Source: a virus. From it: a stretch of 43,889 nucleotides of DNA. Of this stretch, positions 1 through 43,889 are shown piece after piece; the first letter of the stretch is position 1; each line of letters opens with the position of its first letter. The notes beneath the pieces are model-generated. The model was not told the DNA's origin. It saw only the letters and a list, made by a program, of their open reading frames with translations, and ran no database searches. Location of the stretch: the IMG/VR virus record IMGVR_UViG_3300006155_000030. One strand, given 5' to 3'. The position numbers were made by a program, and so were the translations under genes.

Positions 1-77
1 CCACATTTGGAACACTGACAGATACACAGGCGCAACGGATAGCCCATTTCGTCCTGTTGGAGAGCGTTTGACCGTTC
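1..77. repeat. terminal direct repeat, left copy (assembly overlap of a circular or circularly permuted genome)
   Basis: The first ~77 nt (CCACATTTGGAACACTGACAGATACACAGG...TTGACCGTTC) recur at 43814-43889, possibly one T shorter in a T-run. A small ORF reads cleanly through the join. Confidence 0.9.
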
Positions 78-122
78 CTTTACCACATAATTATGCGAAC
101 ACATTTTCTTAAACAGTCCCAT
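1..122 (-). CDS. small Cys-rich ORF crossing the circular junction (N-terminal part; remainder at 43789-43889)
   Basis: ATG at 122-120 has GAGGA 8 nt upstream and overlaps the stop of 109..678. It reads MGLFKKMCSHNYVVKERSNALQQDEMGYPLRLCICQCSKCG, then KSEQEVA-stop through the repeat. It is split by the window edge, so it is absent from the ORF track. Confidence 0.35.
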   Translation of the reverse strand, partial: MGLFKKMCSHNYVVKERSNALQQDEMGYPLRLCICQCSKC

Positions 123-678
123 CTTCTTTATCCTCGCTTTCCTCCGGCTCCGTTGGCTTCTCCACTGGCTTATCCTCCGGCGGTCTGCTTATCGGGGCAT
201 TGCGGCGTGGGTAGGGGATTCCGGCATACAGAAGATTCACGCCGTTGCTGTCTTTGATACCACTAAGCCCATCCCGTACCATGCCATATACCATAGTGTC
301 ATCCACTTTCTTATCCTTTGCCGCCTCCATTATTGCGGTACTGGCAGAACCGGCGGCGGAATAGCCTATGCTTTCAGAGCCGGACGATATGGACGTGATA
401 ACCTTTCCCTTTACCGTTCCGTCAGCCTGCGCCACCGTTCCCATGCTCTCCATAGCGGCGGTATTGTAGCTGTCAATCTGATAGAGAAAGTCTGTCAGTT
501 CGCAGACGCAATCCCTGACCGCCTCCACCGCCCGGCTGTCGGTTGGAAAAGCAAATTGCAGCTTATTCCCGGTTATCCCGTCAATCCTGCGCTCTGCCCT
601 CCGTCCAAATCGCTTGTAATCGTCCGCAGACATCTTGCCGCCGTATTCAGTTTGGTAATATTCGTAATCTGCGTACAT
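109..678 (-). CDS. head-tail connector/adaptor protein (gp6-like), putative
   Basis: 189-aa ORF directly downstream of the capsid gene. The N-terminus MYADYEYYQTEYGG..YKRFGRRAERRIDGITGNKL resembles connector proteins of Firmicute siphophages (recalled resemblance, not searched). The C-terminal tail is Pro/Glu-rich. Confidence 0.55.
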   Translation of the reverse strand: MYADYEYYQTEYGGKMSADDYKRFGRRAERRIDGITGNKLQFAFPTDSRAVEAVRDCVCELTDFLYQIDSYNTAAMESMGTVAQADGTVKGKVITSISSGSESIGYSAAGSASTAIMEAAKDKKVDDTMVYGMVRDGLSGIKDSNGVNLLYAGIPYPRRNAPISRPPEDKPVEKPTEPEESEDKEDGTV

Positions 679-687
679 AACTGCTCC

Positions 688-1674
688 TTATGAGAGATTG
701 CTCTCTTTTGCCGCTTTTGTGGTTTTTGCCGCCGGAGTTACCGGGGAAACGTTTTCAGATTCCGGGTTTGTGCTGTTCGGGTTGATTGTAACGACTGCAA
801 TAGCGTCAATGTATTCCGCAAAGAGTGTAAAGCCCATCAGAGCATACGAAACGCCTGTCGCCCGGTCATAATCTCCTGCCACCGCAAAACCAATCAGATT
901 TGTCACGCCATCTGTGGTGTAATGCAACCCTAACTTTGCAAAGCCGCTGTTCTGCGGATTGACATAGTAAGATACGATATTGTTGATAGGTGTGGCAATC
1001 ATCTGTCCTCTTGGAATCTCGCTGGAAACGAAAGTCAGTTCCGCACCGAGGAAGTTTTTCAGATAGGTAAAACCAAAAGCCGTCTGCATGGTAATTTCGG
1101 AACTTCCAAGATATGCGTACAAGTCAAGCGTATTTACGAATACCGCAATGCCGGTCACATTCCTGTGCATTTTCTTGAACTTGTCCTTAACTTTTCCAAG
1201 AGCCATAGCAAACGCCATCTGGAAAGTCTTTTCCTCGAATGTCATTGTGCCTGTCTTGAGATAATCGTAGAATCTGCCAGTGACGTTCTCCTGCAACTCG
1301 ACAAGAAATTCCTCATCAGTCATATTGATAGCCGCTTCTTCGCCGTGTTCTGCGACTGCTTCGATAGATACTTCTTTAGCGTATTTTTCAACCGTAATCT
1401 TTGCATACGGCTTTTCTTTTACGGTAAAGTGCGAACGGGGGATAAACTCGCCCTCTCCGACTTTCCCGTCCTGCAACTCGCCCTCTGCATATTTAGATGT
1501 AAGCTCTGTGCCGTTCGGCTTCTCAATAGGGCGTGTAATTCCCATGATTTCCTGCAACGCTTCCCAGTTACGGGCAAACTGCGTTACAAAGTCTATTTTT
1601 CTCGCCGTAACCTGAATGTCAGCACTTTTGATTAAGTTCTCATGTGCCGCTGTTGTAATGTTTATATCTGCCAT
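688..1674 (-). CDS. major capsid protein
   Basis: 328-aa ORF immediately after the scaffold gene with SD AAAGGAGAATAATCATG. Size, position and sequence character fit major head proteins of Sfi11/A118-type phages. Confidence 0.8.
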   Translation of the reverse strand: MADINITTAAHENLIKSADIQVTARKIDFVTQFARNWEALQEIMGITRPIEKPNGTELTSKYAEGELQDGKVGEGEFIPRSHFTVKEKPYAKITVEKYAKEVSIEAVAEHGEEAAINMTDEEFLVELQENVTGRFYDYLKTGTMTFEEKTFQMAFAMALGKVKDKFKKMHRNVTGIAVFVNTLDLYAYLGSSEITMQTAFGFTYLKNFLGAELTFVSSEIPRGQMIATPINNIVSYYVNPQNSGFAKLGLHYTTDGVTNLIGFAVAGDYDRATGVSYALMGFTLFAEYIDAIAVVTINPNSTNPESENVSPVTPAAKTTKAAKESNLS

Positions 1675-1689
1675 GATTATTCTCCTTTA

Positions 1690-2325
1690 CTAAAATTCAG
1701 AGAGATTCTCGGCAATAGCCTGCCGTCTTGCGGTCGTATCCTTAATGCCGAAGATTTCCTCCCTTGTCATTTTCTTTGCGACGCCGCCATTCGGATTCAG
1801 CGGTCCCGTGAACGGTTTCGCCCGTCCTGCTTCAAGCTGCTCCTGCTTTTCGTCAACGAAAGCGGAAGCGTCTTTCTCTTTCATCTGGGAGATTAGGTCG
1901 TTCAGACCAAGGATTTTACCGTCTTTCAGCTTAAGACCGGCTTCCTTAATGTCAGCCATAACAGACTTTTTCGCCGCTTCACTGGTAAACTTTACGTCCT
2001 CTAATTCTGTTTTTAAGGCATCCGCAAAATCACGCTCATACAGTTTTGCGTCCCGGTCTTTCTCTGCGTCCTCGGCTTTCTTTTTATAGTCTGCCAACTG
2101 CGACTGCACCTGCGCCGGGTCGATACCCTCAAAGCCTTTCAAGGTTTCCTCTGCACTCTCGGCTTTTTCTTTCCATGCGTCCCGGTCGGCTTCCAGTTTG
2201 GAAATCGCCTTGTTATGCTCCGCTGTGTTCTTGTAATGCTCGGATAAGGCTTTCTTTACATCAGCCTGCTTGTCTGCCGGAATCTCAATCCCAAATGATT
2301 TCAAAGTTTCAATAAGTTTCTGCAT
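1690..2325 (-). CDS. scaffolding protein (GP20-like)
   Basis: 211-aa highly charged, helix-rich ORF (KQADVKKALSEHYKNTAEHNKAISKLEADRDAWKEKAESAEE) directly upstream of the capsid gene. SD AGGAGGATAAATATG. Confidence 0.75.
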   Translation of the reverse strand: MQKLIETLKSFGIEIPADKQADVKKALSEHYKNTAEHNKAISKLEADRDAWKEKAESAEETLKGFEGIDPAQVQSQLADYKKKAEDAEKDRDAKLYERDFADALKTELEDVKFTSEAAKKSVMADIKEAGLKLKDGKILGLNDLISQMKEKDASAFVDEKQEQLEAGRAKPFTGPLNPNGGVAKKMTREEIFGIKDTTARRQAIAENLSEF

Positions 2326-2401
2326 ATTTATCCTCCTGGTCGTGTTTATTGACCTGCCGCCGCAGGTATGGATTTAGGCAGATAGACCACTGCCGGGGTA
2401 A

Positions 2402-2484
2402 TTGAAGCGGCTGGAATCGAACCAACATCTACCCCATGAGTGATTAGCTATCTAGGGCGTTCTGTCCTTTTGAACTACGCTTCA
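2402..2484 (-). ncRNA. tRNA-like element T1 (canonical acceptor/D/T arms, 16-nt anticodon loop)
   Basis: Minus strand: TGAAGCG-TA-GTTC/AAAAGGACA/GAAC-G-CCCTA[GATAGCTAATCACTCA]TGGGG-TAGAT-GTTGG/TTCGATT/CCAGC-CGCTTCA. The 7-bp acceptor, GG D-loop and GGTTCGATTCC box are canonical. The loop closed by the 5-bp anticodon stem is 16 nt, so no anticodon can be assigned by hand. Confidence 0.55.
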
Positions 2485-2584
2485 AGGGGGTGCGCCCGCC
2501 CGCAATGGGCAGACGCTTGATAGGGAAATGTTGCACCTGCGCCATAGATCGCCTGCAAGCAGACAACATAGCCACAAGCACAAA

Positions 2585-2653
2585 TGCATCCGTGCGGAAT
2601 CGAACCGCCTTTACAGCGGGGTTTTATCCCCAGTTTCCATTACTGACGGATGC
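2585..2653 (-). ncRNA. tRNA-like element T2 (short, degenerate anticodon arm)
   Basis: Minus strand: GCATCCG-T-CAGT/AATGGAA/ACTG-GGG[ATAAAAC]CCC-GCTGTAAAG-GCGG/TTCGATT/CCGC-A-CGGATGC-A. The 7-bp acceptor and T-box are good. The anticodon stem is only 3-4 bp and the T stem 4 bp. Confidence 0.5.
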
Positions 2654-2712
2654 ACCCTCTTAGGAGGGTAAAGATAGGAATTTATCAAAAATTAGATAAT
2701 GTCAAAATAAAA

Positions 2713-3000
2713 TTACAAGTCATGTTCTGACATGATTTCTATTTCCGTTACATTGGCAAACTTAATAACATTCTCAAAGTCAATGTTTGCGTGTTCCAGT
2801 CGGTCAGCACATTTTACAATAACGTTGCCGCCCACGTTCTCCAATAGTTCAAAATGATTACATGAATATCCTTTATAATCAAAACGCTTCGGATTCATTT
2901 TTCTGTAATTATGCGTATACACCATATGACATCCGACAGTATTTCCTTTTCTTGTCCTCAAAATCATAAGGCTGTCAGTATATTTCATTTCTCCGCACAT
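2713..3000 (-). CDS. hypothetical protein (95 aa)
   Basis: Start moved to ATG 3000 (MCGEMKYTDS...) because of SD TTTTAGGAGGTAAAAAGATG. The track ORF extends to 3036 without an SD. Confidence 0.5.
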   Translation of the reverse strand: MCGEMKYTDSLMILRTRKGNTVGCHMVYTHNYRKMNPKRFDYKGYSCNHFELLENVGGNVIVKCADRLEHANIDFENVIKFANVTEIEIMSEHDL

Positions 3001-3013
3001 CTTTTTACCTCCT

Positions 3014-3057
3014 AAAATAAAAATGCCAGCAAACACGATTTCTCGTATCTACTGGCA
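3014..3057 (-). terminator. hairpin + T-run (possible terminator/attenuator)
   Basis: Minus strand TGCCAGTA-N18-TGCTGGCA followed by TTTTTATTTT. A second copy of AGTGCCAGTA lies 20 nt upstream (direct repeats TACTGGCACT at 3050-3059 and 3070-3079). Confidence 0.45.
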
Positions 3058-3082
3058 CTGAAACTTTGTTACTGGCACTAAA

Positions 3083-3355
3083 CTAATCTGTATTCAATTT
3101 TCTGCCACACATAGGGCAATAATTCATTTTTACTGTAAATTTAGATAATCTTTCTTTGCTTTGGAATAAAGAAACTTTTGATTCCAAAACACCTTCTTTG
3201 AAATTCATCGAAACATTATGCTCAAGCTCTGATGTTGTTTTGATTTCTATTTTCTGAACATAGTCGCGTATCGTTTGATTATTTTCAATGTTTATTTTTC
3301 GGCTTTTCATCGTAAAATAATCTCCGTTGCTTTTTCCTTCACAATATTTACACAT
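3083..3355 (-). CDS. zinc-ribbon-like small protein (CxxC...CxxC)
   Basis: Start at ATG 3355 (MCKYCEGKSNG...) with a purine-rich tract (GGAGAGCAGGGAGAAAAATG). The C-terminus contains CPMCG. It overlaps the upstream ORF stop (ATGTGTAA). Confidence 0.5.
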   Translation of the reverse strand: MCKYCEGKSNGDYFTMKSRKINIENNQTIRDYVQKIEIKTTSELEHNVSMNFKEGVLESKVSLFQSKERLSKFTVKMNYCPMCGRKLNTD

Positions 3356-3509
3356 TTTTCTCCCTGCTCTCCATATCATTAATATCCATAACCGTTTCCC
3401 TCTTGCACTTCGGGCAGAACACTATGAGGTTTTTCGCCTCCGTGTCCGGTCTTATTTTCGTCCGGGTTTTTCCTCCGCAGATGGGGCAGAGTACAAACTT
3501 TTCTGTCAT
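3348..3509 (-). CDS. Cys-rich KTR-type small protein (53 aa)
   Basis: Hand-translated: MTEKFVLCPICGGKTRTKIRPDTEAKNLIVFCPKCKRETVMDINDMESREKNV. The CPxCGxKTR...CPKC pattern matches the Cys_rich_KTR family as recalled. Below the track length cutoff. Confidence 0.55.
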   Translation of the reverse strand: MTEKFVLCPICGGKTRTKIRPDTEAKNLIVFCPKCKRETVMDINDMESREKNV

Positions 3510-3513
3510 GGTA

Positions 3514-3705
3514 TCACTTCCCTTTTAACATACTTTGGACAATGCACATAATAAGCCATATTCCAGTTGCTACCAGCCAGCTAAACCCAAAACCAAAGCA
3601 CATAGTTATCAGTTTGATGATTCCACACGTCATTATCCAGCTAATGAAATACAGAAAAACAACAATAAGTATCACAAACAAACCTTTCTTTAAAATGTCC
3701 TTCAT
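3514..3705 (-). CDS. small two-TM membrane protein
   Basis: 63-aa ORF, hydrophobic throughout (LFVILIVVFLYFISWIMTCGIIKLITMCFGFGFSWLVATGIWLIMCIV). First gene after the late promoter at 3855-3888. Confidence 0.5.
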   Translation of the reverse strand: MKDILKKGLFVILIVVFLYFISWIMTCGIIKLITMCFGFGFSWLVATGIWLIMCIVQSMLKGK

Positions 3706-3854
3706 TTCCCTATTCCTTCCGATTTCCTATATTATAAAAAGCATTAGTACCGCAGAAAACGCTTCGCATTTGTTCCTGTCTTTGATTACATTCAGTGCCT
3801 ACATATCGGTCTTACCTTATGTCGCGCCCATTTCCTAATGCCTTTTATGCTTAT

Positions 3855-3888
3855 ATTGTACCGCAGTTTGGCGGGGTAGTTGTACCAA
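3855..3888 (-). promoter_or_regulatory. phage late-type promoter (TGGTACAA box + -10)
   Basis: Minus strand TTGGTACAACTACCCCGCCAAACTGCGGTACAAT: the box, then exactly 22 nt after TGGTA, then TACAAT. Intergenic. Confidence 0.6.
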
Positions 3889-3896
3889 GTTAAAGG

Positions 3897-4034
3897 CTAT
3901 TTCTTTTTGGAATCTCCGAAAATAGCATAGAAAATCAGAGTAAGCATTATGCCAATACTCCAAATCAAAACAACTGTTCCGCTGAACACCCAAAAACTGC
4001 TAAATATGTACTTTAAAATTTCCAACATTCCCAT
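3897..4034 (-). CDS. small membrane protein (45 aa), putative
   Basis: Hand-translated MGMLEILKYIFSSFWVFSGTVVLIWSIGIMLTLIFYAIFGDSKKK with a weak SD AAGGGA upstream. Below the track cutoff. Confidence 0.35.
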   Translation of the reverse strand: MGMLEILKYIFSSFWVFSGTVVLIWSIGIMLTLIFYAIFGDSKKK

Positions 4035-4124
4035 ATCATCCCTTTTGCGGTTTCCGACAGGGAAAACTCCCCTATCAGAGTTATTTTGTTTTCAACAGGG
4101 CGGTGACCGCTTGCTCCTGTCTAG

Positions 4125-4640
4125 CTATATATTCTTAAAACTTTTTCTTATAGCAGCCAACCTTATTGCTTCTGGTTTTACACCAAATCTTTTTGCTAAC
4201 TGTGTTGTATTATAATTCTCTCTGTGATTATCATATAAATCTCTTATAATCAAAACGTCCTCGTTTTTCAATTTTGACTTATGGCTTTCTTCTCCAGATT
4301 TAACCATGCCATGTTCTACCGCATGTATTATATTTTCTTGATTTGTACACCATTCCAAATTATCAACACAATTATTTAGGATATTTCCGTCTATATGATT
4401 CACCATTGGCTTTCCAAGCTCATTTTCAATAAACGTTTCGGCAACAGCTTTATGGACTTTGATTGTTTTCTTGTTTTTCTTTGAGCCAAAAGTACCAGAA
4501 AAAGCATAATATCCTTGTGTATTAAAAGAAAGTTTTCTTATTCTTCCGTTAGTTGCATTTTTAACTCTTCCTTTGTTGGAAATTAAGTAATAATCTCCCA
4601 AATCCTTACCTTGATAGATAAGTCTTCTCCATTCCTCCAT
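4125..4640 (-). CDS. HNH homing endonuclease (NUMOD4 + HNH_3 type)
   Basis: 171 aa. WRRL..YYLISNKGRVKN (NUMOD4-like) is followed by VNHIDGNILNNCVDNLEWCTNQENIIHA (HNH_3 motif). SD GGAGGGATTATG. A/T-rich relative to its neighbours. Confidence 0.8.
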   Translation of the reverse strand: MEEWRRLIYQGKDLGDYYLISNKGRVKNATNGRIRKLSFNTQGYYAFSGTFGSKKNKKTIKVHKAVAETFIENELGKPMVNHIDGNILNNCVDNLEWCTNQENIIHAVEHGMVKSGEESHKSKLKNEDVLIIRDLYDNHRENYNTTQLAKRFGVKPEAIRLAAIRKSFKNI

Positions 4641-4675
4641 AATCCCTCCAATATACCATAAATACTGCGCAACAT

Positions 4676-4790
4676 TTGGAAGAATGGATTTGAACCATTA
4701 CCTAATAGCGTGCTCCCAACAGTCATAGAACGGAATCGAACCGCGATAACGTATCGTGCTCCCAATTACACCACTTCCAAACCTAATCTT
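4676..4790 (-). ncRNA. composite tRNA-like element T4
   Basis: TTGGAAG-TG-GTGT/AATTGGGA/GCAC-G-[54 nt]-AATGG/TTCAAAT/CCATT-CTTCCAA. The 54-nt insert contains a second TTGGGAGCACG (D-arm duplicate), a CGATA/CGT/TATCG hairpin and a second GGTTCGATTCC box. Confidence 0.5.
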
Positions 4791-4820
4791 TAATTTATAC
4801 ATGCGTCAACTACATGTTAA

Positions 4821-4934
4821 ATGGATAGGCAGGAATTGAACCTGCATATTAGGCACACTATAGCCACGGAGATTTGCACTCCTTTTCGTTTTGGTTAGCC
4901 TCCTACTCCGGCTCTACCATTAAGCTACTATCCA
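4821..4934 (-). ncRNA. expanded tRNA-like element T3
   Basis: TGGATAG-TA-GCTT/AATGGTA/GAGC-C-[64 nt]-GCAGG/TTCAATT/CCTGC-CTATCCA. The insert has three GGAG tracts competing for one CTCCG, an inner GGAG/TGCAAAT/CTCC hairpin and a GGC...GCC arm. Confidence 0.5.
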
Positions 4935-5158
4935 CTTTTGCACCGAATAGTCCCACACAGTTCACGGTGCTATGGTCTGCTTCCTGTAAGTCGCCGCCGT
5001 CCATCACGGATTTTACCCGTGTCGCTCTTTCAGACCTCTTACACTGTCCATTTTCTGTCTGCAAGGACTGTGCAGTTCCGAAGATGCGTTCCCTAACTTT
5101 TATATCCTGCAAAACAGGACAATCCAGAAAGTTCATTCATCTTGTACGGATTGATTGA
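4935..5158 (-). ncRNA. structured non-coding leader upstream of T3/T4
   Basis: ~220 nt between the late promoter and T3 with no SD-led ORF. Visible helices: 5105-5109/5115-5119, 5059-5063/5071-5075, 5005-5009/5017-5021, 4940-4945/4965-4970, and long-range 4974-4979/5031-5036. Confidence 0.45.
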
Positions 5159-5192
5159 ATTATACCATAATTCCAGAAATTATTTGTACCAA
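5159..5192 (-). promoter_or_regulatory. phage late-type promoter (TGGTACAA box + -10)
   Basis: Minus strand TTGGTACAAATAATTTCTGGAATTATGGTATAAT, with the same 22-nt geometry and a consensus TATAAT. It lies directly after terminator 5199-5224 and drives the non-coding region. Confidence 0.65.
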
Positions 5193-5198
5193 CTTAAA

Positions 5199-5224
5199 GC
5201 AAAAGAGCGGCATCACTGCCGCCC
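5199..5224 (-). terminator. Rho-independent terminator
   Basis: Minus strand GCGGCA-GTGA-TGCCGC followed by TCTTTTGCTTT, immediately after the stop of 5234..5779. Confidence 0.7.
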
Positions 5225-5233
5225 CTTGCAATA

Positions 5234-5779
5234 TTACATCTCTGCAATTTTCCTTGCCCAGTTCTGGATAATCTCCCTTTCCTCCCGACAGTCCGCATCC
5301 TTGAACATCTGTTTCATCATGCCATGCACGCCGGACATGAAATCTTCCAAAGCGTCAAGCATTCTGTTCTTCGTTCCATCATCCCGGCTGTTGGAGTATT
5401 CCATCTTCCGGCTACGGTACTCGTCCATGTCTGTATCATCACCAGACAGACGGGAATAGTTCGGGCGGTGAACATATCTGCCAGTGGTTGCGCTTCTGCC
5501 CCGGCGGTAAGAATTGCCGTTGTCGTAGTCGTTGGAGTAATTCCCCTCCCGGCTGTAATCGCCGTTACGGGAATACCCGCCACGCTCCCGGCTGTAATCC
5601 TCCATGTCCCGGCTGTAACCGTCCCTGGAATAACCGCCGCCGTCCTGCATCATTTCAATTTTATCCACGCCTTTCATAATCTCCACCAGCTTATAGGCGT
5701 TATCCAGGTTGGAAGAAGTCAAGCCTTTTTCCTCAATCGCTTTCAACTCTTTTTCTGCGTTTTCTCTCAATTTATGCAT
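5234..5779 (-). CDS. low-complexity protein with (G)YSR repeats
   Basis: 181 aa with SD GGGAGGGCTGATTATG. Helical ends flank a core of GGGYSRDGYSRDMEDYSRERGGYSRNGDYSREGNYS. The DNA shows repeated CCCGGCTGTAA(T/C)C units at about 5545-5625. Confidence 0.6.
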   Translation of the reverse strand: MHKLRENAEKELKAIEEKGLTSSNLDNAYKLVEIMKGVDKIEMMQDGGGYSRDGYSRDMEDYSRERGGYSRNGDYSREGNYSNDYDNGNSYRRGRSATTGRYVHRPNYSRLSGDDTDMDEYRSRKMEYSNSRDDGTKNRMLDALEDFMSGVHGMMKQMFKDADCREEREIIQNWARKIAEM

Positions 5780-5781
5780 AA

Positions 5782-6204
5782 TCAGCCCTCCCTTACTGCA
5801 ATCAGGTTAGCGTTCTGCACCTGAATCGCCTGTGTTGACGTGTTTTCGACTGCAACCGGCACACAGCACCCTCTCGAAACGTCTATGTACGCTTGTGCAG
5901 ACACGTTGAAGAAGTTCTCAACAGCTGCCGGGGTTACAATCATACGGGTAGACTGCAAAGGCTCTCCGTCAACCGCAATCGCTACGGAGATAGCTTCCAC
6001 CGTGCCTCCTGTCGGAATCTGGATATTTCCCGAAAAGCTGACAAGAAATCTTGCCTTGCAGTTATTGGTAAGTCCTCTCAATTTCACAATGCCGCTCCCC
6101 TCCCTGTGCTGAATACAGTTTGAACCGCACACGGGGGTTTCGGTTAATACAACATTCTGCCCTGCGTCTACGGTTTGCAAGGCAATTCCTGTAAATTCTG
6201 CCAT
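5782..6204 (-). CDS. beta-rich protein, possibly BclA-C-terminal/C1q-TNF-like fold
   Basis: Start moved to ATG 6204 (MAEFTGIALQTV...) with SD GGAGGAAAATAACATG. The 141-aa sequence pattern (..VLTETPVCGSN..GIVKLRG..ARFLVSFSGNIQIP..ISVAIAVDGEPL..) recalls BclA C-terminal domains. Not verified. Confidence 0.5.
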   Translation of the reverse strand: MAEFTGIALQTVDAGQNVVLTETPVCGSNCIQHREGSGIVKLRGLTNNCKARFLVSFSGNIQIPTGGTVEAISVAIAVDGEPLQSTRMIVTPAAVENFFNVSAQAYIDVSRGCCVPVAVENTSTQAIQVQNANLIAVREG

Positions 6205-6279
6205 GTTATTTTCCTCCAGATAAAAAACTACCAACTGTTTATAGTCGGTAGTTTCTGTTCTCCTACTGTATTGCAAATA

Positions 6280-6807
6280 TTATCTTTTCTTCTTTCCATA
6301 TCCACATTTAGGACAGGTTTTTCCGTCAACATACGCATTATTCACATGACCGCATTTAGGGCATTTATAACCGCCTTGCTCGGCGGTTCCGACCATTATA
6401 AAATCACCGTAATCTACATTAGGGTTATCATCCTCAATGCGGTATTCCGTTTCTACCCTCATTTGCTTCATAAATTCAAGCACATTTTTATCTGTATCAG
6501 TTATTCCAGCAGATGAAAGAATGCCTTTGATAGACTTTTTCAATTCGTCAAATTTACTATCTAACATTGTTCGGATTTCTTTTTCTCTGCGTGTGGTTTC
6601 GTCCATGAAATCCTCATAATCCTGCTTTGTACTGTTTCCACTGTTCAGGATAATATCGTCATACCACGGAAACTCCGCTGTCTTTGATTCAATAAAATGT
6701 GCCGACGCTTCTGTTCTGTCAAAAGCGTGTTCGATTAAATCAGATACGCTTTCATAACACTCGTTTACGTCCAAAACAAACATAGATACTTTATGCAATC
6801 TTGCCAT
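6280..6807 (-). CDS. hypothetical protein with C-terminal zinc ribbon
   Basis: Start at ATG 6807 (MARLHKVSMFVLD) with SD AAAGGGGTGGAAAAATG. The C-terminus is KCPKCGHVNNAYVDGKTCPKCGYGKKKR. Confidence 0.6.
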   Translation of the reverse strand: MARLHKVSMFVLDVNECYESVSDLIEHAFDRTEASAHFIESKTAEFPWYDDIILNSGNSTKQDYEDFMDETTRREKEIRTMLDSKFDELKKSIKGILSSAGITDTDKNVLEFMKQMRVETEYRIEDDNPNVDYGDFIMVGTAEQGGYKCPKCGHVNNAYVDGKTCPKCGYGKKKR

Positions 6808-6831
6808 TTTTCCACCCCTTTCCATACATCT

Positions 6832-6865
6832 ATTATCCCATAGATTAGAGTGGAATTTGTACCAT
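6832..6865 (-). promoter_or_regulatory. phage late-type promoter (TGGTACAA box + -10)
   Basis: Minus strand ATGGTACAAATTCCACTCTAATCTATGGGATAAT with the same geometry. Intergenic, upstream of 6280..6807. Confidence 0.6.
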
Positions 6866-7044
6866 TTTAGAAGAACACAAACTATCGTCTATATTCGGTT
6901 GTCAATGTTCAGTTAATCGCAAAAGGACAGAATCAATGTTCTGCCCTCCCACGTTGTAATAACGGCTCATGCCGAACATTTCCGATGTTTCACGGAAAAG
7001 ATACATTATTATTCAGTTAGTGCTGCTAGAAATAGCAGCTACTT

Positions 7045-7872
7045 TTAGCAGCTACCGCAGCCATTACAGCCGTTTCCCCAACCGCCGCCGTTGAACTGTC
7101 CGCAGCAGTTTGTCGGGAAAGTCACCTGCGCCGGGGGCTGCACGACATATGCCGGAATCGGGCAGTCGTTGCCAGTTCTGCGGATAATCTGCGCTGTGTT
7201 TGCGTCCATAGCTGCCATAAGGGTAGCGTTCTGTGCTGCCTGGCTTGCCTGAAGCTGTAACGCCTGAATCTGGGCAGCCTGCTCTGCGATTTTCTCATTC
7301 TTTGCGTCAATCTTCTCCTGGCACAAATAGTCAAGAATCGCCCTGGTGTTGCTGTTCTGGCTTTCCAGAATATCCCTGGTGCTGTTGTTCATCTGGTTAG
7401 TGATTGCACAGGTATTTGTCGCCATATTGTAATTTACGCCGTCAATCGCGCGCTGCGTCTGGCAGCAACAATCAGAAAGCTGGCTGGACAAGTTGCAGAA
7501 TCCACGCTCTACGCCGTTGAATCCCTGCATCATGCCCATCTGCGTGCTGTTAAATCCGCTGTTTACTGCGTTTGTCAGTGCGTATGTACTGTCGCAGATA
7601 CCCTGCTGAATAGCTGTAATTCCACTCTGCAGATTGTTGAGGGCGAGTCCCTCGTTGATGTCTGCTCTTGTTGCCAATCCCTGCAAACCTGCGCCGTTTG
7701 CTCCACCGCCGAAGCCACCGCCCCAGCCACCGAAGCCGCCCCAGCCGAACATACCGAAGATAAGGAAAAGGATAATCCATGCTCCCCAATCTCCGCCCCA
7801 GCCACCGTTGTTGTTATTCCCGGTTCCGGCCGGCTCTACATTCATAGTAATAGGTACTCCTGATTCCATCAT
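7045..7872 (-). CDS. Gly/Trp-rich membrane-anchored, Cys-rich protein
   Basis: 275 aa with SD AAAGGAGTAAGAAACATG. GGWGGDWGAWIILFLIFGMFGWGGFGGWGGGFGGG forms a TM-like segment. Then come a Q/N/A-rich helical region with scattered Cys (incl. CCC) and the C-terminus NCCGQFNGGGWGNGCNGCGSC. Confidence 0.65.
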   Translation of the reverse strand: MMESGVPITMNVEPAGTGNNNNGGWGGDWGAWIILFLIFGMFGWGGFGGWGGGFGGGANGAGLQGLATRADINEGLALNNLQSGITAIQQGICDSTYALTNAVNSGFNSTQMGMMQGFNGVERGFCNLSSQLSDCCCQTQRAIDGVNYNMATNTCAITNQMNNSTRDILESQNSNTRAILDYLCQEKIDAKNEKIAEQAAQIQALQLQASQAAQNATLMAAMDANTAQIIRRTGNDCPIPAYVVQPPAQVTFPTNCCGQFNGGGWGNGCNGCGSC

Positions 7873-7923
7873 GTTTCTTACTCCTTTAATATATTTACAA
7901 AATCATGGCCATTGATTTGTATG

Positions 7924-8148
7924 CTATTTAAAAAATCCTTTGAACATGCCCTGCATTTGCTGGGCTTGCTGTTGTGCTGCATTAAGCTGCTGCTGGCTTA
8001 CCTTGCCAGATTGGAGCAGCTTGTTTATTTCCTCATTTGGGTTTTTACCTTTCATTTCCTGCATAAAGCGTTGGAACTGCTGGAACATATTGCCGCCCTG
8101 CGCCTGTCCTCCGCTCATTGCTCCGAAAACTGGACTACTCATTAGCAT
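7924..8148 (-). CDS. small Gln-rich protein
   Basis: Start moved to ATG 8148 (MLMSSPVFGAMSGGQAQGG...) with SD AAGGGAGGAAATG. 74 aa, rich in Q/M/F. Confidence 0.5.
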   Translation of the reverse strand: MLMSSPVFGAMSGGQAQGGNMFQQFQRFMQEMKGKNPNEEINKLLQSGKVSQQQLNAAQQQAQQMQGMFKGFFK

Positions 8149-8674
8149 TTCCTCCCTTACTTCTTGCACCGCCGCTTGATTTCTCTGTTCTCTTGGCTGT
8201 ATCGCCACTGTTATCAGCGGCATGAAAATTGTTCAACCGCTCCAAAATCTCCATGTATTTGCCCTGCAAAGCGTCATATTCCTTCCGTGTGACGTATTTA
8301 TCATCTAAGTTGATTTGCTCATTCTGTGGGGATTGTGGAACGCCCTGCGGTGTGTTATGTGTGCGCTCTTTATAGTCAAATATTTGAAGTGGCAGCGGAA
8401 TACCTGAAGCGTCTGCCGACTTGATATAAAAAACGGGGTTCTCACTGTCCATCAGCAATACGGACTGTCTGGCTCCCACCATCCAGCTTTTGGCTGCTGC
8501 CTCCCCTTGCACATATGCCCATGTCTGATTTGTTTGCGGCGGCTGCACTTCCTGTTGCATCTGTGGTAACTGGTATTGCTGTGCCTGCAACTGTGCGAGC
8601 CTGTCCATTGGCGGCTGCACTTGCAGCTGATAAGTATACGGGTAAGGTTGGGAAAACTGGTTCGGGTAAGCCAT
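8135..8674 (-). CDS. Pro/Gln-rich N-terminus protein, unknown function
   Basis: 179 aa with SD GGAGGAATCAGAGCATG. The N-terminus is MAYPNQFSQPYPYTYQLQVQPP..QQYQLPQMQQEVQPPQ, followed by a globular region WAYVQGEAAAKSWMV..VLLMDSENPVFYIKSADASG. Confidence 0.6.
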   Translation of the reverse strand: MAYPNQFSQPYPYTYQLQVQPPMDRLAQLQAQQYQLPQMQQEVQPPQTNQTWAYVQGEAAAKSWMVGARQSVLLMDSENPVFYIKSADASGIPLPLQIFDYKERTHNTPQGVPQSPQNEQINLDDKYVTRKEYDALQGKYMEILERLNNFHAADNSGDTAKRTEKSSGGARSKGGNANE

Positions 8675-8796
8675 GCTCTGATTCCTCCATAGATTTCATA
8701 AGTTGTTCGGTCATAATGCCGTCACTTGCGCTTTTATAGTCGGGGCAGAAGTCCCATAAGTTGAATAGTATTCCTGTGTTCATGGTTATATTTTTG

Positions 8797-8834
8797 CATA
8801 AAAATAGAGGGCTTCCCATACTCGGAAAACCCTC
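8797..8834 (-). terminator. Rho-independent terminator
   Basis: Minus strand GAGGGTTTTCC-GAGTAT-GGGAAGCCCTC (11-bp stem including two G-U pairs) followed by TATTTTTAT, just after the stop of 8859..9119. Confidence 0.7.
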
Positions 8835-8858
8835 GTTTTTTCTTCTATTTTTATTCAA

Positions 8859-9119
8859 TTATTGTCCGTATTTTTCGCAATATTTTTTGAAATACACATC
8901 TCTCAATGGTAGGACTTTGATAATTTTGTCTGTAACAGATTTAGAAAGATCGCTGATTTTTGTCATACCATAACCCGTTTGTCCTGCAATTTCCTCAAGG
9001 CTCATACCGTCCCCCTCATTTCTTAAATCAAAGAACATAGATTCGTCCGGCGTAAAATTGCACTCATTTCTAAAAAGTTCCAATTCCCATTTAACAAAAC
9101 CTTCTACTTTCTTCTTCAT
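8859..9119 (-). CDS. small HTH protein (sigma-70 region-4-like), putative regulator
   Basis: 86 aa. MSLEEIAGQTGYGMTKISDLSKSVTDKI looks like a region-4/LuxR-type HTH. Followed by a strong terminator. Confidence 0.45.
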   Translation of the reverse strand: MKKKVEGFVKWELELFRNECNFTPDESMFFDLRNEGDGMSLEEIAGQTGYGMTKISDLSKSVTDKIIKVLPLRDVYFKKYCEKYGQ

Positions 9120-9142
9120 ACAGACACTACTTTCTCTTTTTC

Positions 9143-9412
9143 TTAGTTCCCTTGCTGCTTCCCTTCTTTTTCACCCGTGCTTTCTGCCCCATTGTATACG
9201 TCACCTCCGACTTCATGATTAAAGTAATTGTATCCTTCTCCGTCCTGCGACACATAATCGTAAGACTGGAATACATACAGCCATACCATATTAGTTCCAA
9301 CCAGCAGGACGATTAGCAAGATAATCACGATCCACATTATTTTAAGTTGCTTAACCAGTGCGCCTAATACGTCTGTGGCGCTGTTTTCTTTTACATTATC
9401 CCTATTTTCCAT
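9143..9412 (-). CDS. single-pass membrane protein
   Basis: Start at ATG 9412 (MENRDNVKENS...). TM segment IMWIVIILLIVLLVGTNMVWLYVF. Confidence 0.5.
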   Translation of the reverse strand: MENRDNVKENSATDVLGALVKQLKIMWIVIILLIVLLVGTNMVWLYVFQSYDYVSQDGEGYNYFNHEVGGDVYNGAESTGEKEGKQQGN

Positions 9413-9431
9413 AATCCATTTCCTTTCACCC

Positions 9432-9842
9432 TTATTTTGTATCCAAATATTCAGGAAGAACACCATCATTGAATGATTTTAAAATACTAAGCGGTATTCC
9501 TGAATGTTCGGATATTTCCTCTATCGTTCCTCGGCGGCGAACTCCGTCAATCACGCACTCCATCATTATTGGTTCTGTGTGAAAACGGTTTGGAATCCAA
9601 AAATATTCACGACCCGTTTCTTCTTTCCGCTGTCTTACCCAATCAGAAAAACACTCTTGACGCTCCCTGAATGTCATGTTTTCACAGTATTTGTCCCACG
9701 CTTGTTGATTTTCTCTCAAATATCTTTTTCCAAAGAAAATCCGTTCTCTGCTTTTCGGATTAATTACAGCATATAAACCGCCAATAAACAGACCTGGAAT
9801 CATCATAATTATAATTGATGTCAAAAATTGAATCATCCACAT
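9432..9842 (-). CDS. N-terminally membrane-anchored protein
   Basis: Start at ATG 9842 (MWMIQFLTSIIIMMIPGLFIGGLYAV) with SD GGAGGTATG. The track ORF starts at an upstream TTG. Confidence 0.5.
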   Translation of the reverse strand: MWMIQFLTSIIIMMIPGLFIGGLYAVINPKSRERIFFGKRYLRENQQAWDKYCENMTFRERQECFSDWVRQRKEETGREYFWIPNRFHTEPIMMECVIDGVRRRGTIEEISEHSGIPLSILKSFNDGVLPEYLDTK

Positions 9843-9893
9843 ACCTCCGCTCTGTATTTCCCTCATTATAGCAATTTTAGGGAGTGGTTGCAA

Positions 9894-10178
9894 TCAGTCT
9901 TTCGTATTTTCTCCGTCCAATATTTCTTCTGGTGTCCTGTCCTCAAATTCAGACCATCTAAATTCTTCTGTTGAAAAATCACCCTCAACAGAATCGTCAT
10001 AAACATTCACTTCTGAATTTTGATATAGTTTTTCGACTGCCTTTAATATCTTCTCTTTGCCAGACATAAATTCAAATTCTTCTGGATTTTCCTTTATATA
10101 ATTCAAAACTTTCTGACCGTCTTCATCGGACAAAGAACATGTATAATATGCAGTTGCAACTGCTTCTAATTTAAACAT
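9894..10178 (-). CDS. acidic small protein
   Basis: 94-aa ORF rich in D/E (..DDSVEGDFSTEEFRWSEFEDRTPEEILDGE). Tightly packed between its neighbours. Confidence 0.5.
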   Translation of the reverse strand: MFKLEAVATAYYTCSLSDEDGQKVLNYIKENPEEFEFMSGKEKILKAVEKLYQNSEVNVYDDSVEGDFSTEEFRWSEFEDRTPEEILDGENTKD

Positions 10179-10182
10179 TCAA

Positions 10183-10554
10183 TTATCCCCTCTCCCAAAA
10201 ATAAATAACTTTCCTGTCCGAACTATCCCAAGTATCGTAAAACATACCATCAACCACGGTTACAACATGTTCATTAACCCCTAAAACATATGTACCTCTT
10301 GTAAAATTACAGCAGAATTTATGTACATCCATAGGATAATCCGGCTCTACCCTCACAAATCCATTCCGTTTGAGATACTCTCCCCACACTGCATTGGAAG
10401 AATTGCACCCGTCTGCCATGTCAAAAGCTATATTTGACAAATCCCAGTATACTTCATCCCAGCTTCTCCCCGTAGCCTTGCAACACGCACGAATGGCGCA
10501 GTCGCCGACACGCCTATCCTTTGGATTGGGGTTGTATTTTATCCATCTATCCAT
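10183..10554 (-). CDS. putative papain-like cysteine peptidase-fold protein
   Basis: 123 aa. The early motif VGDCAIRA (candidate nucleophile Cys) and the late NEHVVTVVDG..YDTWDS (candidate His/Asp) are in the order seen in C39/papain-like folds. Inference only. Confidence 0.45.
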   Translation of the reverse strand: MDRWIKYNPNPKDRRVGDCAIRACCKATGRSWDEVYWDLSNIAFDMADGCNSSNAVWGEYLKRNGFVRVEPDYPMDVHKFCCNFTRGTYVLGVNEHVVTVVDGMFYDTWDSSDRKVIYFWERG

Positions 10555-10738
10555 TTTCTTCCTCGCTCCGATTACAAACAGTCACGGTATATTTCACACT
10601 GCAAAAGGGGAAAGTCATAATTCTAATACCATCCCTCACAGCGCAATAATGACTGCTATCTGTTATAACTAAATCATCACAATCAACACTGATTTGTGTT
10701 CCGTCATTGAAAAATACTTTTACGGTAAATTCTCGCAT
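10547..10738 (-). CDS. hypothetical protein (63 aa)
   Basis: First ORF after the late promoter at 10759-10792, with SD GGTAGGAGGTAGGGAAGATG. Confidence 0.5.
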   Translation of the reverse strand: MREFTVKVFFNDGTQISVDCDDLVITDSSHYCAVRDGIRIMTFPFCSVKYTVTVCNRSEEENG

Positions 10739-10758
10739 CTTCCCTACCTCCTACCACA

Positions 10759-10792
10759 ATTTTACAATAGATTCGGGCAGGGGTTGTACCAA
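10759..10792 (-). promoter_or_regulatory. phage late-type promoter (TGGTACAA box + -10)
   Basis: Minus strand TTGGTACAACCCCTGCCCGAATCTATTGTAAAAT with the same geometry. Intergenic. Confidence 0.6.
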
Positions 10793-10793
10793 T

Positions 10794-11033
10794 TTAATAA
10801 ACATACACATAAGACTGTTTTAACTCCATTATCTCAATCTCAATTTTAAATCTTCCATGCGGACAGTACGCATATTTCCCACATTCATCAGCAAGGCAGA
10901 GTGTTCCGTCCTCGTCTATATGAAATCCCTCCATATCGCAATACATGAGGCCTTTCGCCCATTCTTCTGTTAATGCGATATTGCTCATATCCGGCTCTTT
11001 ACCTGTGAGTATATCAATAACACTAAACCTCAT
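10794..11033 (-). CDS. hypothetical protein (79 aa)
   Basis: ORF overlapping the stop of the minor head gene by 4 nt. No recognisable motifs. Confidence 0.45.
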   Translation of the reverse strand: MRFSVIDILTGKEPDMSNIALTEEWAKGLMYCDMEGFHIDEDGTLCLADECGKYAYCPHGRFKIEIEIMELKQSYVYVY

Positions 11034-12295
11034 TCTTCCTTCTCCTTTTTATATCTCCTTGCCCCTGCATTACTCCGCTTTGTCTGCTCCCTGCCAAAAT
11101 CAGCTACCTTTATACGGTCATATTGCGGCTGTAAATCGTTGGTGGCGCAGAAATCGTTATACGCCTTGTTTTTCTGTGTCAGTTGGTACGCCATGCGATC
11201 ATATTCTTGTTGCAGCTTGCCAACGTCCATATCTTCACGGGGATTGTTTATCTGCTCCTGTTTCTCTATCAGCTTTCGCTTCCATGCCCGCAGGCTCCGC
11301 TCCATAGCACGCTGTTTCTGCTGAAGCTCATAGCGTTTTTTATTTTCCTCGCTGTCAATTTTCAGATTGCCTTTTTCGTCCACATAGGGATTGCGTAAGC
11401 GTGGATCCCATGGCTTATGTGAATGCCTGCAATTATACCCATGCAATCCAAGCGGATTGTCAACCTTGCCCTGCCCGGTCGTCGGGTCAATGTCATACCC
11501 TGTGGATTCCAACAGATTAGGATAGCCCGTCTCGCTCCCTCTTATCCGATAAGCCTTACCTTGCCAGTCAGCATGAGAAGCAAGCGGCGGCTGTCCTTTC
11601 TGCGCCACTCTCGCCCCCAAATGCGCCGATACAAGGACATACTCAATTCCACCCTCAACTATGTATTGATTCGTCACTTGCGCCGCTGTCTGGTTCATGC
11701 TCGTTACCACGCAGCACCGCACCGCCGCTTCCAGCGTCCGGCGTGTACCGCTCGGATAATCAACATATATCCCCCGTCCTGCATATATATCTAAAATATC
11801 ACACACCGCCGCTGAATAGCTTTGCACTCCTGCCGCCACTCTCAAATCAGCTTCATCAAGCATATTGATAAGATCAATCTGGCTTTGATTCATTGTAGTA
11901 CGTGTCAGATTAGCCAGTTCTCCTAAACTCTTTTTATATTCTGCATCCATAACACGTATCACAGCCGGATTTTTTAACGGAGATTTTACAACATTATTCC
12001 CCATCCACTGCACCATGGATTCCTTATCATCTTCCCATGATACCATAACAGCTTCTTGCAGTATTTTTTTTAGTTCATACCGTGTTAATCCGGTCAATTT
12101 CGATAGCTTATTTTCTATCGCCCGTCTACTTTCTCCCATCTGCTTTAATTTCCAGATAAGCCGGTCGGCGGTGGCGGTCATTTCCCCGGCGGATAGTAGG
12201 CGGCGGGTTATGTCTTTTAGGATAAAGTTTTCCAACTCTGAATATAGCTGTAAAAGCCTATCCTCACGATTTGTAAAGTAGTCCGGCGGTAACAT
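11030..12295 (-). CDS. minor head protein (Mu F / SPP1 gp7-like)
   Basis: 421 aa in the portal-proximal head module. The central region (..VDYPSGTRRTLEAAVRCCV.., ..GYNCRHSHKPW..) is typical of MuF-like head morphogenesis proteins as recalled. Confidence 0.7.
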   Translation of the reverse strand: MLPPDYFTNREDRLLQLYSELENFILKDITRRLLSAGEMTATADRLIWKLKQMGESRRAIENKLSKLTGLTRYELKKILQEAVMVSWEDDKESMVQWMGNNVVKSPLKNPAVIRVMDAEYKKSLGELANLTRTTMNQSQIDLINMLDEADLRVAAGVQSYSAAVCDILDIYAGRGIYVDYPSGTRRTLEAAVRCCVVTSMNQTAAQVTNQYIVEGGIEYVLVSAHLGARVAQKGQPPLASHADWQGKAYRIRGSETGYPNLLESTGYDIDPTTGQGKVDNPLGLHGYNCRHSHKPWDPRLRNPYVDEKGNLKIDSEENKKRYELQQKQRAMERSLRAWKRKLIEKQEQINNPREDMDVGKLQQEYDRMAYQLTQKNKAYNDFCATNDLQPQYDRIKVADFGREQTKRSNAGARRYKKEKEE

Positions 12296-12555
12296 TACGC
12301 CATCTCCCCATTTTCAATCAATACAGACTGCCCACAATGCCAGCAAAACACTTTATCGTCTTTTACTGTATTTGCCCGCTTCTTCCATGCTTCATTATGT
12401 GTTCCGCATCTCGGACAAGTAAATTCATGTTCTACTGCCATAGGAATATTGTTACTTGTAGCACTTTTTACAATGTCAAAAGCTCTAAGTATTCTTTCAG
12501 ATGGGCTTATCCCGATAAGCCTTTTTATTACTCCCAATGCTTCTAACTCTGTCAT
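12295..12555 (-). CDS. zinc-ribbon protein
   Basis: Start at ATG 12555 (MTELEALGV...) with SD GGAAAGGAGCAGGGGAATG. Contains CPRCG...CWHCG. Confidence 0.5.
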   Translation of the reverse strand: MTELEALGVIKRLIGISPSERILRAFDIVKSATSNNIPMAVEHEFTCPRCGTHNEAWKKRANTVKDDKVFCWHCGQSVLIENGEMA

Positions 12556-12697
12556 TCCCCTGCTCCTTTCCAGAAATATCTTCCACCGCTTCAAGAATGT
12601 TTTTAATCAACACATTCCAAGAATTTACTACCATGTTTGTACCGCGTATTAGCGGTTCAATAGTGTTGATGATGATTTCCATTTCCTCAATTATCAT
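12497..12697 (-). CDS. hypothetical protein (66 aa), overlapping next gene
   Basis: SD GGAAAGGAGTAGGGGAATG is nearly identical to that of the next gene. The ORF overlaps 12295..12555 by 59 nt in another frame. Confidence 0.35.
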   Translation of the reverse strand: MIIEEMEIIINTIEPLIRGTNMVVNSWNVLIKNILEAVEDISGKEQGNDRVRSIGSNKKAYRDKPI

Positions 12698-12733
12698 TCC
12701 CCTACTCCTTTCCTGCTGTCCTTTTGACTAAAT

Positions 12734-13450
12734 CTATCCAAATGCACGCTCCACGCCAAAATCAAAAACTGTAAGCTGCGCCCTATGCTCCTGCAGTCTT
12801 TTATTTGCCAAATCGTAATAATATCTGTCCTTTTCAAAGCCGACATAATCTATTCCGTATTCCTCATAGGCTATTAAGCTACTGGCAGAACCAACATGAG
12901 TATCAAGGACTTTCCAGCCTTTTTCTATGTATTTCTGTGCTATCCACCGATAGAGATTGACCGGCTTCTGCGTTGGGTGTATACGCTTCTCATTCAGTTT
13001 TTTATTACCTTGCTGAATATGCCCTTCCTCTATGGATTTTCCCTGCATCATGCCATTCCACATATACCTAAATAGCCGTACAGAATCGTGCATACTGCAG
13101 TAAGCAATCTCACAGTCTGAAAAACTGCTGTCGCCGTTGCATTTATCCCATACAATACGGCCAGAACCAAAAGGATAATCAAAGTAGTTGCATCCCCATA
13201 TAATCTGATGTTTTGAAACTCTGGACAGTTCTTCAAAATATGTTTTATCTGGAACACTCCACTCGTCAGACGGTTTATAATGTCTCTGTACTCCGATAGG
13301 GCTTACTGTCCGGCCATAATAATTTCGTTTTTCTGGCCCGCTAAAATACGGAGGATCAACCACCGCAATATCAAAATACTTGTCCGGGAACTGCGGCAAA
13401 TGTTCCATGCAATCCCCGCAAATAAAGCTGTTCATTTCAACCATATCCAT
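12734..13450 (-). CDS. DNA methyltransferase (beta-class N6-adenine or N4-cytosine)
   Basis: VVDPPYFSG (motif IV) precedes HPTQKP and LDTHVGSASS (motif I), which is the beta-class order. Start at ATG 13450 after SD AGGAAAAGGGG. Confidence 0.85.
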   Translation of the reverse strand: MDMVEMNSFICGDCMEHLPQFPDKYFDIAVVDPPYFSGPEKRNYYGRTVSPIGVQRHYKPSDEWSVPDKTYFEELSRVSKHQIIWGCNYFDYPFGSGRIVWDKCNGDSSFSDCEIAYCSMHDSVRLFRYMWNGMMQGKSIEEGHIQQGNKKLNEKRIHPTQKPVNLYRWIAQKYIEKGWKVLDTHVGSASSLIAYEEYGIDYVGFEKDRYYYDLANKRLQEHRAQLTVFDFGVERAFG

Positions 13451-13475
13451 ACCCCTTTTCCTAACCATTTATTAT

Positions 13476-13509
13476 ATTTTAGGGTATTTTTGTATGGCTG
13501 ATGTACCAT
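13476..13509 (-). promoter_or_regulatory. phage late-type promoter (variant box TGGTACAT + -10)
   Basis: Minus strand ATGGTACATCAGCCATACAAAAATACCCTAAAAT with the same 22-nt geometry. It lies between 13511..13963 and the methyltransferase. Confidence 0.55.
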
Positions 13510-13510
13510 T

Positions 13511-13963
13511 TTAATCTCTGCCAGCGGTCTGTTTAACAAGCCGTACCCATTCGTCTTTGTGCTGCTGCTTCGCCTTTTCAAACCAATGGTCGCCCCGCTC
13601 TGTTCCTTCTGGATGATATTTTAACTTTTCGCCCGTCGGGTGTTTGCTCGGAGGGGAATACCAGCCAGTAATATTTCCTTGACTGTCTTTAATCGGGATA
13701 TTGGGGCCGTACTTAATCCCTTGGTATAAATAATTCGCATACGGTACACCAACCGAAGCACCGCCCCATTGAATAGTGCCGCCGTATATTCCGTCCGGGT
13801 ATTCGACACTTCCAATAAGCGCGCCTTGCTGGAATGGTATCAGAGGGTCGCAGTCAGCTACCACTTGCATATTCAGAAGTTTCTGTGCCTCCCGAATATT
13901 GCGGTCAATCCTATCGGTATTCAGTTGTACATCAACATTCCCTATGTGCTGTCTGATTCTCAT
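13511..13963 (-). CDS. putative minor capsid/virion morphogenesis protein
   Basis: 150-aa ORF two genes after the portal. Assigned by position only, plus a vague resemblance to minor capsid proteins. Confidence 0.4.
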   Translation of the reverse strand: MRIRQHIGNVDVQLNTDRIDRNIREAQKLLNMQVVADCDPLIPFQQGALIGSVEYPDGIYGGTIQWGGASVGVPYANYLYQGIKYGPNIPIKDSQGNITGWYSPPSKHPTGEKLKYHPEGTERGDHWFEKAKQQHKDEWVRLVKQTAGRD

Positions 13964-13967
13964 AAAA

Positions 13968-14159
13968 CTACTCCTTGCACTCTATACAGTTTGTTTCAAT
14001 CTCCAAAAACTCCCCGTCCACAATTTCCCGTTGTGGCTTATTCAGAATTTTTTTGAAATCCATCAGAAACAATGCGACATCTATCTTGCTTGTTTCGCTA
14101 TCCATCAGCATTTCAATAGCTTTATCTATACTGAATGATATGTATTGTATAAGATTCAC
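13968..14159 (-). CDS. hypothetical protein (63 aa)
   Basis: ORF packed between the portal and 13511..13963. Confidence 0.4.
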   Translation of the reverse strand: MNLIQYISFSIDKAIEMLMDSETSKIDVALFLMDFKKILNKPQREIVDGEFLEIETNCIECKE

Positions 14160-14162
14160 TTC

Positions 14163-15611
14163 CTATTCCTCCCCAAACAATCCCTCTTTCGGCTCATTCT
14201 CGCTCTTAGCTTCTGCCGCTACTGCCTTTGCTTCTTCCTCGCTCATTCCCTCAAACTTGACATAATACAGCCAAAGAGGGTATTTACCAAGCGTCACATA
14301 CTGCCAATGCCTTGCCCTGTCCTCTTCCCAGTTGTATGTTATATCGCCAAAATCATAATTGACTTCATACACTCCAACAGGTGCAAGGTTGTATATATCT
14401 GCATACTTATCCAGCGCATAGATAAGTCCGTCCGTAGCCGACTGGAAGCTGTCCCGTATCTGCTTTATGTACTGTATAGTCTCCCGGTCATCCGCTTCTA
14501 CCTGCGTGGCGGTAACGTGCCCTGTCCTGCCATTCAACACAAATTGCCCCGTGCTATACCCACACTTCACGCCGACAAGGTTCAAAAAGTGGTCTATTCC
14601 GCTTAATCTGTCCGCTGTCTGTAATGCAGGGTTTACTTCGTGGTATTCTTCCCCGGTAGTGCTGCCGGGCAATATACGAACGTGCCGGGGTAATGCTTTC
14701 CCGGTCTTATCCACCGCACCACCGGGAGCGAACCGGCTACGCACCGGCCGGCCGGGTTCGTCAATCAGCATATCCCCCAGGAACGTAATTTTCTGACTAT
14801 CGAATATTTCATCTTCTAAGCGTGTCCACGCAATATCCAGAGATTTCATCTCCTTTTGAGCGTTGGAGAAAATAGAAACGCCAAGAGGACTGCTCATATC
14901 AATATTATTAGACAGCGGCATTTTGAAAATGGAGAAAAGCGGCTGTTCTATATTCTGATAAGCAATATCTTCCTGCAGGTTCGCCCATACCGTCTCTTTT
15001 ATGCTGCACTCCTGCCCGATACCATTCGCCCCGGTTGCCTTGTATGTCTTGTTGGTGATCCGGAATATCCGCACATCTTCCGACACATCTTCAAACCGCT
15101 GCCACTCTAACCGGGTATAATACCACTTATCCCCCGGCTCATGGTAATGGTCGAAGAATATTCCGCCATCAATCTTCCCATCCGTGGCGTGTGTCGGGCA
15201 AAAATCCCACGGCATGACATAATCTATGCCCTCACCATTTGGCTTTAAGATGATATGCCCAAACGCACACGCTTTCTCACATTCCTCATTCTTCATCCGT
15301 GCAATATAACTTCTCATAAAGCCATTGATCCAGTCCGCTCTTGCTGAACCCTCTACCGTGATTCCAAGTGCAAGCGTGGTAAGCCTTGCGGTCTCGTTGC
15401 ACAGCTTCTTTGCAAAGTTAAAGGATTCAATGTCAATATTCCCTTTATCGTCTGGCAGTGTCCAGTCTGGCTTGCCCTGGTAGATATTCACCCAATCCGT
15501 CAGTGCCGCTTTCATCACGTCGCTTTCGATTGTCTCAACCCCGAATTTGTCCTGCGCTTCTTTCTGCCACAAACTGTCCCACCACCTTTTTATTGTTTGA
15601 ATTATTCCCAT
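14163..15611 (-). CDS. portal protein
   Basis: 482-aa ORF overlapping the TerL stop (shared nt 15611). Size and position are canonical for SPP1-gp6-type portals. Confidence 0.85.
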   Translation of the reverse strand: MGIIQTIKRWWDSLWQKEAQDKFGVETIESDVMKAALTDWVNIYQGKPDWTLPDDKGNIDIESFNFAKKLCNETARLTTLALGITVEGSARADWINGFMRSYIARMKNEECEKACAFGHIILKPNGEGIDYVMPWDFCPTHATDGKIDGGIFFDHYHEPGDKWYYTRLEWQRFEDVSEDVRIFRITNKTYKATGANGIGQECSIKETVWANLQEDIAYQNIEQPLFSIFKMPLSNNIDMSSPLGVSIFSNAQKEMKSLDIAWTRLEDEIFDSQKITFLGDMLIDEPGRPVRSRFAPGGAVDKTGKALPRHVRILPGSTTGEEYHEVNPALQTADRLSGIDHFLNLVGVKCGYSTGQFVLNGRTGHVTATQVEADDRETIQYIKQIRDSFQSATDGLIYALDKYADIYNLAPVGVYEVNYDFGDITYNWEEDRARHWQYVTLGKYPLWLYYVKFEGMSEEEAKAVAAEAKSENEPKEGLFGEE

Positions 15612-16885
15612 TACGCACTATTCCCCCTACTTAATGCCATAGGACTGATTGCATACCGTGTCGCATCAATCCAGTGGTTGTTTTTATCGGGGTATGCCTG
15701 TATGACTTCCCCGTTTGCATCGACTTCCAACTCATACTCTATAAACTCTTTATACAGTCTCGGCGTTCTGCGTGGGTCTATAACGTGCTTTCGGCACTGC
15801 AACCACTCCATTGTATATTTCACGGAGCCGCCCCACTGGCTCATGCGTCCTACCTCTGCCGCCCTTGCCGGAAGTCCTTTATCCCTAAAATCAACCGTAC
15901 TTTCGTTTTCGTCTGCTCCGCAGATAATTTGGTAATCGTCATATCCTTTTTCCTTAATCTGTGCCGCCATGTCTGCCACACGGATTTTACAGCCACCCAT
16001 TTCATCAAGATAATACAGCGTTTCTTTGTTCCTGTTGTACCCAAGTCTGACAAAAGCTTTCGGGTCGGGATACCAACCCCAATCCTGCCCTTGATAGATT
16101 CGCTCCATATTGGAGATTTCTTCGTCTGTGATTTCTCGTATCTCAATAAATTCAAATACGGTCGTTCCAAGTCCGACAGGAATACCTAAATACTCATGTT
16201 GATAGGCTTTTATATTGGTTTCTTTTAGGTGTTCCGCATCATCTATAAATTGCTGTCCTAGCCAATCGCGGGGGACTGTCGTATAGTCCGATTTATGTCG
16301 CAGTGCGTCCGCTCGCGGCTCATTTACATACTGATTTGCCCAGTTTGCATTTGTGATAGGCGGGTTGAAACTCTTAAACACCACAAACTTACTGCCACCA
16401 CGGAGTACCGACTGCTGTACGGTTCGGATTTCCTCAATCCCGGCAAACTCGTCCAATTCCTCAAACCAGAGATACTTAAAATATCCATGCGATACCTTTA
16501 TGGACTTCGTTTTCTTTGCTTTATCTAGTCCACGGAATAATATCTTTTGCCCTGTCGGCTTATAAACAAATGAAAGAGGGCTGACCTTTGCCTCCCACAA
16601 GTCAGTTGCCCCCAGTGCGTCTATACCCCACTGTATCTGCTCATATACGGATTCTCGGAGCGTGACCGCATATTTACGGAATATAACTGCATTTGCCAAC
16701 GGGTCTTGCATCATGCCAAGAGGTATCTCCACGCCGATAAATGATGATTTCGTACTACCCCTACCGCCGTAAAGGTCATAGTATATATGCTTGCCCTCTT
16801 GTATATCTCTATGAACATAATAAAATGCAGGGGCAATCAGTTCAGTTAATTTTACCGTCGTCTGTTCTTGGTATATCATCGACAA
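15611..16885 (-). CDS. terL: terminase large subunit (PBSX/Terminase_3 type)
   Basis: 424 aa with Walker A YGGRGSTKSSF near the N-terminus and a C-terminal nuclease region (..GADENEST.., ..NNHWIDATRY..). It follows TerS. Confidence 0.9.
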   Translation of the reverse strand: MSMIYQEQTTVKLTELIAPAFYYVHRDIQEGKHIYYDLYGGRGSTKSSFIGVEIPLGMMQDPLANAVIFRKYAVTLRESVYEQIQWGIDALGATDLWEAKVSPLSFVYKPTGQKILFRGLDKAKKTKSIKVSHGYFKYLWFEELDEFAGIEEIRTVQQSVLRGGSKFVVFKSFNPPITNANWANQYVNEPRADALRHKSDYTTVPRDWLGQQFIDDAEHLKETNIKAYQHEYLGIPVGLGTTVFEFIEIREITDEEISNMERIYQGQDWGWYPDPKAFVRLGYNRNKETLYYLDEMGGCKIRVADMAAQIKEKGYDDYQIICGADENESTVDFRDKGLPARAAEVGRMSQWGGSVKYTMEWLQCRKHVIDPRRTPRLYKEFIEYELEVDANGEVIQAYPDKNNHWIDATRYAISPMALSRGNSA

Positions 16886-17201
16886 TTGTTATAGCCTCCT
16901 GCGCCTTGATATCAATATTTTCTTTTTGGTCAAGGTATTGTTTTCCAAGCCATATCGCCATATTTGCATTTTTTTCAGCAAGCCTAAACTGGCTCCGGCG
17001 TAGACTTATTCGCCCCATTACAGCTTTTTCCTTATAAATGTCCGAAAAAGTCTTTTTGTAAGTCCTTTTACACCATGAATTAAGAGTGTCTTCGCAGCAC
17101 CCAAAGCAAGAACAGATTTCTTTTTCAGTACATTGTATACCACACAACTTTTCAAACATATTTTTATCTATTTCAATTTTAGGCCTCCCTGTTCTCGCCA
17201 T
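16842..17201 (-). CDS. terS: terminase small subunit
   Basis: 119 aa. MARTGRPKIEID..LCGIQCTEKEI..DTLNSW (HTH) followed by SLRRSQFRLAEKNANMAIWLGKQYLDQKE matches the small-terminase pattern common in Firmicute phages. Confidence 0.75.
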   Translation of the reverse strand: MARTGRPKIEIDKNMFEKLCGIQCTEKEICSCFGCCEDTLNSWCKRTYKKTFSDIYKEKAVMGRISLRRSQFRLAEKNANMAIWLGKQYLDQKENIDIKAQEAITIVDDIPRTDDGKIN

Positions 17202-17213
17202 TGTGCATCACCT

Positions 17214-17672
17214 CTAATTCAAAAATTCAAATATTTCAAACATCGCTCTTGCTTTATCTATTTCTTTGTTTCTCAGTAATTTCCTAAAAGCAATCATCAT
17301 TTCAATAGTTTCATAGTCTACAAATTGCGTTGCATTTGCTGACTTCCACCACCCTTCTACTCTTGGCAGATATTTGTTTATCCCCCACGTTGCTTTTACT
17401 TTGTTGTAATATCTCCACGTCTCGTAAAGTGCTATTAAATGGGCTTCAAACGCTTCCACTTCAGAACGGTTTTCACATTCAAAATACTGGATTTCCCAAT
17501 TTTTTCCGATGCACCATTCATCACGATAAGCATGATCCATTATTCGCTTTTCTAAATCTGATTTGTATACAATACCGATATATTTTATTATCCGATCTTC
17601 TGTGTCTATGTATCTGTATACGCATGGTTTTGTGTTGTTTATTTTACCACGTCTTGTATTTATCCTTGCCAT
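17214..17672 (-). CDS. GIY-YIG-like nuclease-fold protein
   Basis: Start at ATG 17672 (MARINTRRGK...), 2 nt after the radical-SAM stop. Contains CVYRYID..IKYIGIV (GIY-YIG-like), then R and E residues (..RSEVEAFEAHLI..). The track ORF's 65-aa N-terminal extension overlaps the upstream gene. Confidence 0.5.
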   Translation of the reverse strand: MARINTRRGKINNTKPCVYRYIDTEDRIIKYIGIVYKSDLEKRIMDHAYRDEWCIGKNWEIQYFECENRSEVEAFEAHLIALYETWRYYNKVKATWGINKYLPRVEGWWKSANATQFVDYETIEMMIAFRKLLRNKEIDKARAMFEIFEFLN

Positions 17673-17673
17673 A

Positions 17674-19002
17674 TCACCACATCTTTTCCACCTTTGCATA
17701 GGTTCTGATATTTCTTGTCGGGAGAGTATCGGGCGTAAACTCCCCAAACAGCGTATCAACGTCAAAATACTTCTCAAGCGTTGCCTGTTTGACTTTCGCG
17801 CTTGCAGACTGGAATTTGCTGCTGCAAGCCAGCTTAACAATATTATCCGCATCTTTTTCAGTTCCACGCCATATAATAGCCGATTGTATCACCGTGCTAA
17901 GGCTCTCCGTTGCCATGCTCTCAACTGCCCAAATAGAATTGCCCTGATAGAAGATATTTCCCTTATATCTCCCATGCCCTAATTTCTTTGCGATCATTCC
18001 ACGGTAATTCATGTATGACATAGGTTTGCAGGCTAAAGGAGTTGCCGGCATTGCCCTAAACGGTGTGCTATGCAACAATATGCTGGTCTGTTTTTGCGTC
18101 TTTGACAATCCGCTGTCAACAATCCGTATATCCTCGACAAATTCCTCCCAATCCTCAAAGGTTTCAGTCGGATAGCCGATAATGTTGTAAAATTTGACCT
18201 GATGCGGTTTCTCGCACTTTGCCAAACGCTCCAAAAACTCACGCAGCATATCCCTTGTGATTTTCTTGTTGACCATGAAACGGATGCGCTCTGACAAGCC
18301 GTCAATAGCGGTAGTCCGCAACTTAACAAGGTCAACATCAATCCCGTTGTGCATATCAATCATGGCTCGCTCACGGTCAACACCGCCGTTCCACAATCCA
18401 GAATAGTTAAATTCCTCCTGCGCCGCCTGTTTCCTGTGCCATGTATAACCGCAGAATAGGCATTTGTGATTGCAGCCAATAACATCTTCGTGATATGTTT
18501 GCCCGTTATCAAGCTGTATGTCATATGGATATATGCTATCAACCTGATTGATATAATACAGCTTATCCATGCTGAAGCTTTTGGAAGATACTATATGCTC
18601 GTCAACGCACTCCTCGTTGTCCAGTATGGCTTGCGCCATCTTATCTTGTATGCCCTCCGCTCTGCCAAGCACAAAGTAATCAACGTATTGCAAGAATGGG
18701 CAGGGATTTAACACCCCTTGCCCTCCCACGCATACTTTGTAATCGCCTTTCTGCCATGTGACACGTTCCGCAATAAATTCCCACCAATCGCAATCAGATG
18801 TAACGCTGTACATTACCATGTCAAATTTATGCACCGTTGCCGCACTGCAATAGTCAATGTTGGAAAATCCGGCACGCTTCAGTATGTCGCATACAACCGC
18901 CATGCCAGCGTTAAGGCGCACATTATAACATTCTTTGCTATATGTCTGCTTTGCGTACTTATTCAGCACATATATACCGATTTTAAGATTATCCTTATCC
19001 AT
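17674..19002 (-). CDS. radical SAM enzyme with N-terminal B12-binding-like domain (class B-like)
   Basis: 442 aa with CNHKCLFC (C177/C181/C184 = CxxxCxxC) after a ~170-aa Rossmann-like N-terminal region. This architecture resembles B12-binding-domain radical SAM proteins. Confidence 0.7.
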   Translation of the reverse strand: MDKDNLKIGIYVLNKYAKQTYSKECYNVRLNAGMAVVCDILKRAGFSNIDYCSAATVHKFDMVMYSVTSDCDWWEFIAERVTWQKGDYKVCVGGQGVLNPCPFLQYVDYFVLGRAEGIQDKMAQAILDNEECVDEHIVSSKSFSMDKLYYINQVDSIYPYDIQLDNGQTYHEDVIGCNHKCLFCGYTWHRKQAAQEEFNYSGLWNGGVDRERAMIDMHNGIDVDLVKLRTTAIDGLSERIRFMVNKKITRDMLREFLERLAKCEKPHQVKFYNIIGYPTETFEDWEEFVEDIRIVDSGLSKTQKQTSILLHSTPFRAMPATPLACKPMSYMNYRGMIAKKLGHGRYKGNIFYQGNSIWAVESMATESLSTVIQSAIIWRGTEKDADNIVKLACSSKFQSASAKVKQATLEKYFDVDTLFGEFTPDTLPTRNIRTYAKVEKMW

Positions 19003-19010
19003 GTTTCACC

Positions 19011-19484
19011 TCAAATCTGAAACTCAAAACCGCACTTAGGGCAGTGGCATGTCTTCATTTCTTTTTCCGGCTCCGGCTTGCTATCGTCCAAATCAAGCGC
19101 TAAATCGTCCTCCGGCATATCCATTTCTGCAAATCCAAAATCCGACATATCGAGGTCAAATATCCCGTCCAGCTCGTCAGCAAGCAAATCCATATCCCAT
19201 TGAGAGGATTCGCCCACCTTGTTATCCACCAGGCGGAACGCTCTAATCTGTTCTTCTGTCAAATCATCAGCCACGATGCAGGGCACGGTTTCCATTTTCA
19301 GTTTGACTGCTGCTTTATATCTCGTATGCCCTGCAACAATCACGCCGTTGCTATCAATCACAATCGGAACTTTAAAGCCAAATTGCGATATGCTATTAGC
19401 CACATAATCCACGGATTTATCGTTTTTACGCGGATTGTTTTCATATGGTGTTAAATCATTTATTTTTTTCTCTATTATCTGCAT
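19011..19484 (-). CDS. ParB N-terminal (ParB/Srx nuclease-like) domain protein with C-terminal zinc ribbon
   Basis: 157 aa. Contains YENNPRKN and GHTRYKAA motifs of ParBc, an acidic linker DLDMSDFGF, then CHCPKCG. SD AAAGGTGATAATATG. Confidence 0.8.
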   Translation of the reverse strand: MQIIEKKINDLTPYENNPRKNDKSVDYVANSISQFGFKVPIVIDSNGVIVAGHTRYKAAVKLKMETVPCIVADDLTEEQIRAFRLVDNKVGESSQWDMDLLADELDGIFDLDMSDFGFAEMDMPEDDLALDLDDSKPEPEKEMKTCHCPKCGFEFQI

Positions 19485-19623
19485 ATTATCACCTTTGCTT
19501 TCTGCTTTGGAGTTAGCTTATCCATTCAACCACCGCCAATAATGAAAATTTATTCCTTTTCTTTAACTATCTCAAAATATTCTTCCAACTAATCAAACAC
19601 AAAACCCAGATTATAAGAACTAT

Positions 19624-20496
19624 TTAGATGCTAGATTTATGATTTTGGCATTCCATACCACATTTATTTTCTGTCGCCTTTATCATAATTTCGTCTATTG
19701 GCATTGAGAGGTAATCGTATTGATTGGAGCAGTTCGCATATGCTGCATCAGAACATCCGAAAGTCATGCCATCACATCGAATAAATAAAGTGCCGTACCA
19801 TGAGTTACACGCGAAATGAGGAGAATACCAAACATGATTATTGATATTTGGGTCATAACTTTTTTCAAACGCAAAATTTTTATAAAACATTGGTATTCTA
19901 AGAGCTGTTTTTCCCTTTGTTAATTTCGGTATTAAACGTTTGCAAAAATCTCTGTATTCATTATCTTCCATAATTAAATCATATCGCATTTTTGCTGCAC
20001 CCTGCGGGTAAATCGGATTAACAATTACAGAAATTCCATCATTTGATAAATCTATTATTTCACGCATTGCATCTTCGATGTTATTTTTGGAAACATTTTC
20101 GACTATTTCAATTTCGCAATTTCCAATAAATCCGCTCAAATCTGGTAAATTAGTTCCTGGATCGTGCGAAATTCTAAATCTATTGAAATTGTGAGATAGT
20201 ATATCTGATTTATATTTTTGCAGATTTATACCATTACTGAGAAAAGCTAACCCGTTCGGCATCTTATTCCAGGTGGAACTCAAATAATCCAACAGCAAAA
20301 ACATTTCTTCGTCATACAATGGTTCTTTTCCGAAAAAATATAACAAAAGGTTATGAGGTTCTGGAAAATCTTTTTTTATTTTATCTATAATTTTACATTT
20401 CTGTTCAAATGACAATTCCCTATACCTACAATCACCTACAAAACAATATTCACAATTTTTATTGCATTTATCGTTAAATCCCCATGATATTATCAT
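19624..20496 (-). CDS. radical SAM enzyme with C-terminal Cys-rich (SPASM/twitch-like) region
   Basis: 290 aa with CNKNCEYC at residues 11-18 and C-terminal ..ACNSWYGTLFIRCDGMTFGCSDAAYANC..CGMECQNH. Markedly A/T-rich DNA. First gene after the late promoter at 20549-20582. Confidence 0.75.
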   Translation of the reverse strand: MIISWGFNDKCNKNCEYCFVGDCRYRELSFEQKCKIIDKIKKDFPEPHNLLLYFFGKEPLYDEEMFLLLDYLSSTWNKMPNGLAFLSNGINLQKYKSDILSHNFNRFRISHDPGTNLPDLSGFIGNCEIEIVENVSKNNIEDAMREIIDLSNDGISVIVNPIYPQGAAKMRYDLIMEDNEYRDFCKRLIPKLTKGKTALRIPMFYKNFAFEKSYDPNINNHVWYSPHFACNSWYGTLFIRCDGMTFGCSDAAYANCSNQYDYLSMPIDEIMIKATENKCGMECQNHKSSI

Positions 20497-20548
20497 TCCT
20501 TCACCTCATTCCCTTTCCCTCCACAATCCCTCTAAATCCCCTAATTCT

Positions 20549-20582
20549 ATTGTACAGCAGATTTGAGGGGGATTTGTACCAA
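20549..20582 (-). promoter_or_regulatory. phage late-type promoter (TGGTACAA box + -10)
   Basis: Minus strand TTGGTACAAATCCCCCTCAAATCTGCTGTACAAT with the same geometry. It is the first box in transcription order, at the boundary between the regulatory genes and the radical-SAM/terminase block. Confidence 0.65.
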
Positions 20583-20583
20583 G

Positions 20584-20766
20584 TTATCTCTGCACCAAAT
20601 TCAAATCCTCGTCAACCTCATTGATTTTGATACAGAAAAGCCTTTCGTCAATCTTGTAATAAAATTCATTGGACGTTTCTGCGTCAATATAGCCGATATT
20701 CTTATGTTGCATCTGCTCCAATGGCTTTCTAATCTCGCCCATCAGTAATGTTTCTAAATGGCTCAT
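20584..20766 (-). CDS. hypothetical protein (60 aa)
   Basis: ORF overlapping the stop of 20763..21215 by 4 nt. Its 3' end abuts the late promoter box. Confidence 0.4.
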   Translation of the reverse strand: MSHLETLLMGEIRKPLEQMQHKNIGYIDAETSNEFYYKIDERLFCIKINEVDEDLNLVQR

Positions 20767-21215
20767 TTCCCTATCCTCCTTAACTCCTTATCAAACAAAC
20801 TGTAAAAATATCTCCTAATCCCATAAAAATCCGTCCGGCAGTACGGTATCCGCTCCATTTCTTTCAACTCCCATTTTACCCTGAGCGCGTCATAGGACTT
20901 GTTTTGAGTGACAGACAGTAAAATGTACTCTGCAATCGTTTCATTGGCTGTATGAGCCGCCTGTGAAGCGAGAGAGGCATATCTGCCAGACCGTATGTAC
21001 TCTGTCAACTGCCTATACCGCTCTTTGGTGATTCCGTAATGCTGCCATGAGTTCCGGGGGACTGACTGATACTGCGGATTGGCTTGCTGCTCGAAAATGC
21101 TAAGCTGCCTAAATCCGCTATATCTCTCGCATGATTCTTTCTTCCCCGTGCAGCCCTCACATTTGCATACATTCAAGCATGTCCGGCATAGGCAGGTGTG
21201 GCATTTTCTGCGCAT
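20763..21215 (-). CDS. Cys-rich protein, candidate late-gene regulator
   Basis: 150 aa. N-terminus MRRKCHTCLCRTCLNVCKCEGCTGKKESC, then a helical region (ITKERYRQLTEYIRSGRY..). It occupies the position usually held by late activators just before the packaging genes. Function is inferred from position only. Confidence 0.45.
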   Translation of the reverse strand: MRRKCHTCLCRTCLNVCKCEGCTGKKESCERYSGFRQLSIFEQQANPQYQSVPRNSWQHYGITKERYRQLTEYIRSGRYASLASQAAHTANETIAEYILLSVTQNKSYDALRVKWELKEMERIPYCRTDFYGIRRYFYSLFDKELRRIGK

Positions 21216-21219
21216 GGTA

Positions 21220-21405
21220 TCACCGCCTAACTCTTCTTCTCAATTCCGCTTCCAGCACCTTTAACTTGGTCTTTACTCCGCTCTTTCCATCAAGATTAGA
21301 AATTGTCGCTTGAATTTCTTCGTTTGTTGCCCTTTTTAATGCACTTTTAAAATTACAATCACCAGATGGCGTTGTCATAAGCCAGCTAATATTATTGCTC
21401 ATCAT
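21220..21405 (-). CDS. hypothetical protein (61 aa)
   Basis: Start at ATG 21405 (MMSNNISWLM...) with SD AAAGGAGATAGGGGAAATG. Confidence 0.4.
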   Translation of the reverse strand: MMSNNISWLMTTPSGDCNFKSALKRATNEEIQATISNLDGKSGVKTKLKVLEAELRRRVRR

Positions 21406-21736
21406 TTCCCCTATCTCCTTTCCTTTTCCTGCACCACTGCGGGCAGTTTGATACTTTCTGTTCAATCAGGCGCATTTTGTCAACACACAATCTTCTATAT
21501 CCGTCCTGCTTCTCCTTTTCCACTAATATACAGTTTTCGCATTCATCACAGTGCGGTAGGTTTGCTTTTACTCTCACTCTGTAATCTCTCTGTTTCTGCT
21601 GATACATTTCTGGATTTATTGCCCATCGCCTACGCTTAAGCATGGCGGCAATATCTTTGTTTTCCTTGTTGCAATCTTCTCTTGTACAAGATACACAATT
21701 CGGATATTGGCAATCATCAGAAATCAATTTGATCAC
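21392..21736 (-). CDS. Cys-rich (multi CxxC) protein
   Basis: 114 aa with DDCQYPNCVSCTREDC and HCDECENC motifs. Confidence 0.5.
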   Translation of the reverse strand: MIKLISDDCQYPNCVSCTREDCNKENKDIAAMLKRRRWAINPEMYQQKQRDYRVRVKANLPHCDECENCILVEKEKQDGYRRLCVDKMRLIEQKVSNCPQWCRKRKGDRGNDEQ

Positions 21737-22632
21737 CTCCCAGAATTGTTTGAAAGTAACTGTTTTTCCAATTCCGTAAAGTCATACTCTCTTTGCGGAA
21801 AATCGCTAAAGCTGTTCTTTGGCCTTTTGGACACAGGATTTGTGTTAGTATAATTCTCATCCAGATAATCTACATAACCGCCATTAAAGAATGTGCCGCC
21901 GTTTTGGTACTGCAAATAATCAACGCTATCAACATATTTCTTATAGCGCTCTATTGCCCTTGACATTTCATCGTAGCCAATCTTGAGCAGCTGCATCTTC
22001 TTTGCATCAGATACCTGTCCTTTTCCTTTCTTAACTGGGTATAATTTCCATAGTTTTTCAAAAAGTGCCAAAGCGTCAGCTTTGCACATATTATTTTTAT
22101 TATTTCCTTTACTTTCCTTTACTTTACTTTCCTTTATGTCATTTCCGCAGGATTTACTCTCATTTCCGCAGGATTTACTCTCATTTCCGCAGGATTTACT
22201 TGAATTTACGGTAACTTTAATATGGGAAGCAGTTTCTTTTGTGTTTAAAAGCCAGATTTCAGAATCAACATTCACATCCCGTTTCCGGCTTTTCACAGCT
22301 TCCTGGTACCGTTTCTGTATTCCCGGTGAAGTAATGGTAGCGCCCTCTGTATTCAGTGTTCTCTTTATGAGTAGTGACCTGGTACACAAGTATGCCAAAA
22401 CTTGCTCTATAAACCCTTCCTTGAGACGAAGGTCTGTTGCGGCATCTTCTGCCGATTCCTCATCCCAACTTATGTAATATCCGTTACGGTAGATTTCTGT
22501 CAGCAGATAGATGTAAAATATTATTCCGTCATTTCCAAATTTAGCATGAAACCTCTTAATCCGCTTATCTGCGTAAAAAAAATCCGTGTCAAAAGGAAAG
22601 TAGAGTAATCCGTTTTGTTTCGGACGTGCCAT
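21733..22632 (-). CDS. replisome organiser / replication initiation protein (Lin1244/DUF4373-type N-terminus)
   Basis: 299 aa. The N-terminus MARPKQNGLLYFPFDTDFFYADKRIKRF..GIIFYIYLL is typical of phage replication organisers. A central SKSCGNE x3 repeat is encoded by 21-bp iterons. The C-terminal domain is DnaD-like. Confidence 0.7.
   Translation of the reverse strand: MARPKQNGLLYFPFDTDFFYADKRIKRFHAKFGNDGIIFYIYLLTEIYRNGYYISWDEESAEDAATDLRLKEGFIEQVLAYLCTRSLLIKRTLNTEGATITSPGIQKRYQEAVKSRKRDVNVDSEIWLLNTKETASHIKVTVNSSKSCGNESKSCGNESKSCGNDIKESKVKESKGNNKNNMCKADALALFEKLWKLYPVKKGKGQVSDAKKMQLLKIGYDEMSRAIERYKKYVDSVDYLQYQNGGTFFNGGYVDYLDENYTNTNPVSKRPKNSFSDFPQREYDFTELEKQLLSNNSGR
22141..22203. repeat. three tandem 21-bp iterons (putative origin) inside the organiser gene
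   Basis: ATTTCCGCAGGATTTACTCTC occurs at 22141-22161 and 22162-22182, then ATTTCCGCAGGATTTACTTGA at 22183-22203. Preceded by short CCTTTACTTT-type repeats at about 22105-22135. Confidence 0.8.
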
Positions 22633-23073
22633 CTACTTTATCTCCTTAATCAAAACCTCAATCCGTGGATTTTCCCTGTCCACTTCAAACCTGTCGGAAA
22701 ATCCGACAACATGCTTCCAGCCATCATCTTTTAATACCCCGGTACTCACAAGTGCATCCTGGATCACTTTCCTACCAAATGACGAAATATTATCCTTATC
22801 GCGCCGCTTACTCGGTTCCACCCAAAGATATTCCATGAATACCGGTTTCTCAATCCTCACGCCCCTAAAACACTGCCTGATTGCCGCCGCAACGATTTTT
22901 CCGCTGTCCGCTTTCATTTTAGCCCCTTTGTGGCGGTTCGTGCGTTCTGCAGCTATGTAGTCATTCAGGTTTGGCAGTGTGCCGGGTATTGTCAGCTTGT
23001 ACTCCACATAAGTCCTCCTTTCCGGCGGCAGAGACCAACCCGCCGCCGATTCCGTGATATATCGCATGAACAA
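22633..23073 (-). CDS. rusA: RusA-family Holliday junction resolvase
   Basis: 146 aa. The pattern (..PNLNDYIAAERTNRHKGAKMK.., ..RRDKDNISSFGRKVIQDAL..) matches the RusA family as recalled. Located in the recombination module. Confidence 0.7.
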   Translation of the reverse strand: MFMRYITESAAGWSLPPERRTYVEYKLTIPGTLPNLNDYIAAERTNRHKGAKMKADSGKIVAAAIRQCFRGVRIEKPVFMEYLWVEPSKRRDKDNISSFGRKVIQDALVSTGVLKDDGWKHVVGFSDRFEVDRENPRIEVLIKEIK

Positions 23074-23093
23074 ATACTACGGTTGATAGTTAC

Positions 23094-24008
23094 CTACAAT
23101 CTCTGTATATGCAACCTGTATTCTGTCCGTTCTGGCACCGTATAGGATTTCTTCTGTATGCACTTTCTCTGCACCAGATAATCTCCAGTAATAACCTTCT
23201 CGCGCTCTCCGACCTTGCTTTTTATAGCCTTGTCAACCTCACTGTGTTCTTCAACATACTTTTTCAAATCGTATTTTCGCGAAATCAAGTCGTTCAGTTC
23301 ACCATCCAATTCCACATCCGGCTCAACACCCTTGTGTATGCCGCAGATATGTGCTAACTTACAGCCTTCACACATCGCCATGTCTTCCACTGCATCCGGC
23401 TCTTTCTTATCCTCTATAGCCTTGTAAATCCGTTCTGCCTTTTTCAAAAGTCCGTCTGCCATATCCCAGTCAAAGTCCATGCGTATCATTTTGGTTTCTC
23501 CTGTCAATTTGTTTGTAAGAGCGAAAAATCCGTACATCTTACCAAAGTGATACATATAAATCTGAAGCTGCGCTGGATACTGCCGGATGTAATACCGTTT
23601 TGAGTGCAAGAAATCCTCTACCGTGTTCAGCTTGTCAAACTCAAACGGGGATATACCCTTGACCTCGACAGGGATCAGTTCCCCGTTCTCATCCTTAATG
23701 CGCAAATCTTCCCTACCAGTAATCAGCGGGTTTTCTATCTGAAAACTCCACTGTGTCGGTGTTATGACTTCATAACCGGCCTCTTTCAGGTTGTTGATCG
23801 TATGCGTCTCCAACGTGTTCCCCAAGTCAAACACATTCTGCAAGCCCACATCGTGCGGCTGCTGTTCCTCCCACCGCGTAATCAGCAAATACAAATACCT
23901 TTCACATGGATGCCCTATATTTGACGCCCTCAAATTCCGGCATGGATATACCTTTATCTTCGCCTCTTTCGCCGCCGAAAGCCTTTCATTAATTTCCTGT
24001 GCTGTCAT
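23094..24008 (-). CDS. PD-(D/E)XK exonuclease, Cas4/RecB-like with Cys cluster
   Basis: 304 aa. Contains GREDLRIKD...IPVEVKG (D..EVK core), an N-terminal Cys (GHPCERY) and C-terminal CEGCKLAHIC, i.e. a Cas4-like Fe-S arrangement. Confidence 0.75.
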   Translation of the reverse strand: MTAQEINERLSAAKEAKIKVYPCRNLRASNIGHPCERYLYLLITRWEEQQPHDVGLQNVFDLGNTLETHTINNLKEAGYEVITPTQWSFQIENPLITGREDLRIKDENGELIPVEVKGISPFEFDKLNTVEDFLHSKRYYIRQYPAQLQIYMYHFGKMYGFFALTNKLTGETKMIRMDFDWDMADGLLKKAERIYKAIEDKKEPDAVEDMAMCEGCKLAHICGIHKGVEPDVELDGELNDLISRKYDLKKYVEEHSEVDKAIKSKVGEREKVITGDYLVQRKCIQKKSYTVPERTEYRLHIQRL

Positions 24009-24750
24009 TCGTACCGCCTCCCGCAGACGCTACTTTTTGGCAATCCATACAGTACATGTGACCGTCATAACGGCTCTGTGAGTAAGATGCTACTTTCTGA
24101 CTGATAGACGCGCCACATTTCTCACATTTTAAGCCGGAATCTGCCGCTTTGCTTGCGCCGCCTTTTCCTCCGTCCTTAAAGGTATAACCCTTAATCTTTC
24201 CCGTATCAATTCCAGCTTCCTCAAGCGTCCTAGCATCAATACCACGAAGACCGGGGATGATACGCTTGATACCGTTATTAATGCAGTTTGTGTACGCTGC
24301 CTGGCGTACGTTTCTTTCAGAGATTTCATCCACGGGCTTTCTTGCGTCCGGCTTGCCGCCAAAGAAATCATCCTTCATGCTGCGGCTTCCTTCGCACTCA
24401 ATAAACTGACCGCGCATCTCGAACCGCCCTTTATATGTAAAAGTCTTGTAACCCTCTGTGTCGCACTCAATCTTAGGCTCTCCAATTTTCCAGCTTATGC
24501 CAAACAGCCGCGCTACCTTTGTTGCGCCAGACTCTTGCAAATATGGCTTGCCGCCGATCAGCGTCCAGTCATGCTCTGATGTAATCTTAAGCGCTGCTGA
24601 CATGATCTTGTTCATGGCGGTAATCATCTTGTCCGCCTTTTCTGCAAGATACATAATATTATCTGTAGATGTATCCAGAATCCCCGTGCTGCGGTCCCCT
24701 GCGTCCATAGCCTGCATAGGCTCCATAATTTCAATACTTGTGTTATCCAT
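23989..24750 (-). CDS. putative single-strand annealing/recombination protein with C-terminal zinc ribbon
   Basis: 253 aa directly upstream of the exonuclease, the classic exo + annealase pairing. The C-terminus has CEKCG...CMDCQ. Family not identified by eye. Confidence 0.45.
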   Translation of the reverse strand: MDNTSIEIMEPMQAMDAGDRSTGILDTSTDNIMYLAEKADKMITAMNKIMSAALKITSEHDWTLIGGKPYLQESGATKVARLFGISWKIGEPKIECDTEGYKTFTYKGRFEMRGQFIECEGSRSMKDDFFGGKPDARKPVDEISERNVRQAAYTNCINNGIKRIIPGLRGIDARTLEEAGIDTGKIKGYTFKDGGKGGASKAADSGLKCEKCGASISQKVASYSQSRYDGHMYCMDCQKVASAGGGTNDSTGN

Positions 24751-24753
24751 TCC

Positions 24754-24915
24754 CTAATCCTCCTGCCTTTCATAAATTATAAAACTGCTCCCCTTGCCAT
24801 CCACAACCTTGCCTTTTTTGATACTGACTGTATATCCGGCCTTCACCAAAAGCCGTGCAATATCAAGCTGTTCCTCCTTTGTAATAGCAGATGCTGTAAA
24901 TTTTAATTTGACCCA
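24754..24915 (-). other. start-less 53-codon ORF in frame behind the TGA of 24916..25341
   Basis: Reads ..GAG GAA TGA TGG GTC AAA.., giving W-VKLKFTASAITKEEQLDIARLLVKAGYTVSIKKGKVVDGKGSSFIIYERQED-stop. There is no in-frame ATG/GTG/TTG before codon 23. Confidence 0.3.
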
Positions 24916-25341
24916 TCATTCCTCCTTAACCCAATTCCCAGAATAGAACCACTCCATAAATATTACTTTAAACTCTTGTTTTAAATCCTCATCCAGAGAA
25001 ATCCTTTCCATAGCATATTCATATGCATCCTCCTCTGGGACAAAGATCCCAGTTCCCAACTCCGTATATCCTGCACCTCTTAATTTTTCGCTAACTTCTA
25101 AAGGAGTATTCTGTTCCCATTCTCCATCTACCACCATGCGGTTTTCTAATTGATATACCATTGCACTTTCCTTTTTTTCTGCATATTCATCCATAGCAAT
25201 ACCAAGAAAAAAACTCCCAAATCCTAAAAAAGCCATGGATGCTTCCATCCCGATTCCAAACTCGATTGCTCCTGCTATTCCTCCAAGGCCTATTAAAGCG
25301 CACCAAAAACCAATGCCGCCTATAATCTCATGCCATTTCAT
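24916..25341 (-). CDS. membrane protein (two TM N-terminus)
   Basis: 141 aa with GGIGFWCALIGLGGIAGAIEFGI and MAFLGFGSFFLGIAM, then a soluble acidic domain. Confidence 0.5.
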   Translation of the reverse strand: MKWHEIIGGIGFWCALIGLGGIAGAIEFGIGMEASMAFLGFGSFFLGIAMDEYAEKKESAMVYQLENRMVVDGEWEQNTPLEVSEKLRGAGYTELGTGIFVPEEDAYEYAMERISLDEDLKQEFKVIFMEWFYSGNWVKEE

Positions 25342-25598
25342 TTCGCCGCCCCCTTGTCCAGATAAAGAGCGTCCAATATGTCTTCTTTGGGAATTTCCAA
25401 AGTTTTTATGTATGCCCGAAGCTCCCCCAGCGTAATCTTGTCCGGGTCGCGCAAGTGCTTGTAAAATGTCGGCATACTAATACGGGCTTTTGCAACCAGC
25501 TTTTCCCGGTTAGTTCCCGTCCTCTCCATGCATGACCTGATTGACCGGGAAAGACTTATATTTTTATCCGTCCATATCCCGAGCGATACTTTTCCCAT
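25338..25598 (-). CDS. HTH DNA-binding protein (early)
   Basis: 86 aa. REKLVAKARISMPTFYKHLRDP looks like an XRE/Cro-type HTH. Confidence 0.5.
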   Translation of the reverse strand: MGKVSLGIWTDKNISLSRSIRSCMERTGTNREKLVAKARISMPTFYKHLRDPDKITLGELRAYIKTLEIPKEDILDALYLDKGAAK

Positions 25599-25603
25599 TT
25601 CCT

Positions 25604-25756
25604 TTACCTCCCCGCAAAATAAATAATCATATAAAGGGCGATAAACCCCATCACCATTGCCACCATGCCCGCGGCAAAGTAGCAGATAAATTTCAGCCGC
25701 TCAAAACTCATCGGCTCCCGGCCTTTCTTGCCGCTCCTTAAAATGATTTCTTCCAT
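25604..25756 (-). CDS. small membrane protein (50 aa), putative
   Basis: Hand-translated MEEIILRSGKKGREPMSFERLKFICYFAAGMVAMVMGFIALYMIIYFAGR with SD AAGGAGGAAAGTATG. Confidence 0.4.
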   Translation of the reverse strand: MEEIILRSGKKGREPMSFERLKFICYFAAGMVAMVMGFIALYMIIYFAGR

Positions 25757-25877
25757 ACTTTCCTCCTTATCTTGCGATTTCCAGAGGAAAATGATATAAT
25801 TCTCTCTGTAATCGCATTAGTCTGGTTAATGTGGTTACAGTCCCGGTTGGTGTTGCCGCACCGCCGGGGCGTTTTTG

Positions 25878-26018
25878 TTAGATAAACCTAAATTCTCCAT
25901 CGCTGCGCATGTTTAGCGCGTCCACTATTTCTCTTGCCCACCCTTCCGTGTCGGCCTGTGCAATCATGTACCATATATCCGGGTCTAATGTGCTTCTTTT
26001 TTGGATTTCATATTTCAT
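25878..26018 (-). CDS. small hypothetical protein (46 aa)
   Basis: Hand-translated MKYEIQKRSTLDPDIWYMIAQADTEGWAREIVDALNMRSDGEFRFI with SD TAGGGGGTATGTAAATG. Confidence 0.35.
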   Translation of the reverse strand: MKYEIQKRSTLDPDIWYMIAQADTEGWAREIVDALNMRSDGEFRFI

Positions 26019-26114
26019 TTACATACCCCCTATATTGAATTTGATCCCCTTATCTCCTATACTGTAAGTACCAGACTGTCATCTGGAATACGAAAGAAAG
26101 GAGATAAAACACAT

Positions 26115-26306
26115 ATGACAAAATTTTGTCCATTCATGAGCAAAGACCCATCCATTCCAGATAAGTCAAGCACAGACAAAAATATGATTCCTTGTATGGA
26201 TACCTGTTCTTTGTACTGGAAGGGATTCTGTTCAATTAACATCCTCGCCCAAAAAGCGATACATGACGGCGAAAAAGAAAAGAAGGACAAATCAGTCTCT
26301 GAATAA
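26115..26306 (+). CDS. small Cys-containing protein (63 aa)
   Basis: Start at ATG 26115 (MTKFCPFMSKDPS...) with SD GAAAGGAGATAAAACACATATG. The track ORF starts earlier without an SD. Converges on 26292..26516. Confidence 0.35.
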   Translation: MTKFCPFMSKDPSIPDKSSTDKNMIPCMDTCSLYWKGFCSINILAQKAIHDGEKEKKDKSVSE

Positions 26307-26516
26307 TTCTTTTCCGTCAAGGCGGCAAGCGATATGTTGCGAAGGGTAATCGACTCTACTTGCACTTTCTTTCTCTACCAAAGAATGCGCACCGATTCCC
26401 TTCGCTGTATCTGCCGATTTGCAAAGTTCATAAAAAGTCAGTCCTTCCTCTGCCGCAAGATTGATAATCTTCTTGGCGAACTCCTCTGTCTTTTCATAAA
26501 ATTCTTTTCCTTCCAT
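26292..26516 (-). CDS. hypothetical early protein (74 aa)
   Basis: Start at ATG 26516 (MEGKEFYEKTEEF...) with SD GGGGAGGTGAGGGAAATG. Second gene of the rightward-facing early operon. Confidence 0.4.
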   Translation of the reverse strand: MEGKEFYEKTEEFAKKIINLAAEEGLTFYELCKSADTAKGIGAHSLVEKESASRVDYPSQHIACRLDGKELFRD

Positions 26517-26775
26517 TTCCCTCACCTCCCCTCTGCACCAGAACCTTGTCCGGCTCTTTGCCTGCATTCTCTTTGAAAAGAACACGAATAGGTATGTCCG
26601 GAAAATATGTTCTTTGGATGTTGAATGCTTCATCCAGATTCAAGCATGAACGCCCAGATAACTTTCTCGAAAGTGTATCTCTGTTCATGCCGATTCCTTT
26701 TGCAATATCCATGATTGTCAAATCTTTTCTTGCCATTTCAGCCCTTACATTTTCGTACATCACACAACTTTTCAA
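26494..26775 (-). CDS. Cro-like HTH regulator
   Basis: HTH MARKDLTIMDIAKGIGMNRDTLSRKLSG. Divergent from the CI-like gene. The start is uncertain: TTG 26775 lies 5 nt after GGAGGTGG, and ATG 26760 is the alternative. Confidence 0.6.
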   Translation of the reverse strand: MKSCVMYENVRAEMARKDLTIMDIAKGIGMNRDTLSRKLSGRSCLNLDEAFNIQRTYFPDIPIRVLFKENAGKEPDKVLVQRGGEGNGRKRIL

Positions 26776-26815
26776 TGCTTCCACCTCCAATCGCTCATTG
26801 AGTGATTACAAGTAC

Positions 26816-26844
26816 ATTAAATCACGCTATGAATGATTTGTCAA
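26816..26844 (-). promoter_or_regulatory. early promoter (PR-like), sigma-70 consensus type
   Basis: Minus strand TTGACA-AATCATTCATAGCGTGA(17)-TTTAAT. The -10 is overlapped by the dyad GTGATTACAAGTACATTAAATCAC (26802-26825). Confidence 0.7.
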
Positions 26845-26865
26845 CACATATTTTGAAAATAAATC

Positions 26866-26893
26866 TTGCAATGCGTGATTTTTTATGTATAAT
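26866..26893 (+). promoter_or_regulatory. repressor promoter (PRM-like)
   Basis: Plus strand TTGCAA-16 nt-TATAAT (TG immediately upstream of the -10), 27 nt before the CI-like start. A TGATTT half-site lies in the spacer. Confidence 0.6.
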
Positions 26894-26919
26894 GTAAGAT
26901 ATAGGAAGGAGGGAAACAG

Positions 26920-27699
26920 ATGGATGTATACGAAGTTTTATCGGATATAATGGCTTATGAAGGACTTTCAATAGCACAAGTGGCAAAGAAATGTGGTCTT
27001 CCAGATTCTACGGTTAGAGGCATTACAACCAGAAAACAAAAAACTGTCTCACTTGATGTTGCATATAAACTTTCTGATGGATTAGGTGTTTCACTCGAAC
27101 GATTGAACGGGATGAAAGACCCCAATGAAAATAAAGAAAGAAGTTATTATGAAACTCATGCCACGGATAAGGAATTTGAGGACATTATAAGAAAATATCG
27201 TATTATATCCGAATATTCCCCGGACGGAGCAGTCGTGGTTGATACGGTACTGGATAGGGAGTATGCTATTGCGGAGAAGTTGAGGGAGCAGAAAGAGCAG
27301 TTGGAAAAGGTTCAGAGGATGAATATAGAAGTATCGGAAGAACTTATACCATTAAGGCTGTGGGCTTATTACGGGAAAATCGCTTGCGCCGGAACTGGAT
27401 TTATATTTGATGATATTCCATCAGATACCGTTCAAGCCCCGGACGCAAACGCAGACTTTATAATAGGTGTAAACGGTGATTCTATGGAGCCTGACTATTC
27501 TGACGGAGAAAAACTGTATATTAAAAAGGTAGAGCGTATAAATCCGGGCGAAGTCGGCATATTCACTATCAATAATGAATGTTTCTTGAAAGAATATGGA
27601 AAAGACGGGCTTGTTTCCAGAAATAAAAAGTATGACGATATTCCGGGAAACGAAGATGTACGTCTAATTGGGAAAGTAGTTGGAAAAGTTGAGGAATAA
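26920..27699 (+). CDS. CI-like repressor (XRE HTH + S24 LexA-type peptidase)
   Basis: 259 aa. N-terminal HTH LSIAQVAKKCGLPDSTVRGI, C-terminal GDSMEP..K catalytic pattern of S24 autopeptidases. SD GGAAGGAGGGAAACAGATG. Confidence 0.9.
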   Translation: MDVYEVLSDIMAYEGLSIAQVAKKCGLPDSTVRGITTRKQKTVSLDVAYKLSDGLGVSLERLNGMKDPNENKERSYYETHATDKEFEDIIRKYRIISEYSPDGAVVVDTVLDREYAIAEKLREQKEQLEKVQRMNIEVSEELIPLRLWAYYGKIACAGTGFIFDDIPSDTVQAPDANADFIIGVNGDSMEPDYSDGEKLYIKKVERINPGEVGIFTINNECFLKEYGKDGLVSRNKKYDDIPGNEDVRLIGKVVGKVEE

Positions 27700-27747
27700 T
27701 TAAACCGTTACGACGATTTAATAAAAATTTAAAAAAGGGAGGAAAGT

Positions 27748-28023
27748 ATGGAACAAAAATATTGTAAACACTGTGGAGAACTCATAGATAAAGATTGCGT
27801 TGTTTGCCCGAAATGCGGAAAGCAAGTTGAAGAATTATCCGGAGTTGATAAAAATATTATTATTAACAATTCTTCCAGTGCGTCAGCCGCCGCGTCATCT
27901 ACAGTGACAGCACCAACAAAAAGAAAGAAAAAATATAATTTTTTATTAGACCTTATTCTTATTTGCTGTACAGGCGGATTATGGATAATATGGATGATTG
28001 TCAGACCAAAGTATGAGTATTAA
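27748..28023 (+). CDS. zinc-ribbon + C-terminal TM protein (prophage-expressed; possible exclusion function)
   Basis: 91 aa with CKHCG..CPKCG, a Ser/Ala-rich linker and the TM segment FLLDLILICCTGGLWIIWMIV. SD AAGGGAGGAAAGTATG. Located between the repressor and the integrase. Confidence 0.6.
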   Translation: MEQKYCKHCGELIDKDCVVCPKCGKQVEELSGVDKNIIINNSSSASAAASSTVTAPTKRKKKYNFLLDLILICCTGGLWIIWMIVRPKYEY

Positions 28024-28179
28024 AAGAAAAAACCGCCCGGCGCTACCAACACCGAACGGCTTACATAGATACCAGAAGATGATACCTACAACCCAAAAAT
28101 ATTGTATCATCTTCGGGGGCGGCTTGCAAGCGGATTTCCCGCAGGCTGTTATTTTTTTACAAAAAAGGAGGATGATACC

Positions 28180-29214
28180 ATGGCAACAGCAAAAAAACTA
28201 CCGTCCGGCAACTGGCGCTGCCAAGTCTACGATTACACGGACGGAGCTGGGAAACGGCATTACAAGTCCTTTACGGCCGCCACGAAAAGGGGAGCGGAGC
28301 ATCTGGCCGCAGAATACGCCGACACAAAAAAGGAGCGGCCGCAGCCGCTTAAGGTGACAGTGGGCAAGGCGCTGGATAATTATATCAATATCAAAAGCAA
28401 TGTATTATCCCCCAGCACGGTAAGGGGGTACCGCGCGATGAGAAGCAGCAACTATTCCGATATCGAAGATATCCTGCTGGAAGACCTCACGCAGGAAGTG
28501 GTGCAGATATGGGCAAACTCCTTGGCTGCAAAGAAAAATGCCAAAACGGTTAAAAACGCCCATGGGCTGCTGTCGGCCATGCTCTCCGTGTATATGCCAG
28601 ATTTCATGCTCCGTACCGCCCTTCCGAAAAAGCAGAAGGAAGTGCCGTACATACCAACAGAAAGCGATATAAGGCTCATAATGGAGTTTTTCAAGGAAAA
28701 GGATACAGAAATGCTTAAGGCGGTTTACCTGGCCGCGTTCGGCACGCTGCGGCGTTCAGAGATATGCGGGTTGACCGGGGAAGATATAGAGGGGAATGTG
28801 ATCCACGTCCACTCGGCTGTTGTTATGGATGATTCGGCTAACTGGATCAAAAAAAATACAAAAACATCTTCCAGCGACAGATATATACCTCTTCCAGATT
28901 TCGTAATCGATGCGCTGCCAAAAAGCGGCAATGTAGTTCTAATTGAACCTTCCAAAATATCTGCACGGTTTTCGTCCGCATTGAAAAGACTTTCCATACC
29001 TCATTTCCGCTTCCATGATTTGCGCCATTATTCGGCCAGCATCATGCACGCGATCGGCATCCCGGATCAATATATCATGCAGCGGGGCGGTTGGAGTTCG
29101 GATGGGGTTTTAAAATCAATTTACCGCAATACCATGGACGATTACGCCAAAAAATTTAGCAGCCAGATCAACGATTATTTTAAAAATGCAACACAAAATA
29201 TCACACAAGAATAG
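28180..29214 (+). CDS. int: tyrosine integrase
   Basis: Start at ATG 28180 (MATAKKLPSGNWRCQVY) with SD AAAAGGAGGA. The C-terminal catalytic region is LRRSE..HFRFHDLRHY..GGWSS..LKSIYRN (R..HxxR..Y). Confidence 0.9.
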   Translation: MATAKKLPSGNWRCQVYDYTDGAGKRHYKSFTAATKRGAEHLAAEYADTKKERPQPLKVTVGKALDNYINIKSNVLSPSTVRGYRAMRSSNYSDIEDILLEDLTQEVVQIWANSLAAKKNAKTVKNAHGLLSAMLSVYMPDFMLRTALPKKQKEVPYIPTESDIRLIMEFFKEKDTEMLKAVYLAAFGTLRRSEICGLTGEDIEGNVIHVHSAVVMDDSANWIKKNTKTSSSDRYIPLPDFVIDALPKSGNVVLIEPSKISARFSSALKRLSIPHFRFHDLRHYSASIMHAIGIPDQYIMQRGGWSSDGVLKSIYRNTMDDYAKKFSSQINDYFKNATQNITQE

Positions 29215-29249
29215 AAAAGTGCTATATTTAAAGCAATTCCATTCCTGTG

Positions 29250-29277
29250 TGTGTGGGTTCAAGTCCCATCTTCCGCA
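29250..29277 (+). other. attP core candidate: 3' portion of a tRNA gene (T arm + acceptor strand)
   Basis: GTGGG/TTCAAGT/CCCAT-CTTCCGC-A lies 40 nt after the int stop. No matching 5' acceptor or D arm occurs upstream, so it is a fragment, as expected for phages that integrate into a tRNA 3' end. Confidence 0.7.
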
Positions 29278-29286
29278 GTTTTTATA

Positions 29287-29339
29287 AAACCCCATATTTG
29301 CGATAGGCAAATAAAAAGCCTTGCAAATATGGGGTTTTT
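29287..29339. terminator. bidirectional Rho-independent terminator
   Basis: AAAA-CCCCATATTTGC (29290-29301) pairs with GCAAATATGGGG (29323-29334), followed by TTTTT. It sits between the convergent int and endolysin genes. Confidence 0.8.
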
Positions 29340-29425
29340 AATTATTACCAAAAATAAAAAAATTAAATAGAATATAATAAAATATTATGTAATATAAAAT
29401 TATGCAACACGAAATGCAACACAAG

Positions 29426-30211
29426 TTAATTAATCGCCGTCCATGTTTTTACCCCCACAATCCCATCAACAATAAGACTGTTTTCTGCCTGAAATGCTTT
29501 TACTGCTTCTAATGTTTTTTTACCAAAAATTCCGTCAATATTACCAACCCCATAACCTTTTGCCGTAAGACGCTGCTGCAGATATGTCACATCATCACCA
29601 CGGCTTCCTGTTTTAATAGTGCTGCGTTTCGGAGCAGTTCCCTGAAGATTCCCATAATATATATTCATGTCTACATTGGATGGTATGCCTGATATCCTGC
29701 CTTTTGAAGAATGCTGCCACATAAACGGATTGTATCCGTCTATATTAGAATTATACCTTGCCAGCCACAAGGGATATTTGCTAAGATCACCAAATTTATT
29801 TTCTATATAATCAATATTTGAATAGACCCCAACCTCATAACCTTTGGCAGACAAATAATCACAAAAAGCTTTTACGCTATCCGTCCGGCCTTCTTTTGTT
29901 TGCGGATTGCGCTTATCGGAATCATACTCCCAGTCAGCCCATACCCGCATAGTAATAATATCCTTATAACCCTCAATGCATTTTTCGCACATTTTGGCAT
30001 TAAGGACGGCCTCGTCCTTGTTGGCGGCATAAATAAACCAGTAAATGCCTATTTTTACTCCAGCCGTATGAGCGCCACAGATATTATTGATAAACTGCTT
30101 GTCCATCTGCGACTTTCCATATCCGGCTCGAATAATCGCAAAATCTATTGACTGGCTTGCTTTTTTCCAGTCAATTTTTCCATTATGGTACGATACATCA
30201 ATCCCTTTCAT
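29426..30211 (-). CDS. endolysin: GH25 muramidase + PG_binding_1 domain
   Basis: 261 aa. MKGIDVSYHNGKIDW..DFAIIRAGYG is a GH25 N-terminus. The C-terminal ..GDDVTYLQQRLTAKGY..IDGIFGKKTLEAVKAFQ is a peptidoglycan-binding repeat. Confidence 0.9.
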   Translation of the reverse strand: MKGIDVSYHNGKIDWKKASQSIDFAIIRAGYGKSQMDKQFINNICGAHTAGVKIGIYWFIYAANKDEAVLNAKMCEKCIEGYKDIITMRVWADWEYDSDKRNPQTKEGRTDSVKAFCDYLSAKGYEVGVYSNIDYIENKFGDLSKYPLWLARYNSNIDGYNPFMWQHSSKGRISGIPSNVDMNIYYGNLQGTAPKRSTIKTGSRGDDVTYLQQRLTAKGYGVGNIDGIFGKKTLEAVKAFQAENSLIVDGIVGVKTWTAIN

Positions 30212-30221
30212 CTGGCTGCCT

Positions 30222-30461
30222 CTACTTTCTTAAGTCTTTTAAATGCTCGTCAGCTATAATGGCCGCCTGTGTAAAACTATTGTTTTTCCACCACGCACAC
30301 AGTGACGCTCCTACAGTCAAAGCCATGGACACGGCCTGCCCGAAATCCTCGTCCGCAAACGGGAGAGGGCTATAGCCGCTGATTGTCAGCACTTGGTTGA
30401 TAAGTGCAAAAACTAATACCGCAGTTCTCACGATGGTTCCTGTTTCAATTTTCTTTTTCAT
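30222..30461 (-). CDS. holin (phi LC3-type)
   Basis: 79 aa. IVRTAVLVFALINQVLTISGYSPLPF plus a second TM segment. Located between XhlA and the lysin. Confidence 0.75.
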   Translation of the reverse strand: MKKKIETGTIVRTAVLVFALINQVLTISGYSPLPFADEDFGQAVSMALTVGASLCAWWKNNSFTQAAIIADEHLKDLRK

Positions 30462-30721
30462 GGTTTTATACCTTCTTTCTTTTCTAAATTATCAATACGG
30501 TGGTTAGCCGTTCTGATTCGTTCCTCCATCACATCAGCCCGTGCCTCCAGCCTGTCCACGCGCCCGTCCATGACAGAGCAGTTTTCACACTGCTTTTTCA
30601 ATTTTTCCTCAAGCTGTGTTACACGGTATGTAAGCACCTTTGCGCTACCAACGACACCTACAACGGAACCTATCAGACTTGCAACAGCCGGTATGATGAT
30701 GTTAAGTAATTCGTTTGACAT
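30458..30721 (-). CDS. xhlA: XhlA-like hemolysin/lysis accessory protein
   Basis: Start at ATG 30721 (MSNELLNIIIPAVASLIGSVVGVVG: TM), then a coiled coil (RVTQLEEKLKKQ..RVDRLEARADVMEERI). Confidence 0.7.
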   Translation of the reverse strand: MSNELLNIIIPAVASLIGSVVGVVGSAKVLTYRVTQLEEKLKKQCENCSVMDGRVDRLEARADVMEERIRTANHRIDNLEKKEGIKP

Positions 30722-30751
30722 ATAAACACCTCTCAAACATTTCTTAAGTAT

Positions 30752-30785
30752 ATGATACCTTACGAAAGACTGGACATTGTACCAT
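30752..30785 (-). promoter_or_regulatory. phage late-type promoter (TGGTACAA box + -10) for the lysis cassette
   Basis: Minus strand ATGGTACAATGTCCAGTCTTTCGTAAGGTATCAT with the same geometry. It overlaps the last codons of small ORF 30760..30885. Confidence 0.55.
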
Positions 30786-30885
30786 TTTTATCGATCCAAT
30801 CCTTAGTCATTTTTTTCCACAGCTTTGGAACGTCCCCTATATGCATATCGCCGTTCAAAATCTTCAAACCATAAAATTTTCCCAT
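30760..30885 (-). CDS. small conserved-looking protein (41 aa) preceding the lysis cassette
   Basis: Hand-translated MGKFYGLKILNGDMHIGDVPKLWKKMTKDWIDKNGTMSSLS with SD AAGAGGG 9 nt upstream. It resembles the short FY..I..G...DVP..W proteins found after tail-fibre genes in clostridial phages (recalled). Confidence 0.45.
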   Translation of the reverse strand: MGKFYGLKILNGDMHIGDVPKLWKKMTKDWIDKNGTMSSLS

Positions 30886-30955
30886 TAAGCAAGCCCTCTT
30901 TCTTCAGCGAATTCGTTAATTGTTTTAAAACCTTCCTTTTGCTGTTAATAGATAT

Positions 30956-31315
30956 TTAATTATTCAGCTGTAATGCAAATAGTCTGTTATTGCCAGATGC
31001 GTTTATGGCATAAGGTTTATCACTCCTGTTTTGCGCGGTAATCACTAACGCGTTTTGCGAGGAAAGACGTACAACATCCACGCCGTTTTGCCCTAATAAG
31101 ATGGATACATAGTTGCCTGTCGTACTAAGATTGATATGGTATACAGTATCAAGGTTATAGTTTGACATCCGATATCCGATTAGGTATAGCCCTGGCTGTA
31201 AAATTACTGTCCGGCATAATTATGTTCCAGTTGTCATGTTTGCTGGCAGAGTAATTGCATTAGTAACACTGCTAATTATTAACCTACTGTTTATGATTCC
31301 TAAATTGCTGTTTAT
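30956..31315 (-). pseudogene. silent tail-fibre C-terminal cassette C (in-frame TAA)
   Basis: It begins at repeat rC and reads INSNLGIINSRLIISSVTNAITLPANMTTGT-TAA(31220-31222)-LCRTVILQPGLYLIGYRMSNYNLDTVYHINL...LQLNN-stop. The track lists only the distal 70 aa (30956..31168). Confidence 0.6.
31301..31315 (-). repeat. cassette-boundary site rC (ATAAACAGCAATTTA)
   Basis: Plus-strand text TAAATTGCTGTTTAT, identical to rB in the opposite orientation. The degenerate copy ATAAACAGTAGGTTA follows 6 nt downstream on the minus strand. Confidence 0.85.
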
Positions 31316-31524
31316 CTCTTATTATAGAATGCTTTTATCCGTATCCCCATCCCTTCATATGGCTCACCTCCTTCCAAATACTTGTTAACGCCAAATAAGC
31401 CTGCTGTCTGGCAGGCTGTTTCATGGTTCCTATTCGCAAGCACACAGTACAGAACGCCTTTCAGTTCATCCATCCTTTTCCCTGCCATTCCAAGCAGTAC
31501 TTTGCCGATAATCTGTTCTACCAT
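31312..31524 (-). CDS. hypothetical 70-aa protein inside the rB-rC spacer
   Basis: SD GGGAGGCAGTTATG with its own extended -10 (31548-31556). The stop codon lies inside rC (AAG AGA TAA ACAGC). No recognisable motif. Confidence 0.45.
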   Translation of the reverse strand: MVEQIIGKVLLGMAGKRMDELKGVLYCVLANRNHETACQTAGLFGVNKYLEGGEPYEGMGIRIKAFYNKR

Positions 31525-31547
31525 AACTGCCTCCCGTTTTTGCTCCC

Positions 31548-31556
31548 ATTATATCA
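31548..31556 (-). promoter_or_regulatory. extended -10 promoter element (TGATATAAT)
   Basis: Minus strand TTTGATATAATGGGAGC lies about 25 nt upstream of the 31524 start. No good -35 is present. Confidence 0.4.
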
Positions 31557-31581
31557 AACAGGCAGATGGGGCGTTGGTGAG

Positions 31582-31596
31582 ATAAACAGCAATTTA
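31582..31596 (+). repeat. cassette-boundary site rB (ATAAACAGCAATTTA)
   Basis: Read directly on the plus strand. Inverted relative to rA and rC. Confidence 0.85.
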
Positions 31597-31905
31597 GCGC
31601 CTGAAGTATTAACAAACGGTATTGATTTTGAAAAATATTACCGCATCGACATAGTAATAAGAGAAGAAAGAATATCATCCGCGATTTATACAGCAAGCTT
31701 TTTAGAACCATCAAAACGTCGTTCGCAATTTTTTAGCTATATAACGCACAATCTAAACTATATGTATGCTGGTATAGCTAAAATCGAATTTATGAATGAG
31801 GGAAGTATATCCGCTACCCATAGGATGGGAATTAACCTAAATACTGGTGATCCAGCTACCAACAACTATACTATCCTTGGTATAATGGGATATAAGCATA
31901 TTTAA
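31582..31905 (+). other. silent, inverted tail-fibre C-terminal cassette B (no own start)
   Basis: Open from rB to TAA 31903-31905: INSNLAPEVLTNGIDFEKYYRIDIVIREE...NNYTILGIMGYKHI (107 aa). It converges on the fibre gene stop, 13 nt away. The only upstream ATG (31423) lacks an SD and is antisense to 31312..31524. Confidence 0.6.
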
Positions 31906-31918
31906 GATATCTGCTTTT

Positions 31919-33031
31919 CTATTTATAAATAATATAGCTGAAGGATGTGTCTATTCTGGCCGGATCAGTGTTTGCAGGGAAATAAATTTCCAAAGTGCCA
32001 GTACCCGATGAATTAGCATATATTCTGGCCGAATAGCATTTCCCATTTGTGCATTGCAATGATAAATAGTTTGTAAATAATGGTTTTGGTACACCAGTTA
32101 AAACAATATCTCCGTTTTTTACATTACTGCTGGGAGAAGTTTCAAAACTAATGTAACAAATTCTTCCAATTAAATAATAGTCTGCTCCTTTGGTAAATTT
32201 TTCTCCTTTTACTGCGGATTTCTTTGTTATTTTAGTTTCGTTTGTTAAATCGCTGTTTATTTGATCAAGCCGACTTTGCAAACTGCTTTGCTCTTCTTTC
32301 AAAACCCTTCCTGCATCTGCATCCAGCGCTACTATTCCCGGTGTATCCACAAGAAAATTATTTGCAAGTTCTGCAAATGCATGTGGTTTTAAATCCTCGC
32401 AGAATTTTGATAGCTTTGCAAAAGCAATTTCTAGGTTGTCACCTGACTGGACGTTTGCGCGTTCCGTTGCTTGCTCAAATGTAATGATTGCTTTAGAAGC
32501 ATCCCCGTCCTTTCCTAACTTTTTATTTAATTCTTCCGTTATCACTTTATTCTGCACTGGATTTGTCGATGTTGTGCTTAGTTCCGAATCGATATCAAAT
32601 CCTGCAATGGAAGCTGCCCGGTCGGCCTCATCTTTTGCCCTGTCTGCTTCGCTTTTCGACTGCTCGCTCCAATATTTGCTGTTATTTGTATCTTCTCCTT
32701 CGCGGGTGTTTGTACCGCCTACAGCCCATGATTTGGATGCAACAGACCATTCTTCCGCTTGTGTTGCATGTTGCTGTGCCAATTCTTCAAATCGCTCTAC
32801 CGCAGTCTGGATATTTTGGCAAGTCGCAAGGATGGTCTGTATTTCAATCATATCCTGCTCAAACGCTTCATATGTAGCCATTCTTCTGACAATCCCCGGC
32901 GCAAAGCACATCCAGACCTTTTTAGAATCCATGGACACCGCCCATTCGCTGGCGGTCATCTGGTCTGGGTCAAAGTTTTCTTCTGCTCCTCGCCGCATCT
33001 GCATCGTTGCTTTGATTGTCTGTATTGCCAT
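31919..33031 (-). CDS. tail fibre / receptor-binding protein (BppU-like N-terminus)
   Basis: 370 aa. The N-terminus MAIQTIKATMQMRRGAEENFDP..MTASEWAVSMDSKKVW resembles baseplate-upper/fibre N-domains. A coiled middle follows. The C-terminal 113 aa start at repeat rA (INSDL). Confidence 0.7.
   Translation of the reverse strand: MAIQTIKATMQMRRGAEENFDPDQMTASEWAVSMDSKKVWMCFAPGIVRRMATYEAFEQDMIEIQTILATCQNIQTAVERFEELAQQHATQAEEWSVASKSWAVGGTNTREGEDTNNSKYWSEQSKSEADRAKDEADRAASIAGFDIDSELSTTSTNPVQNKVITEELNKKLGKDGDASKAIITFEQATERANVQSGDNLEIAFAKLSKFCEDLKPHAFAELANNFLVDTPGIVALDADAGRVLKEEQSSLQSRLDQINSDLTNETKITKKSAVKGEKFTKGADYYLIGRICYISFETSPSSNVKNGDIVLTGVPKPLFTNYLSLQCTNGKCYSARIYANSSGTGTLEIYFPANTDPARIDTSFSYIIYK
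32246..32260 (-). repeat. cassette-boundary site rA (ATAAACAGCGATTTA) inside the expressed fibre gene
   Basis: Plus-strand text TAAATCGCTGTTTAT, covering codons 258-262 (INSDL). 14/15 identical to rB and rC. Confidence 0.85.
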
Positions 33032-33231
33032 TATTCTTCACCATCCACGATATCCTGCGCAAAATCTTCCAGCTCCGCAACGCAATCCAAAGCAGCGCGG
33101 TTCACTACCACTTTGTTTGTGCGTTCATTTTCTTTTACGATGTTTCCGTTTCCATCAATTTCAGAAAACGTAATAGATAGACGTTTTCCTTCTGCTGTAG
33201 TCAATATTGTCATACTGGTTACTTTTCTCAT
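33031..33231 (-). CDS. hypothetical small tail-module protein (66 aa)
   Basis: ORF coupled by overlapping start/stop codons to both neighbours. Confidence 0.45.
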   Translation of the reverse strand: MRKVTSMTILTTAEGKRLSITFSEIDGNGNIVKENERTNKVVVNRAALDCVAELEDFAQDIVDGEE

Positions 33232-35852
33232 ATTTTTAATGCCTCCTTGTAAAAACTTTCTATGTAATTTTGTGCTTCTTTCTCATAATTGATAAATTCT
33301 TCTGGTTCTTCCTGCACAAAATTTTCCATTCTTTCTGTTTCAAATCCCAACTGCCTTGCTTTTATTTCCCATCCAAATTTAAGGAAAGGAGTTCCTTTAA
33401 CAAGGAAGTAATTCGGTTTCCTTTCCTCCACACACACATCCCCTTGCCCGTATTTTTGCAGGAATACCTGATACTGGCAGGATGTATTTATGGTTTCATA
33501 AAATATGTCATCTATGGATATGTAACATATTCCATTTTCATCTAGTGTAGCTTCCCCGATATCCCCAAAATATGGCTTGGTGGTTTCATAGCAGTATAAT
33601 AGGCGGTCGGAATAATTTTGAGTTTTTGCAAGGCGTGATTTACTTCCGTCTGCCAATAAATATCCATCCACAGATAAATTTTTAAGTTTGCAAAGCTGCG
33701 TAGTTCCATTATCTGAAAGAAACATTTGAGAGCCGATGCCTATTCTGCATCCATAATTACCTCCTCCAAACATTTTTATATCATTTCCTATGTTTAAATT
33801 TGTTTCACCATTTGCCAAATATTTTGCAATATATATTCCTCCAAATTTTATATGTGCAGTTTCCTCATCTTTAAAACTAATTTTGTTTTCTCCTACAAAA
33901 TTTATAGTATTATATTTTTCGCCGTTTCCTCCTTCAAACGCAAGAATTTCCAAAAGTTTTTGTTCGTTTTTTGTTACATAAATTCCCGAAATTCCTATTT
34001 TAATTTCTGAACTTCCATATATGTACACAGTTCCATTGAATTTGGAATCAACAGCTCCTATATTAACGTATTCTTTTGAATCACTATTAATTTTTAATCC
34101 AGTGGCAGAAATAGCTGTGAATGAATCACCAGTGGTATATCCACATCTAATAGATAACGCTGACATACCAGTTTGCCACCCTCCACTTCTTAAAATTATT
34201 CTGGAATCTTTTTCGTTGCTTGTATGAATGTTGACGATTCCCCCGGTAATATTCGCAGAATTAGTGGTAATTCCATCTTTATCAAATCTTCCTATCTCAT
34301 TTCCTTTTGCATCATAAATCACACACGAGCCATCAATATTGTTATCGCCGCCAAGGGTAAGAGTGCCGCCTTTTATCCAGTCGGCTACAATGCCAATCGC
34401 ATAAAGGATATTTACTACTGCATTTCCGTTTTTATCGAATCCGGCCGTATAGGTTTTCCCCCCGTCAGTTGATATAAAAAACCCGTCAATGGTCTGTTTG
34501 TAAATTGTTTTTGATCCTGCTAAACTTGGCTTATCATGGAGATAAGTTATAACACTTCCGTCCGGCTGTTTTTCTACCGTTGTATGGTATCCAAGGGCGT
34601 TTCCGGCAATCTGCGTCATATTCTGCACGGCCTTGTCATAAGTGGAAAGCTGTTTTTCTGTGTTTCTCCGCGCTTCCACAACTGCGGCCGCCGCTTCAGA
34701 ATAATACATGCTGCCGTTCCTGACCGGGTCTTCCGCTTCGCAGGATACTTGCGTATAAGAACCGACTGTATAGGAAACGGAATTTATTATCGAAACATAC
34801 ACATTCCCTTTCCAATCCGACACCCTTACTACTTCAAAAGGTTCGTAAAGAGGATTATTTAATATCTGCGCGGAAAAAGGCCGGAAAACCATGCCAACTA
34901 TGCGGCCGCCAAGGTAGTTTGCTACTTCCTGCTCTTTTCCTGCTGCAAAAGGATTTTTTACTTCAATCAAATATCCTTCTTCACCAAATATAGCAAAATT
35001 ATCGTCTTCGCCAATTACTTTAACTCCCGTAATCTGCACATCATCCGTATGCACGTCAAGAGATTTTACACGGAATATATGTTCCGGCATATCTGAAAAA
35101 TTGCCGCCAGAAATAATGGTGTTTGTGCTGTAATCCGTAAAATTGCCGCCGTCAAGTATGGTATCATGAGGATATGTCTTAAAATCCCCACCAACATAAT
35201 TATACTGCTCCAATAATGCGGAGTTGTACCAAATTAACTGCATATATCCGTCATTGTCTATCCGGGCGTTATATCCGGCTATCTGGCAGGCATAGGAAAC
35301 AATCTGCCGGTAAGTTCCCGATTCCGGCTTTTCCTTTACGGTAAAAGACATATTATCAAACTGCCGGAAGCCTATGGGGATGCCGCAGTCAAGGCAGGCA
35401 TCCGTGAGAATTGTCTGCAAAGTGGCCGGATATGAGGTTTTGCTGGTGGAATAGTCCTTATCCAGCAAAAACATTCCATCTACTGCATTGATTTCTATGA
35501 TTTCCCCTTTTGTAGACGGAATCGTGGCATAATACACTCCTTTGCGGATTTTTTCTATGGTTCCATCATCCATGGCCATTGCGACATAAACGCGGATTAT
35601 GGAGTTATAGAAGTCATATCTGGAGAACCGTTCATCATGGTTTGCAATCTTTATGGCCAATGTCTTCCCAACCACAAAACCTACACCAAATTTACCATCT
35701 GTGGTCTTGTCTTCTATGCTGCATCCTCCTATCATGAAATCCTTTGGTTCCAAGTGCAGGACGGTACCGTCTGACAGAGTCACGTCTGCATAATTTACGA
35801 CCGCCGCGCCGTTTTTCAGTTTTTCCTTAAATTCTTTACTTGCATTTATCAT
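33228..35852 (-). CDS. tail-associated/baseplate hub protein (Tal-like, prophage-tail endopeptidase family)
   Basis: 874 aa, third gene after the tape measure. The N-terminus MINASKEFKEKLKNGAAVVNYADVTLSDGTVLHL..FMIGG is typical of the Prophage_tail/Tal N-domain as recalled. Confidence 0.7.
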   Translation of the reverse strand: MINASKEFKEKLKNGAAVVNYADVTLSDGTVLHLEPKDFMIGGCSIEDKTTDGKFGVGFVVGKTLAIKIANHDERFSRYDFYNSIIRVYVAMAMDDGTIEKIRKGVYYATIPSTKGEIIEINAVDGMFLLDKDYSTSKTSYPATLQTILTDACLDCGIPIGFRQFDNMSFTVKEKPESGTYRQIVSYACQIAGYNARIDNDGYMQLIWYNSALLEQYNYVGGDFKTYPHDTILDGGNFTDYSTNTIISGGNFSDMPEHIFRVKSLDVHTDDVQITGVKVIGEDDNFAIFGEEGYLIEVKNPFAAGKEQEVANYLGGRIVGMVFRPFSAQILNNPLYEPFEVVRVSDWKGNVYVSIINSVSYTVGSYTQVSCEAEDPVRNGSMYYSEAAAAVVEARRNTEKQLSTYDKAVQNMTQIAGNALGYHTTVEKQPDGSVITYLHDKPSLAGSKTIYKQTIDGFFISTDGGKTYTAGFDKNGNAVVNILYAIGIVADWIKGGTLTLGGDNNIDGSCVIYDAKGNEIGRFDKDGITTNSANITGGIVNIHTSNEKDSRIILRSGGWQTGMSALSIRCGYTTGDSFTAISATGLKINSDSKEYVNIGAVDSKFNGTVYIYGSSEIKIGISGIYVTKNEQKLLEILAFEGGNGEKYNTINFVGENKISFKDEETAHIKFGGIYIAKYLANGETNLNIGNDIKMFGGGNYGCRIGIGSQMFLSDNGTTQLCKLKNLSVDGYLLADGSKSRLAKTQNYSDRLLYCYETTKPYFGDIGEATLDENGICYISIDDIFYETINTSCQYQVFLQKYGQGDVCVEERKPNYFLVKGTPFLKFGWEIKARQLGFETERMENFVQEEPEEFINYEKEAQNYIESFYKEALKI
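35199..35232 (-). promoter_or_regulatory. late-type promoter box inside the Tal-like ORF
   Basis: Minus strand TTGGTACAACTCCGCATTATTGGAGCAGTATAAT with perfect geometry and a consensus -10. Located at about codon 207 of 33228..35852. Confidence 0.45.
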
Positions 35853-36220
35853 ACTGGATTTATCCCCACTGCATTAAATGATAATGATTCCCAAACAAAA
35901 TGGCTGTTTGATACCCTTAAAGTTCCCAAGCTGTAATTTGATGTGTAAAACTGGCCCGTTTTCCAACCGCCTGTTACCGGGCTTAAATACCGCATGGTGT
36001 AGCCGCTCCTGTTTAGTATTTGGCCGATGATTTTAGCCACTTCCTCCGGCTCTATGTACCTCCATTCAAACGCATAGCTTTCTATCGTTCCCATGGGCGT
36101 GTTGTGCATTACCAAGTCTTGCGTCCTGTCCGAATCTTCCGTTGATGTCGTTGCCATGGATGGACGGAAGGCATCTGGCGTTTTGACTTTTATTCCATTA
36201 AATTCAAATGGCCTGTTCAT
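35849..36220 (-). CDS. tail component in the distal-tail-protein position
   Basis: 123-aa ORF directly after the tape measure. It is shorter than typical Dit proteins, so the call rests on position only. Confidence 0.4.
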   Translation of the reverse strand: MNRPFEFNGIKVKTPDAFRPSMATTSTEDSDRTQDLVMHNTPMGTIESYAFEWRYIEPEEVAKIIGQILNRSGYTMRYLSPVTGGWKTGQFYTSNYSLGTLRVSNSHFVWESLSFNAVGINPV

Positions 36221-36232
36221 GATACCTCCCTC

Positions 36233-39200
36233 CTATGTTGTTCCAAGCGCAAACATATTGTTTCCTGTTGCCATCTGCTGAATTTTTCCTTCTTTTACCA
36301 CTGACTCTGCAACTTGTTTTCCGTCAAGATATTGCTTTATAATGATTGTTTGCGGATTGCTATTGATCCTGTTTCCAGTTATTCCAAGTTCCGACAGCAC
36401 TTCCAAAATAGATTCCCTGTTAGCTTTTTTTATTGTATCAAGCGGAGCCTCGACATTTGTACCATGTTTCTGATCGCCCAGTACGGCCAAAAATTCTTTG
36501 TTTGCCGGTATTACCGCTCCTGTGGCCAGCTTTGGTATTGGAGTGGTTCTTAGCGAATCAAACGCCGGACTTTGATACATTGACAAAGAAGCTGGTGTGA
36601 AAGAATAACTTCTCCCGTAAGAATAAGAGCTTGTGCTTCTGGATGAAATTACCCGCGAGGTAAGGCTTCTTAAAGAATTGCCAAGCGATCCGATTGTGCT
36701 GGAAATCCATCCAAATACGGAACTTATTGTATTTTTTACCGAATCCAGCACGGAGCCGACCTTGCCCTGCATTCCTTCCCATGCCCGCGACCATATATTT
36801 TGCGCACTGGATGAAAAATTGCTGATCGCGCTTTGCATCCCGGAAAATTTATCCCGGACGCTCCCGGCCATGGACTGCGCGGAGGATACTGCCTTTTCCT
36901 TTATATTGCCCCATGCGGATGCTGTTGTTTCCTTGGCTTTCGCCCATGCATTCGCAATATTGGTTTTTACATTTTCTGCCGACTCTTTTACGTTGGATTT
37001 AATATTTGTCCATGATTCCTTTATTCCATTTTTCACATTATCAAACGTGGCCTTTGCGCCGGATTTTATATTGTTCCATTTTTCGGAAAGGTTCTGTTTG
37101 ATGCCATCCCAAACTTGCGATGCCGTCTGCTTAATGGAATTCCAGGTATTTCCAAGAAAATCCTTCACCCCATTCCAAATATTGACCGCAGTTTCTTTCA
37201 TCCCTTCCCATATGGCTTTTACATCGCCTACAAGGCTCAATATGCCGTTCAACAGGCCTTGGATGATGTATTTTCCCATTTCGGCCATGACGGTGGACGG
37301 GGAGTGGATGCCGAAAAGGGATTTGAATGCATCCATAAAAGGTTTGAATATATGGTCATGTATCCAATCTCCGATTCCGACTATAGCATCCACAATTCCC
37401 TGCATAAGTCCAAAGATTATATCTTTACCAATTTCCCATATTCCAGATACTATAGTTCTAATTCCTTCTACAAATCCTTCAACAACAGTTTGCAATCCCT
37501 TAAAAGCTAATTCCCAATCTCCAGAAAAGACTCCTGTTAAAAAATCAATAATTCCTCCTATAACCGTTATAATAGAATTTATAGCATCTGAAACATATCC
37601 TACAAATTTTACTAATTCATCCCATACAGCCTTTATAACTGGAAGGATTTTAGGAAGAACATTATCTATAATCCACGCAATAAAAGGTTGCAATATGTTT
37701 TCCCATAAAGCTTTCAACAAATCTGCAACTTTACCCAAAAGTTCAATAAAATTATCAACCATTGGCTGTATATGGGTTTTCCACAATTTGTCAAAATCTT
37801 TTGCCATTTGTTTAAGAATTGGTTGTACTTTTCCATTCCAAAAATCTAAAAATCTTTTAACTAAATCAGATAACCCATCAGCAATCGAATCAAAAAACGG
37901 TTTAAAATGTTCATCATACACTTCATTCAGTTTGTCAAACGTATCATCCACCGCATCCTTTATAGTTCCGGCCACATCTGCCAGGACTCCAAGAAACCCT
38001 TCTAAAGCTGTGCGGAACCCTTCCTTGTTTTCCACAAATGGCTGTATAAATATATTGAGAACATCCCTTATAAGTTTTGATGCAAGCTCCGTCACTCCCA
38101 TAAATGCATCCGTAAATATGCCAATAAGGTTTGCGGTAAGCCGCTGGCCATCTTCGCTTGCAAATGCTTCAAATACATATGCAAAGGACTGGAATAAGTC
38201 TGATAACAGGTAGTTTACTTCTTCCCATATGTCAAACATAGAAACAAGATGATCTTTTATCCTTTCCTTATTTTCTTCCAGGTATTTTGCAATGCCGCCT
38301 ACAATGTTAGTAGCAATCGTCAGCCCTATGCTTGCCGTAGCACCGACAAGGCTGCCCAACATATACGCGACAGATTTCACGAAACTGTCTGCGGCAGAAA
38401 TAACTTCCGGGTTCGTAAAAATATCCTTAAGACTTTCCTTTATGGATGCTATGCTGTCCTTTATGGAGTCCCACCGATACTCCCAATCGCCCAGCCCGTC
38501 AAAAAAGCCCTGTTTGAAAATCCCGGCCAACTCTTTCAATTTCCCTATTAAACCGTCGGCCGATTCGCTTACTTTATCTAGGACATTTTCACCCTCTGCG
38601 ACCTTACCATAATCTATATTTTCAATTTCACTGATATTTCCAATGTCTATCCCTGCTTCCGGTTGCTCTAAATCAGCAAGTTCTTCATTTTTACTGAATT
38701 TGTTTATTTCATCAAGAGGGCTTAAATATCCTTCTGCGGCTTTTTCCGCATCTTTGGTTGCATCGGCCACTTTTTCTGTAGATATTGCCAAATTATCTGC
38801 CGCGTCTGCCGCATCATTATATCCGTCAATGGAGTCACCTAAACCGCCTCCAGCCATTCCGGCTTTTGCCGCCACTCCGCTTCCTGCAGAAGCTTTTTTG
38901 CCTGTTATTAACTCCGTAAAAGATTTAAAGGCATTGGCAACCGTTGCAAGTTTTTCAAGCAATATATTGATAACCTTTATAGCAGGCGTAAAGATATTGA
39001 TAAGTCCCTGTCCTATGGTTGCCATTAAGCTTTCAATCTGCAATTTTAAAATTCTTGTCTGGTTTGCCCAACTGTCTGATGTACGGATAAAATCCCCGGA
39101 TGCTCCGGCAAGCTGGTCTATCACAAATTGATACCTTAAGGCGACTTTTTCCTGCTCCGTCATTTTGCTTGTAGTTTTCCCGAAACCATTGGCAAGAGCG

Positions 39201-39736
39201 TACTGGTCAAGAGCAGCTTGCGTCATGACAACGCCAAGTTCTTTCAATGTCTCTGTTTCTCCCGTAAATACGGATTTCAGCTTTATGTATGCTTCGTCTT
39301 GCGAGATGTTATAAAAAGATGCAACATCCCCTGATAATTGCGTCAGAGCAGTAGACATCTTATAGGCTTCATCCTCCGCAAAACCAAAAGATTTTGACAT
39401 GGCACCAAACGTACCGACATACCTTTTTGCCATGGTTTCCGATAAACCGGCAGATACGGCAGCGTTTTTTGCAAATTCATTCACTTTTTCTGACATGGTG
39501 GTAAATGTCACGTCCACAACATTCTGCACTTCTTCCAAATCAGAGCCTAATTCTATGGCTTCTTTTCCGAACTGAATAAGTTTTTTTACAGCAAAAACAG
39601 AAGCAAGTAGAGCGGCAGTACTTCTTGCAGCTTCGCTAATACGGCTTAAAGACCCCCTTACCGCTGATTCTCCACGCCTGATTCCATTTGTATCAATTTC
39701 TGTATTTATCCTTATGCTTCCGTCATACTGCGCCAT
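36233..39736 (-). CDS. tape measure protein
   Basis: 1167 aa, the largest ORF, downstream of the chaperone genes. It has an N-terminal TMP-type region, hydrophobic central segments, and a long run of ~11-residue W..(I/V)K periodic repeats (..AIWEGMKETAVNIWNGVKDFLGNTWNSIKQTASQVWDGIKQ..). Confidence 0.9.
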   Translation of the reverse strand: MAQYDGSIRINTEIDTNGIRRGESAVRGSLSRISEAARSTAALLASVFAVKKLIQFGKEAIELGSDLEEVQNVVDVTFTTMSEKVNEFAKNAAVSAGLSETMAKRYVGTFGAMSKSFGFAEDEAYKMSTALTQLSGDVASFYNISQDEAYIKLKSVFTGETETLKELGVVMTQAALDQYALANGFGKTTSKMTEQEKVALRYQFVIDQLAGASGDFIRTSDSWANQTRILKLQIESLMATIGQGLINIFTPAIKVINILLEKLATVANAFKSFTELITGKKASAGSGVAAKAGMAGGGLGDSIDGYNDAADAADNLAISTEKVADATKDAEKAAEGYLSPLDEINKFSKNEELADLEQPEAGIDIGNISEIENIDYGKVAEGENVLDKVSESADGLIGKLKELAGIFKQGFFDGLGDWEYRWDSIKDSIASIKESLKDIFTNPEVISAADSFVKSVAYMLGSLVGATASIGLTIATNIVGGIAKYLEENKERIKDHLVSMFDIWEEVNYLLSDLFQSFAYVFEAFASEDGQRLTANLIGIFTDAFMGVTELASKLIRDVLNIFIQPFVENKEGFRTALEGFLGVLADVAGTIKDAVDDTFDKLNEVYDEHFKPFFDSIADGLSDLVKRFLDFWNGKVQPILKQMAKDFDKLWKTHIQPMVDNFIELLGKVADLLKALWENILQPFIAWIIDNVLPKILPVIKAVWDELVKFVGYVSDAINSIITVIGGIIDFLTGVFSGDWELAFKGLQTVVEGFVEGIRTIVSGIWEIGKDIIFGLMQGIVDAIVGIGDWIHDHIFKPFMDAFKSLFGIHSPSTVMAEMGKYIIQGLLNGILSLVGDVKAIWEGMKETAVNIWNGVKDFLGNTWNSIKQTASQVWDGIKQNLSEKWNNIKSGAKATFDNVKNGIKESWTNIKSNVKESAENVKTNIANAWAKAKETTASAWGNIKEKAVSSAQSMAGSVRDKFSGMQSAISNFSSSAQNIWSRAWEGMQGKVGSVLDSVKNTISSVFGWISSTIGSLGNSLRSLTSRVISSRSTSSYSYGRSYSFTPASLSMYQSPAFDSLRTTPIPKLATGAVIPANKEFLAVLGDQKHGTNVEAPLDTIKKANRESILEVLSELGITGNRINSNPQTIIIKQYLDGKQVAESVVKEGKIQQMATGNNMFALGTT
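36432..36465 (-). promoter_or_regulatory. late-type promoter box inside the 3' end of the tape-measure ORF
   Basis: Minus strand ATGGTACAAATGTCGAGGCTCCGCTTGATACAAT with the same geometry. Located at about codon 1091 of 1167. Confidence 0.45.
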
Positions 39737-39842
39737 AAAATCACCCGTAAAATAAAAAAGTGCCAGAATAACGTCAACACGTACTTACCGGCACCGTTTA
39801 GCCGTTATCTACAACCGTTTATGCAGATCTCATATTTAATTT

Positions 39843-39876
39843 ATTTTAGCATGGTTTTTGAGTGGATTTGTACCAA
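39843..39876 (-). promoter_or_regulatory. phage late-type promoter (TGGTACAA box + -10) for the tape-measure operon
   Basis: Minus strand TTGGTACAAATCCACTCAAAAACCATGCTAAAAT. It lies immediately after the moron terminator at 39879-39901. Confidence 0.6.
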
Positions 39877-39878
39877 AT

Positions 39879-39901
39879 TAAAAGAGCAGTATTTCTACTG
39901 C
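39879..39901 (-). terminator. Rho-independent terminator closing the moron
   Basis: Minus strand GCAGTA-GAAA-TACTGC followed by TCTTTTAATTT. The hairpin includes the stop codon of 39895..40077. Confidence 0.6.
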
Positions 39902-40077
39902 CCTTTATCCATAATTTTATATTTTAAGTCTATCCCTTGTCGGATAAGTTCTGATTTTGAGATTCCTTCTTTTTCACATATAGCCTTTACCTTTTTTTCT
40001 GTTTCCTCGTCTACTCGTATTTGATAGAGTATATCTTTGGGTGTATCGGTTAGTTTAGTACCTTTTTTTATTCCCAT
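39895..40077 (-). CDS. ribbon-helix-helix (CopG/MetJ-type) DNA-binding protein
   Basis: 60 aa. ILYQIRVDEETEKKVKAICEKEGISKSELIRQGI follows the beta-alpha-alpha RHH pattern. Confidence 0.6.
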   Translation of the reverse strand: MGIKKGTKLTDTPKDILYQIRVDEETEKKVKAICEKEGISKSELIRQGIDLKYKIMDKGQ

Positions 40078-40080
40078 ATT

Positions 40081-40323
40081 TTAGACCTCGTACCATTCGC
40101 CATAAAAACCAAAATCTCCAAACTGACAGGTCACAACATCATCTTTCTCGGGAGCAACGCCGTACCAAGGTAAATTCGCAATAACTTCTCCGTCCTCGCC
40201 CTCAATCCTAACAGACTGTTGCGTGTATGTAAGACCTTCTTCTGCAACTCTCATAGCATCTTCTAAAGTTCCCTCGATTTCCTCGTTTCCTGCTCCCGTT
40301 CCGTAATTTACATAATATTTCAT
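40081..40323 (-). CDS. strongly acidic small protein (80 aa)
   Basis: Start at ATG 40323 (MKYYVNYGTGAGNEEIEG...) after AAAGGTGG; the track ORF starts at an upstream GTG. By hand count there are 17 D/E and 4 K/R. Confidence 0.5.
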   Translation of the reverse strand: MKYYVNYGTGAGNEEIEGTLEDAMRVAEEGLTYTQQSVRIEGEDGEVIANLPWYGVAPEKDDVVTCQFGDFGFYGEWYEV

Positions 40324-40375
40324 ATTTTCCACCTTTAAGCCTTTTGGCTTTCCTCTCTGTTTTGTTTGTAATTAC

Positions 40376-40404
40376 ATTATAACAGAAAGTTTTTTCTTTG
40401 TCAA
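40376..40404 (-). promoter_or_regulatory. consensus sigma-70 promoter of the moron
   Basis: Minus strand TTGACA-AAGAAAAAACTTTCTGT(17)-TATAAT, with both hexamers perfect. Confidence 0.8.
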
Positions 40405-40419
40405 TACAAAGTTAAATTT

Positions 40420-40455
40420 TTAAAAAATAAAGGAACGATATTTCTACCGCTCCTT
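40420..40455 (-). terminator. Rho-independent terminator ahead of the moron
   Basis: Minus strand AAGGAGCG-GTAGAAATAT-CGTTCCTT (8-bp stem, one G-U pair) followed by TATTTTTT. It includes the stop of 40444..40581. Confidence 0.6.
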
Positions 40456-40581
40456 ATCTGACTTTACAATTTTAAGTTTTTCTTCCAAAATCACAATTCC
40501 GTCTTTATTCTTTTTGACTTTTGCAGTGTTGCCCTGCCCCGCAATCTCCCGGGCAGTCTTTCCAATCTCTTTATCCGTCAT
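40444..40581 (-). CDS. small hypothetical protein (45 aa)
   Basis: Hand-translated MTDKEIGKTAREIAGQGNTAKVKKNKDGIVILEEKLKIVKSDKER, with an ATGA overlap onto the stop of the Gp15-like gene. Confidence 0.35.
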   Translation of the reverse strand: MTDKEIGKTAREIAGQGNTAKVKKNKDGIVILEEKLKIVKSDKER

Positions 40582-41171
40582 CCTAACACCTCGTCCAACA
40601 ATGCTTTATATTCGTCCTCCTGTTCCTGTTCTTCTTTGGTCTTTGGCTTTTTCATCAGCACCAGTTCTTTGTTATGAGAGAGGAACTCTTTCTCATGCTT
40701 TTCCAGCTTCTTACCCTTATTCAGCTTATTTCTAATCCCTACAATAAAGGAGAATGTACCTTCTCCCACTTCGTTAAAATATCCAAGAAACGTCCACCAG
40801 TGCAGGTAATCCAGTTCTCTCGTTTCTCTCCCGGCAACCTTATTGACCGCAGAAAAAATCATTTGTTCGTCTTGCGTCCAGCTATATGTTGGCTGTTCAA
40901 GCACCTGTTTTTCCGGCTGCCCGGCAGAAATGAACCATGATATTTGTTTCATTGCTTCTTCCAAGTCAAAGCCATTCTGCCCCGCCTGCAGCACATCATC
41001 ATCACAGGAAAAATTATCAAACAGCAGATAGATTGCCACAATCCATTTTTCCTCTTGGGTCAGCTCTGGGTCTTGAAACGCTTCAAAGACTTGAAGGACA
41101 TTGCGGTAGTCGGTTCGGATAGGGTAATCCACGCCGCTAACCGTCAACACCTCCGGCAATGCGCCTATCAT
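40578..41171 (-). CDS. Gp15-family tail assembly protein
   Basis: 197 aa. VDYPIRTDYRNVLQVFEAFQDPELTQEEKWIVAIYLLF matches the phage Gp15 (A118-type) family as recalled. Located between the chaperone and the tape measure. Confidence 0.65.
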   Translation of the reverse strand: MIGALPEVLTVSGVDYPIRTDYRNVLQVFEAFQDPELTQEEKWIVAIYLLFDNFSCDDDVLQAGQNGFDLEEAMKQISWFISAGQPEKQVLEQPTYSWTQDEQMIFSAVNKVAGRETRELDYLHWWTFLGYFNEVGEGTFSFIVGIRNKLNKGKKLEKHEKEFLSHNKELVLMKKPKTKEEQEQEDEYKALLDEVLG

Positions 41172-41680
41172 TTTGCTCCTTTCCTTTTATGGTCCTGCGG
41201 CTGATACTTAGCCATGCGCTGCTTGCTTGCCAGTTTATTCAGCTTGACCTTGTGTTCAGACAACCTTTCAATGACCGGAATAAGAGAATCCCAGAAATCC
41301 ATAAAGCACTCTAAATCCGGCTGGAAGTTCGGAATCACCGCATACACATCACCAAAGAATTTCCGAGTTGTTCCCTCGCCGAAAACGTCGTCCATGATAG
41401 CAGTTGCCTTTTCAGAAAAATACTTTCGTTCCTCGATTTCCTTTTTATAGTCCATCTCGCCGGAATCAGACTCTTTCTTCTCCATTTCCTCTGCTAATGC
41501 AATCAATTCATCGCCAGCCGCCCGGAACCTGTCAAAGATAGAAATGTCATTGCCGGAAATCACGATAAAATCATCACCGCCGCCGACATAGACCTTTGTA
41601 AGCGTCACCCGGTTGTCAATCCTGATCTCTTCTGTTTTTGTATTTTCATTTTCAATTTTCATTTCTTCAATTTCTGTCAT
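41168..41680 (-). CDS. tail assembly chaperone, putative
   Basis: 170-aa acidic ORF directly after the major tail gene. Assigned by position. Coupled to the next gene by an ATGA overlap. Confidence 0.5.
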   Translation of the reverse strand: MTEIEEMKIENENTKTEEIRIDNRVTLTKVYVGGGDDFIVISGNDISIFDRFRAAGDELIALAEEMEKKESDSGEMDYKKEIEERKYFSEKATAIMDDVFGEGTTRKFFGDVYAVIPNFQPDLECFMDFWDSLIPVIERLSEHKVKLNKLASKQRMAKYQPQDHKRKGAK

Positions 41681-41733
41681 ATTATTGTCCTTTCAAAAAC
41701 GGGGCATATCCAAAACGAATACACCCCATTATT

Positions 41734-42321
41734 TTAACTAAGATTGCTCTTGCTGCTTGATTTGGTCTGCGCTGGTTCGCTTAATGCTGCCGGGGATGTT
41801 ACGCTCTCCGGTGTAAATGTTGGCACTTTGTTAGACACAGATACCGTTCCCTGTGTTCTTCCGCCGTCCTCCGAAATCGTGAATGGGATTGCGTACCCGG
41901 AAGTACCACCTCCATCACTATCAAATACAACCTTGACAGGAACGCTGAACCCTTTCCCCGTCAGCGTCTTTGTTGTGGAATCTTTAACCTCGTCTGTCAG
42001 GGTTGCGACAATCAGCGTGGCAGATGTGCGTTCATCATCAGTAGCAAGCGTGTCAACAATCGTCTGCAAGAAGGGATAAATCGCGTCCTCTCTCCTTGCT
42101 ATGTAACCGTCATTACTAAGCGTAGGCGTATAGCCATTGTTCACGAACGTGACTTCGCCCTGTACGTTTTTTACCTGCTCGCTGTCATTGTTTCCCTCAA
42201 TGCTCAAATCATCACTGTCTTTACCAAGGCATGTGTAACCTTCATTATCAAACGTCAGCCACATCGCCCGGCATCCCCTTAAAATCTTTCCCGTTTTCGG
42301 GGTTGCTGGTGTTTCAGGCAT
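41734..42321 (-). CDS. major tail protein
   Basis: 195-aa ORF preceding the chaperone/TMP genes. It is beta-rich and Thr/Ser-rich, and its size is typical of siphovirus tail tube proteins. Confidence 0.65.
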   Translation of the reverse strand: MPETPATPKTGKILRGCRAMWLTFDNEGYTCLGKDSDDLSIEGNNDSEQVKNVQGEVTFVNNGYTPTLSNDGYIARREDAIYPFLQTIVDTLATDDERTSATLIVATLTDEVKDSTTKTLTGKGFSVPVKVVFDSDGGGTSGYAIPFTISEDGGRTQGTVSVSNKVPTFTPESVTSPAALSEPAQTKSSSKSNLS

Positions 42322-42335
42322 AATATTTCTCCTTT

Positions 42336-42794
42336 CTACTCTACTTCATATTCCATCACCGCATCGGCGGCATAGACAGTGCTTTTATCCTGCCCTGTTT
42401 CATCCTTGTAAGGAATTGCCCCGGATGCCGTAATCTTCGTTATCGTCCTGCCGTTAGTCAGCAGGGGTAAATCTTTTGTGTTTTCAAGCCACCGCATGAC
42501 ACGCCCCACAAACGCCTGCGAATTGATACGCTGTGGCGAGGTCTGCGGAGAACTTTTGTAAGCCACACGGAAGTTGATTTCAGCGGTAAATCCGCCAAGC
42601 ACATTCCGACTTTTATATCTTCCGCCAAGCACGAATACCGCAAGTGAACTTTTGGTGTCCAGTTCGTCATATTGCGCTATTACGTTCGGATCTCCCTGCT
42701 CTTTTGGATACTGTTTTACCAGTTCCCACAAGGCTTTCTCGATTATGTCATATTCAGTTGCACTTAATGGTTCTATATTTGTTTGCTCATTCAT
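42336..42794 (-). CDS. head-tail joining / tail completion protein, putative
   Basis: 152-aa ORF immediately upstream of the major tail gene. It resembles the 'minor capsid'-type connector proteins of streptococcal phages (recalled). Confidence 0.45.
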   Translation of the reverse strand: MNEQTNIEPLSATEYDIIEKALWELVKQYPKEQGDPNVIAQYDELDTKSSLAVFVLGGRYKSRNVLGGFTAEINFRVAYKSSPQTSPQRINSQAFVGRVMRWLENTKDLPLLTNGRTITKITASGAIPYKDETGQDKSTVYAADAVMEYEVE

Positions 42795-42859
42795 GGAATT
42801 TCCCCGACCTTATCATATTCCGTTTTTGACAGGCGTTCTTTGATTTCTTCGGGCATAGG

Positions 42860-43036
42860 CTACTCTCCCTTGTGCGGATGTTCCAACTCATACAAGCGTC
42901 TATCCATATCCATAAGCTGTCCTTCAAAACGCCCAATACGTTCCATGAGAAAGCCGTTCATTTCTGCTTTCTGTCGCAGGTCAAAATATTCATCAACAGA
43001 TATTGTTACTGTTGGAACTTCTCTTTTTTCCTCCAT
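42860..43036 (-). CDS. small hypothetical protein (58 aa)
   Basis: Hand-translated MEEKREVPTVTISVDEYFDLRQKAEMNGFLMERIGRFEGQLMDMDRRLYELEHPHKGE with SD GGAGGAAGATAATG. Confidence 0.4.
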   Translation of the reverse strand: MEEKREVPTVTISVDEYFDLRQKAEMNGFLMERIGRFEGQLMDMDRRLYELEHPHKGE

Positions 43037-43080
43037 TATCTTCCTCCAATCTCAAACCTCGGTATCAGCGTATAAACGGC

Positions 43081-43242
43081 TTACTTCTTTATAATGATAG
43101 AAACAACGCTGTCCATATTGTAAATACCTACCCACTGCTCACCTTTGATAATAATGAAACACTTGCCGTCATACTTGTAATCTGTCCACTGTTCCTTTTT
43201 CCATTTTGCAATACAGCCGTTTTTGAAAACAATTTTAATCAT
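43081..43242 (-). CDS. small hypothetical protein (53 aa)
   Basis: Hand-translated MIKIVFKNGCIAKWKKEQWTDYKYDGKCFIIIKGEQWVGIYNMDSVVSIIIKK with SD GGAGGAAGATAATATG, nearly identical to the next gene's SD. Confidence 0.4.
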   Translation of the reverse strand: MIKIVFKNGCIAKWKKEQWTDYKYDGKCFIIIKGEQWVGIYNMDSVVSIIIKK

Positions 43243-43243
43243 A

Positions 43244-43717
43244 TTATCTTCCTCCTATTTCAAATCTTGGTATTAAGGTGTAAACATCCACCGTATCAAC
43301 GCTGAACGCATACCCGTACTTGGTTTTGATATACTCAAAAAAACCGCCGGGGTACTTGGTTTCGTCTTGGTCTATCAGTCCGGTAGGGACATCAATGTCC
43401 ACACCAAGTTCAGATTTTTTCACAATGACTAAGAAATTCTTTCCCTCTGTATCAAGTGTGAAACTTTCCAGCATTTCATCAGTCGTAAGGTCGTTCCACA
43501 CTTCCGGGGCTTTGTACGGTTTCGGCAGATTGCCATTGTTCGGGATTTTCACCACGCATACACTGGCGTTTTCCATGCCGCTTGTCTTTTGGTTTGCTCC
43601 CTGCGTCAGTTCAATCCGCACATTATCAAACCGTGTGCCGAAATATGTTTCTGTTTCCATCAGCCCATTTATGTAGCGGTTATAGACAACCACGCTGTCA
43701 ACATAGCCTATTCCCAT
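43244..43717 (-). CDS. head closure / head-tail joining protein, putative
   Basis: 157-aa ORF in the connector block between the capsid and tail genes. Assigned by position. Confidence 0.45.
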   Translation of the reverse strand: MGIGYVDSVVVYNRYINGLMETETYFGTRFDNVRIELTQGANQKTSGMENASVCVVKIPNNGNLPKPYKAPEVWNDLTTDEMLESFTLDTEGKNFLVIVKKSELGVDIDVPTGLIDQDETKYPGGFFEYIKTKYGYAFSVDTVDVYTLIPRFEIGGR

Positions 43718-43788
43718 AGCGTCACCTATCCCACTTTACAAGGAATGATTTCCCAGTCTTTATTTCATTAAGTGCGCTTTCATTGGTA

Positions 43789-43889
43789 TCAAGCCACTTC
43801 TGCTCCGATTTTCCACATTTGGAACACTGACAGATACACAGGCGCAACGGATAGCCCATTTCGTCCTGTTGGAGAGCGTTTGACCGTTC
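43789..43889 (-). CDS. C-terminal part of the junction-spanning small Cys-rich ORF (same gene as 1..122)
   Basis: Reads ..LRLCICQCSKCGKSEQEVA-TGA (stop 43789-43791). The upstream part lies in the terminal repeat and continues at 78-122 of the circular map. Confidence 0.35.
   Translation of the reverse strand, partial: TVKRSPTGRNGLSVAPVYLSVFQMWKIGAEVA
43814..43889. repeat. terminal direct repeat, right copy
   Basis: Matches 1-77 (see the left copy). The contig ends inside otherwise continuous sequence. Confidence 0.9.

Follow-up and report, generated by a model that had tools for sequence, protein, structure and literature searches.

Two tRNA-shaped elements, T1 (positions 2402–2484) and T2 (2585–2653), lie on the minus strand of a 43,889-nucleotide phage sequence (the whole stretch analysed, hereafter the window). 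We put it at about an even chance that they are non-decoding handles for RNase P and RNase Z in the 5′ leader of the scaffold/capsid operon of a temperate Lachnospiraceae phage family. Comparing the region with ~110 phage and prophage loci from Lachnospiraceae of the mouse and human gut, we found that 2402–2653 holds four conserved RNA modules within this leader. One of them, T2, appears to belong to a group of armless mini tRNA-like elements of ~50 nt which form a conserved family, apparently one not described before.

Direct reading of the minus strand showed that T1 has a 7-bp acceptor (2484–2478 with 2409–2403), a D arm GUUC/GAAC with GG in its loop, an anticodon stem CCCUA/UGGGG (2457–2453 with 2436–2432), a variable region UAGAU, a T arm GUUGG-UUCGAUU-CCAGC and a discriminator A at 2402. 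The anticodon stem closes a loop of 16 nt (2452–2437). Using the Rfam tRNA model (RF00005), we recovered T1 at 44.2 bits (E = 2.7e-6 over the whole window), above the gathering score of 29 bits, with 20 nt aligned in place of the model's 11. Reading and score together thus confirm the first-pass annotation, which had described a cloverleaf with a 16-nt anticodon loop. The fast ‘gathering’ run of Rfam on the window missed both T1 and the T4 module, which were recovered in permissive runs only, and ARAGORN called no tRNA genes in the whole window, rejecting T1 and T2 alike. Also in line with the annotation, neither ARAGORN nor the Rfam model reported a normal anticodon loop. Both elements contain a 7-bp acceptor, a D arm with GG, a T arm with a UUCRANY loop and a discriminator base, and neither has an anticodon arm that combines a 5-bp stem, a 7-nt loop, U33 and a readable triplet. 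A search of both strands for partners of the T1 loop, allowing up to three mismatches, returned the loop itself as its sole match, and we found no support for the earlier idea that a 9-nt loop insertion allows evasion of anticodon nucleases. RNAfold z-scores were poor for T1 and for its relative in locus L087.

T1 was found on three other contigs from IMG/VR and a metagenome collection. Two of these (L085 and L101) carry the same 16-nt loop, while the third (L087) shares the acceptor and T arm but has a different, also abnormal, anticodon arm; common flanks around differing middles point to mosaic modules. The closest relative, L003, whose scaffold protein is 94% identical, lacks T1. Most of what the T1 D-arm pattern retrieved from the same collections was unrelated, namely a coding region and an environmental tRNA that match 17 nt by chance. 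Of the four T1 sequences, three are almost the same. None of the three substitutions lies in the anticodon arm, a distribution that is not significant, and the case these sequences make for selection on the odd arm is thin.

T2 has a perfect 7-bp acceptor (G2653..G2647 with C2592..C2586), a D stem CAGU/ACUG whose loop contains GG, a T arm in which 4 bp and a G–A pair (the first T-stem pair) close the loop UUCGAUU, and discriminator A2585. At the anticodon position there is only GGGG-AUAAAA-CCCC, a 4-bp stem with a 6-nt loop. Neither the Rfam tRNA model nor the tRNA-Sec model matched T2 at E ≤ 10. Family patterns and model R1 point to subfamily 1 of the mini family for T2: it has every element of the family together with the exact 17-nt 5′ motif, and R1 scored it at 75.9 bits with a 20-nt insert, a value that is partly circular because T2 is in the R1 training alignment. 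In alignments A1 and R1 this 20-nt stretch (2617–2636, minus strand) is specific to the window, sits at the D loop and forms the GGGG-AUAAAA-CCCC stub. Relatives have 2 nt at the same site, except L095, where a different, unrelated insertion occupies the same point. The insertion breaks the 34-nt D-to-T family pattern in T2, leaving it to match relatives only; the exact 17-nt and 34-nt patterns occur at 30 other loci. Accordingly, the perfect acceptor and anticodon stub of the first-pass annotation stand as structures, but the stub is an insertion and not a decayed arm. Likewise, T1 and T2 cannot decode in the standard way, as had been proposed, but T2 did not lose a decodable anticodon in this lineage, the element having been armless before the hairpin was inserted.

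Minis were defined, with model R1 and alignments A1 and A2, by a 7-bp acceptor, a 3–4-bp D-like hairpin with an AAUGG loop, a 4–7-nt linker, a 4–5-bp T stem with a UUCRAWU loop, A73 followed by UU, and no anticodon arm, for a total of ~50 nt. They occupy 55 loci and fall into two diverged subfamilies, with the anticodon arm absent throughout. Mini-1 arrays are carried by, among others, prophages of Lachnospiraceae JLR.KK009 and Eubacterium sp. 14-2. Across both subfamilies, 91.7% of cells were paired (27–55% in slid controls) and 7 pairs had changed on both sides, giving a covariation score of 0.422 versus 0.191 in shuffles, a score reached by 0 of 500. The D stem itself covaries (CAG/CUG, CUUU/AAAG, CCUU/AAGG), and the loops AAUGG and UUCGAWU and A73 are kept while the stems drift. 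Covariation in subfamily 1 alone was not significant, in part because its members had been gathered with fixed patterns. Five copies have acceptor mismatches (one each in L086, L087 and L096, and two each in L109 and L116), and the minimum-energy RNAfold structure of a mini-1 sequence did not recover the tRNA-like fold. Across 967 kb of related loci, a simple descriptor comprising the acceptor and T arm picked out 51 elements of mini size and 108 of tRNA size; ten dinucleotide shuffles gave 0–3 and 0–2, respectively. Judged by these comparisons, the mini family is real.

A further family of 69 nt, with a 5-nt anticodon loop, shows a compensatory change of its stem from CAGAG/CUCUG to CAGGG/CCCUG and spans at least 14 loci. 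Acceptor, T arm, UUCRANY T loop and GG D loop are all kept in T1, T2, the minis, the T4 type and the 69-nt family, upholding the earlier claim that the acceptor/D/T ‘top half’ is retained, with the anticodon region variable or absent. The companion claim, that this pattern is not random decay, holds for T2, with its armless relatives in 55 loci and two subfamilies and their compensatory stems, but is thinly supported for T1, with its four sequences and non-significant comparison.

The array reads, in order, CCUCC leader, mini (T2), hairpin H, G+C-rich hairpin, terminal tRNA or tRNA-like element (T1) and a 76-nt mRNA leader. Ahead of it lies a promoter-like box (2679–2705, minus strand) made up of TTGACA (2705–2700), a 15-nt spacer with TG, and TAAATT (2684–2679). 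The box is kept ahead of all mini-1 elements; a sigma-70 consensus scan of the window did not list it because its spacer is 15 nt. In human-gut relatives the homologous stretch lies inside the transcript, downstream of a late promoter, and the role of the box as a putative promoter feeding T2 is uncertain. T2 is the first module after the CCUCC-run leader. Reading and conservation define a 5′ hairpin there, ACCCUC-CUAA-GAGGGU (2654–2669, minus strand), whose last base is T2 position −1 and which holds the anti-Shine-Dalgarno-like CCUCC. It is present in all mini-1 loci, with partly compensatory variants (for example, ACCUU/AAGGU in L093). A terminator lies at 3059–3022, so placed that the array falls between it and the most highly expressed genes, and a gene for an HNH homing-type endonuclease is found 1.5 kb upstream.

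T2 and T1 are separated by 100 nt with 58% G+C, compared with 42% for the whole window, matching the G+C-rich interval of about 100 nt noted previously. Hairpin H (2531–2583, minus strand), an irregular, G–U-rich structure of ~21 bp in the minimum-free-energy fold, always begins directly after the 3′ end of a tRNA-like element. Among its 19 distinct copies, which come from both phage lineages, RNAalifold predicted 21 pairs, 8 with compensatory changes, and its richness in G–U pairs points to a structure formed by the sense-strand RNA. The 10-bp G+C-rich hairpin (2492–2516, minus strand; loop AUUGC), followed by ACCCCCU directly before T1, recurs in mini-1 arrays ahead of whichever tRNA or tRNA-like element comes next after the mini, and in relatives it shows a pairing-consistent change from G–C to G–U. 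The mRNA leader (2326–2401, minus strand) consists of UUACC, two hairpins and the Shine-Dalgarno sequence AGGAGG of the scaffolding protein gene (1690–2325, minus strand; PF06810, Pfam E = 2e-20), which is followed by the major capsid gene (688–1674, minus strand). This leader is 86–92% identical in 82 relatives, with homology beginning inside the T loop of whichever element fills the terminal slot.

T1 occupies that slot. Its discriminator at 2402 adjoins the conserved leader (2401–2326), placing an acceptor/T-arm structure directly at the mRNA end, as in the t-elements discussed below. The point at which a T-arm/acceptor element ends before the leader is the same in 80 of 83 arrays; two of the remaining three visibly carry such an element, and the third has no upstream sequence. 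For 69 of the 83 arrays (~83%), ARAGORN called a tRNA in the last 530 nt upstream of the leader, nearly always ending at the junction, and these slot tRNAs carry at least 11 different anticodons. As the anticodons vary and the position is fixed, the tRNA shape rather than tRNA identity is the constant feature. In L003, a mini is joined directly to the leader, with hairpin H, the G+C-rich hairpin and T1 all absent, and therefore any tRNA-shaped element can serve the junction. The first position follows a different pattern: it is held by a mini or by the orphan motif RAGATH-21, which are mutually exclusive, and by a real tRNA in 0 of ~111 arrays. One relative, L051, lacks the first module altogether. 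GP20-b, a known cis-regulatory candidate, was found in the equivalent leader of L110.

If T1 and T2 are processing handles, the array would be transcribed as a single RNA, in which host RNase P would cut at the 5′ side of every tRNA-shaped module and host RNase Z downstream of the module's discriminator base. Both enzymes would recognize the acceptor/T-arm stack and the D/T-loop elbow, ignoring the anticodon arm. Cleavage of the primary transcript would free real tRNAs in sister phages and would set a defined 5′ end of the head-gene mRNA at UUACC..., to the presumed benefit of that mRNA. Since no module in the window can decode, only a processing (or other structural) role would remain. For RNase P, RNase Z and the CCA-adding enzyme, the elbow serves as the reference point of a measurement that runs along the T-stem/acceptor stack (PMC4919913), and precursors without CCA are RNase Z substrates (PMC8549757). 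CCA is not encoded in either element, A73 being followed by UUA in T1 and by UUU in T2. In a host genome with such a prophage, none of the 44 tRNA genes sampled encodes CCA, and U directly follows the discriminator in 41 of the 44. Recognition by RNase P, RNase Z or the CCA-adding enzyme would thus fit the anatomy of the elements and the style of the host tRNA genes. The hairpin at T2 position −1 could hinder RNase P. Generic processing leaves unexplained why a real tRNA never stands in first position, which hints at a more specific role for mini and RAGATH-21.

RAGATH-21 (RF03097), a motif that comes from the Weinberg/Breaker comparative-genomics surveys, takes the same first array position in sister phages, at 55 loci, where it scores 78–92 bits; in the window it gave no match at gathering (70.3 bits) or at E ≤ 10, and our literature search found no paper that names it. 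As in the minis, an unpaired A and then UU come after its closing stem. In L025 and L049, the closing stem and 3′ flank (ACGCACG...CGUGCGU-A-UUUGCCAU) are those of the L027 mini. Its last hairpin, with a 7-nt loop, adjoins the 3′ strand of the closing stem in T-arm-like fashion, whereas its interior, made up of an 11-nt junction, P2, and P3 capped by a GAAA loop, bears no relation to T2's D hairpin and T arm. We tentatively raise the possibility that mini and RAGATH-21 are interchangeable alleles of one leader element, with a dedicated function at the start of the head transcript that no real tRNA supplies. Examples would be a released acceptor/elbow mimic that targets a host factor or a defence system in trans, or an RNase P-dependent switch that removes the anti-Shine-Dalgarno-like 5′ segment.

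Several other readings of the array were weighed against processing. It is unlikely, in our estimate, that the modules, and the mini in particular, yield free and stable small RNAs that target a tRNA-binding partner in trans, where they might act as decoys for host toxins or defence nucleases directed against tRNA acceptor ends or elbows, as sponges that soak up a tRNA-modifying or tRNA-binding factor, or as chargeable minihelices. The exclusive use of mini or RAGATH-21 in first position does suggest a dedicated product. The AAUGG and UUCGAWU loops and A73 are constant in both subfamilies, and a place directly after the transcript start would mean high copy number late in infection. However, no partner gene co-occurs in the window among the ORFs scanned (in Pfam scans of 28 of its ORFs, no domain of an RNA ligase, a nucleotidyltransferase, an RNase or a tRNA-binding protein came up), L051 manages without the element and some mini copies have mismatched acceptors. 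We also judge it unlikely that the locus is a tRNA-cassette hot spot littered with recombination debris, T1 with its 9-nt loop expansion and T2 with its 20-nt insertion being damaged, unselected copies. Conservation of the mini family with covariation in 55 loci argues against this, as do the other non-canonical families that keep odd anticodon stems by compensatory change (at least 14 loci) and the confinement of defects to the anticodon region, which leaves the acceptor and T arm intact, along with the D arm of most families. Debris would nevertheless account for the rarity of T1 and its absence from the closest relative, an insertion in T2 unique to the window and the mosaic of T1 and its L087 counterpart, and the nearby HNH endonuclease gene could be viewed in the same light.

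Control of the head operon by an uncut leader that folds during transcription seems very unlikely to us, although the site between the terminator and the most highly expressed genes, the anti-Shine-Dalgarno-like CCUCCUUUC and CACCUCCUU runs that flank minis and RAGATH-21 in relatives, and the GP20-b candidate in L110 would suit it. Such control could take the form of antitermination, or the flanking CCUCC runs could mask and free the Shine-Dalgarno sequence; the leader would work intact, like other Rfam leader motifs before scaffold genes. Yet a regulatory hairpin would need neither a tRNA elbow nor a 12-bp acceptor/T stack nor an A73-UU end, and real tRNAs fill the terminal slot of most relatives. 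Finally, we regard it as extremely improbable that T1 and T2 are decoding tRNAs with unusual anticodon arms, whether through a 9-nt micro-intron in T1 or non-standard decoding. T1 does score above the Rfam tRNA threshold, and a weak extension of the stem by 2 bp could leave a 7-nt loop, CUAAUCA, but a 5-bp stem cannot be drawn so as to close a 7-nt loop that has both U33 and a purine at position 37. Furthermore, ARAGORN rejects both elements, the different abnormal arm of the L087 variant leaves no common ‘intron’, and the family of T2 is entirely without an anticodon arm. Known bacterial tRNA introns are group I introns, far longer than 9 nt.

Phage tRNA genes are usually treated only as codon-usage or anti-defence aids; in this widespread gut-phage locus, the constant feature is the tRNA shape and not the anticodon. 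If the processing role is correct, temperate phages of dominant gut Firmicutes would use tRNA punctuation in their late mRNAs, and the ‘empty’ structured gaps that tRNA finders leave before capsid genes would be explained. Should the mini act in trans, it would represent a new type of viral tRNA mimic and a handle on an orphan Rfam family. Were mini and RAGATH-21 indeed alleles, this would be the first functional lead for RAGATH-21 and would define a new class of phage tRNA mimics. For annotation, such elements should be labelled tRNA-like rather than tRNA.

Among known structures, a remnant of an attP or integration site was dropped because the integrase is 26 kb away, a YrlA-type Y RNA because its permuted topology was not seen in the window, and a tmRNA-like domain because there is no mRNA-like part and ARAGORN finds no tmRNA. 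Compared with canonical phage tRNAs, which are present in the same slot of sister phages, T1 has standard acceptor, D and T arms and elbow nucleotides and differs in having 16 nt in its anticodon loop, and T2 lacks a true anticodon arm. Allo-tRNAs of the 8/4 type split a 12-bp acceptor/T branch 8/4 or 9/3 and have a functional anticodon arm (PMC5389517). T2 can be drawn as 8/4 if U(−1) pairs with A73, but it differs from an allo-tRNA in having no usable anticodon arm. A virus-RNA catalogue mentions highly expressed RNAs of 64–86 nt from Lachnospiraceae and Blautia phages (PMC10690425). GOLLD and ROOL are structured non-coding RNAs of ~600–800 nt beside prophage tRNA genes, with which they are possibly co-transcribed (PMC5737381); the modules described here are 50–115 nt and themselves tRNA-shaped, and Rfam runs on the window matched neither RNA.

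Small non-decoding, tRNA-like RNAs are also cut from longer transcripts by tRNA-processing enzymes in eukaryotes (mascRNA, from MALAT1) and in a virulent coliphage (the stable RNAs of the T4 tRNA cluster). Both have an anticodon-arm-like stem, unlike the minis, and are unrelated to them in sequence. In plant mitochondria, t-elements are tRNA-shaped, non-decoding structures beside mRNA ends, where RNase P and RNase Z set the ends of transcripts. The t-elements are organellar and single, with demonstrated cleavage, whereas the phage modules form a recombining array mixed with real tRNAs, in which the same two enzymes are predicted to cut.

The window comprises the whole genome of a temperate phage, with genes for an integrase (28102–29214), a CI-type repressor (26920–27699), a large terminase (15611–16885) and a minor capsid protein (11030–12295); a 482-aa ORF (14163–15611) without a Pfam match was taken as the portal solely from its position beside the terminase. 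T1 (2402–2484) and T2 (2585–2653), two tRNA-like elements on the minus strand, lie in a non-coding stretch immediately upstream of the scaffold gene (1690–2325, minus strand; PF06810) and on its strand. An ORF without a Pfam match follows (688–1674, minus strand), which both the first-pass annotation and we took as the major capsid gene. The relatives of this phage are prophages or viral contigs of mouse-gut and human-gut Lachnospiraceae, and two related prophages have a match to int-alpA RNA (RF02996; L110:7339–7405 and L115:5522–5586; 46–49 bits).

Direct reading and Rfam bore out the description of T1 as a textbook cloverleaf save for an anticodon loop of 16 nt. From 2484 to 2402, T1 has a 7-bp acceptor, a D arm (GUUC/GAAC) with GG in its loop, a 5-bp anticodon stem (CCCUA/UGGGG), the 16-nt loop (2452–2437), the variable region UAGAU, a T arm (GUUGG-UUCGAUU-CCAGC) and an A discriminator. 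It matches the Rfam tRNA model end to end (44.2 bits; gathering score 29), with 20 nt where the model has 11; ARAGORN called no tRNA over the whole window, and no complement of the T1 loop was found elsewhere in it. Using exact searches, we found T1 in three other contigs. Two of these, L085 and L101, have the T2-spacer-T1 layout of the window and an identical 16-nt loop, differing only in one variable-loop base, a T-stem change from U-G to U-A and the discriminator; with three substitutions, all outside the 26-nt arm, the evidence for constraint on T1 was not significant. The third element, in L087, has the acceptor, variable loop, T arm and upstream G+C hairpin in common with T1, with a different D arm and an anticodon arm abnormal in another way (an 8-nt loop on a mismatch-bearing stem of approximately 7 bp). 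On the basis of these comparisons, T1 is a rare mosaic cassette, whose lineage has carried non-standard, over-long anticodon arms across at least one recombination event.

Further tRNA-shaped families rejected by ARAGORN occur in the arrays, the runs of structured RNA modules in the leader of the scaffold/capsid operon. The clearest, 69 nt long, has a 5-nt loop closed by a 5-bp anticodon stem and was found in at least 14 loci (L010, L018, L008, L045, L056, L068, L072, L078 and others), approximately 150–250 nt upstream of the slot, the last array position. Compensatory change preserves this stem (CAGAG/CUCUG to CAGGG/CCCUG), which argues that non-standard anticodon arms are maintained and not merely decaying.

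T2 was accurately described as an acceptor and a T box with a mere stub in the anticodon position. Between 2653 and 2585, the acceptor is a perfect 7 bp, the D stem is CAGU/ACUG with GG in its loop, the T-arm loop is UUCGAUU and the discriminator is A; only GGGG-AUAAAA-CCCC and 9 nt lie between the D and T arms, and no match to the Rfam tRNA clan was obtained at E≤10. Two exact T2-derived patterns recovered 30 more loci from IMG/VR and GTDB genomes (Lachnospiraceae, Acetatifactor and Eubacterium sp. 14-2), all but one of which contain a 51-nt element without an anticodon arm. In this 'mini' of subfamily 1 (mini-1), a 7-bp acceptor and a single unpaired U lead into a 3-bp hairpin (loop UAAUGGYG); the linker UAAAG, a 4-bp T stem (loop UUCGAUU), a single unpaired A, the 3′ strand of the acceptor and A73 come next, then UU. 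T2 is a mini-1 element in which 20 nt (2636–2617) replace the 2 nt of the others, and L095 carries a different insertion at the same point. Since its relatives are armless, the stub is a lineage-specific insertion and not a decayed arm.

Covariation within mini-1, whose members were gathered by fixed patterns and include five copies with acceptor mismatches, was not significant. Using R1, a family model of the minis, and a descriptor scan, we found a second, diverged subfamily at 24 loci of human-gut relatives (GCGCACG-CUUUAAUGGAAAG-UUAAA-CAGGUUCGAAUCCUG-U-CGUGCGU-A). Across both subfamilies, the acceptor and T stems are 91.7% paired (slid controls, 27–55%) and both partners vary in 7 of 12 pairs (42 cells). 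The covariation score was 0.422 versus 0.191 in shuffles, 0 of 500 of which reached 0.422, much of this signal being the split of the two clades, with pairs 1-72 and 3-70 varying also inside subfamily 2. The D stem covaries too (CAG/CUG, CUUU/AAAG and CCUU/AAGG), and the descriptor matched 51 times in real loci versus 0–3 times in dinucleotide shuffles. The mini structure is well supported over both subfamilies. In T3 (4675–4780), another tRNA-like module of the window, the insert contains another T-arm-like GGUUCGAUUCC and repeats T3's own D-arm sequence; through pairing of this inner repeat with the 3′ strand of the acceptor, a 45-nt mini-like alternative fold can form, as also in L113.

The mini is invariably the first structured module of its array, preceded by a leader segment ending in a CCUCC(UUUC) run. 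Other sister phages have the orphan Rfam motif RAGATH-21 (RF03097; 78–92 bits) in its place. Among about 111 arrays, the first module is RAGATH-21 in 55, a mini of subfamily 1 in 31, a mini of subfamily 2 in 24 and neither in one (L051); no array combines two of these, and none begins with a decodable tRNA. As in the minis, an unpaired A and then UU come directly 3′ of the closing stem in which RAGATH-21 ends; the last RAGATH-21 hairpin, with a 7-nt loop, abuts the 3′ strand of that stem. The RAGATH-21 variant of L025 and L049 has a closing stem and 3′ flank identical to those of the L027 mini, and GCACACG and a UUU tail are common to the L005 RAGATH-21 and the L039 mini. Mini and RAGATH-21 look allelic, and the consistent absence of a real tRNA from the first position suggests a role more specific than generic punctuation.

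In L051 (IMGVR_UViG_3300029245_000027), the entire first module is lost and the leader passes from CCUCCUUUC directly into the module preceding the slot tRNA; at the mini/RAGATH-21 position, this locus is a naturally occurring deletion mutant. The arrays repeatedly contain runs similar to the 16S rRNA 3′ end (window 2654–2669 and 2485–2491; L033:3620–3760 and sister loci), as CCUCCUUUC before mini or RAGATH-21 and as CACCUCCUU or CACCCCCU after either or before the next tRNA; the scaffold gene's strong AGGAGG is a possible pairing partner for them. A terminator and a TTGACA box are direct neighbours in all mini-1 relatives; in the window, a 107-aa ORF (2713–3036, minus strand) with its own Shine–Dalgarno sequence and no Pfam match separates the terminator (3059–3022) from the box, and both edges of this insertion bear a repeated UUUUAUUUU.

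The 100-nt spacer between T2 and T1 (58% G+C versus 42% in the window) comprises two conserved modules. Hairpin H (2583–2531, minus strand) was found in 19 distinct versions in both lineages, always starting directly 3′ of a tRNA-like element; RNAalifold gave 21 pairs, 8 with compensatory changes, and the many G-U pairs point to a structure of the sense-strand RNA. The G+C hairpin (2516–2492, minus strand) precedes the first post-mini tRNA or tRNA-like element in mini-1 arrays.

We compared 82 relatives, comprising 80 scaffold-protein loci from IMG/VR and two GenBank relatives. All 82 show 86–92% conservation over the 96 nt that begin in the 3′ half of T1's T loop and reach the start codon of the scaffold gene, and homology upstream of the scaffold gene ends within the T loop. 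A simple descriptor found a tRNA-shaped element ending at a fixed base before UUACC in 80/83 arrays; such an element is visible in two of the other three, and the last has no upstream sequence. ARAGORN called a tRNA within 530 nt before the leader in 69/83, its end nearly always at this junction, with the anticodons CAT, GTA, GTT, TAT, TGT, CTG, TTG, TAA, GCT, TAC and ACA. The remaining arrays have non-canonical elements, and the L004 slot holds a copy of T4, a further tRNA-like module of the window. Because anticodons vary and non-canonical elements also fill the slot, its constants are tRNA shape and junction, not the anticodon. In the closest relative, L003 (scaffold protein 94% identical), a T2-like mini is fused directly to the leader and hairpin H, the G+C hairpin and T1 are absent; T1 is dispensable there. 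The window's 76-nt leader (2326–2401, minus strand) has two hairpins and no Rfam match. L110 has the cis-regulatory candidate GP20-b (RF03003; 2231–2295, minus strand; 41.7 bits) in the interval separating its last tRNA from an alternative scaffold gene.

The tRNA elbow is recognized by RNase P, RNase Z and the CCA-adding enzyme, which use the stacked T stem and acceptor as a ruler (PMC4919913), and RNase Z cuts CCA-less precursors directly after the discriminator (PMC8549757). In Lachnospiraceae bacterium JLR.KK009, a mini-1 prophage host (G001; L117–L135), an encoded CCA was absent from 44/44 sampled tRNA genes, so every tRNA there needs RNase Z and the CCA-adding enzyme, and U immediately follows the discriminator in 41/44. 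Bacillus subtilis RNase Z is stimulated by uridines just 3′ of the discriminator. T1 (A73, then UUA) and T2 (A73, then UUU) have the 3′ signature of these host genes, and position −1 is U in both. From this mode of recognition and these host-like ends, we infer that the array is a single transcript cut up by host tRNA-maturation enzymes, which would release tRNAs in arrays possessing them and leave a head mRNA with the 5′ end UUACC, then two hairpins.

Against processing stand an uncertain promoter before T2, a hairpin adjoining T2 position −1 and the first position, where a real tRNA is never found. The modules might instead be released as tRNA mimics acting in trans, which we regard as unlikely. 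Recombination debris, somewhat less probable still, is a better fit for T1 and the T2 insertion than for the mini family. There is only a small chance that the leader is cis-regulatory and stays uncut, and it is barely credible that a decoding tRNA with a micro-intron is involved. The T1/T2 finding is real; the earlier interpretation, in which selection favoured recognition by tRNA-processing or tRNA-binding factors over decoding, is partly right.

Processing signals shaped like tRNAs have precedents in plant-mitochondrial t-elements and mascRNA. RAGATH-21 is catalogued yet unstudied, with no paper naming it found in the literature searched, and the literature searched on phage tRNA-like RNAs yielded no account of a mini tRNA-like family lacking the anticodon arm. 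Structured RNAs beside prophage tRNAs are already known in GOLLD and ROOL (PMC5737381), and unnamed tRNA-like candidates are mentioned in a viral structured-RNA catalogue (PMC10690425).

Follow-up and report, generated by a model that had tools for sequence, protein, structure and literature searches.

We wondered why one short box, held at a fixed distance from a -10-like hexamer, recurs ten times within the window, by which we mean the whole 43,889-nt stretch of viral DNA analysed here (IMGVR_UViG_3300006155_000030), and which protein might read it. The original prediction took the ten sites for a late promoter class that depends on a phage-encoded sigma factor or an activator of the -35 region.

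Anatomy and placement of the ten sites

All ten sites were recovered at the coordinates and with the hexamers first listed, and each of them lies on the minus strand and thus points in the direction of the genes (Table 1). Counted as the composite TGGTACA-N20-KANMAT, the ten compare with 0.01 expected from 100 dinucleotide-preserving shuffles and with a mean of 0.007 in Markov simulations. The core WTGGTACAW was found 11 times on the minus strand and never on the plus strand (1.34 expected); of these 11 cores, 10 are followed by a hexamer, always at offset 27 (binomial P ~1e-21). When both strands were scanned with a position weight matrix (PWM), the ten sites scored between 28.7 and 51 bits and everything else at most 14 bits.

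The full consensus of the sites is TTAAnW-TGGTACAA-N19-TAnAAT, the box TGGTACAA sitting exactly 19 bases 5' of the -10 element in all ten copies. The element WTGGTACAA, as it was first described, is real but too short: TTAA is conserved at -6 to -3 relative to TGGTACAA, and the spacer, variable in sequence, holds a C-rich stretch with AA as well as G at the two bases preceding the hexamer. G or TG stands directly 5' of the hexamer in six to seven of the ten sites. The hexamers themselves are of the sigma-A type, nine of the ten conforming to TAnAAT. Relative to the predicted start, the asymmetric box spans about -39 to -32, and TTAAnW-TGGTACAA about -45 to -32. As the original prediction had stated, none of the ten sites has a TTGACA-like -35 at 16-18 nt; the hexamers found there (e.g. 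ACAAAT, TACAAA) match at no more than three of six positions. A sigma-70 promoter scan of the window gave no consensus promoter at any of the ten sites, and sigma-70 consensus matches across the window were no commoner than in shuffled sequence.

Table 1. Box-hexamer sites, the additional core copy and the two candidate regulator genes in the window.
Feature	Coordinates	Strand	Sequence or product	Context
Site 20581 (P1)	20549..20582	-	TTGGTACAA-N19-TACAAT	starts right after stop codon of last early ORF; heads radical-SAM / ParB_N / terS / terL / portal block; first start codon at 20496
Site 13508	13476..13509	-	ATGGTACAT-N19-TAAAAT	upstream of DNA methyltransferase gene 12734-13468
Site 10791	10759..10792	-	TTGGTACAA-N19-TAAAAT	heads small-gene block including Y; start codon with AGGAGG ribosome-binding site 14 nt past predicted start site
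Site 6864	6832..6865	-	ATGGTACAA-N19-GATAAT	upstream of three-gene accessory cassette (6807 to 5234)
Site 5191	5159..5192	-	TTGGTACAA-N19-TATAAT	directly after terminator hairpin; two tRNA-like elements and HNH endonuclease gene downstream
Site 3887	3855..3888	-	TTGGTACAA-N19-TACAAT	highest-scoring by PWM; small genes and scaffold / major capsid module downstream
Site 39875	39843..39876	-	TTGGTACAA-N19-TAAAAT	directly after terminator hairpin 39881-39906; 100 nt upstream of tape-measure gene
Site 36464	36432..36465	-	ATGGTACAA-N19-TACAAT	inside 3' end of tape-measure ORF; next gene starts 36220; weakest of the ten by PWM, at 28.7 bits
Site 35231	35199..35232	-	TTGGTACAA-N19-TATAAT	inside 874-aa tail protein ORF
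Site 30784	30752..30785	-	ATGGTACAA-N19-TATCAT	heads lysis cassette: 92-aa protein, holin 30222-30461, endolysin 29426-30211
Eleventh core copy	25966..25974	-	ATGGTACAT	early region; neither TTAA nor -10
Gene X	20763..21215	-	150 aa	penultimate gene of early operon; proposed trans-acting factor
Gene Y	8859..9119	-	86 aa	inside late operon; rival or accessory candidate

Eight of the ten sites immediately precede gene blocks, whose ribosome-binding site and start codon come 14-205 nt past the predicted start, and at five sites the ribosome-binding site is 14-46 nt downstream. The cassettes that they head cover packaging, head, tail, lysis and accessory functions. To the first account of their placement it should be added that sites 36464 and 35231 are intragenic; its statement that two sites follow terminators stands, both hairpins being real (39881-39906, z = -5.2; about 5199-5229, z = -4.5). 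P1 is separated from terS by 3.5 kb of late genes, and its orthologous site is kept in nearly all relatives; the orthologous site of 10791 is likewise conserved in relatives. The early/lysogeny region of the window had been said to lack the box. It contains no composite site, but a single core-only copy is present there, which to judge from its sequence is probably non-functional.

Three further elements were noted. Between promoter 3887 and the capsid genes stands a strong terminator-like hairpin (3022-3059), and no further box follows it; like the two intragenic sites, this counts against the late-promoter reading favoured below. The 'moron' promoter (40404-40376) matches the consensus at 12 of 12 positions with TG and is as textbook as had been claimed. 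The 'early' promoter (26844-26816), described in the same terms, reads TTGACA-17-TTTAAT, and with this -10 is not quite textbook.

The box and the X family across phages

Only one 60-aa ORF lies between the 3' end of gene X and P1. The N-terminus of X (residues 1-47) is Cys-rich and was modelled with low confidence; the C-terminal core (residues ~50-150) is conserved, with five helices and a GRTDFYGYRR motif. Across the family the conserved core amounts to ~80-100 residues, and the shortest subgroup keeps three helices only. X belongs to phrog_11237 (function unknown; E=1.2e-6); of the 74 family members, 59 match this profile, at best with E=8.8e-11.

Homologues of X led to 41 loci from Lachnospiraceae, Acetatifactor, Hungatella, Eubacterium sp. 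14-2 and IMG/VR. Every composite motif in these loci runs in the direction of the genes; the first one follows about 150-1600 nt after X, and the 10 kb upstream of X hold none. Some phages carry the box 18-29 nt after X, and in divergent phages the X-family gene is directly upstream of terL/terS. No partner gene conserved beside X across lineages was found. A hexamer at offset 27 accompanies 53 of 114 unique TGGTACAW sites, versus 1 at offset 28. Conservation in related phages, which the original prediction had called for, is borne out: dozens of related Lachnospiraceae prophages keep the motif and its rigid spacing, with up to four promoter copies in ~14 kb of DNA, and distant X homologues (34-54% identity, GC 35-41%) have (T/A)GGTACAA-N19-TAnAAT right after the gene.

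Searching from the side of the DNA gave a matching picture. A scan of IMG/VR by the DNA motif alone returned 116 loci, with an X-family ORF upstream on the same strand in 24 of them; 84 of the 116 have X or late genes in common with the window. The motif-only loci include an X subgroup of ~80 aa in which the C-terminal half is all that is left of the core. The co-occurrence of X and box is not fully independent of common descent, since phages sharing both have head and packaging genes in common as well (35-55% identity). Some of the distant X-family members, which occur in satellite-like or other contexts (L174, L175, L177, L179-L181), have no obvious box nearby.

Within one genome, all copies of the box change together with the X subfamily of the phage. 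Roseburia phage Jekyll carries TGGCACAA-N19-TAnnAT four times (0.01 expected), always on the gene strand, and the first of these boxes comes right after the Jekyll X homologue. In the 'MRTR' X subfamily (~30% identical), the boxes are GTGTATACAA (L176 twice, L178), GTATACAA/ACATACAA (L182) and GGTGTACAA (L183). The N19 spacing is unchanged in all of these variant boxes of divergent X subfamilies (TGGCACAA, GTGTACAA, GTATACAA), and the -10 hexamers do not co-vary with the box. The 150-aa protein, one of two regulators suggested originally, has thereby become a strong candidate, as it co-occurs with the box in both search directions and the box co-varies with it.

A phage-encoded reader fits this co-variation better than a factor shared by the hosts. 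We consider it improbable that a host alternative sigma factor or activator, induced in the SOS response or lytic growth, reads the box and that X is a mere conserved neighbour. Such a reading would draw on the box core being alike across hosts of one bacterial family, and on the tie between X and the DNA being one of genomic linkage and co-variation, as far as sequence can tell. It is at odds with boxes (TGGTACAA, TGGCACAA, GTGTACAA, GTATACAA) that follow the X subfamily of the phage, and with 18 genome loci whose flanks, host or early, showed no box. To our knowledge, no Firmicute alternative sigma factor has a -35 element that resembles the box.

A model for late activation and its competitors

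On balance we favour the reading that the ten sites are late promoters of a temperate siphovirus, a prophage of gut bacteria (Lachnospiraceae), and that X acts at them as a -35-region activator or adaptor together with host sigma-A RNA polymerase. Transcription would start just downstream of each hexamer. The polymerase would recognize the TAnAAT -10, often with G or TG just upstream; for want of a TTGACA-like hexamer at 16-18 bp, it is not expected to use these sites unaided. X, produced from the end of the early operon, would bind the asymmetric TTAAnW-TGGTACAA, ~3 bp further upstream than a canonical -35, and would make up for the missing upstream contact: it may touch RNA polymerase in the manner of a class-II-type activator, or it may stand in for sigma region 4. 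All late units, from packaging, head, tail and lysis to several accessory cassettes with promoter copies of their own, would thereby be turned on together.

The part of the original prediction that called for a phage factor is upheld by the missing sigma-A -35; its term 'sigma factor' is not, as X has no sigma match. X itself gave no Pfam, NCBIfam or PDB sequence match. The 74 family members, compared with Pfam (E<=0.01) and NCBIfam (E<=0.1), matched no RinA (TIGR01636), ArpU (TIGR01637), Sigma70_r4 or DUF1492 model; these libraries contain no LtrC model. For ten members Pfam returned no match to these families or to sigma-70 even at E<=10, and Foldseek with the confident model of the core gave no match better than E~1. 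Since neither models of sigma, RinA or ArpU nor solved folds matched, the label of sigma factor is unsupported for X. By inspection only, its C-terminus appears helix-turn-helix-like.

A minimal alternative sigma factor that replaces sigma-A and reads both box and hexamer would account for the single rigid spacing, as expected if one protein reads both, and for the co-variation of box and X. That X is such a factor nevertheless seems unlikely to us: its core, with three helices in the shortest subgroup, is too small for regions 2 + 4, the relaxed Pfam search found no sigma-70 similarity, Foldseek hits to sigma-E region 2 were insignificant (E~8), and the hexamers resemble those of ordinary sigma-A promoters and show no co-variation with the box.

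We give still less credence to Y as the reader of the box, alone or as partner of X. The original prediction had described Y as sigma-region-4-like, and its predicted fold agrees: the AF2 model (pLDDT 84.5) resembles region 4 of sigma-A and ECF factors and YlxM-type HTH proteins, with target-normalised TM-scores of 0.6-0.69 and a Foldseek probability of ~0.99, but with weak E-values (0.17-1). Several close relatives with the box also encode Y. However, only 92 homologues were found in 5.8 billion proteins, all of them close; the flanking DNA examined for homologues of 33% identity (L056, L057) contains neither the box nor X, no Y turned up in the DNA examined from box-bearing phages, Jekyll apart, whose X is divergent, and hhalign detected no relation between X and Y. 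Furthermore, Y would need to activate its own synthesis, because its gene lies downstream of box 10791 in the late operon.

That the repeats are module-boundary or recombination sequences or repressor operators is very improbable, as the several copies at borders of accessory cassettes and the inverted repeat in which P1 is embedded would fit, but the invariant 19-nt distance across a variable spacer, the strict co-orientation with genes and the ribosome-binding sites downstream of five sites would be left unexplained.

Returning to X as an activator or adaptor, a more far-reaching proposal, which we regard as tentative and rather doubtful, is that the whole X family (phrog_11237) consists of structurally new -35-region readers that retarget host sigma-A RNA polymerase to a (N)GTACAA/TATACAA box 19 bp from the -10. 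If true, a family without detectable similarity to sigma region 4 or known HTH activators would amount, in Firmicute phages, to a counterpart of sigma appropriation. Protein and box would have co-diversified into specificities (TGGTACAA, TGGCACAA, GTGTACAA, GTATACAA), between which cross-reaction may or may not occur, and accessory cassettes would need no more than the box to enter the late regulon.

Relation to known promoter systems

Promoters of the TcdR group (TcdR/BotR/UviA, group-5 sigma factors) have the -35 TTTACA and the -10 GTTATA (PMC4031146). The likeness to them that was suggested originally extends to Clostridia hosts and to a -35 element that includes 'TACA'; it does not hold up, as TGGTACAA-N19-TAnAAT differs in both elements. 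TcdR-group regulators are moreover full sigma-70-family proteins, and none such is encoded in the window: no sigma-70 domain (regions 2 + 4) was found in the scanned window proteins, Y having a region-4-like fold only.

At the middle promoters of T4, which depend on MotA/AsiA, the host-type -10 is kept, and in place of the -35 a phage protein reads a phage-specific box. This MotA box has its centre near -30. The phage studied here likewise has many dispersed promoters combining a host-type -10 with a phage-specific box; unlike the MotA box, this one lies at about -39 to -32, and PHROG scans of the window found no MotA or AsiA homologues. A functional analogy with T4, in the pairing of box and host -10, is possible.

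Mu C/Mor and P2 Ogr, from phages of Proteobacteria, are small activators that bind as dimers to dyad-symmetric sites over or just upstream of the -35, at late promoters with a poor -35. Several late promoters with a poor -35 per genome and a proposed small phage activator are common to those phages and ours, but our box is asymmetric and the protein family unrelated. Mu has four C-dependent late promoters (PMC4461284).

The late-gene activators of Gram-positive temperate phages are grouped as the Ltr superfamily of RinA, ArpU, LtrA/Sigma70_r4, LtrB/DUF1492 and LtrC (PMC3152322, PMC3753634), and the late cluster of Ltr phages is described as driven from one promoter 5' of terS (PMC3753634). X resembles them in its small size, in the place of its gene where the early region ends and the terminase and late genes are about to begin (PMC3753634), in having a Firmicute host and, by analogy, in its proposed role as a switch for morphogenesis and lysis genes. 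It differs in that the Pfam/NCBIfam scans of 74 members, LtrC apart, place it in none of those families, in the ten dispersed promoter copies of the window (four in Jekyll) instead of the single one, and in the defined fixed-spacing -35-region box, none being described for Ltr in the cited sections (PMC3152322, PMC3753634). Our best reading is that X would be an analogue of the RinA/ArpU-type late regulators, not detectably related to them, that drives a multi-promoter regulon.

A fixed-geometry element in the late region

The motif WTGGTACAW occurs 11 times in the window, on the minus strand in every case, against 1.34 copies expected. In 10 of the 11 cores a -10-like hexamer begins exactly 27 nt past the T of TGGTACA; no other hexamer offset was enriched among the TGGTACA cores of the window, and the probability of one fixed offset in 10/11 cores is ~1e-21. 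Across the whole window the composite TGGTACA-N20-KANMAT was found ten times on the minus and never on the plus strand, with 0.01 copies expected from dinucleotide-preserving shuffles and 0.007 from first-order Markov simulations. The ten sites of fixed geometry claimed in the original prediction are thereby confirmed, with a spacing far above chance. With a position weight matrix derived from the ten sites, these scored 28.7-51 bits, the rest of both strands ≤14 bits and shuffled sequence 12 at most, and the window therefore contains exactly ten sites. The eleventh core copy lacks both TTAA and hexamer. The full consensus reads TTAAnW-TGGTACAA, a C-rich stretch, AA, T, G/G, TAnAAT and then A; core, spacing and hexamer stand as first described, and the element is longer than proposed, extended by TTAA and further conserved bases.

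As -10 elements the hexamers are of the ordinary sigma-A type (TAnAAT in 9/10 sites). G is common at both positions before the hexamer, and TG is present at -15/-14 in 4/10 sites. The sequence 16-18 nt upstream of the hexamer is ACAAAT or TACAAA, with at most 3 of 6 matches to TTGACA, in agreement with the earlier view that the box is not TTGACA-like at 17-nt spacing. A sigma-70 consensus scan of the window listed 0/10 sites and detected the perfect TTGACA-17-TATAAT which had previously been called a textbook moron promoter. With the hexamer set at -12 to -7, the TGGTACAA box occupies -39 to -32 and TTAA -45 to -42, placing the box ~3 bp upstream of the canonical -35. Judged by their sequence, the ten sites look like promoters that sigma-A alone would be unable to use.

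The window represents the genome of a temperate siphovirus (42% GC) with nearly all genes on the minus strand. All ten sites are co-oriented with the late genes. Eight of them lie directly upstream of gene blocks, with a ribosome binding site and start codon 14-205 nt past the predicted start, and one heads the lysis cassette. Two directly follow terminator hairpins, as had been noticed before, and these hairpins are strong (z = -5.2 and -4.5); two sites are intragenic, in the tape-measure and a tail-protein ORF. Several accessory cassettes that interrupt the head module each have a copy of their own (a methyltransferase, a three-gene block, a tRNA-like + HNH block and a small-gene block). The first late block would be the first to be transcribed from P1, the predicted first late promoter, before terS and terL, and may represent a DNA-modification or nuclease module. 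It is followed by terS, terL, portal, minor head proteins and a DNA methyltransferase. Next come ~8 kb of small genes without assigned function together with an HNH endonuclease, and then the genes encoding scaffold, major capsid protein and connector. The remaining late genes, which run across the window ends, comprise tail genes, tape measure, tail proteins, holin and endolysin.

Features of the window discussed in the text (late promoters are predicted)
Feature	Coordinates	Strand	Remark
Terminator-like hairpin	3022-3059	minus	17 pairs + T-run
Late promoter copy	3855-3888	minus	
HNH endonuclease gene	4125-4640		
tRNA-like element	4675-4780	minus	Rfam, 42 bits
tRNA-like element	4821-4934	minus	Rfam, 42 bits
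77-aa ORF	4903-5136		mechanical call
Late promoter copy	5159-5192	minus	
86-aa protein Y	8859-9119	minus	
First late block	17214-20496	minus	radical-SAM 290 aa, ParB_N 157 aa, radical-SAM 442 aa, GIY-YIG-like 217 aa
P1	20549-20582	minus	first late promoter
P1 inverted repeat	20527-20575	minus	
150-aa protein X	20763-21215	minus	
Eleventh core copy	25966-25974	minus	
Early region	26790 down to 20584	minus	Cro-like HTH proteins, Cas4-type exonuclease, RusA, Lin1244/DnaD-like protein
CI-like repressor	26920-27699	plus	lysogeny gene
Integrase	28102-29214	plus	lysogeny gene
Tail protein ORF	33228-35852		874 aa
In-frame start candidates	TTG 34970, GTG 34802		
Intragenic promoter copy	35199-35232	minus	
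Moron-like cassette	39881-40455	minus	
Flanking terminator hairpins	39881-39906, 40430-40455	minus	
Small ORFs	39895-40077, 40081-40332	minus	
Sigma-A consensus promoter	40404-40376	minus	

At P1, an inverted repeat made up of spacer CCCCCTCAAATCTGCTG and transcribed leader TTAGGGGATTTAGAGGG brackets the -10, and a second -10-like TAGAAT overlaps TACAAT; both features are kept at the orthologous P1 sites of close relatives (L002-L041). The repeat can fold as RNA, although shuffled sequence folds equally well (z = -0.39). It could be an operator, or a structure limited to read-through early transcripts. The strong hairpin at 3022-3059 separates one promoter copy from the scaffold and major capsid genes, and this hairpin is followed by no further box. 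The copy inside the 874-aa tail protein ORF is followed by two in-frame start candidates and could yield an N-terminally truncated isoform.

The two tRNA-like elements, located between a late promoter and the HNH endonuclease gene, have intact acceptor, D and T arms, with ~61 nt replacing the anticodon arm; the first match overlaps the 77-aa ORF. ARAGORN made zero tRNA calls on either element, and they could be intron-containing or degenerate tRNAs. A guess that the box promoter drives a tRNA in relatives was dropped, as ARAGORN found none in six loci. The sigma-A consensus promoter, which also carries a TG, is flanked by terminator hairpins and is predicted to serve two small ORFs between the tail and tape-measure genes. 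This segment looks like a moron-like cassette, probably expressible by host RNA polymerase in the lysogen.

Linkage of the element to the 150-aa protein family

Searches for homologues of the 150-aa protein encoded upstream of P1 (X) identified 18 bacterial loci and 23 IMG/VR loci, the former in Lachnospiraceae, Acetatifactor, Hungatella and Eubacterium sp. 14-2, for the most part mouse-gut genomes. Close relatives of the window phage reside in Lachnospiraceae JLR.KK009 (CP143549.1) and Eubacterium sp. 14-2. Nearly all of these loci carry the composite motif, on the gene strand without exception, which confirms its conservation in related phages. The first copy lies ~150-1600 nt downstream of X, and none was found in the 10 kb upstream of X. 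Among the 114 unique TGGTACAW sites of these loci the hexamer was at offset 27 in 53 and at offset 28 in 1. Spacers vary widely between non-orthologous sites, so the conserved parts are the box, the hexamer and their distance. Megablast of 25 kb of the window against GenBank phages gave only short matches of 75-82% and therefore no annotated close relative.

The linkage extends to distant phages (35-41% GC) whose X homologues have only 34-54% identity: (T/A)GGTACAA-N19-TAnAAT directly follows the gene, and additional box copies lie farther downstream. In the reverse direction, an IMG/VR scan with the DNA pattern TAANWTGGTACAA-N19-TANAAT alone yielded 116 loci, and in 24 of them an X-family HMM detected a same-strand ORF upstream of the motif, including an ~80-aa subgroup in which the core is reduced to its C-terminal half (...SYDMLEAHHGILPISRNCFYRRRR...). 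As X-family loci number 23 among 2.9 million viral contigs, this is a very large enrichment. X or late genes in common with the window were found in 84/116 motif-only loci. The box/X phages have head and packaging genes in common at 35-55% identity and form one broad clade, so that co-occurrence by itself is not independent of descent.

The stronger argument comes from the co-variation of box and protein. In Roseburia phage Jekyll (L184, LR596902.1), TGGCACAA-N19-TATAAT follows the X homologue VUE37364.1, and all four composites of this genome carry the same T-to-C change and lie on the gene strand (0.01 expected by chance). The TGGCACAA-N19-TAnnAT copies are found at 16297-16463 (a tandem pair 134 nt apart, upstream of scaffold and capsid genes), at 24405-24437 and at 43807-43839, the last near the integrase end, outside the structural region and upstream of a small hypothetical gene (43616-43777). 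In the 'MRTR' subfamily of X, ~30% identical and encoded directly upstream of terL, the box is GTGTATACAA in loci L176 (twice) and L178, GTATACAA / ACATACAA in L182 and GGTGTACAA in L183, always 19 nt from TAnAAT. ACAA-N19-TAnAAT is invariant family-wide, and the bases immediately upstream vary with the protein lineage. The joint change of all copies in one genome makes a phage-encoded reader the simplest explanation, ahead of a shared host factor. Locus L176 also encodes a reverse-transcriptase-like ORF (7288-8505, weak RVT_1 match) in the head module, beside a variant late box at 8903.

The finding is genuine and goes beyond what could be seen in the original prediction. The ten sites are a conserved class of predicted promoters of Lachnospiraceae siphoviruses, tied to the uncharacterised X family by position, bidirectional co-occurrence and co-variation, all of which support the proposal of X as candidate regulator.

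Candidate readers of the box

X has 669 close homologues, all without name or Pfam domain. An exhaustive HMMER search over 1.84 billion representative proteins gave 191 X-family clusters at 50% identity, which have only residues ~50-150 in common. The family corresponds to phrog_11237 (unknown function; 59/74 members match). We had considered RinA/ArpU or sigma-70 membership, and this found no backing in any member: Pfam and NCBIfam scans gave zero matches, the sigma-70 region 4, DUF1492, RinA and ArpU models included. X-family profiles (alignments A1 and A2) against PDB sequences returned noise only. In an AlphaFold2 model of X the five-helix core is confident (pLDDT >90) and the Cys-rich N-terminus of low confidence; a Foldseek search of PDB and BFVD with this model found no match below E~1. 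Invariant residues concentrate in a GRTDFYGYRR motif where the long last helix begins, and by eye the last three helices of the model resemble a helix-turn-helix with a long turn. Against GenBank phages, tblastn gave no match for X and one weak match for the protein query P0150; viral-contig scans with the queries P0166 and P0231 gave none. The Jekyll homologue, labelled hypothetical, has kept this label in its record despite the HHpred-based annotation of that genome by its authors (bioRxiv 10.1101/575076). Distant X-family genes in L174, L175 and L177 reside in small phage-satellite-like elements with an integrase and a primase (VapE / Prim-Pol), and in L177 direct repeats of GGTACTGAA lie downstream of the gene. 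No clear box was found near the X-family genes of L174, L175, L177, L179, L180 and L181 (satellite-like or other contexts).

The second proposed regulator was the 86-aa protein Y. Its model is confident (pLDDT 84.5), with sigma-A region 4, ECF region 4 and YlxM-type HTH proteins as best structural matches (target-normalised TM-scores 0.6-0.69, Foldseek probability ~0.99, weak E-values of 0.17-1), so the earlier region-4-like impression was reasonable as regards the predicted fold. Neither Pfam nor PHROG gave a match for Y, and hhalign found no relation between the X and Y families. A role as primary factor is unlikely given its narrow distribution and late-operon location: Y has 92 homologues, close ones only, and its gene lies ~9.5 kb downstream of X and is present in a subset of close relatives. 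In the flanking DNA examined, neither box nor X was found near 33%-identical Y homologues, nor Y in divergent box-bearing phages. Most likely, we infer, X would read the box in the -35 region and host sigma-A RNA polymerase the -10.

Other readings of the element fared worse. The analogy to TcdR-type promoters fails, since the TcdR-group elements TTTACA / GTTATA differ (PMC4031146) and no sigma-70-family protein is encoded in the window. A MerR-type mechanism with over-long spacer was rejected, since no dyad is conserved in the spacers of the ten sites. A sigma-54 element (TGGTAC resembling TGGCAC) was dismissed, as a GC element is missing 5 nt downstream and the partner that is conserved, at a distance of 19 nt, is a -10 hexamer.

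Significance and comparison with known systems

If X acts as proposed, a widespread family of unknown function (669 close homologues, 191 clusters) would gain a concrete, testable role. The 33-nt signature would flag late transcription units and late accessory cassettes on phage contigs from metagenomes, and naturally diversified activator/promoter pairs would offer possible expression switches for the Lachnospiraceae, a family that is difficult to engineer. To our knowledge, how phages of the dominant gut Clostridia control their late genes has hardly been studied. A literature search for TGGTACA(A) as phage promoter or for Lachnospiraceae late promoters returned primers and unrelated papers only, and the motif was not found described. 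The host of Jekyll, Roseburia intestinalis L1-82, is cultivable and the phage mitomycin-inducible (bioRxiv 10.1101/575076).

As proposed, the system is of a known kind, a phage late activator with its cognate promoter; here the protein family is apparently new and the regulon has multiple promoters. An array of box promoters that keep a host-type -10 is reminiscent of the middle promoters of T4 (MotA/AsiA) and of the late promoters of Mu (C) and P2 (Ogr). The present box differs from theirs in position and symmetry, and no MotA, AsiA, Mu C or P2 Ogr homologues were found in the window. In function, the nearest known counterpart is the Ltr superfamily (RinA, ArpU, LtrA, LtrB, LtrC) of Gram-positive phages, which, according to PMC3152322 and PMC3753634, is needed for late transcription and occupies the same genomic position as X. 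In contrast to Ltr proteins, X has no sequence match to RinA, ArpU, DUF1492 or sigma-70 region 4 models. Whereas PMC3753634 describes a one-promoter architecture for Ltr phages, the window has ten dispersed copies, a predicted multi-promoter regulon that departs from the single-late-promoter picture of staphylococcal and streptococcal phages.

Follow-up and report, generated by a model that had tools for sequence, protein, structure and literature searches.

Two tRNA-like modules, T3 and T4, on the minus strand of a 43,889-nucleotide stretch of viral DNA (the window) retain the parts of a tRNA that maturation enzymes read, namely a 7-bp acceptor, a 5-bp T arm with a TPsiC-type loop, a D loop with GG and a discriminator. 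Given that the D loop has GG, the elbow of both modules is intact. A temperate gut Lachnospiraceae prophage carries both of them in the 5′ leader of an operon in its late region. We conclude, with modest confidence, that T3 and T4 are probably tRNA-derived, non-decoding RNAs that are matured by RNase P and RNase Z in the manner of t-elements.

Architecture of the modules and their island

Positions of the tRNA-like modules and neighbouring elements in the window
Feature	Position	Strand	Basis or remark
T3, 114-nt tRNA-like module	4821..4934	minus	Rfam tRNA model match
T4, 106-nt tRNA-like module	4675..4780	minus	Rfam tRNA model match
Third non-canonical tRNA-like module, 83 nt	2402..2484	minus	Rfam tRNA, 44.2 bits
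Acceptor+T-arm minihelix, 69 nt (GCAUCCG...GGCGG-UUCGAUU-CCGCA-CGGAUGC-A)	2585..2653	minus	sequence
Terminator hairpin and U-run of preceding gene (GGGGCGGCAgtgaTGCCGCTCTTTTGC)	5198..5225	minus	read by eye; start of island
Extended -10 box TGgTATAAT, candidate island promoter	5159..5167	minus	sequence reading
Leader hairpin / pseudoknot candidate CUGCA-CAGUCCU-UGCAG-ACAGAAAAUGGAC	5044..5075	minus	conserved
S module, structured element of ~109 nt	4935..5043	minus	immediately 5′ of T3
T3-T4 spacer	4781..4820	minus	conserved where T4 or the L090 module comes after T3
Trailing element, first 11 nt (TGTTGCGCAGT)	4664..4674	minus	conserved in relatives
HNH/NUMOD4 homing endonuclease gene	4125..4640	minus	Pfam NUMOD4, HNH_3; PHROG 59 at 7.9e-40

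All of the stems listed for T3 and T4 by the original prediction, which was made from the sequence alone, were found in the sequence, although the D-to-T distances that it gave were slightly short (65 nt rather than 64 in T3, 56 rather than 54 in T4). In T3, the acceptor reads TGGATAG/CTATCCA, the D arm GCTT-AATGGTA-GAGC and the T arm GCAGG-TTCAATT-CCTGC; the discriminator is U, and no CCA is encoded after it. The 65-nt middle takes the place of an anticodon arm and variable loop, an expansion of the anticodon region by ~40 nt. Within it, three GGAG tracts face a single CTCCG, and there is also an inner hairpin (GGAG-TGCAAAT-CTCC) and a GGC..GCC arm; the middle probably forms a CGGAG/CUCCG stem around a 34-nt loop together with the GGC/GCC arm. 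The GGAG tracts were considered as a Shine-Dalgarno mimic and dismissed, as each of the three is missing in at least one variant.

T4 lies on the minus strand as originally placed, but its 5′ start is at 4780 rather than 4790, with the discriminator at 4675. Its acceptor is TTGGAAG/CTTCCAA, its D arm GTGT-AATTGGGA-GCAC and its T arm AATGG-TTCAAAT-CCATT. The 56-nt middle contains an extra T hairpin (CGG-UUCGAUU-CCG) and a repeat of the D loop and 3′ D stem (UUGGGAGCACG); the module carries an 11-nt duplicate (TTGGGAGCACG), another GGTTCGATTCC box and the hairpin CGATA-CGT-TATCG. T4 reads as though built by the fusion or duplication of two tRNA-like units without anticodon arms, and it is bracketed by an 11-nt direct repeat. 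Three further folds of its interior were rejected: the local hairpin CGAUA-CGU-UAUCG, in which the L089 type breaks one pair without compensation; an inner stem-plus-T-arm minihelix, suggested by the L089/L096 fold, in which the window copy breaks two pairs; and an anticodon-like helix (AUA-CG/CG-C-UAU versus UUA-GU/AC-G-UAA), whose apparent compensation needs a 2-nt register shift and was not counted.

The Rfam tRNA model matches both modules well above its gathering score of 29 (T3, 42.5 bits; T4, 42.2 bits; E ~1e-7 for each), skipping 61 nt of T3 and 44 nt of T4 as local insertions. An exhaustive scan of the two inserts for a 5-bp stem with a 7-nt loop, U33 and R37 found no canonical anticodon arm in either, in agreement with the original statement that no such loop can be drawn. 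Only UGGCU-AUAGUGU-GCCUA, in T3, comes near, and it contains a C-C mismatch along with two wobbles. With default settings, ARAGORN calls no tRNA anywhere in the window, T3 and T4 included.

The island that holds the two modules begins after a terminator that is kept in all island-bearing relatives, although the terminator scan does not list it. The -10 box reads TGnTATnAT across relatives, while a simple -35/-10 scan gives it no score; a lone 9/12 promoter match between T3 and T4 is at chance level and was discarded. The leader hairpin directly adjoins T3 in L090, L092 and L095, the same relatives from which the S module is missing, and its GUCC/GGAC pairing is replaced by GCCC/GGGC in both L096 and L097, with one L084 copy lacking compensation. 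This optional S module has a common architecture in two diverged versions that were folded separately (outer helix GGUCUG/CAGACC versus GAUACC/GGUAUC), and a search of Rfam gives it zero matches. Downstream of T3, the T3-T4 spacer of the window differs from that of L091 or L090 by a substitution at 1 of its 40 nt. The trailing element is interrupted just 3′ of T4 by insertion of the HNH gene and continues at about 4125-4043; relatives lack an HNH gene at the site. T3 and T4 share their strand with all neighbouring genes in the window, and a scan found no terminator between the island promoter and the downstream genes. Promoter, strand and the lack of a terminator suggest that the island would be transcribed as one leader. 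T3 was also considered as an attP that copies the 3′ end of a host tRNA. This was rejected because T3 is internal to the prophage CP143549 (L093), with phage genes on both sides; both modules have both acceptor strands, and the integrase gene (28102-29214) lies ~23 kb from T3.

T3 and T4 are accompanied by similar modules elsewhere in the window. Five GGTTCRAWTCC boxes occur in it where 0.15 would be expected, and every one is on the minus strand. The 83-nt module has a 16-nt "anticodon loop" and is part of a second island, immediately upstream from the scaffold gene; its slot has conserved junctions and is occupied by canonical tRNAs in L090, L093 and L005. The 69-nt minihelix has neither D stem nor anticodon arm, and its homologues in L002, L005 and L090 vary in internal length. 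None of these four modules has decoding capacity.

Conservation and turnover among relatives

Across the lineages on which its covariation rests, just three in number, pairing in the outer stems of T4 (acceptor, D arm and T arm) is 100%. Between these lineages, 6 of the 12 pairs in the acceptor and T stems differ, giving six compensatory pairs (four in the acceptor and two in the T stem), while pairing in slid controls drops to 40-57%. The original prediction proposed degenerate tRNA genes as one possibility and compensatory changes in relatives as a check; such pairs are present in the outer stems of T4, and since these stems covary, simple degeneration is not supported for T4. In contrast to the variable outer stems, the inner block of T4 (~45 nt) is almost invariant.

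T3 was found at 14 carrier loci as nine distinct sequences with 93-98% identity. It behaves as a cassette whose limits are the acceptor ends, and it occurs with at least five sets of neighbours, including in six Lachnospiraceae genomes. Variable sites number nine in the 65-nt middle versus three in the 49-nt frame, too few to demonstrate selection. Furthermore, the window and L091 share 98% identity over the whole of a 412-nt block that includes unstructured spacer; hence, the high identity of T3 is inseparable from recent spread of the cassette.

In relatives, the equivalent slots hold true tRNAs (Ile, Gln, Ser, Trp), tmRNA, acceptor+T-arm minihelices of 44-60 nt and other non-canonical modules. 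In L002 and L003 the island includes a genuine phage tmRNA (92-95 bits), and 44-nt minihelices show compensatory changes in distant relatives. The modules belong to a mosaic, reshuffling cassette island of tRNA look-alikes. The earlier idea of recombined tRNA genes is supported by the 11-nt repeat of T4, the varied neighbours of the T3 cassette and the canonical tRNAs in relatives' slots. Among known phage genomes, a distant blastn search with the 651-nt region as query gave zero matches in 50,697 records.

A survey of the group covered 97 loci with 99 distinct T-box contexts. At least four of the five T-stem pairs are kept in 97 of the 99, and the acceptor is perfect (7/7) in 54, compared with a mean of 16 and a maximum of 23 in shuffled controls. 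Standard ARAGORN calls a tRNA or tmRNA in 14 contexts; the other 85 are non-canonical. Among 92 modules, CCA is never encoded, and for 13 there is overlap with an ORF of 100 aa or more. RNase Z prefers U at position 74, just past the discriminator; U is found there in 68 of the 92 (74%) and C in four. Of the 171 nearest flanking ORFs counted over all loci, 111 (65%) have the strand of the module.

Processing and rival readings

T3 and T4 have the acceptor, the GG-bearing D arm and the 5-bp T stem with TPsiC-type loop of a decoding tRNA; they lack its anticodon stem-loop and, at 114 and 106 nt, exceed its length of ~70-95 nt. Like t-elements, they present a GGTTCRANYCC box in a non-canonical cloverleaf with an acceptor-like stem, embedded on the sense strand of what would be a longer transcript beside mRNAs. 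According to the processing reading that we favour, RNase P would cut the leader transcript where each module begins (5′), and RNase Z would cut it past the discriminator. This would release tRNA-shaped RNAs that are stable and about 106-114 nt long, to which CCA would probably be added. The same cuts may also fix the ends of the flanking RNAs in t-element fashion: for t-elements with a GGTTCRANYCC box, cleavage by RNase P and RNase Z defines mRNA ends (PMC1920247). Among the functions originally listed, tRNA-shaped processing signals are the one best supported by the co-oriented, terminator-free leader, the intact acceptor, T arm and elbow, the lack of an encoded CCA and the frequent U74. Bacterial RNase Z is inhibited by C or CCA past the discriminator (PMC7479834). 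Nevertheless, because the RNase Z of B. subtilis was unable in vitro to process pre-tRNAs that contain introns or lack arms (PMC7479834), 3′ processing of substrates such as T3 and T4 is not assured. The occurrence of several modules in series also counts against punctuation, for which one module would suffice, and the reading is further weakened by the share of flanking ORFs that have the module strand (65%) and by the 13 modules that overlap an ORF.

The modules could instead be functionless by-products, chimeric pseudogenes that arose when tandem tRNA genes of the phage recombined, illegitimately or under stimulation by an endonuclease, and that are tolerated because the operon is unharmed, with recent spread giving the appearance of conservation. 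The direct repeat flanking T4 is typical of a product of duplication or recombination, an HNH homing endonuclease gene adjoins T4, and the islands are strongly mosaic; moreover, the non-structured spacer is conserved to the same degree as T3 and T4, and T3 is without informative covariation. We regard this account as a serious competitor but a rather unlikely one, given that the acceptor and T stems of T4 have changed at half of their pairs with pairing still complete and that streamlined minihelices in distant relatives also show compensatory changes. In addition, nearly all non-canonical modules have perfect acceptor and T helices and have lost the anticodon region alone, which argues against random decay, since decay should strike every arm. 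If, on the other hand, the modules acted in trans as tRNA mimics, the tRNA frame would serve as a scaffold for processing and stability, and the RNAs would act as decoys or sponges that occupy a host factor recognising the acceptor and elbow, or would present the insert to a partner. Targets might include abortive-infection toxins that modify the acceptor end and enzymes that process or modify tRNAs. The near-invariant insert of T4 in a variable scaffold is consistent with this proposal, as are the retention of an elbow that minimal RNase P substrates can dispense with, the repeated occurrence of the double-T-arm design in unrelated sequences, and the serial modules, whose repertoires turn over fast between close relatives as an arms race would predict. 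However, recent transfer could explain the conservation, a literature search found no phage precedent, and antisense targets of the inserts in the phage are at chance level; the best complement of the T3 insert is 11 nt long, that of the T4 insert is just another T box, and both are within the range of shuffled inserts; an antisense regulator was rejected on this basis. We consider action in trans unlikely. Equally doubtful is its extension to an undescribed class, by which Lachnospiraceae phages would carry anticodon-less tRNA-shaped RNAs, from 44-nt minihelices to forms of 106-115 nt, matured by RNase P and RNase Z as trans decoys or sponges. These would be kept in fast-recombining cassette islands shared with true tRNAs and a tmRNA, with AbiEii/MenT-type toxins or tRNA-processing enzymes as possible targets.

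Two other accounts have very little probability. In its intron mode, ARAGORN calls both modules as decoding tRNAs with short introns, T3 as Leu(CAA) with a 27-nt intron and T4 as Gly(UCC) with a 13-nt intron. These introns, however, would sit at 32/33 and 34/35 instead of 37/38, the usual site of archaeal and eukaryal introns of the bulge-helix-bulge type; the T3 loop would become UACAAAU with A33, U33 being unobtainable by any 27-nt excision, and the D arm of T3 is of type I rather than Leu type. T4 would have a C-C mismatch in its anticodon stem and an unstructured "variable loop" of ~30 nt. The inserts are also far below the size of group I introns (at least ~200 nt) and have zero matches to group I models in Rfam, and the 30 window ORFs annotated with Pfam include no splicing endonuclease or RNA ligase; bacteria are not known to have a tRNA splicing endonuclease. 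It is just as improbable that T3 and T4 are domains of one large ornate RNA spanning the island, similar to GOLLD, ROOL or tmRNA. The island does amount to an uninterrupted run of structured non-coding RNA, ~500 nt long, in which the leader and S module are conserved, and relatives' copies of it include a tmRNA. Yet T3 and T4 are separable units, because in relatives each module comes and goes independently of the others, and the search of Rfam returned tRNA only (whole window at E<=1; 4655-5165 at E<=10), with no GOLLD, ROOL, tmRNA, ribozyme or riboswitch, which speaks against the earlier suggestion that they are parts of a larger phage ncRNA. Similarly, T3 was rejected as a mini-tmRNA with the frame GCU AAC CAA ... 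UAG: it has G3:C70 where tmRNA requires G3:U70, substitutions in the 13-codon frame are mostly non-synonymous, and no tmRNA model matches.

Significance and comparison with known systems

The phage group consistently keeps tRNA-shaped RNAs that are incapable of decoding, and standard annotation is largely blind to them, as the ARAGORN results for the window and the group attest. Counts of tRNAs in viromes need caution, since intron-mode finders mis-call such modules as Leu, Gly and Glu tRNAs. If the modules are processing signals, tRNA punctuation, until now documented mainly in organelles, would extend to phage operons. If they act in trans, they would represent a new class of phage tRNA mimics with relevance to tRNA-targeting defence systems; should the trans-decoy reading be true, the phages would have a form of counter-defence made of RNA, or a "tRNA scaffold" of natural origin that carries functional inserts. 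The question is experimentally tractable because the sequenced isolate CP143549 (Lachnospiraceae bacterium JLR.KK009) carries T3; the MGBC000121 isolate has both T3 and T4.

The closest likeness is to plant-mitochondrial t-elements (Forner et al. 2007, PMC1920247), which share with T3 and T4 the non-canonical cloverleaf, the GGTTCRANYCC T box, the acceptor-like stem and a position adjoining mRNAs within longer transcripts, transcription being predicted for T3 and T4. Cleavage of t-elements by RNase P and RNase Z sometimes leaves a stable t-element RNA (PMC1920247). Unlike t-elements, which are organellar, small and usually single, T3 and T4 are phage-encoded, have a full D arm and elbow with middles of 56-65 nt, and occur in multi-module islands; their processing is predicted.

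Among phage RNAs, RNAC and RNAD of phage T4 are likewise small RNAs larger than tRNAs, with genes in the tRNA cluster of that phage and tRNA-like ends. They have zero detectable sequence relationship with the modules described here, and the host phyla differ; the function of RNAC and RNAD ("species 1 and 2") is unknown (PMC9697503). As for tmRNA, it resembles T3 and T4 in having a tRNA-like acceptor/T-arm domain with a large interrupting insert, but T3 and T4 are threefold smaller, have a normal D stem, and lack G3:U70, pseudoknots, a credible tag frame and a model match. Canonical phage tRNA clusters, such as the T5 tRNA region, consist of tandem tRNA genes with mosaic content and inserted HNH genes. 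The window shows similar mosaicism and HNH insertion, but its modules cannot decode.

A literature search found no natural bacteriophage counterpart of the anticodon-less modules. Engineered tRNA scaffolds and the TMERs of MHV68 have a tRNA-shaped frame to which RNase P and RNase Z are recruited and which stabilises the RNA joined to it or sets it free. The same holds for mascRNA/MALAT1 (PMC11693755). These systems are eukaryotic, viral-eukaryotic or artificial, whereas T3 and T4 are phage-borne; nevertheless, tRNA scaffolds carry their cargo in place of the anticodon arm, and this is the arrangement seen in T3 and T4.

The tRNA frame of T3 and T4

T3 and T4 possess an intact tRNA frame (acceptor, D arm and T arm) from which the anticodon arm is absent. 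All stems listed for the two modules in the original prediction were found when the minus-strand sequence was read directly, although the stretch between D and T arms measures 65 and 56 nt instead of 64 and 54 nt, and T4 starts at 4780, not where it had been placed. The Rfam tRNA model scores T3 at 42.5 bits and T4 at 42.2 bits (gathering score 29; E ~1e-7), scores that need 61 nt and 44 nt, respectively, to be skipped in the anticodon region. That no anticodon loop could be drawn was borne out by an exhaustive scan of both inserts, which yielded no 5-bp stem and 7-nt loop with U33 and R37, and ARAGORN in default mode made zero tRNA or tmRNA calls across the whole window. The T-arm sequence GGTTCRAWTCC (T box) occurs five times in the window against an expected 0.15, always on the gene strand; T3 holds one copy, T4 two, and the 83-nt module and the minihelix of a second RNA island one each.

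Features of the two RNA islands in the window
Feature	Position	Strand	Remarks
Upstream gene's terminator		minus	first in island order
Extended -10 box		minus	TGgTATAAT; conserved
Leader hairpin	5075-5044	minus	conserved
S module	4935-5043	minus	~109 nt; structured
T3	4821-4934	minus	D-to-T-arm stretch 65 nt; followed by 40-nt spacer
T4	4675-4780	minus	D-to-T-arm stretch 56 nt
Trailing element, first 11 nt		minus	conserved; interrupted by HNH gene
Second RNA island	~2330-2700	minus	directly upstream of scaffold gene
tRNA-like module	2402-2484	minus	83 nt; 16-nt loop; Rfam tRNA 44.2 bits
Acceptor+T-arm minihelix	2585-2653	minus	69 nt

The window comprises the complete genome of a temperate, siphovirus-like phage, with genes for an integrase, S24 repressor, GH25 lysin, large terminase, minor capsid protein, scaffold protein, major head protein and head-tail adaptor. 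T3 and T4 are located in a co-oriented leader, with an uncharacterised gene (5234-5779) on one side and an HNH/NUMOD4 gene for a homing endonuclease (4125-4640) on the other. No terminator was found between the island promoter and the downstream genes, and hence this leader is probably co-transcribed with them. Elsewhere, the window carries a weak GIY-YIG ORF (17214-17867) and two radical-SAM-domain ORFs (17674-19002, 19624-20496).

Several elements around the modules were also compared with loci of related phages and genomes (L002 to L097). The HNH/NUMOD4 gene splits the conserved trailing element (GTTGCGTAGTCGCTCTACGC...), which resumes at 4043-4125 and is unbroken in L091, L092, L094 and L095. 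The conserved leader reads CUGCA-CAGUCCU-UGCAG-ACAGAAAAUGGAC and has no Rfam match; its loop GUCC could pair with a downstream GGAC, making it an H-type pseudoknot candidate. Both sides of this pairing are altered in L096 and L097 (GCCC/GGGC), and one of the two leader copies in L084 is uncompensated. The leader directly abuts T3 in L090, L092 and L095. Two diverged versions of the S module, which lies 5' of T3, share one architecture: a 6-bp outer helix (GGUCUG/CAGACC vs GAUACC/GGUAUC), two hairpins (CCGU-N5-ACGG and a 3' one) and a CAAAAG tail. The module could represent a structured RNA motif that has so far gone unrecognised.

T3 and T4 in related phages

The outer stems of T4 covary. Three lineages (window/L087/L091; L089; L096/L097) differ in acceptor stem (UUGGAAG/CUUCCAA vs UGUGCGG/CCGCACA) and T stem (AAUGG/CCAUU, GCAGG/CCUGU, GAAGG/CCUUU), with six pairs changed on both sides; 80/80 outer-stem pair cells are standard pairs, against 40-57% in slid controls. 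The inner block of ~45 nt, in contrast, is almost invariant, which suggests that it may be a cargo functioning in its own right. It runs from a first UUGGGAGCACG through about 11 nt, an inner T hairpin and UUYUAUGACUG to a second UUGGGAGCA, and an 11-nt direct repeat flanks it; on each side of the block, D arm and T arm are only 9-13 nt apart. T4 therefore looks like two tRNA-like units, each already devoid of an anticodon arm, that were fused or arose by duplication. Modules combining two T arms in a single frame also occur in unrelated sequences (L090 315-403; L002 about 8515-8580).

DNA-pattern scans located T3 in 14 loci, comprising nine distinct sequences; six of these loci come from genomes or MAGs of Lachnospiraceae, pointing to this family as the host. 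T3 is 93-98% identical among them, versus 66-93% for the flanking phage genes. On its 5' side lies the leader itself or one of the two S-module versions; on its 3' side, T4, the trailing element or another module. Given that the boundaries coincide with the acceptor ends in every case, T3 is a discrete cassette. In L096 and L097, the T3 slot before the T4-like module is taken by a module with T3's acceptor but a different body. In T3, the outer CGGAG/CUCCG pairing (one break) has marginally more support than the inner GGAG/CUCC hairpin (two breaks). L083 encodes a canonical tRNA with anticodon UAU (3866-3939, 74.8 bits) and, ~230 nt further downstream, a non-canonical sibling (4169-4247) that combines a near-identical acceptor and T arm with the D arm of T3 and a non-standard middle of 30 nt; the sibling shares a C1-A72 mismatch with the T3 variants of L084-L086.

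The tRNA top half across the phage group

A survey of 97 loci (885 kb) gave 99 distinct T-box contexts. At least four of five T-stem pairs are kept in 97 of them, and in 54 the acceptor partner is perfect (7/7; shuffled control: mean 16, maximum 23), while only 14 lie inside a default ARAGORN tRNA/tmRNA call. It is therefore the top half of the tRNA, sometimes including the elbow, that the phage group maintains, and not the anticodon domain. CCA is encoded in none of the contexts, and position 74, the first nucleotide after the discriminator, is U in 68/92 and C in 4/92. RNase Z prefers U74. The modules behave as cassettes, and their 3' context has no CCA and usually U74.

The second island has conserved left (GCGUCUGCCC...GGGCGGGCGC hairpin) and right (TACCCCGGCAGTGG...) junctions around variable contents: the 83-nt non-canonical module in the window, two canonical tRNAs in L090 (69 and 67 bits), two tRNA-Ser genes in L093 and L005, and mixtures in L091 and L094. 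The close relatives L002 (8772-9078, 92.5 bits) and L003 (6483-6786, 95 bits) carry a phage tmRNA there, which the window does not; a homologue of the window minihelix directly follows the tmRNA in L002. Upstream of the island, the int-alpA RNA motif scores above gathering (39-46 bits) in L005 (3843-3907), L093 (5522-5586) and L095 (4396-4461).

More distant relatives, which have a 164-aa marker protein in common (~74% identity), carry acceptor+T-arm minihelices of 44-60 nt between genes, and at least one acceptor change among these is compensatory. Examples occur in L009 (5540-6110) and many of L006-L082, such as GGCAAGC-12 nt-CGGGG-UUCGAUU-CCCCG-GCUUGCU. A second type lies 3' of a terminator-like hairpin and has the stem sequence of the first type with the two strands exchanged (GCUUGC/GCAAGC). 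L012 (8194-8260) gives a sub-threshold hit to the type II hammerhead ribozyme (31.1 bits; gathering score 37).

Proposed processing and likeness to known systems

We lean towards T3 and T4 being tRNA-like RNAs that do not decode and whose maturation depends on RNase P and RNase Z. RNase P would cut at each module's 5' end and RNase Z after the discriminator, releasing stable tRNA-shaped RNAs, with CCA probably added; the same cuts would set the ends of the flanking RNA. Bacterial RNase Z is inhibited by C or CCA after the discriminator, and in vitro the B. subtilis enzyme left arm-less and intron-containing pre-tRNAs unprocessed (PMC7479834). Punctuation alone would not call for several modules in series. 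That T3 and T4 act in trans as decoys or scaffolds is unlikely, and it is just as unlikely that such modules form a novel class of decoys with which phages mimic tRNA. Functionless recombination products are a doubtful yet more serious possibility: nine of the 12 variable T3 columns fall in the 65-nt middle and three in the 49-nt frame, too few to show selection, and between the window and L091 the entire 412-nt block is 98% identical, unstructured spacer included, so T3 conservation is inseparable from recent cassette spread. The six two-sided pair changes belong to T4.

The defining features of canonical tRNAs, intron-containing tRNAs, tmRNA, GOLLD/ROOL and attP sites were looked for in T3 and T4 and not found. 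In its intron mode, ARAGORN draws T3 as tRNA-Leu(CAA), placing a 27-nt intron at 32/33, and T4 as tRNA-Gly(UCC), whose 13-nt intron would lie at 34/35. Neither drawing is credible: excision leaves T3 with loop UACAAAU and A33, no 27-nt excision restoring U33, and in T4 the stem is mismatched and the variable region of ~30 nt lacks structure. Real tRNAs with introns are accordingly most improbable, and domains of a single large RNA equally so. T3 is no att site: its copy in CP143549 lies inside the prophage, flanked on both sides by phage genes.

Our literature search found no description of such phage modules. RNAC and RNAD are encoded among the tRNA genes of phage T4 and hence offer a loose phage analogue. 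Both are small RNAs of unknown function (PMC9697503). The closest analogues of cargo in place of an anticodon arm are engineered tRNA scaffolds and mascRNA. For the proposed processing, the documented precedent is the t-elements of plant mitochondria, non-canonical cloverleaves with a GGTTCRANYCC box, which RNase P and RNase Z cleave (PMC1920247); T3 and T4 share this box and the other t-element features readable from sequence, and the decisive one, RNA ends at the module boundaries, is predicted.

Follow-up and report, generated by a model that had tools for sequence, protein, structure and literature searches.

The locus studied here raises the question of what kind of RNA a phage may make from a stretch that lies behind a late-type promoter and ahead of two tRNA-like elements. 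We analyzed this stretch within a viral DNA sequence of 43,889 nt (hereafter, the window), in which all features of the locus lie on the minus strand, where the initial annotation had placed them. Read along that strand, a gene without an assigned function (5779..5234, phrog_28802) is followed by an intrinsic terminator (5196..5229), a phage-type promoter (5159..5192), a 224-nt leader (5158-4935), two tRNA-like elements (tRNA-like 1, 4821..4934, and tRNA-like 2, 4780-4675) and, at the end of the RNA stretch, an HNH homing-endonuclease gene (4640..4125). The prophage is present in isolate genomes of a mouse gut collection.

The promoter consists of a TTGGTACAA box (5192-5184) and an extended -10 element, TGgTATAAT (5167-5159), and no sigma-70 -35 element is found within 5159..5192. 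Comparison with related loci showed that the arrangement box-N19-TAnnAT heads the homologous locus in nearly every relative, with its spacing fixed, and about nine further sites on the minus strand of the window show the same arrangement. We take the TTGGTACAA-type promoter, on these sequence grounds, to be a genuine phage-specific promoter class, and we infer that transcription starts near position 5152. The recurrence of the motif in the window and in the relatives suggests that the box is read by a transcription factor which is encoded by the phage or specific to it. Immediately upstream, the terminator of the preceding gene was recognized by its folding and by its conservation in relatives. 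Its hairpin (5229-5199), together with the U-tract, folds at -20.5 kcal/mol (z = -5.0), a value that none of 200 shuffled sequences equaled; a simple terminator scan overlooked it. The conserved motif and the terminator bear out the initial annotation in placing the promoter (box plus TATAAT) right behind a terminator. The same annotation, however, had the promoter and the terminator framing the RNA. Being upstream of the promoter, the terminator therefore ends the preceding gene and does not frame the RNA, and no terminator-like site was found between the leader, both tRNA-likes and the HNH gene. Thus, the 3' end of a leader RNA would need to be generated by processing.

Two reading frames are open across the leader in the window, a 77-aa ORF on the minus strand (4903..5136) and an ORF on the plus strand (4874..5158), and this openness is what speaks for one of them being a small protein gene. 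Neither ORF, however, is preceded by a Shine-Dalgarno sequence. When relatives were compared for a conserved protein-coding signal, both frames proved to be broken: in L002, L071 and L073, which are the closest relatives, an in-frame stop interrupts the minus-strand ORF, and a 5-nt indel in L014 shifts its frame and, likewise, that of the plus-strand ORF. Moreover, both ORFs cover three modules that are found apart in relatives and then enter a tRNA-like gene. These comparative data refute a small protein, to which we assign a negligible probability. They agree with the earlier reading of both ORFs as non-coding, and no conserved ORF was found in the entire ~520 nt up to the HNH gene, which had been described as free of SD-led ORFs. 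Judging from these comparisons, the leader is non-coding.

Relatives of the locus were gathered through the upstream protein and by pattern scans of viral contigs, metagenomes and species-representative genomes. All are prophages whose hosts belong to the Lachnospiraceae and related Clostridia, such as Eubacterium sp. 14-2, Acetatifactor and Hungatella, and many come from a mouse-gut genome collection. Using BLAST and direct reading, we found three pieces of the leader separately in these relatives. What had been treated as a single ~220-nt unit is instead, by this comparison, a mosaic of three independently assorting pieces, namely a hairpin leader (L1), a conserved 33-nt block and a structured module (module A).

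L1, the promoter-proximal piece (83 nt, 5076..5158), is lineage-specific. It folds into a long-range stem, CCG..AAGAUG / CAUCUU..CGG, around the hairpin UCCUG/CAGGA (5119-5115 / 5109-5105), with a minimum free energy of -23.1 kcal/mol (z = -2.9). L1 is common only to L013- and L020-type loci; others have quite different leaders or almost none, and L002 has another leader ahead of the block. At two loci (L020:2600-2760 and L021:10720-10870), we observed a tiny Shine-Dalgarno-led ORF, encoding 17 aa in L020 and 10 aa in L021; between this ORF and the block, close to the latter, lies a conserved hairpin module, CGCCAAACGUGGCG ... GCGGCUUUAAGAACACGUUAAACUAUGUAAG. This pair of elements could be a leader-peptide type of control. 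Upstream of the locus, two isolate-genome prophages carry an int-alpA RNA (RF02996) that scores above the gathering threshold (L013:1396-1460 and L015:1980-2048).

The 33-nt block (5043..5075) is made up of a hairpin, CUGCA/UGCAG (5075-5071 / 5063-5059), and an A-rich tail ending in GGAC. It occurs once in the window and is kept in every related locus that we found in viral, metagenome and genome collections. Its ten sequence variants are all compatible with the hairpin, and in most loci the block is directly followed by some kind of tRNA-like gene. For a possible pseudoknot within the block, GUCC/GGAC, the relatives show two wobble variants and one mismatch variant. No relative lacks the block, which invariably separates the promoter from the first RNA gene. 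This constancy and the position of the leader directly behind a late-type promoter both fit a leader that acts in cis, be it by anti-termination, as a 5' stabilizer against 5' exonucleases or as an attenuator. However, close relatives with the same downstream genes do without module A and L1, the distance between promoter and block varies from ~25 to ~110 nt across relatives, and no alternative terminator/antiterminator pairing was found. We therefore consider it unlikely that the leader acts in cis. The dispensability of L1 and module A marks these two pieces as cargo and not as obligate control elements; a role in cis is plausible for the block alone, which on present sequence data is the only candidate cis element.

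The block region is also represented in a CRISPR array on a metagenome contig (L053:3500-3560; OFHO01000041.1), which has a type I-C-like repeat ending in ATTGAAAT. A 35-nt spacer of this array is identical to the block region of the window, and the TTC in front of the protospacer (5079-5045, minus strand) is the PAM usual for type I-C. This phage group thus evidently meets immunity in some gut bacterium, directed at its most conserved RNA element.

Module A (4935..5045) directly adjoins tRNA-like 1 in the window. In L015, L049, L057 and L059, the block is joined straight to the same tRNA-like 1 and module A is missing; module A is therefore an insert of ~105 nt. Similarly, L041 carries module A and its close relatives L037, L039 and L040 do not. 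This presence and absence between close relatives marks module A as an exchangeable cassette, as opposed to an obligate control element. In the window, the repeat AGUGGA flanks module A at both ends. A transposon-like insertion was considered and rejected, as these flanks were seen only in the tRNA-like 1 context and not when L065 was compared with L064, which makes cassette recombination more likely than transposition.

We built a covariance model (R2) from seven module A variants. R2 detected a full-length copy of the module in L041 (8100-8290), a 77-kb phage that is unrelated to the window phage, and a scan for the invariant loop followed by R2 returned twelve further copies. The resulting family comprises 18 distinct sequences on several unrelated phage backbones, in an alignment with few deep lineages. 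The window copy scores 130 bits with R2 and the further members score 84-107 bits. Members of the family have a tRNA or tRNA-like directly 3' or, in the loci checked with ARAGORN, a tRNA or tRNA-like on the same strand within ~500 nt downstream. In L082, L085, L086, L089, L091, L092 and L041, module A is followed on its own strand, after ~200-450 nt, by a canonical tRNA-Asn(GUU). Among 151 sampled genomes of a host's family, a single one carried the module and this genome was the search centre, so the family is sporadic. Queries of GenBank phages by blastn, with the locus and with full-length module A, gave no match, and full-text literature searches for the conserved strings returned only unrelated primer matches. 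Judged by its distribution, module A appears to be a structured RNA domain that is autonomous and passes from one gut phage to another, unrelated one, normally residing in or beside tRNA or tRNA-like arrays.

The family consensus starts with AGUGGAAGA, the 6-bp stem S2, AAAGAGC and a variable S3 hairpin. Its middle part contains GCGGNGGC, with or without a GNRA mini-hairpin, followed by GAC..AAGGAAG, the 3' strand of S2 and AUA, and its 3' part contains a variable S4 stem with an invariant 19-nt loop, a UGACR linker, S5 (4 bp with a GAAAGA loop) and S6, a palindromic hairpin. Both the invariant loops and the GNRA hairpin of some members suggest that the RNA adopts a defined tertiary fold. The window copy shares the first elements, with AGUGUAAGA, an S2 of GGUCUG/CAGACC (5036-5031/4979-4974) and AAAGAGC. 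It continues with an S3 hairpin, CACGG/CCGUG (5021-5017/5009-5005), and with CGGCGGCGAC..ACAGGAAG, which corresponds to the GCGGNGGC...AGGAAG that precedes the 3' strand of S2 in the family. Its S4 stem, GCACCG/CGGUGC (4970-4965/4945-4940), encloses the loop UGAACUGUGUGGGACUAUU (family loop, UGARCUGUGUGGGWCUAUU). The UGACR linker, S5 and S6 are missing from the window copy; in the window, L002 and L014 types, S4 is followed by AAAAG and then straight by tRNA-like 1. The isolate genomes of L071 and L079, from a mouse-gut collection of Clostridia and Lachnospiraceae, carry a copy of the L002 type, which differs by three substitutions from that of the window. Since S5 and S6 are kept by 13 of the 18 family members, the window copy is a 3'-truncated one.

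Having lost S5 and S6, the window copy could be a non-functional remnant, that is, a fragment left by recombination and transcribed without a function of its own. The short repeats shared at the cassette boundaries (AGUGGA at both ends) suggest microhomology-driven exchange, and two S3 types of the truncated form are also present in full-length copies (L073 and L065), so these types need not reflect selection on the truncated form. The truncated form is, however, kept in at least four distinct sequences (window, L002, L014 and L071/L079), which come from different contigs and host genomes and have all three stems fully paired. A relic is thus not a likely account of the window copy in our view.

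Six helices had been proposed for the leader by the initial annotation, and five of them find support in compensatory changes among relatives. The L1 helix (5105-5109/5115-5119) shows one compensatory change in L013, as read from the sequences. In the block helix (5059-5063/5071-5075), we found wobble-compatible changes and one compensatory change of the closing pair, from C-G to A-U, in L084. S3 (5005-5009/5017-5021) corresponds to different yet still paired hairpins in most family members and thus stays paired despite the sequence differences among them. S2 (4974-4979/5031-5036) and S4 (4940-4945/4965-4970) are 100% paired, with 8 of their 12 pairs changed on both sides. None of 500 shuffles reproduced covariation as good as that of S2 and S4, the pairing collapsed when the partners were slid, and RNAalifold predicted both stems independently. 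S5 and S6 covary in full-length members. The sixth proposal, a CACAGT/ACTGTG pairing, found no support, as members without the block have no such partner. Kissing of the block loop with the S4 loop (AGUCCU/GGGACU or CACAGU/ACUGUG) was likewise rejected: L065 and L073 change the S4 loop and leave the block unchanged, and family members that lack the block offer no partner. Folding energies were no better than those of shuffled sequences for the 224-nt leader (z = -1.3) or for module A (z = -0.5), and the case for structure therefore rests on covariation. The minimum-energy fold of module A chooses a window-specific pairing over S2. Across the relatives that carry them, the five supported helices are maintained.

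We compared the locus with Rfam 15, whose 4227 models include hammerhead, twister, pistol, hatchet, HDV-like, ROOL, GOLLD, HEARO, tmRNA and Y-RNA-like families. At the gathering threshold, tRNA-like 2 was the single match in the whole window. At E <= 5, both tRNA-likes were matched in the stretch 4000-5900, and inside the leader only a chance-level match to SpR10 appeared (16.7 bits versus a threshold of 50). For module A, neither an Rfam 15 family nor a known ribozyme class was matched, and the scan gave no ribozyme, ROOL or GOLLD match for the ribozyme or large ornate RNA that had been suggested earlier. The leader is not itself tRNA- or tmRNA-like, the Rfam tRNA matches beginning only at 4934. 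The tRNA model matches tRNA-like 1 at 42.5 bits, and it fits tRNA-likes 1 and 2 only by skipping 61 and 44 nt, respectively, in the anticodon region; in tRNA-like 1, these 61 nt stand in place of 18. The acceptor, D and T arms of tRNA-like 1 are retained. ARAGORN reported no tRNA or tmRNA in the 43,889-nt window, and a tmRNA-like tag frame inside tRNA-like 1 was considered and dropped, as a G3-U70 pair is absent from its acceptor stem.

Catalytic RNAs typically display invariant loops together with covarying stems, and module A adds to these a position beside tRNA-like genes. Both features would fit a self-cleaving ribozyme, formed by module A alone or with the block, that trims the precursor beside the tRNA-like. 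There is a precedent in the theta (minimal HDV-like) ribozymes that lie beside phage tRNAs in gut Caudoviricetes (Kienbeck et al. 2024, PMC10879173). Like module A, theta ribozymes are small conserved structured RNAs adjoining tRNA genes in gut phages, and their context shares with that of module A hosts whose tRNA genes are often without an encoded CCA (PMC10879173). However, theta ribozymes are short double-pseudoknot RNAs located 3' of a tRNA, with their cleavage site at the tRNA end (PMC10879173), whereas module A is ~110-160 nt long, lies 5' of a tRNA-like, and has neither a conserved pseudoknot nor a match to an HDV model. The 5' end of a theta ribozyme abuts the 3' end of a tRNA, and module A comes instead after the block and before the tRNA-like. 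Its helices are nested or serial (S2 encloses S3, then S4 follows) and do not form the double pseudoknot of HDV and theta ribozymes (P1, P2, P3, P1.1 and P4). The only crossing pair in the window, UGUAAG/CUUACA, which alone could form a pseudoknot, is broken in L002 and L014; the fold of module A is therefore not HDV-like. An HDV-like threading of module A, and of a second module (module B, described below), was rejected because the helix order does not fit. Reading the sequence for the hammerhead core CUGANGA ... GAAA, we found CUGAAAGA in module A, without the G required at core position 8. With no Rfam 15 ribozyme family matched even at E <= 5, we regard a self-cleaving ribozyme as improbable. 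ROOL and GOLLD resemble module A in being phage- or prophage-borne structured RNAs of unknown function that often lie beside tRNA genes, but at 500-800 nt they are far larger, and module A matches neither.

We propose, with moderate confidence, that a late, polycistronic and non-coding transcript begins with the leader and forms an "RNA island" assembled from exchangeable folded-RNA cassettes. Transcription would begin at the TTGGTACAA-type promoter (start ~5152), run through the L1 hairpin, the 33-nt block and module A, and continue without a terminator into the two non-decoding tRNA-likes and the HNH gene. RNase P recognizes the acceptor, T-arm and elbow of tRNA. Host RNase P would cut at the 5' end of tRNA-like 1 (~4934/4935), which is the most likely route to a discrete RNA, and the leader RNA freed by this cut would be ~218 nt long, its folded core being module A. 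Once released, the leader RNA may act in trans, for example as a protein-binding RNA or as a translation- or tRNA-related RNA.

Several systems are known in which tRNAs or tRNA-like structures punctuate a transcript and RNase P or RNase Z defines the ends of the neighboring RNAs, among them mitochondrial punctuation, the MALAT1 mascRNA and the tRNA-miRNA units of gammaherpesviruses. These systems are eukaryotic or organellar, whereas for the 3' end of the phage leader we infer that the same mechanism would operate. The tRNA cluster of phage T4 encodes the stable RNAs species 1 and 2 (rnaC and rnaD), which are non-coding, are co-transcribed with tRNAs and have their ends set by tRNA-processing enzymes; their function is unknown. 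In these general features they can be likened to module A. Unlike them, module A moves as a cassette, is carried by many unrelated gut phages and has no tRNA-like end of its own. A bolder possibility, which we hold to be decidedly unlikely, is that module A represents a new functional RNA class whose targets or partners are tRNA precursors or the translation machinery. Module A could then be a new ribozyme, an RNA that binds a ligand or a protein, or a decoy that counters host RNA-targeting defence, and the non-decoding tRNA-likes would serve to cut module A out.

Other RNA modules were observed in the related loci. Module B is a strongly conserved RNA of ~95 nt that is present at L007:4214-4313, L017:1846-1945 and L036:3763-3862 (minus strand) and at 13 other loci, and it does not occur in the window. 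It has an invariant core, two helices with strong covariation and an invariant hairpin loop, GUGGUUA, and it has no match in Rfam. Module B usually begins 0-3 nt past the 3' end of a tRNA or tRNA-like, often with another tRNA next, a placement that resembles that of a 3'-processing ribozyme, though its fold is not HDV-like. A homology between modules A and B was rejected: the module B model, R1, gave 9.9 bits (E = 0.73) on 5043-4933, and global alignment scored no better than shuffles (z = -0.7 to 0.6), so that the two are similar in helix order only. Module C, a conserved non-coding stretch of ~220 nt, has the block or a tRNA-like on one side and the next tRNA-like on the other (L007:3950-4170 and L031:3660-3880) and also has no Rfam match. 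In two loci, the same RNA island contains a complete tmRNA gene (L004:4006-4309 and L005:4424-4730; Rfam 92-95 bits), for which ARAGORN gives the tags AKRKLAMVA and ADRKLAMVA. Finally, in L014, L049, L057 and L059, tRNA-like 1 is followed by a conserved hairpin leader, CUGAUAGGGGAG..., and then by the next gene. This hairpin leader is absent from the window, where tRNA-like 2 and the HNH gene are found instead (4125-4820), a replacement that would fit an insertion associated with the homing endonuclease.

The usual reading of phage tRNA clusters is that they aid codon usage. Here, a late-type promoter heads an array that has no decoding tRNA and consists only of folded RNA cassettes and tRNA look-alikes. 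The module A family is conserved, lies outside Rfam and was not found in the literature searched; with the R2 model, 18 sequences and five covarying helices, it provides a concrete object to test. If the RNAs of this island are excised and stable, gut phages would carry a small-RNA tool-kit.

Follow-up and report, generated by a model that had tools for sequence, protein, structure and literature searches.

A gene for a short ParB_N protein and a gene for a 442-aa radical SAM enzyme form a conserved two-gene unit in phages. The two proteins are proposed to act as a two-component module for post-replicative DNA modification with a radical SAM effector that may be a cobalamin-dependent C-methylase, a reading with a probability of roughly 55%. 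What the analysis shows directly is the linkage between the two genes, the domain make-up of their products and which other enzymes are partners of related ParBs. The unit was analyzed in a 43,889-nt stretch of viral DNA (IMG/VR record IMGVR_UViG_3300006155_000030), referred to as a whole as the window.

The three neighboring ORFs that the original prediction had grouped into one module (a 290-aa radical SAM protein, the ParB_N protein and the 442-aa enzyme) are real, with coordinates and motifs as first described, and all are encoded on the minus strand (table 1). The genes for TerS, TerL and the portal protein are found downstream of the 442-aa gene in this temperate phage. The module had been placed directly upstream of the terminase, but a 152-aa ORF separates the 442-aa gene from TerS. 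This ORF, which the gene caller likewise gives as 152 aa, matches the Pfam GIY-YIG model below the cut-off (20.9 bits) and is probably a homing endonuclease inserted between the two genes; it is absent from the closest relative phage (locus L238, 442-aa protein 95% identical), where TerS directly follows the 442-aa gene. The phage also encodes a conventional N6/N4 methylase (12734-13468). No DpdA, QueC or QueD was identified in the window, no parA-like gene was seen among the neighboring ORFs examined, and promoter and terminator scans of the window gave matches no commoner than in shuffled sequence, which leaves the originally described position behind the first late promoter unconfirmed. Searches of GenBank phages with the DNA of the region and with both radical SAM proteins returned no match, indicating that neither enzyme is present in any cultured phage.

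Table 1. Coordinates of the two-gene unit and its neighbors in the window
Feature	Position	Strand	Basis or remark
ParB_N helper protein (predicted), 157 aa	19011..19484	-	Pfam PF02195, phrog_620
GHTR (residues 52-55), GxxR nucleotide-phosphate-binding motif	19320..19331	-	alignment A4
Acidic linker of the ParB_N protein (residues 96-143, net charge -17)	19056..19199	-	
Knuckle tail CPKCGFEFQI (residues 148-157), single CxxC	19014..19043	-	C-terminus of the ParB_N protein
Junction TGA-GGTGAAAC-ATG, ParB stop to start of the 442-aa gene	18998..19013	-	8-nt gap
442-aa radical SAM enzyme, N-terminal Rossmann (B12-binding-like) domain	17674..19002	-	
CNHKCLFC (C177, C181, C184), radical SAM [4Fe-4S] cluster site	18451..18474	-	conserved cysteines
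290-aa orphan radical SAM protein, MoaA/viperin/twitch type	19624..20496	-	outside the module
152-aa GIY-YIG-like ORF	17214..17672	-	outside the module; between the 442-aa gene and TerS
TerS (16842-17201) and TerL (15611-16885), the terminase subunits	15611..17201	-	phrog_309, Pfam Terminase_3 1.2e-32

The linkage between the ParB_N and 442-aa genes was counted in 63 IMG/VR viral loci where 500 nt or more of sequence precedes a 442-aa homologue (25-85% identity). A ParB-like ORF with a CPxCG tail is located immediately 5' of the homologue in 61 of the 63 loci, and the two overlap in 54 out of 61, with positions estimated from tblastn alignments. In the window the ParB stop codon is followed by a ribosome-binding site and the start of the 442-aa gene. 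Among the genome-assembly loci, scanned with alignment A1 since the divergent alignment A2 was too variable, the tailed ORF precedes the 442-aa homologue in 12 out of 13. In the reverse direction, a DNA pattern for CPKCGFxFE gave 63 matches in viral contigs, and a 442-aa homologue is the next gene in 44 of them. The pair is also found in phages with different terminase types, and in the closest relative phage and other related loci it lies directly before the terminase genes with no other biosynthetic gene. Thus, the pair has the layout of a ParB-assisted module, that is, a ParB-fold gene without a DNA-binding domain adjacent to an effector gene. The proposal that ParB_N works with a radical SAM enzyme in the slot of the methyltransferase is supported by this linkage as far as the 442-aa gene is concerned but not for the 290-aa gene.

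The 442-aa protein belongs to the radical SAM superfamily, based on its CxxxCxxC motif, a marginal match to Pfam Radical_SAM (PF04055, 30.7 vs. 29.5 bits) and the similarity of its AlphaFold2 model to radical SAM structures. The three cysteines of the CNHKCLFC motif are invariant in 25 homologues (alignment A1) and in homologues down to 24% identity (alignment A2), and no other cysteine is conserved across the family in either alignment. The motif follows a Rossmann-like N-terminal region of about 135-170 aa with the strand-helix pattern and a GGxG motif. A sequence-profile search of the PDB with the family returned chance-level matches only and a fold search was therefore needed. In the model (pLDDT 79, pTM 0.81) a radical SAM barrel lies between an N-terminal Rossmann domain and a helical domain at the C-terminus, and Foldseek returned MgmA as the best match (4e-7) followed by MiaB/MtaB, with TM-scores of only about 0.35. 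Profile and fold matches together point to the Rossmann-plus-radical-SAM group, with MgmA, MiaB and OxsB among the best matches, in keeping with the class B (B12-type) appearance noted originally. Cobalamin binding is possible; it is not readable from the sequence, and the matches of 8 out of 13 family members to the Pfam B12-binding model (PF02310) are weak (best E 1e-4). Radical_SAM_N2 (PF19864) matches 9 out of 13 members, with the window protein below the cut-off.

No named NCBIfam subfamily reaches its cut-off for the 442-aa protein. The scores for TIGR04014 (MgmA, 18.3 vs. 360), TIGR03960 (33.6 vs. 462) and TIGR04013 (23.7 vs. 251) are far below the curated thresholds, and an assignment to MgmA or another named B12 radical SAM subfamily was rejected. 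Membership of the methylthiotransferases (MiaB/RimO/MtaB) was rejected as well because the auxiliary-cluster cysteines and the TRAM domain are absent and the C-terminal domain is helical. MgmA (PDB 9ccb), OxsB and MiaB/MtaB share with the 442-aa protein the order of N-terminal Rossmann domain, radical SAM barrel and C-terminal domain but are very distant (12-15% identity at the TM-scores above; NCBIfam 18-34 bits against cut-offs of 250-460). To our knowledge, none of these enzymes acts on DNA or requires a ParB. With a pI of 6.3 the 442-aa protein is not basic, and it contains no recognizable DNA-binding domain. Its family comprises 614 homologous clusters, is known from metagenomes only and is restricted to phages, all uncultured and mostly infecting anaerobes.

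The 157-aa protein is a member of the ParB/Srx N-terminal (CTPase-fold) domain family. It passes the cut-off of Pfam ParB_N (36 vs. 26.3 bits), matches phrog_620 (2e-56) and contains YENNPRKN (residues 14-21), the GHTR form of the GxxR motif whose role in the ParB fold has been described (PMC10164549 and PMC12704722), and the C-terminal ending CHCPKCGFEFQI. G52 and R55 are invariant in alignment A4 and H53 is nearly so. The nucleotide-binding domain is followed by the acidic linker, which is common to ParB-methyltransferase fusions, and the knuckle tail; an HTH DNA-binding domain and the canonical ParB C-terminal domain are both absent. In PADLOC the only match is to the N-terminal portion of a model for a type II methyltransferase. 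A canonical chromosome or plasmid partition ParB was rejected: TIGR00180 scores below its cut-off (41.3 vs. 58.45) and covers residues 3-89 alone, the protein stops 60 residues past this match within the linker and tail, and no HTH, C-terminal dimerization domain or parA-like neighbor was seen. The C-P-K-C-G residues of the tail are invariant across 30 distinct tails 5' of 442-aa homologues. In one or two lineages the partner of the 442-aa homologue is a mini-protein of 65-74 aa that consists of linker and tail alone, showing that the NTPase domain of ParB is not always needed.

Enzymes of established DNA-modifying classes are encoded directly after ParBs of this kind or fused to them. Where a tailed ParB lacks a radical SAM gene, the next gene encodes a C5 DNA methylase (3e-39, 9e-45), a D12 N6-adenine methylase or a DpdA-type protein, and QueD, QueE and QueC come after the DpdA-type gene. 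In a wider survey of 76 ParB loci, the partners of tailed ParBs were phrog_887 DpdA-type proteins, C5 methylases or the 442-aa family; those of untailed short ParBs included N6/N4 methylases, Mom and TET-associated glycosyltransferases; and 19 out of 36 fused forms carried an N6/N4 methylase. ParBs of the window's subfamily are also located 5' of genes that are not obviously involved in DNA modification (ABC/AAA-like ATPases, 7 out of 24 loci). The original prediction was correct that many proteins beside the terminase join ParB_N and the acidic linker to a DNA methyltransferase. In such fusions (phrog_498; e.g. Lactobacillus phage CR191 and Streptococcus Javan prophages) the homologous ParB_N domain and linker are 55-72% identical and occupy the same pre-terminase position, whereas a conventional N6/N4 SAM methylase in the same polypeptide serves as effector and the knuckle tail is missing; in the window the effector is a separate protein.

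Two characterized systems resemble the pair. DpdB, a ParB-superfamily ATPase, is required for the insertion of preQ0 into DNA by DpdA (Gedara et al., NAR 2023, PMC10164549), making a ParB-superfamily NTPase the obligatory partner of a base-modifying enzyme, and knuckle-tailed ParBs of the window's subfamily are found directly 5' of phage DpdA-type genes. DpdB differs in that it is larger, with a DGQQR-motif ATPase and an SspE-like C-terminal domain, and the chemistry is base exchange rather than radical chemistry. In the 5mYOX176/ParB176 system (O'Toole et al., PNAS 2026, PMC13229309), a short phage ParB without a DNA-binding domain, encoded beside a post-replicative DNA-modifying enzyme near the terminase, is required for the action of a thymine dioxygenase on double-stranded DNA, with cognate specificity. 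That ParB works with an Fe(II)/2-oxoglutarate dioxygenase rather than a radical SAM enzyme, and the ParBs of such systems retain a helical C-terminal dimerization domain where the window protein ends in a single CxxC knuckle. The earlier statement that no characterized pathway matches no longer holds for ParB-assisted DNA modification as such, which has now been published (PMC10164549, PMC13229309), and still holds for a radical SAM partner; the term radical SAM is not mentioned in PMC13229309.

The identity of the alternative partners and the literature suggest DNA as the substrate and a dependence on ParB; the role of the tail and the type of chemistry are likewise inferred. The two-gene cassette would be expressed just before the packaging genes, and the radical SAM enzyme would modify phage DNA after replication and before packaging. 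By analogy with DpdB and DpdA and with ParB176 and the phage thymine dioxygenase, the ParB-fold protein, which lacks a DNA-binding domain of its own, may bind NTP and serve as an activator, or as a clamp by which the enzyme is loaded or held on double-stranded DNA. Mutation of the NTP-binding residues of ParB had little effect in the dioxygenase system (PMC13229309), so that even there the clamp model is unproven. The CPKCG knuckle tail could stand in for the canonical C-terminal dimerization domain, with two CxxC motifs pairing around one metal ion, or might contact the enzyme directly. A metal site shared between tail and enzyme is unsupported, as the 442-aa family conserves no cysteine or histidine that could contribute to it. 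As the cassette contains no further enzymes and the 442-aa enzyme has a cobalamin-type Rossmann domain besides its one [4Fe-4S] cluster, the reaction would most likely be the methylation of a base carbon atom in a single step that depends on SAM and possibly on cobalamin. A bolder and more tentative suggestion, with odds well short of even, is that the family is a phage-specific, DNA-acting radical SAM enzyme, clamp-loaded on double-stranded DNA by the ParB fold, that leaves a carbon-linked mark beyond the reach of conventional SAM methylases (a C-methylated purine or another radical-derived adduct). The nearest solved structures speak against the DNA modification module, as they act on protein (MgmA) or tRNA (MiaB). 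So do the pI of the 442-aa protein and its lack of a DNA-binding domain, the weak B12-binding matches, the ATPase genes beside some ParBs, the mini-proteins and the conventional methylase that the phage already has.

The pair might instead act on free nucleotides or another small molecule, for example changing the dNTP pool ahead of replication or disrupting host immunity that relies on nucleotides, with ParB_N as an NTP-binding subunit. The ParB fold binds CTP, ATP or GTP (PMC12704722), and NTPs are the substrates of the radical SAM enzymes viperin and MoaA. This is nevertheless unlikely: the likeness of the 442-aa enzyme is to the Rossmann-plus-radical-SAM group, which modifies macromolecules, rather than to viperin or MoaA, and the identifiable partner enzymes of the ParB subfamily mostly modify DNA at the polymer level. 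PADLOC gave only a marginal match of the 442-aa protein to a candidate family (PDC-M51A, E 0.0018, 15 bits) and none to a characterized defense system.

A protein or peptide target is also improbable, whether the CPKCGFxF tail of the ParB partner, modified in a RiPP-like manner, or a packaging or virion protein. Such a target would agree with the best structural match, since MgmA belongs to the B12 radical SAM enzymes and methylates a side chain of a protein, and with a tail that is invariant, adjoins the enzyme gene and is kept in the mini-proteins that have lost ParB_N. However, related tails occur on ParBs that are paired with C5 methylases, a D12 methylase or DpdA-type proteins and no radical SAM enzyme, which makes the knuckle tail independent of the 442-aa enzyme. 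The RiPP-maturase alternative offered by the original prediction lost further ground, as no leader or recognition element is evident, the only candidate peptide is this shared rather than dedicated tail, the 442-aa enzyme has no SPASM domain or auxiliary cluster, and the two radical SAM genes do not co-occur in the related loci.

It is very unlikely that tRNA or rRNA of host or phage is the substrate of the 442-aa enzyme, with a reaction like that of MiaB, MtaB or Cfr. The Foldseek matches to MiaB and MtaB (E about 1e-4) and weak NCBIfam matches to the MiaB/RimO family point in this direction, but the protein lacks the three N-terminal cysteines and the TRAM domain of the methylthiotransferases, DNA enzymes are known to have ParB-fold partners and the gene occupies a DNA-modification slot.

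The 290-aa protein carries CNKNCEYC at residues 11-18 and C-terminal cysteines, as originally described. Four of the latter, C230, C248, C256 and C283, do not vary among its eight close relatives; in distant relatives, conservation is 90% or more for C230, C248 and C283. Pfam Radical_SAM scores below the cut-off (22.5 bits), Fer4_12 passes (23.6 vs. 22) and the Pfam SPASM model matches 2 out of 35 relatives but not the window protein. The family profile matches MoaA best in the PDB (4e-21), followed by SPASM/twitch maturases and viperins, and PADLOC gives a pVip match (1.9e-8). The AlphaFold2 model is unreliable (pLDDT 57), and its Foldseek matches to MoaA and NifB are cited only for their agreement with the sequence-profile result. 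Likeness to MoaA, viperin and twitch enzymes is not accompanied by a named NCBIfam family at cut-off. QueE was considered because distant relatives are fused to QueC, and rejected because no QueE model in NCBIfam and no QueE chain among 39 PDB matches was found.

None of the 78 loci initially retrieved with the 442-aa family contains the 290-aa gene, nor does the closest relative phage; the genome-assembly loci do not combine the two radical SAM genes either, and the 290-aa family occurs in four other contexts without the ParB or 442-aa gene (L004, L005, L241-L243). These data do not uphold the grouping of three genes into one module, and the 290-aa gene is an unrelated, independently inserted accessory gene for a MoaA/viperin-like protein with a candidate twitch-type cysteine cluster. 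A single pathway in which this protein makes a precursor that the 442-aa enzyme installs is thus the most doubtful alternative, despite the adjacency of the three genes on one strand in the phage and its near-identical copies and the hint of nucleobase chemistry from the QueC fusions.

DNA modification is a main route by which phages escape restriction and CRISPR and is a source of enzymes for biotechnology. The helper role of ParB-fold proteins for DNA-modifying enzymes has been recognized only recently, with DpdB in 2023 and the ParB-dependent dioxygenases in 2025-2026. To these helpers the cassette adds an unreported class of partner, a large radical SAM family of hundreds of clusters. Because a ParB-paired enzyme occupies the position held by DNA-modifying enzymes in other phages, it may perform a new kind of DNA modification, and if DNA is the substrate the product could fall outside the known repertoire. 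If the DNA-acting, clamp-loaded reading is correct, the family would be the first ParB-dependent case among radical SAM enzymes and its product a natural DNA modification of a new chemical kind. The pair would then also offer a compact model, only two genes in size, of enzyme activation on DNA by a ParB fold that has no DNA-binding domain.

The three ORFs that the original prediction had grouped into one modification module are present where it had placed them, all on the minus strand and encoding 290, 157 and 442 aa, and every motif quoted for them was found. The phage of the window is temperate and its host is Gram-positive; integrase and CI-like repressor genes are present, as is a GH25 lysin with a peptidoglycan-binding domain. 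This phage also occurs as a prophage in the NCBI assembly GCA_949472125.1, on a contig of 146 kb. In the direction of transcription, a GIY-YIG-like ORF starts 2 nt past the stop codon of the gene for the 442-aa radical SAM protein, with TerS, TerL and the portal gene behind it. The GIY-YIG-like ORF is probably a homing endonuclease insertion since it is missing in the closest relative phage (L238). The conventional methylase of the window lies within the head-morphogenesis block and is flanked by portal-proximal genes on one side and minor capsid protein 2 on the other; L238 carries another methylase (PF02384) in its place. The three Cys-rich proteins displayed only weak family matches (DUF5651, phrog_11237), none of them convincing.

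Coordinates of features in the window and in the viral loci used for comparison (L-numbers)
Locus	Feature	Coordinates	Strand	Remark
Window	290-aa radical SAM protein	19624-20496	-	Fer4_12 passed, Radical_SAM under cut-off
Window	ParB_N protein, 157 aa	19011-19484	-	Pfam 36 bits vs cut-off 26.3
Window	442-aa radical SAM protein	17674-19002	-	Pfam Radical_SAM 30.7 vs 29.5 bits, narrow pass
Window	GIY-YIG-like ORF, 152 aa	17214-17672	-	Pfam score under cut-off
Window	Conventional N6/N4 DNA methylase	12734-13468	-	DPPY motif; separate from ParB and 442-aa pair
Window	NUMOD4/HNH_3 homing-endonuclease-like gene	4125-4640	-	In structural gene region
Window	Cys-rich protein	20763-21215	-	150 aa, 9 Cys
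Window	Cys-rich protein	21392-21736	-	114 aa, 10 Cys
Window	Cys-rich protein	7045-7872	-	275 aa, 13 Cys, N-terminus Gly/Trp-rich
L045	Mini-partner, 72 aa	4786-5004
L047	Mini-partner	2296-2508
L066	Mini-partner
L152	Mini-partner	534-755
L153	Mini-partner, second case	3787-3984
L055	166-aa inserted ORF	4288-4788
L097	Tandem tailed ParBs	8204-8671	-	Plus the following gene
L168	Untailed ParB/phrog_11143 pairing	3992-4669
L224	phrog_887 DpdA-type gene	3501-4828
L241	ORFs after 290-aa homologue	5836-6486

Relatives of the 442-aa protein (25-85% identity) were found at 78 IMG/VR loci, and linkage was counted in those 63 where the sequence upstream of the homologue extends for 500 nt or more. A CPxCG-tailed gene is located directly upstream in 61 of these 63 loci and overlaps the 442-aa homologue in 54 of the 61 (as estimated from the positions of tblastn alignments). 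Of the two exceptions, L053 does contain the ParB gene, separated from the 442-aa homologue by an inserted ORF. This insertion of 166 aa is shared with L055, and the junction sequence is duplicated (two copies of the peptide PKPSAAPSAGTNSPWSE), a pattern that resembles a mobile-element footprint. The pair precedes terminases of differing type (Terminase_4 with TerL_ATPase, or Terminase_3) and in one instance separates TerL from portal; its two genes thus behave as a mobile cassette. In L108, L114 and L121 an intact tailed ParB is followed by a 442-aa gene that is truncated, frameshifted or reduced to a remnant, suggesting that the enzyme is sometimes lost. A reverse scan of viral contigs with a DNA pattern for the tail motif CPKCGFxFE identified 63 matches: 44 followed by a 442-aa homologue, 2 at contig ends, 4 in unrelated zinc-ribbon proteins and 13 in tailed ParBs without a 442-aa gene. 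In these 13 cases the next gene encodes a methylase (of the C5 cytosine DNA type or the D12 N6-adenine type), a terminase, or a DpdA-type protein with QueD, QueE and QueC behind it.

The family of the 442-aa protein comprises 614 clusters at E <= 0.001, the best 120 of which are 414-469 aa long and 64-95% identical. Within 185,579 species genomes the family occurs at only 13 loci. All of these belong to metagenome-assembled genomes, chiefly of Clostridia/Oscillospirales and Planctomycetes, and most of the contigs are phage-sized. Cultured phages in GenBank contain no match to the 442-aa or the 290-aa protein, and NCBIfam places neither in a named subfamily (all scores at least ten-fold under the curated cut-offs). 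An AlphaFold2 model (pLDDT 79, pTM 0.81) predicts a radical SAM barrel flanked by an N-terminal Rossmann domain and a C-terminal helical bundle, and most family members show weak B12-binding and Radical_SAM_N2 matches. The best PDB match of the model is MgmA (4e-7), a B12 radical SAM protein methylase, followed by MiaB/MtaB and then OxsB (all with TM about 0.2-0.4); among viral structures the one clear relative is a gut phage protein that lacks annotation. The CxxxCxxC cysteines are the only ones conserved, down to 24% identity, which implies that the enzyme would carry a single cluster and excludes a methylthiotransferase-type chemistry.

The 290-aa gene is absent from all 78 IMG/VR loci and all 13 genome-assembly loci of the 442-aa family. 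It is missing even in L238, despite 95% identity between the 442-aa proteins of L238 and the window, and its relatives are found in other phages that contain neither the ParB nor the 442-aa gene, so that the three genes do not form a single module. The protein is an orphan with only eight close clusters; an exhaustive profile search identified 119 representatives of its family (31 at E <= 1e-10), most of them about 290 aa long. MoaA is the top match of the family profile (4e-21), followed by SPASM/twitch maturases and viperins, and the PADLOC match to pVip is weak (1.9e-8). QueE was rejected as an identity, the profile having no QueE match. An N-terminal QueC domain is present in 9 out of 35 relatives (P0150, P0152, P0155 and six others), which are proteins of 450-570 aa that join a QueC-like PP-loop region to the related radical SAM domain. 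Behind the homologue in L241 and L242 lie an ORF of 134 aa and a protein of 80 aa, the latter weakly matching CYTH (triphosphate tunnel), possibly a hint at nucleotide-related chemistry. That the substrate is of nucleotide type would be at most a reasonable guess.

The ParB helper consists of a ParB/Srx NTPase-fold domain with an invariant GxxR motif, a very acidic linker (net charge -17) and a C-terminal tail. C-P-K-C-G is invariant in 30 distinct tails; the next position holds F or H, the one after it is unconstrained and the third is aromatic. Comparison with NCBIfam profiles revealed neither an HTH domain nor a canonical ParB C-terminal domain. Domain and linker are 55-72% identical to ParB-methyltransferase fusions of cultured phages, but in these fusions the linker leads directly into the methylase without a tail. 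Some 442-aa homologues are directly preceded by mini-partners of 65-74 aa that lack ParB_N and are reduced to acidic linker plus CPKCG tail. One lineage (70-73 aa; L045, L047, L066 and L152) shares an identical tail and a diverged N-terminal part, and its cassette lies between TerL and portal; the mini-partner of L153 could be a deletion remnant. Because the mini-partners retain just these parts, linker and tail are the minimal element kept with the 442-aa enzyme.

A survey based on the ParB domain covered 76 loci. ParB is fused to another domain in 36 of them (N6/N4 methylase in 19, DUF4417 in 6), while 16 encode a short CPxCG-tailed ParB partnered by C5 methylases, the 442-aa family or phrog_887 (labeled "queuine tRNA-ribosyltransferase" and taken as DpdA-type). 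The short untailed ParBs (24 loci) are associated with N6/N4 methylases (5), Mom (3), ABC/AAA-like ATPases (7), TET-associated glycosyltransferases (2) and a PAPS-reductase-like protein (1). Going by the tail-motif scan and these tallies, the position after ParB is mostly filled by enzymes modifying DNA at the polymer level. The phrog_887 genes commonly follow a short ParB_N with a CPHCGE or CPKCGF knuckle (L224, L188, L193, L217, L226 and L136), a protein that may correspond, in phages, to the bacterial DpdB ATPase on which DpdA depends. In L097 a C5 DNA methylase comes after two tandem tailed ParBs (tails CCPKCGFEFEV and ECPCCGFRFN), and at least seven related contigs share this layout. In L168 and six similar loci an untailed short ParB ending in "...GYECR..L" precedes a 225-aa ABC/AAA-like ATPase (phrog_11143), a recurrent partner that is not obviously an enzyme of DNA modification.

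Previous studies provide precedents for ParB partners. The ParB-superfamily ATPase DpdB is needed for preQ0 insertion into DNA by DpdA (PMC10164549), and a thymine dioxygenase acting on dsDNA requires a phage ParB without a DNA-binding domain, a largely cognate-specific activator whose nucleotide-binding and C-terminal domains are both necessary (PMC13229309). A survey of the ParB-CTPase fold, which binds CTP, ATP or GTP, describes phage fusions to methylases and DUF4417 (PMC12704722). None of these three studies mentions a radical SAM partner and a literature search for the combination returned nothing relevant. The best-supported reading is that the ParB and 442-aa genes form a two-component, ParB-assisted cassette for post-replicative modification, presumably of DNA, with a new radical SAM family as the catalytic subunit. 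One-step methylation at carbon, possibly cobalamin-dependent, would be the most economical chemistry because no further biosynthetic gene accompanies the pair, and the helper tail might act as a zinc-hook-like dimeriser or as a docking element for the enzyme. Against a DNA substrate stand the pI of the 442-aa enzyme (6.3, i.e., not basic), its structural neighbors, which work on protein or tRNA, and those ParB partners that are not obviously DNA enzymes. The core idea of the original prediction is retained for two of the three genes, while its alternative of the radical SAM pair as peptide or protein maturases was judged wrong. ParB-assisted DNA modification is an emerging known kind of system, and the pair offers a realistic chance of new chemistry.
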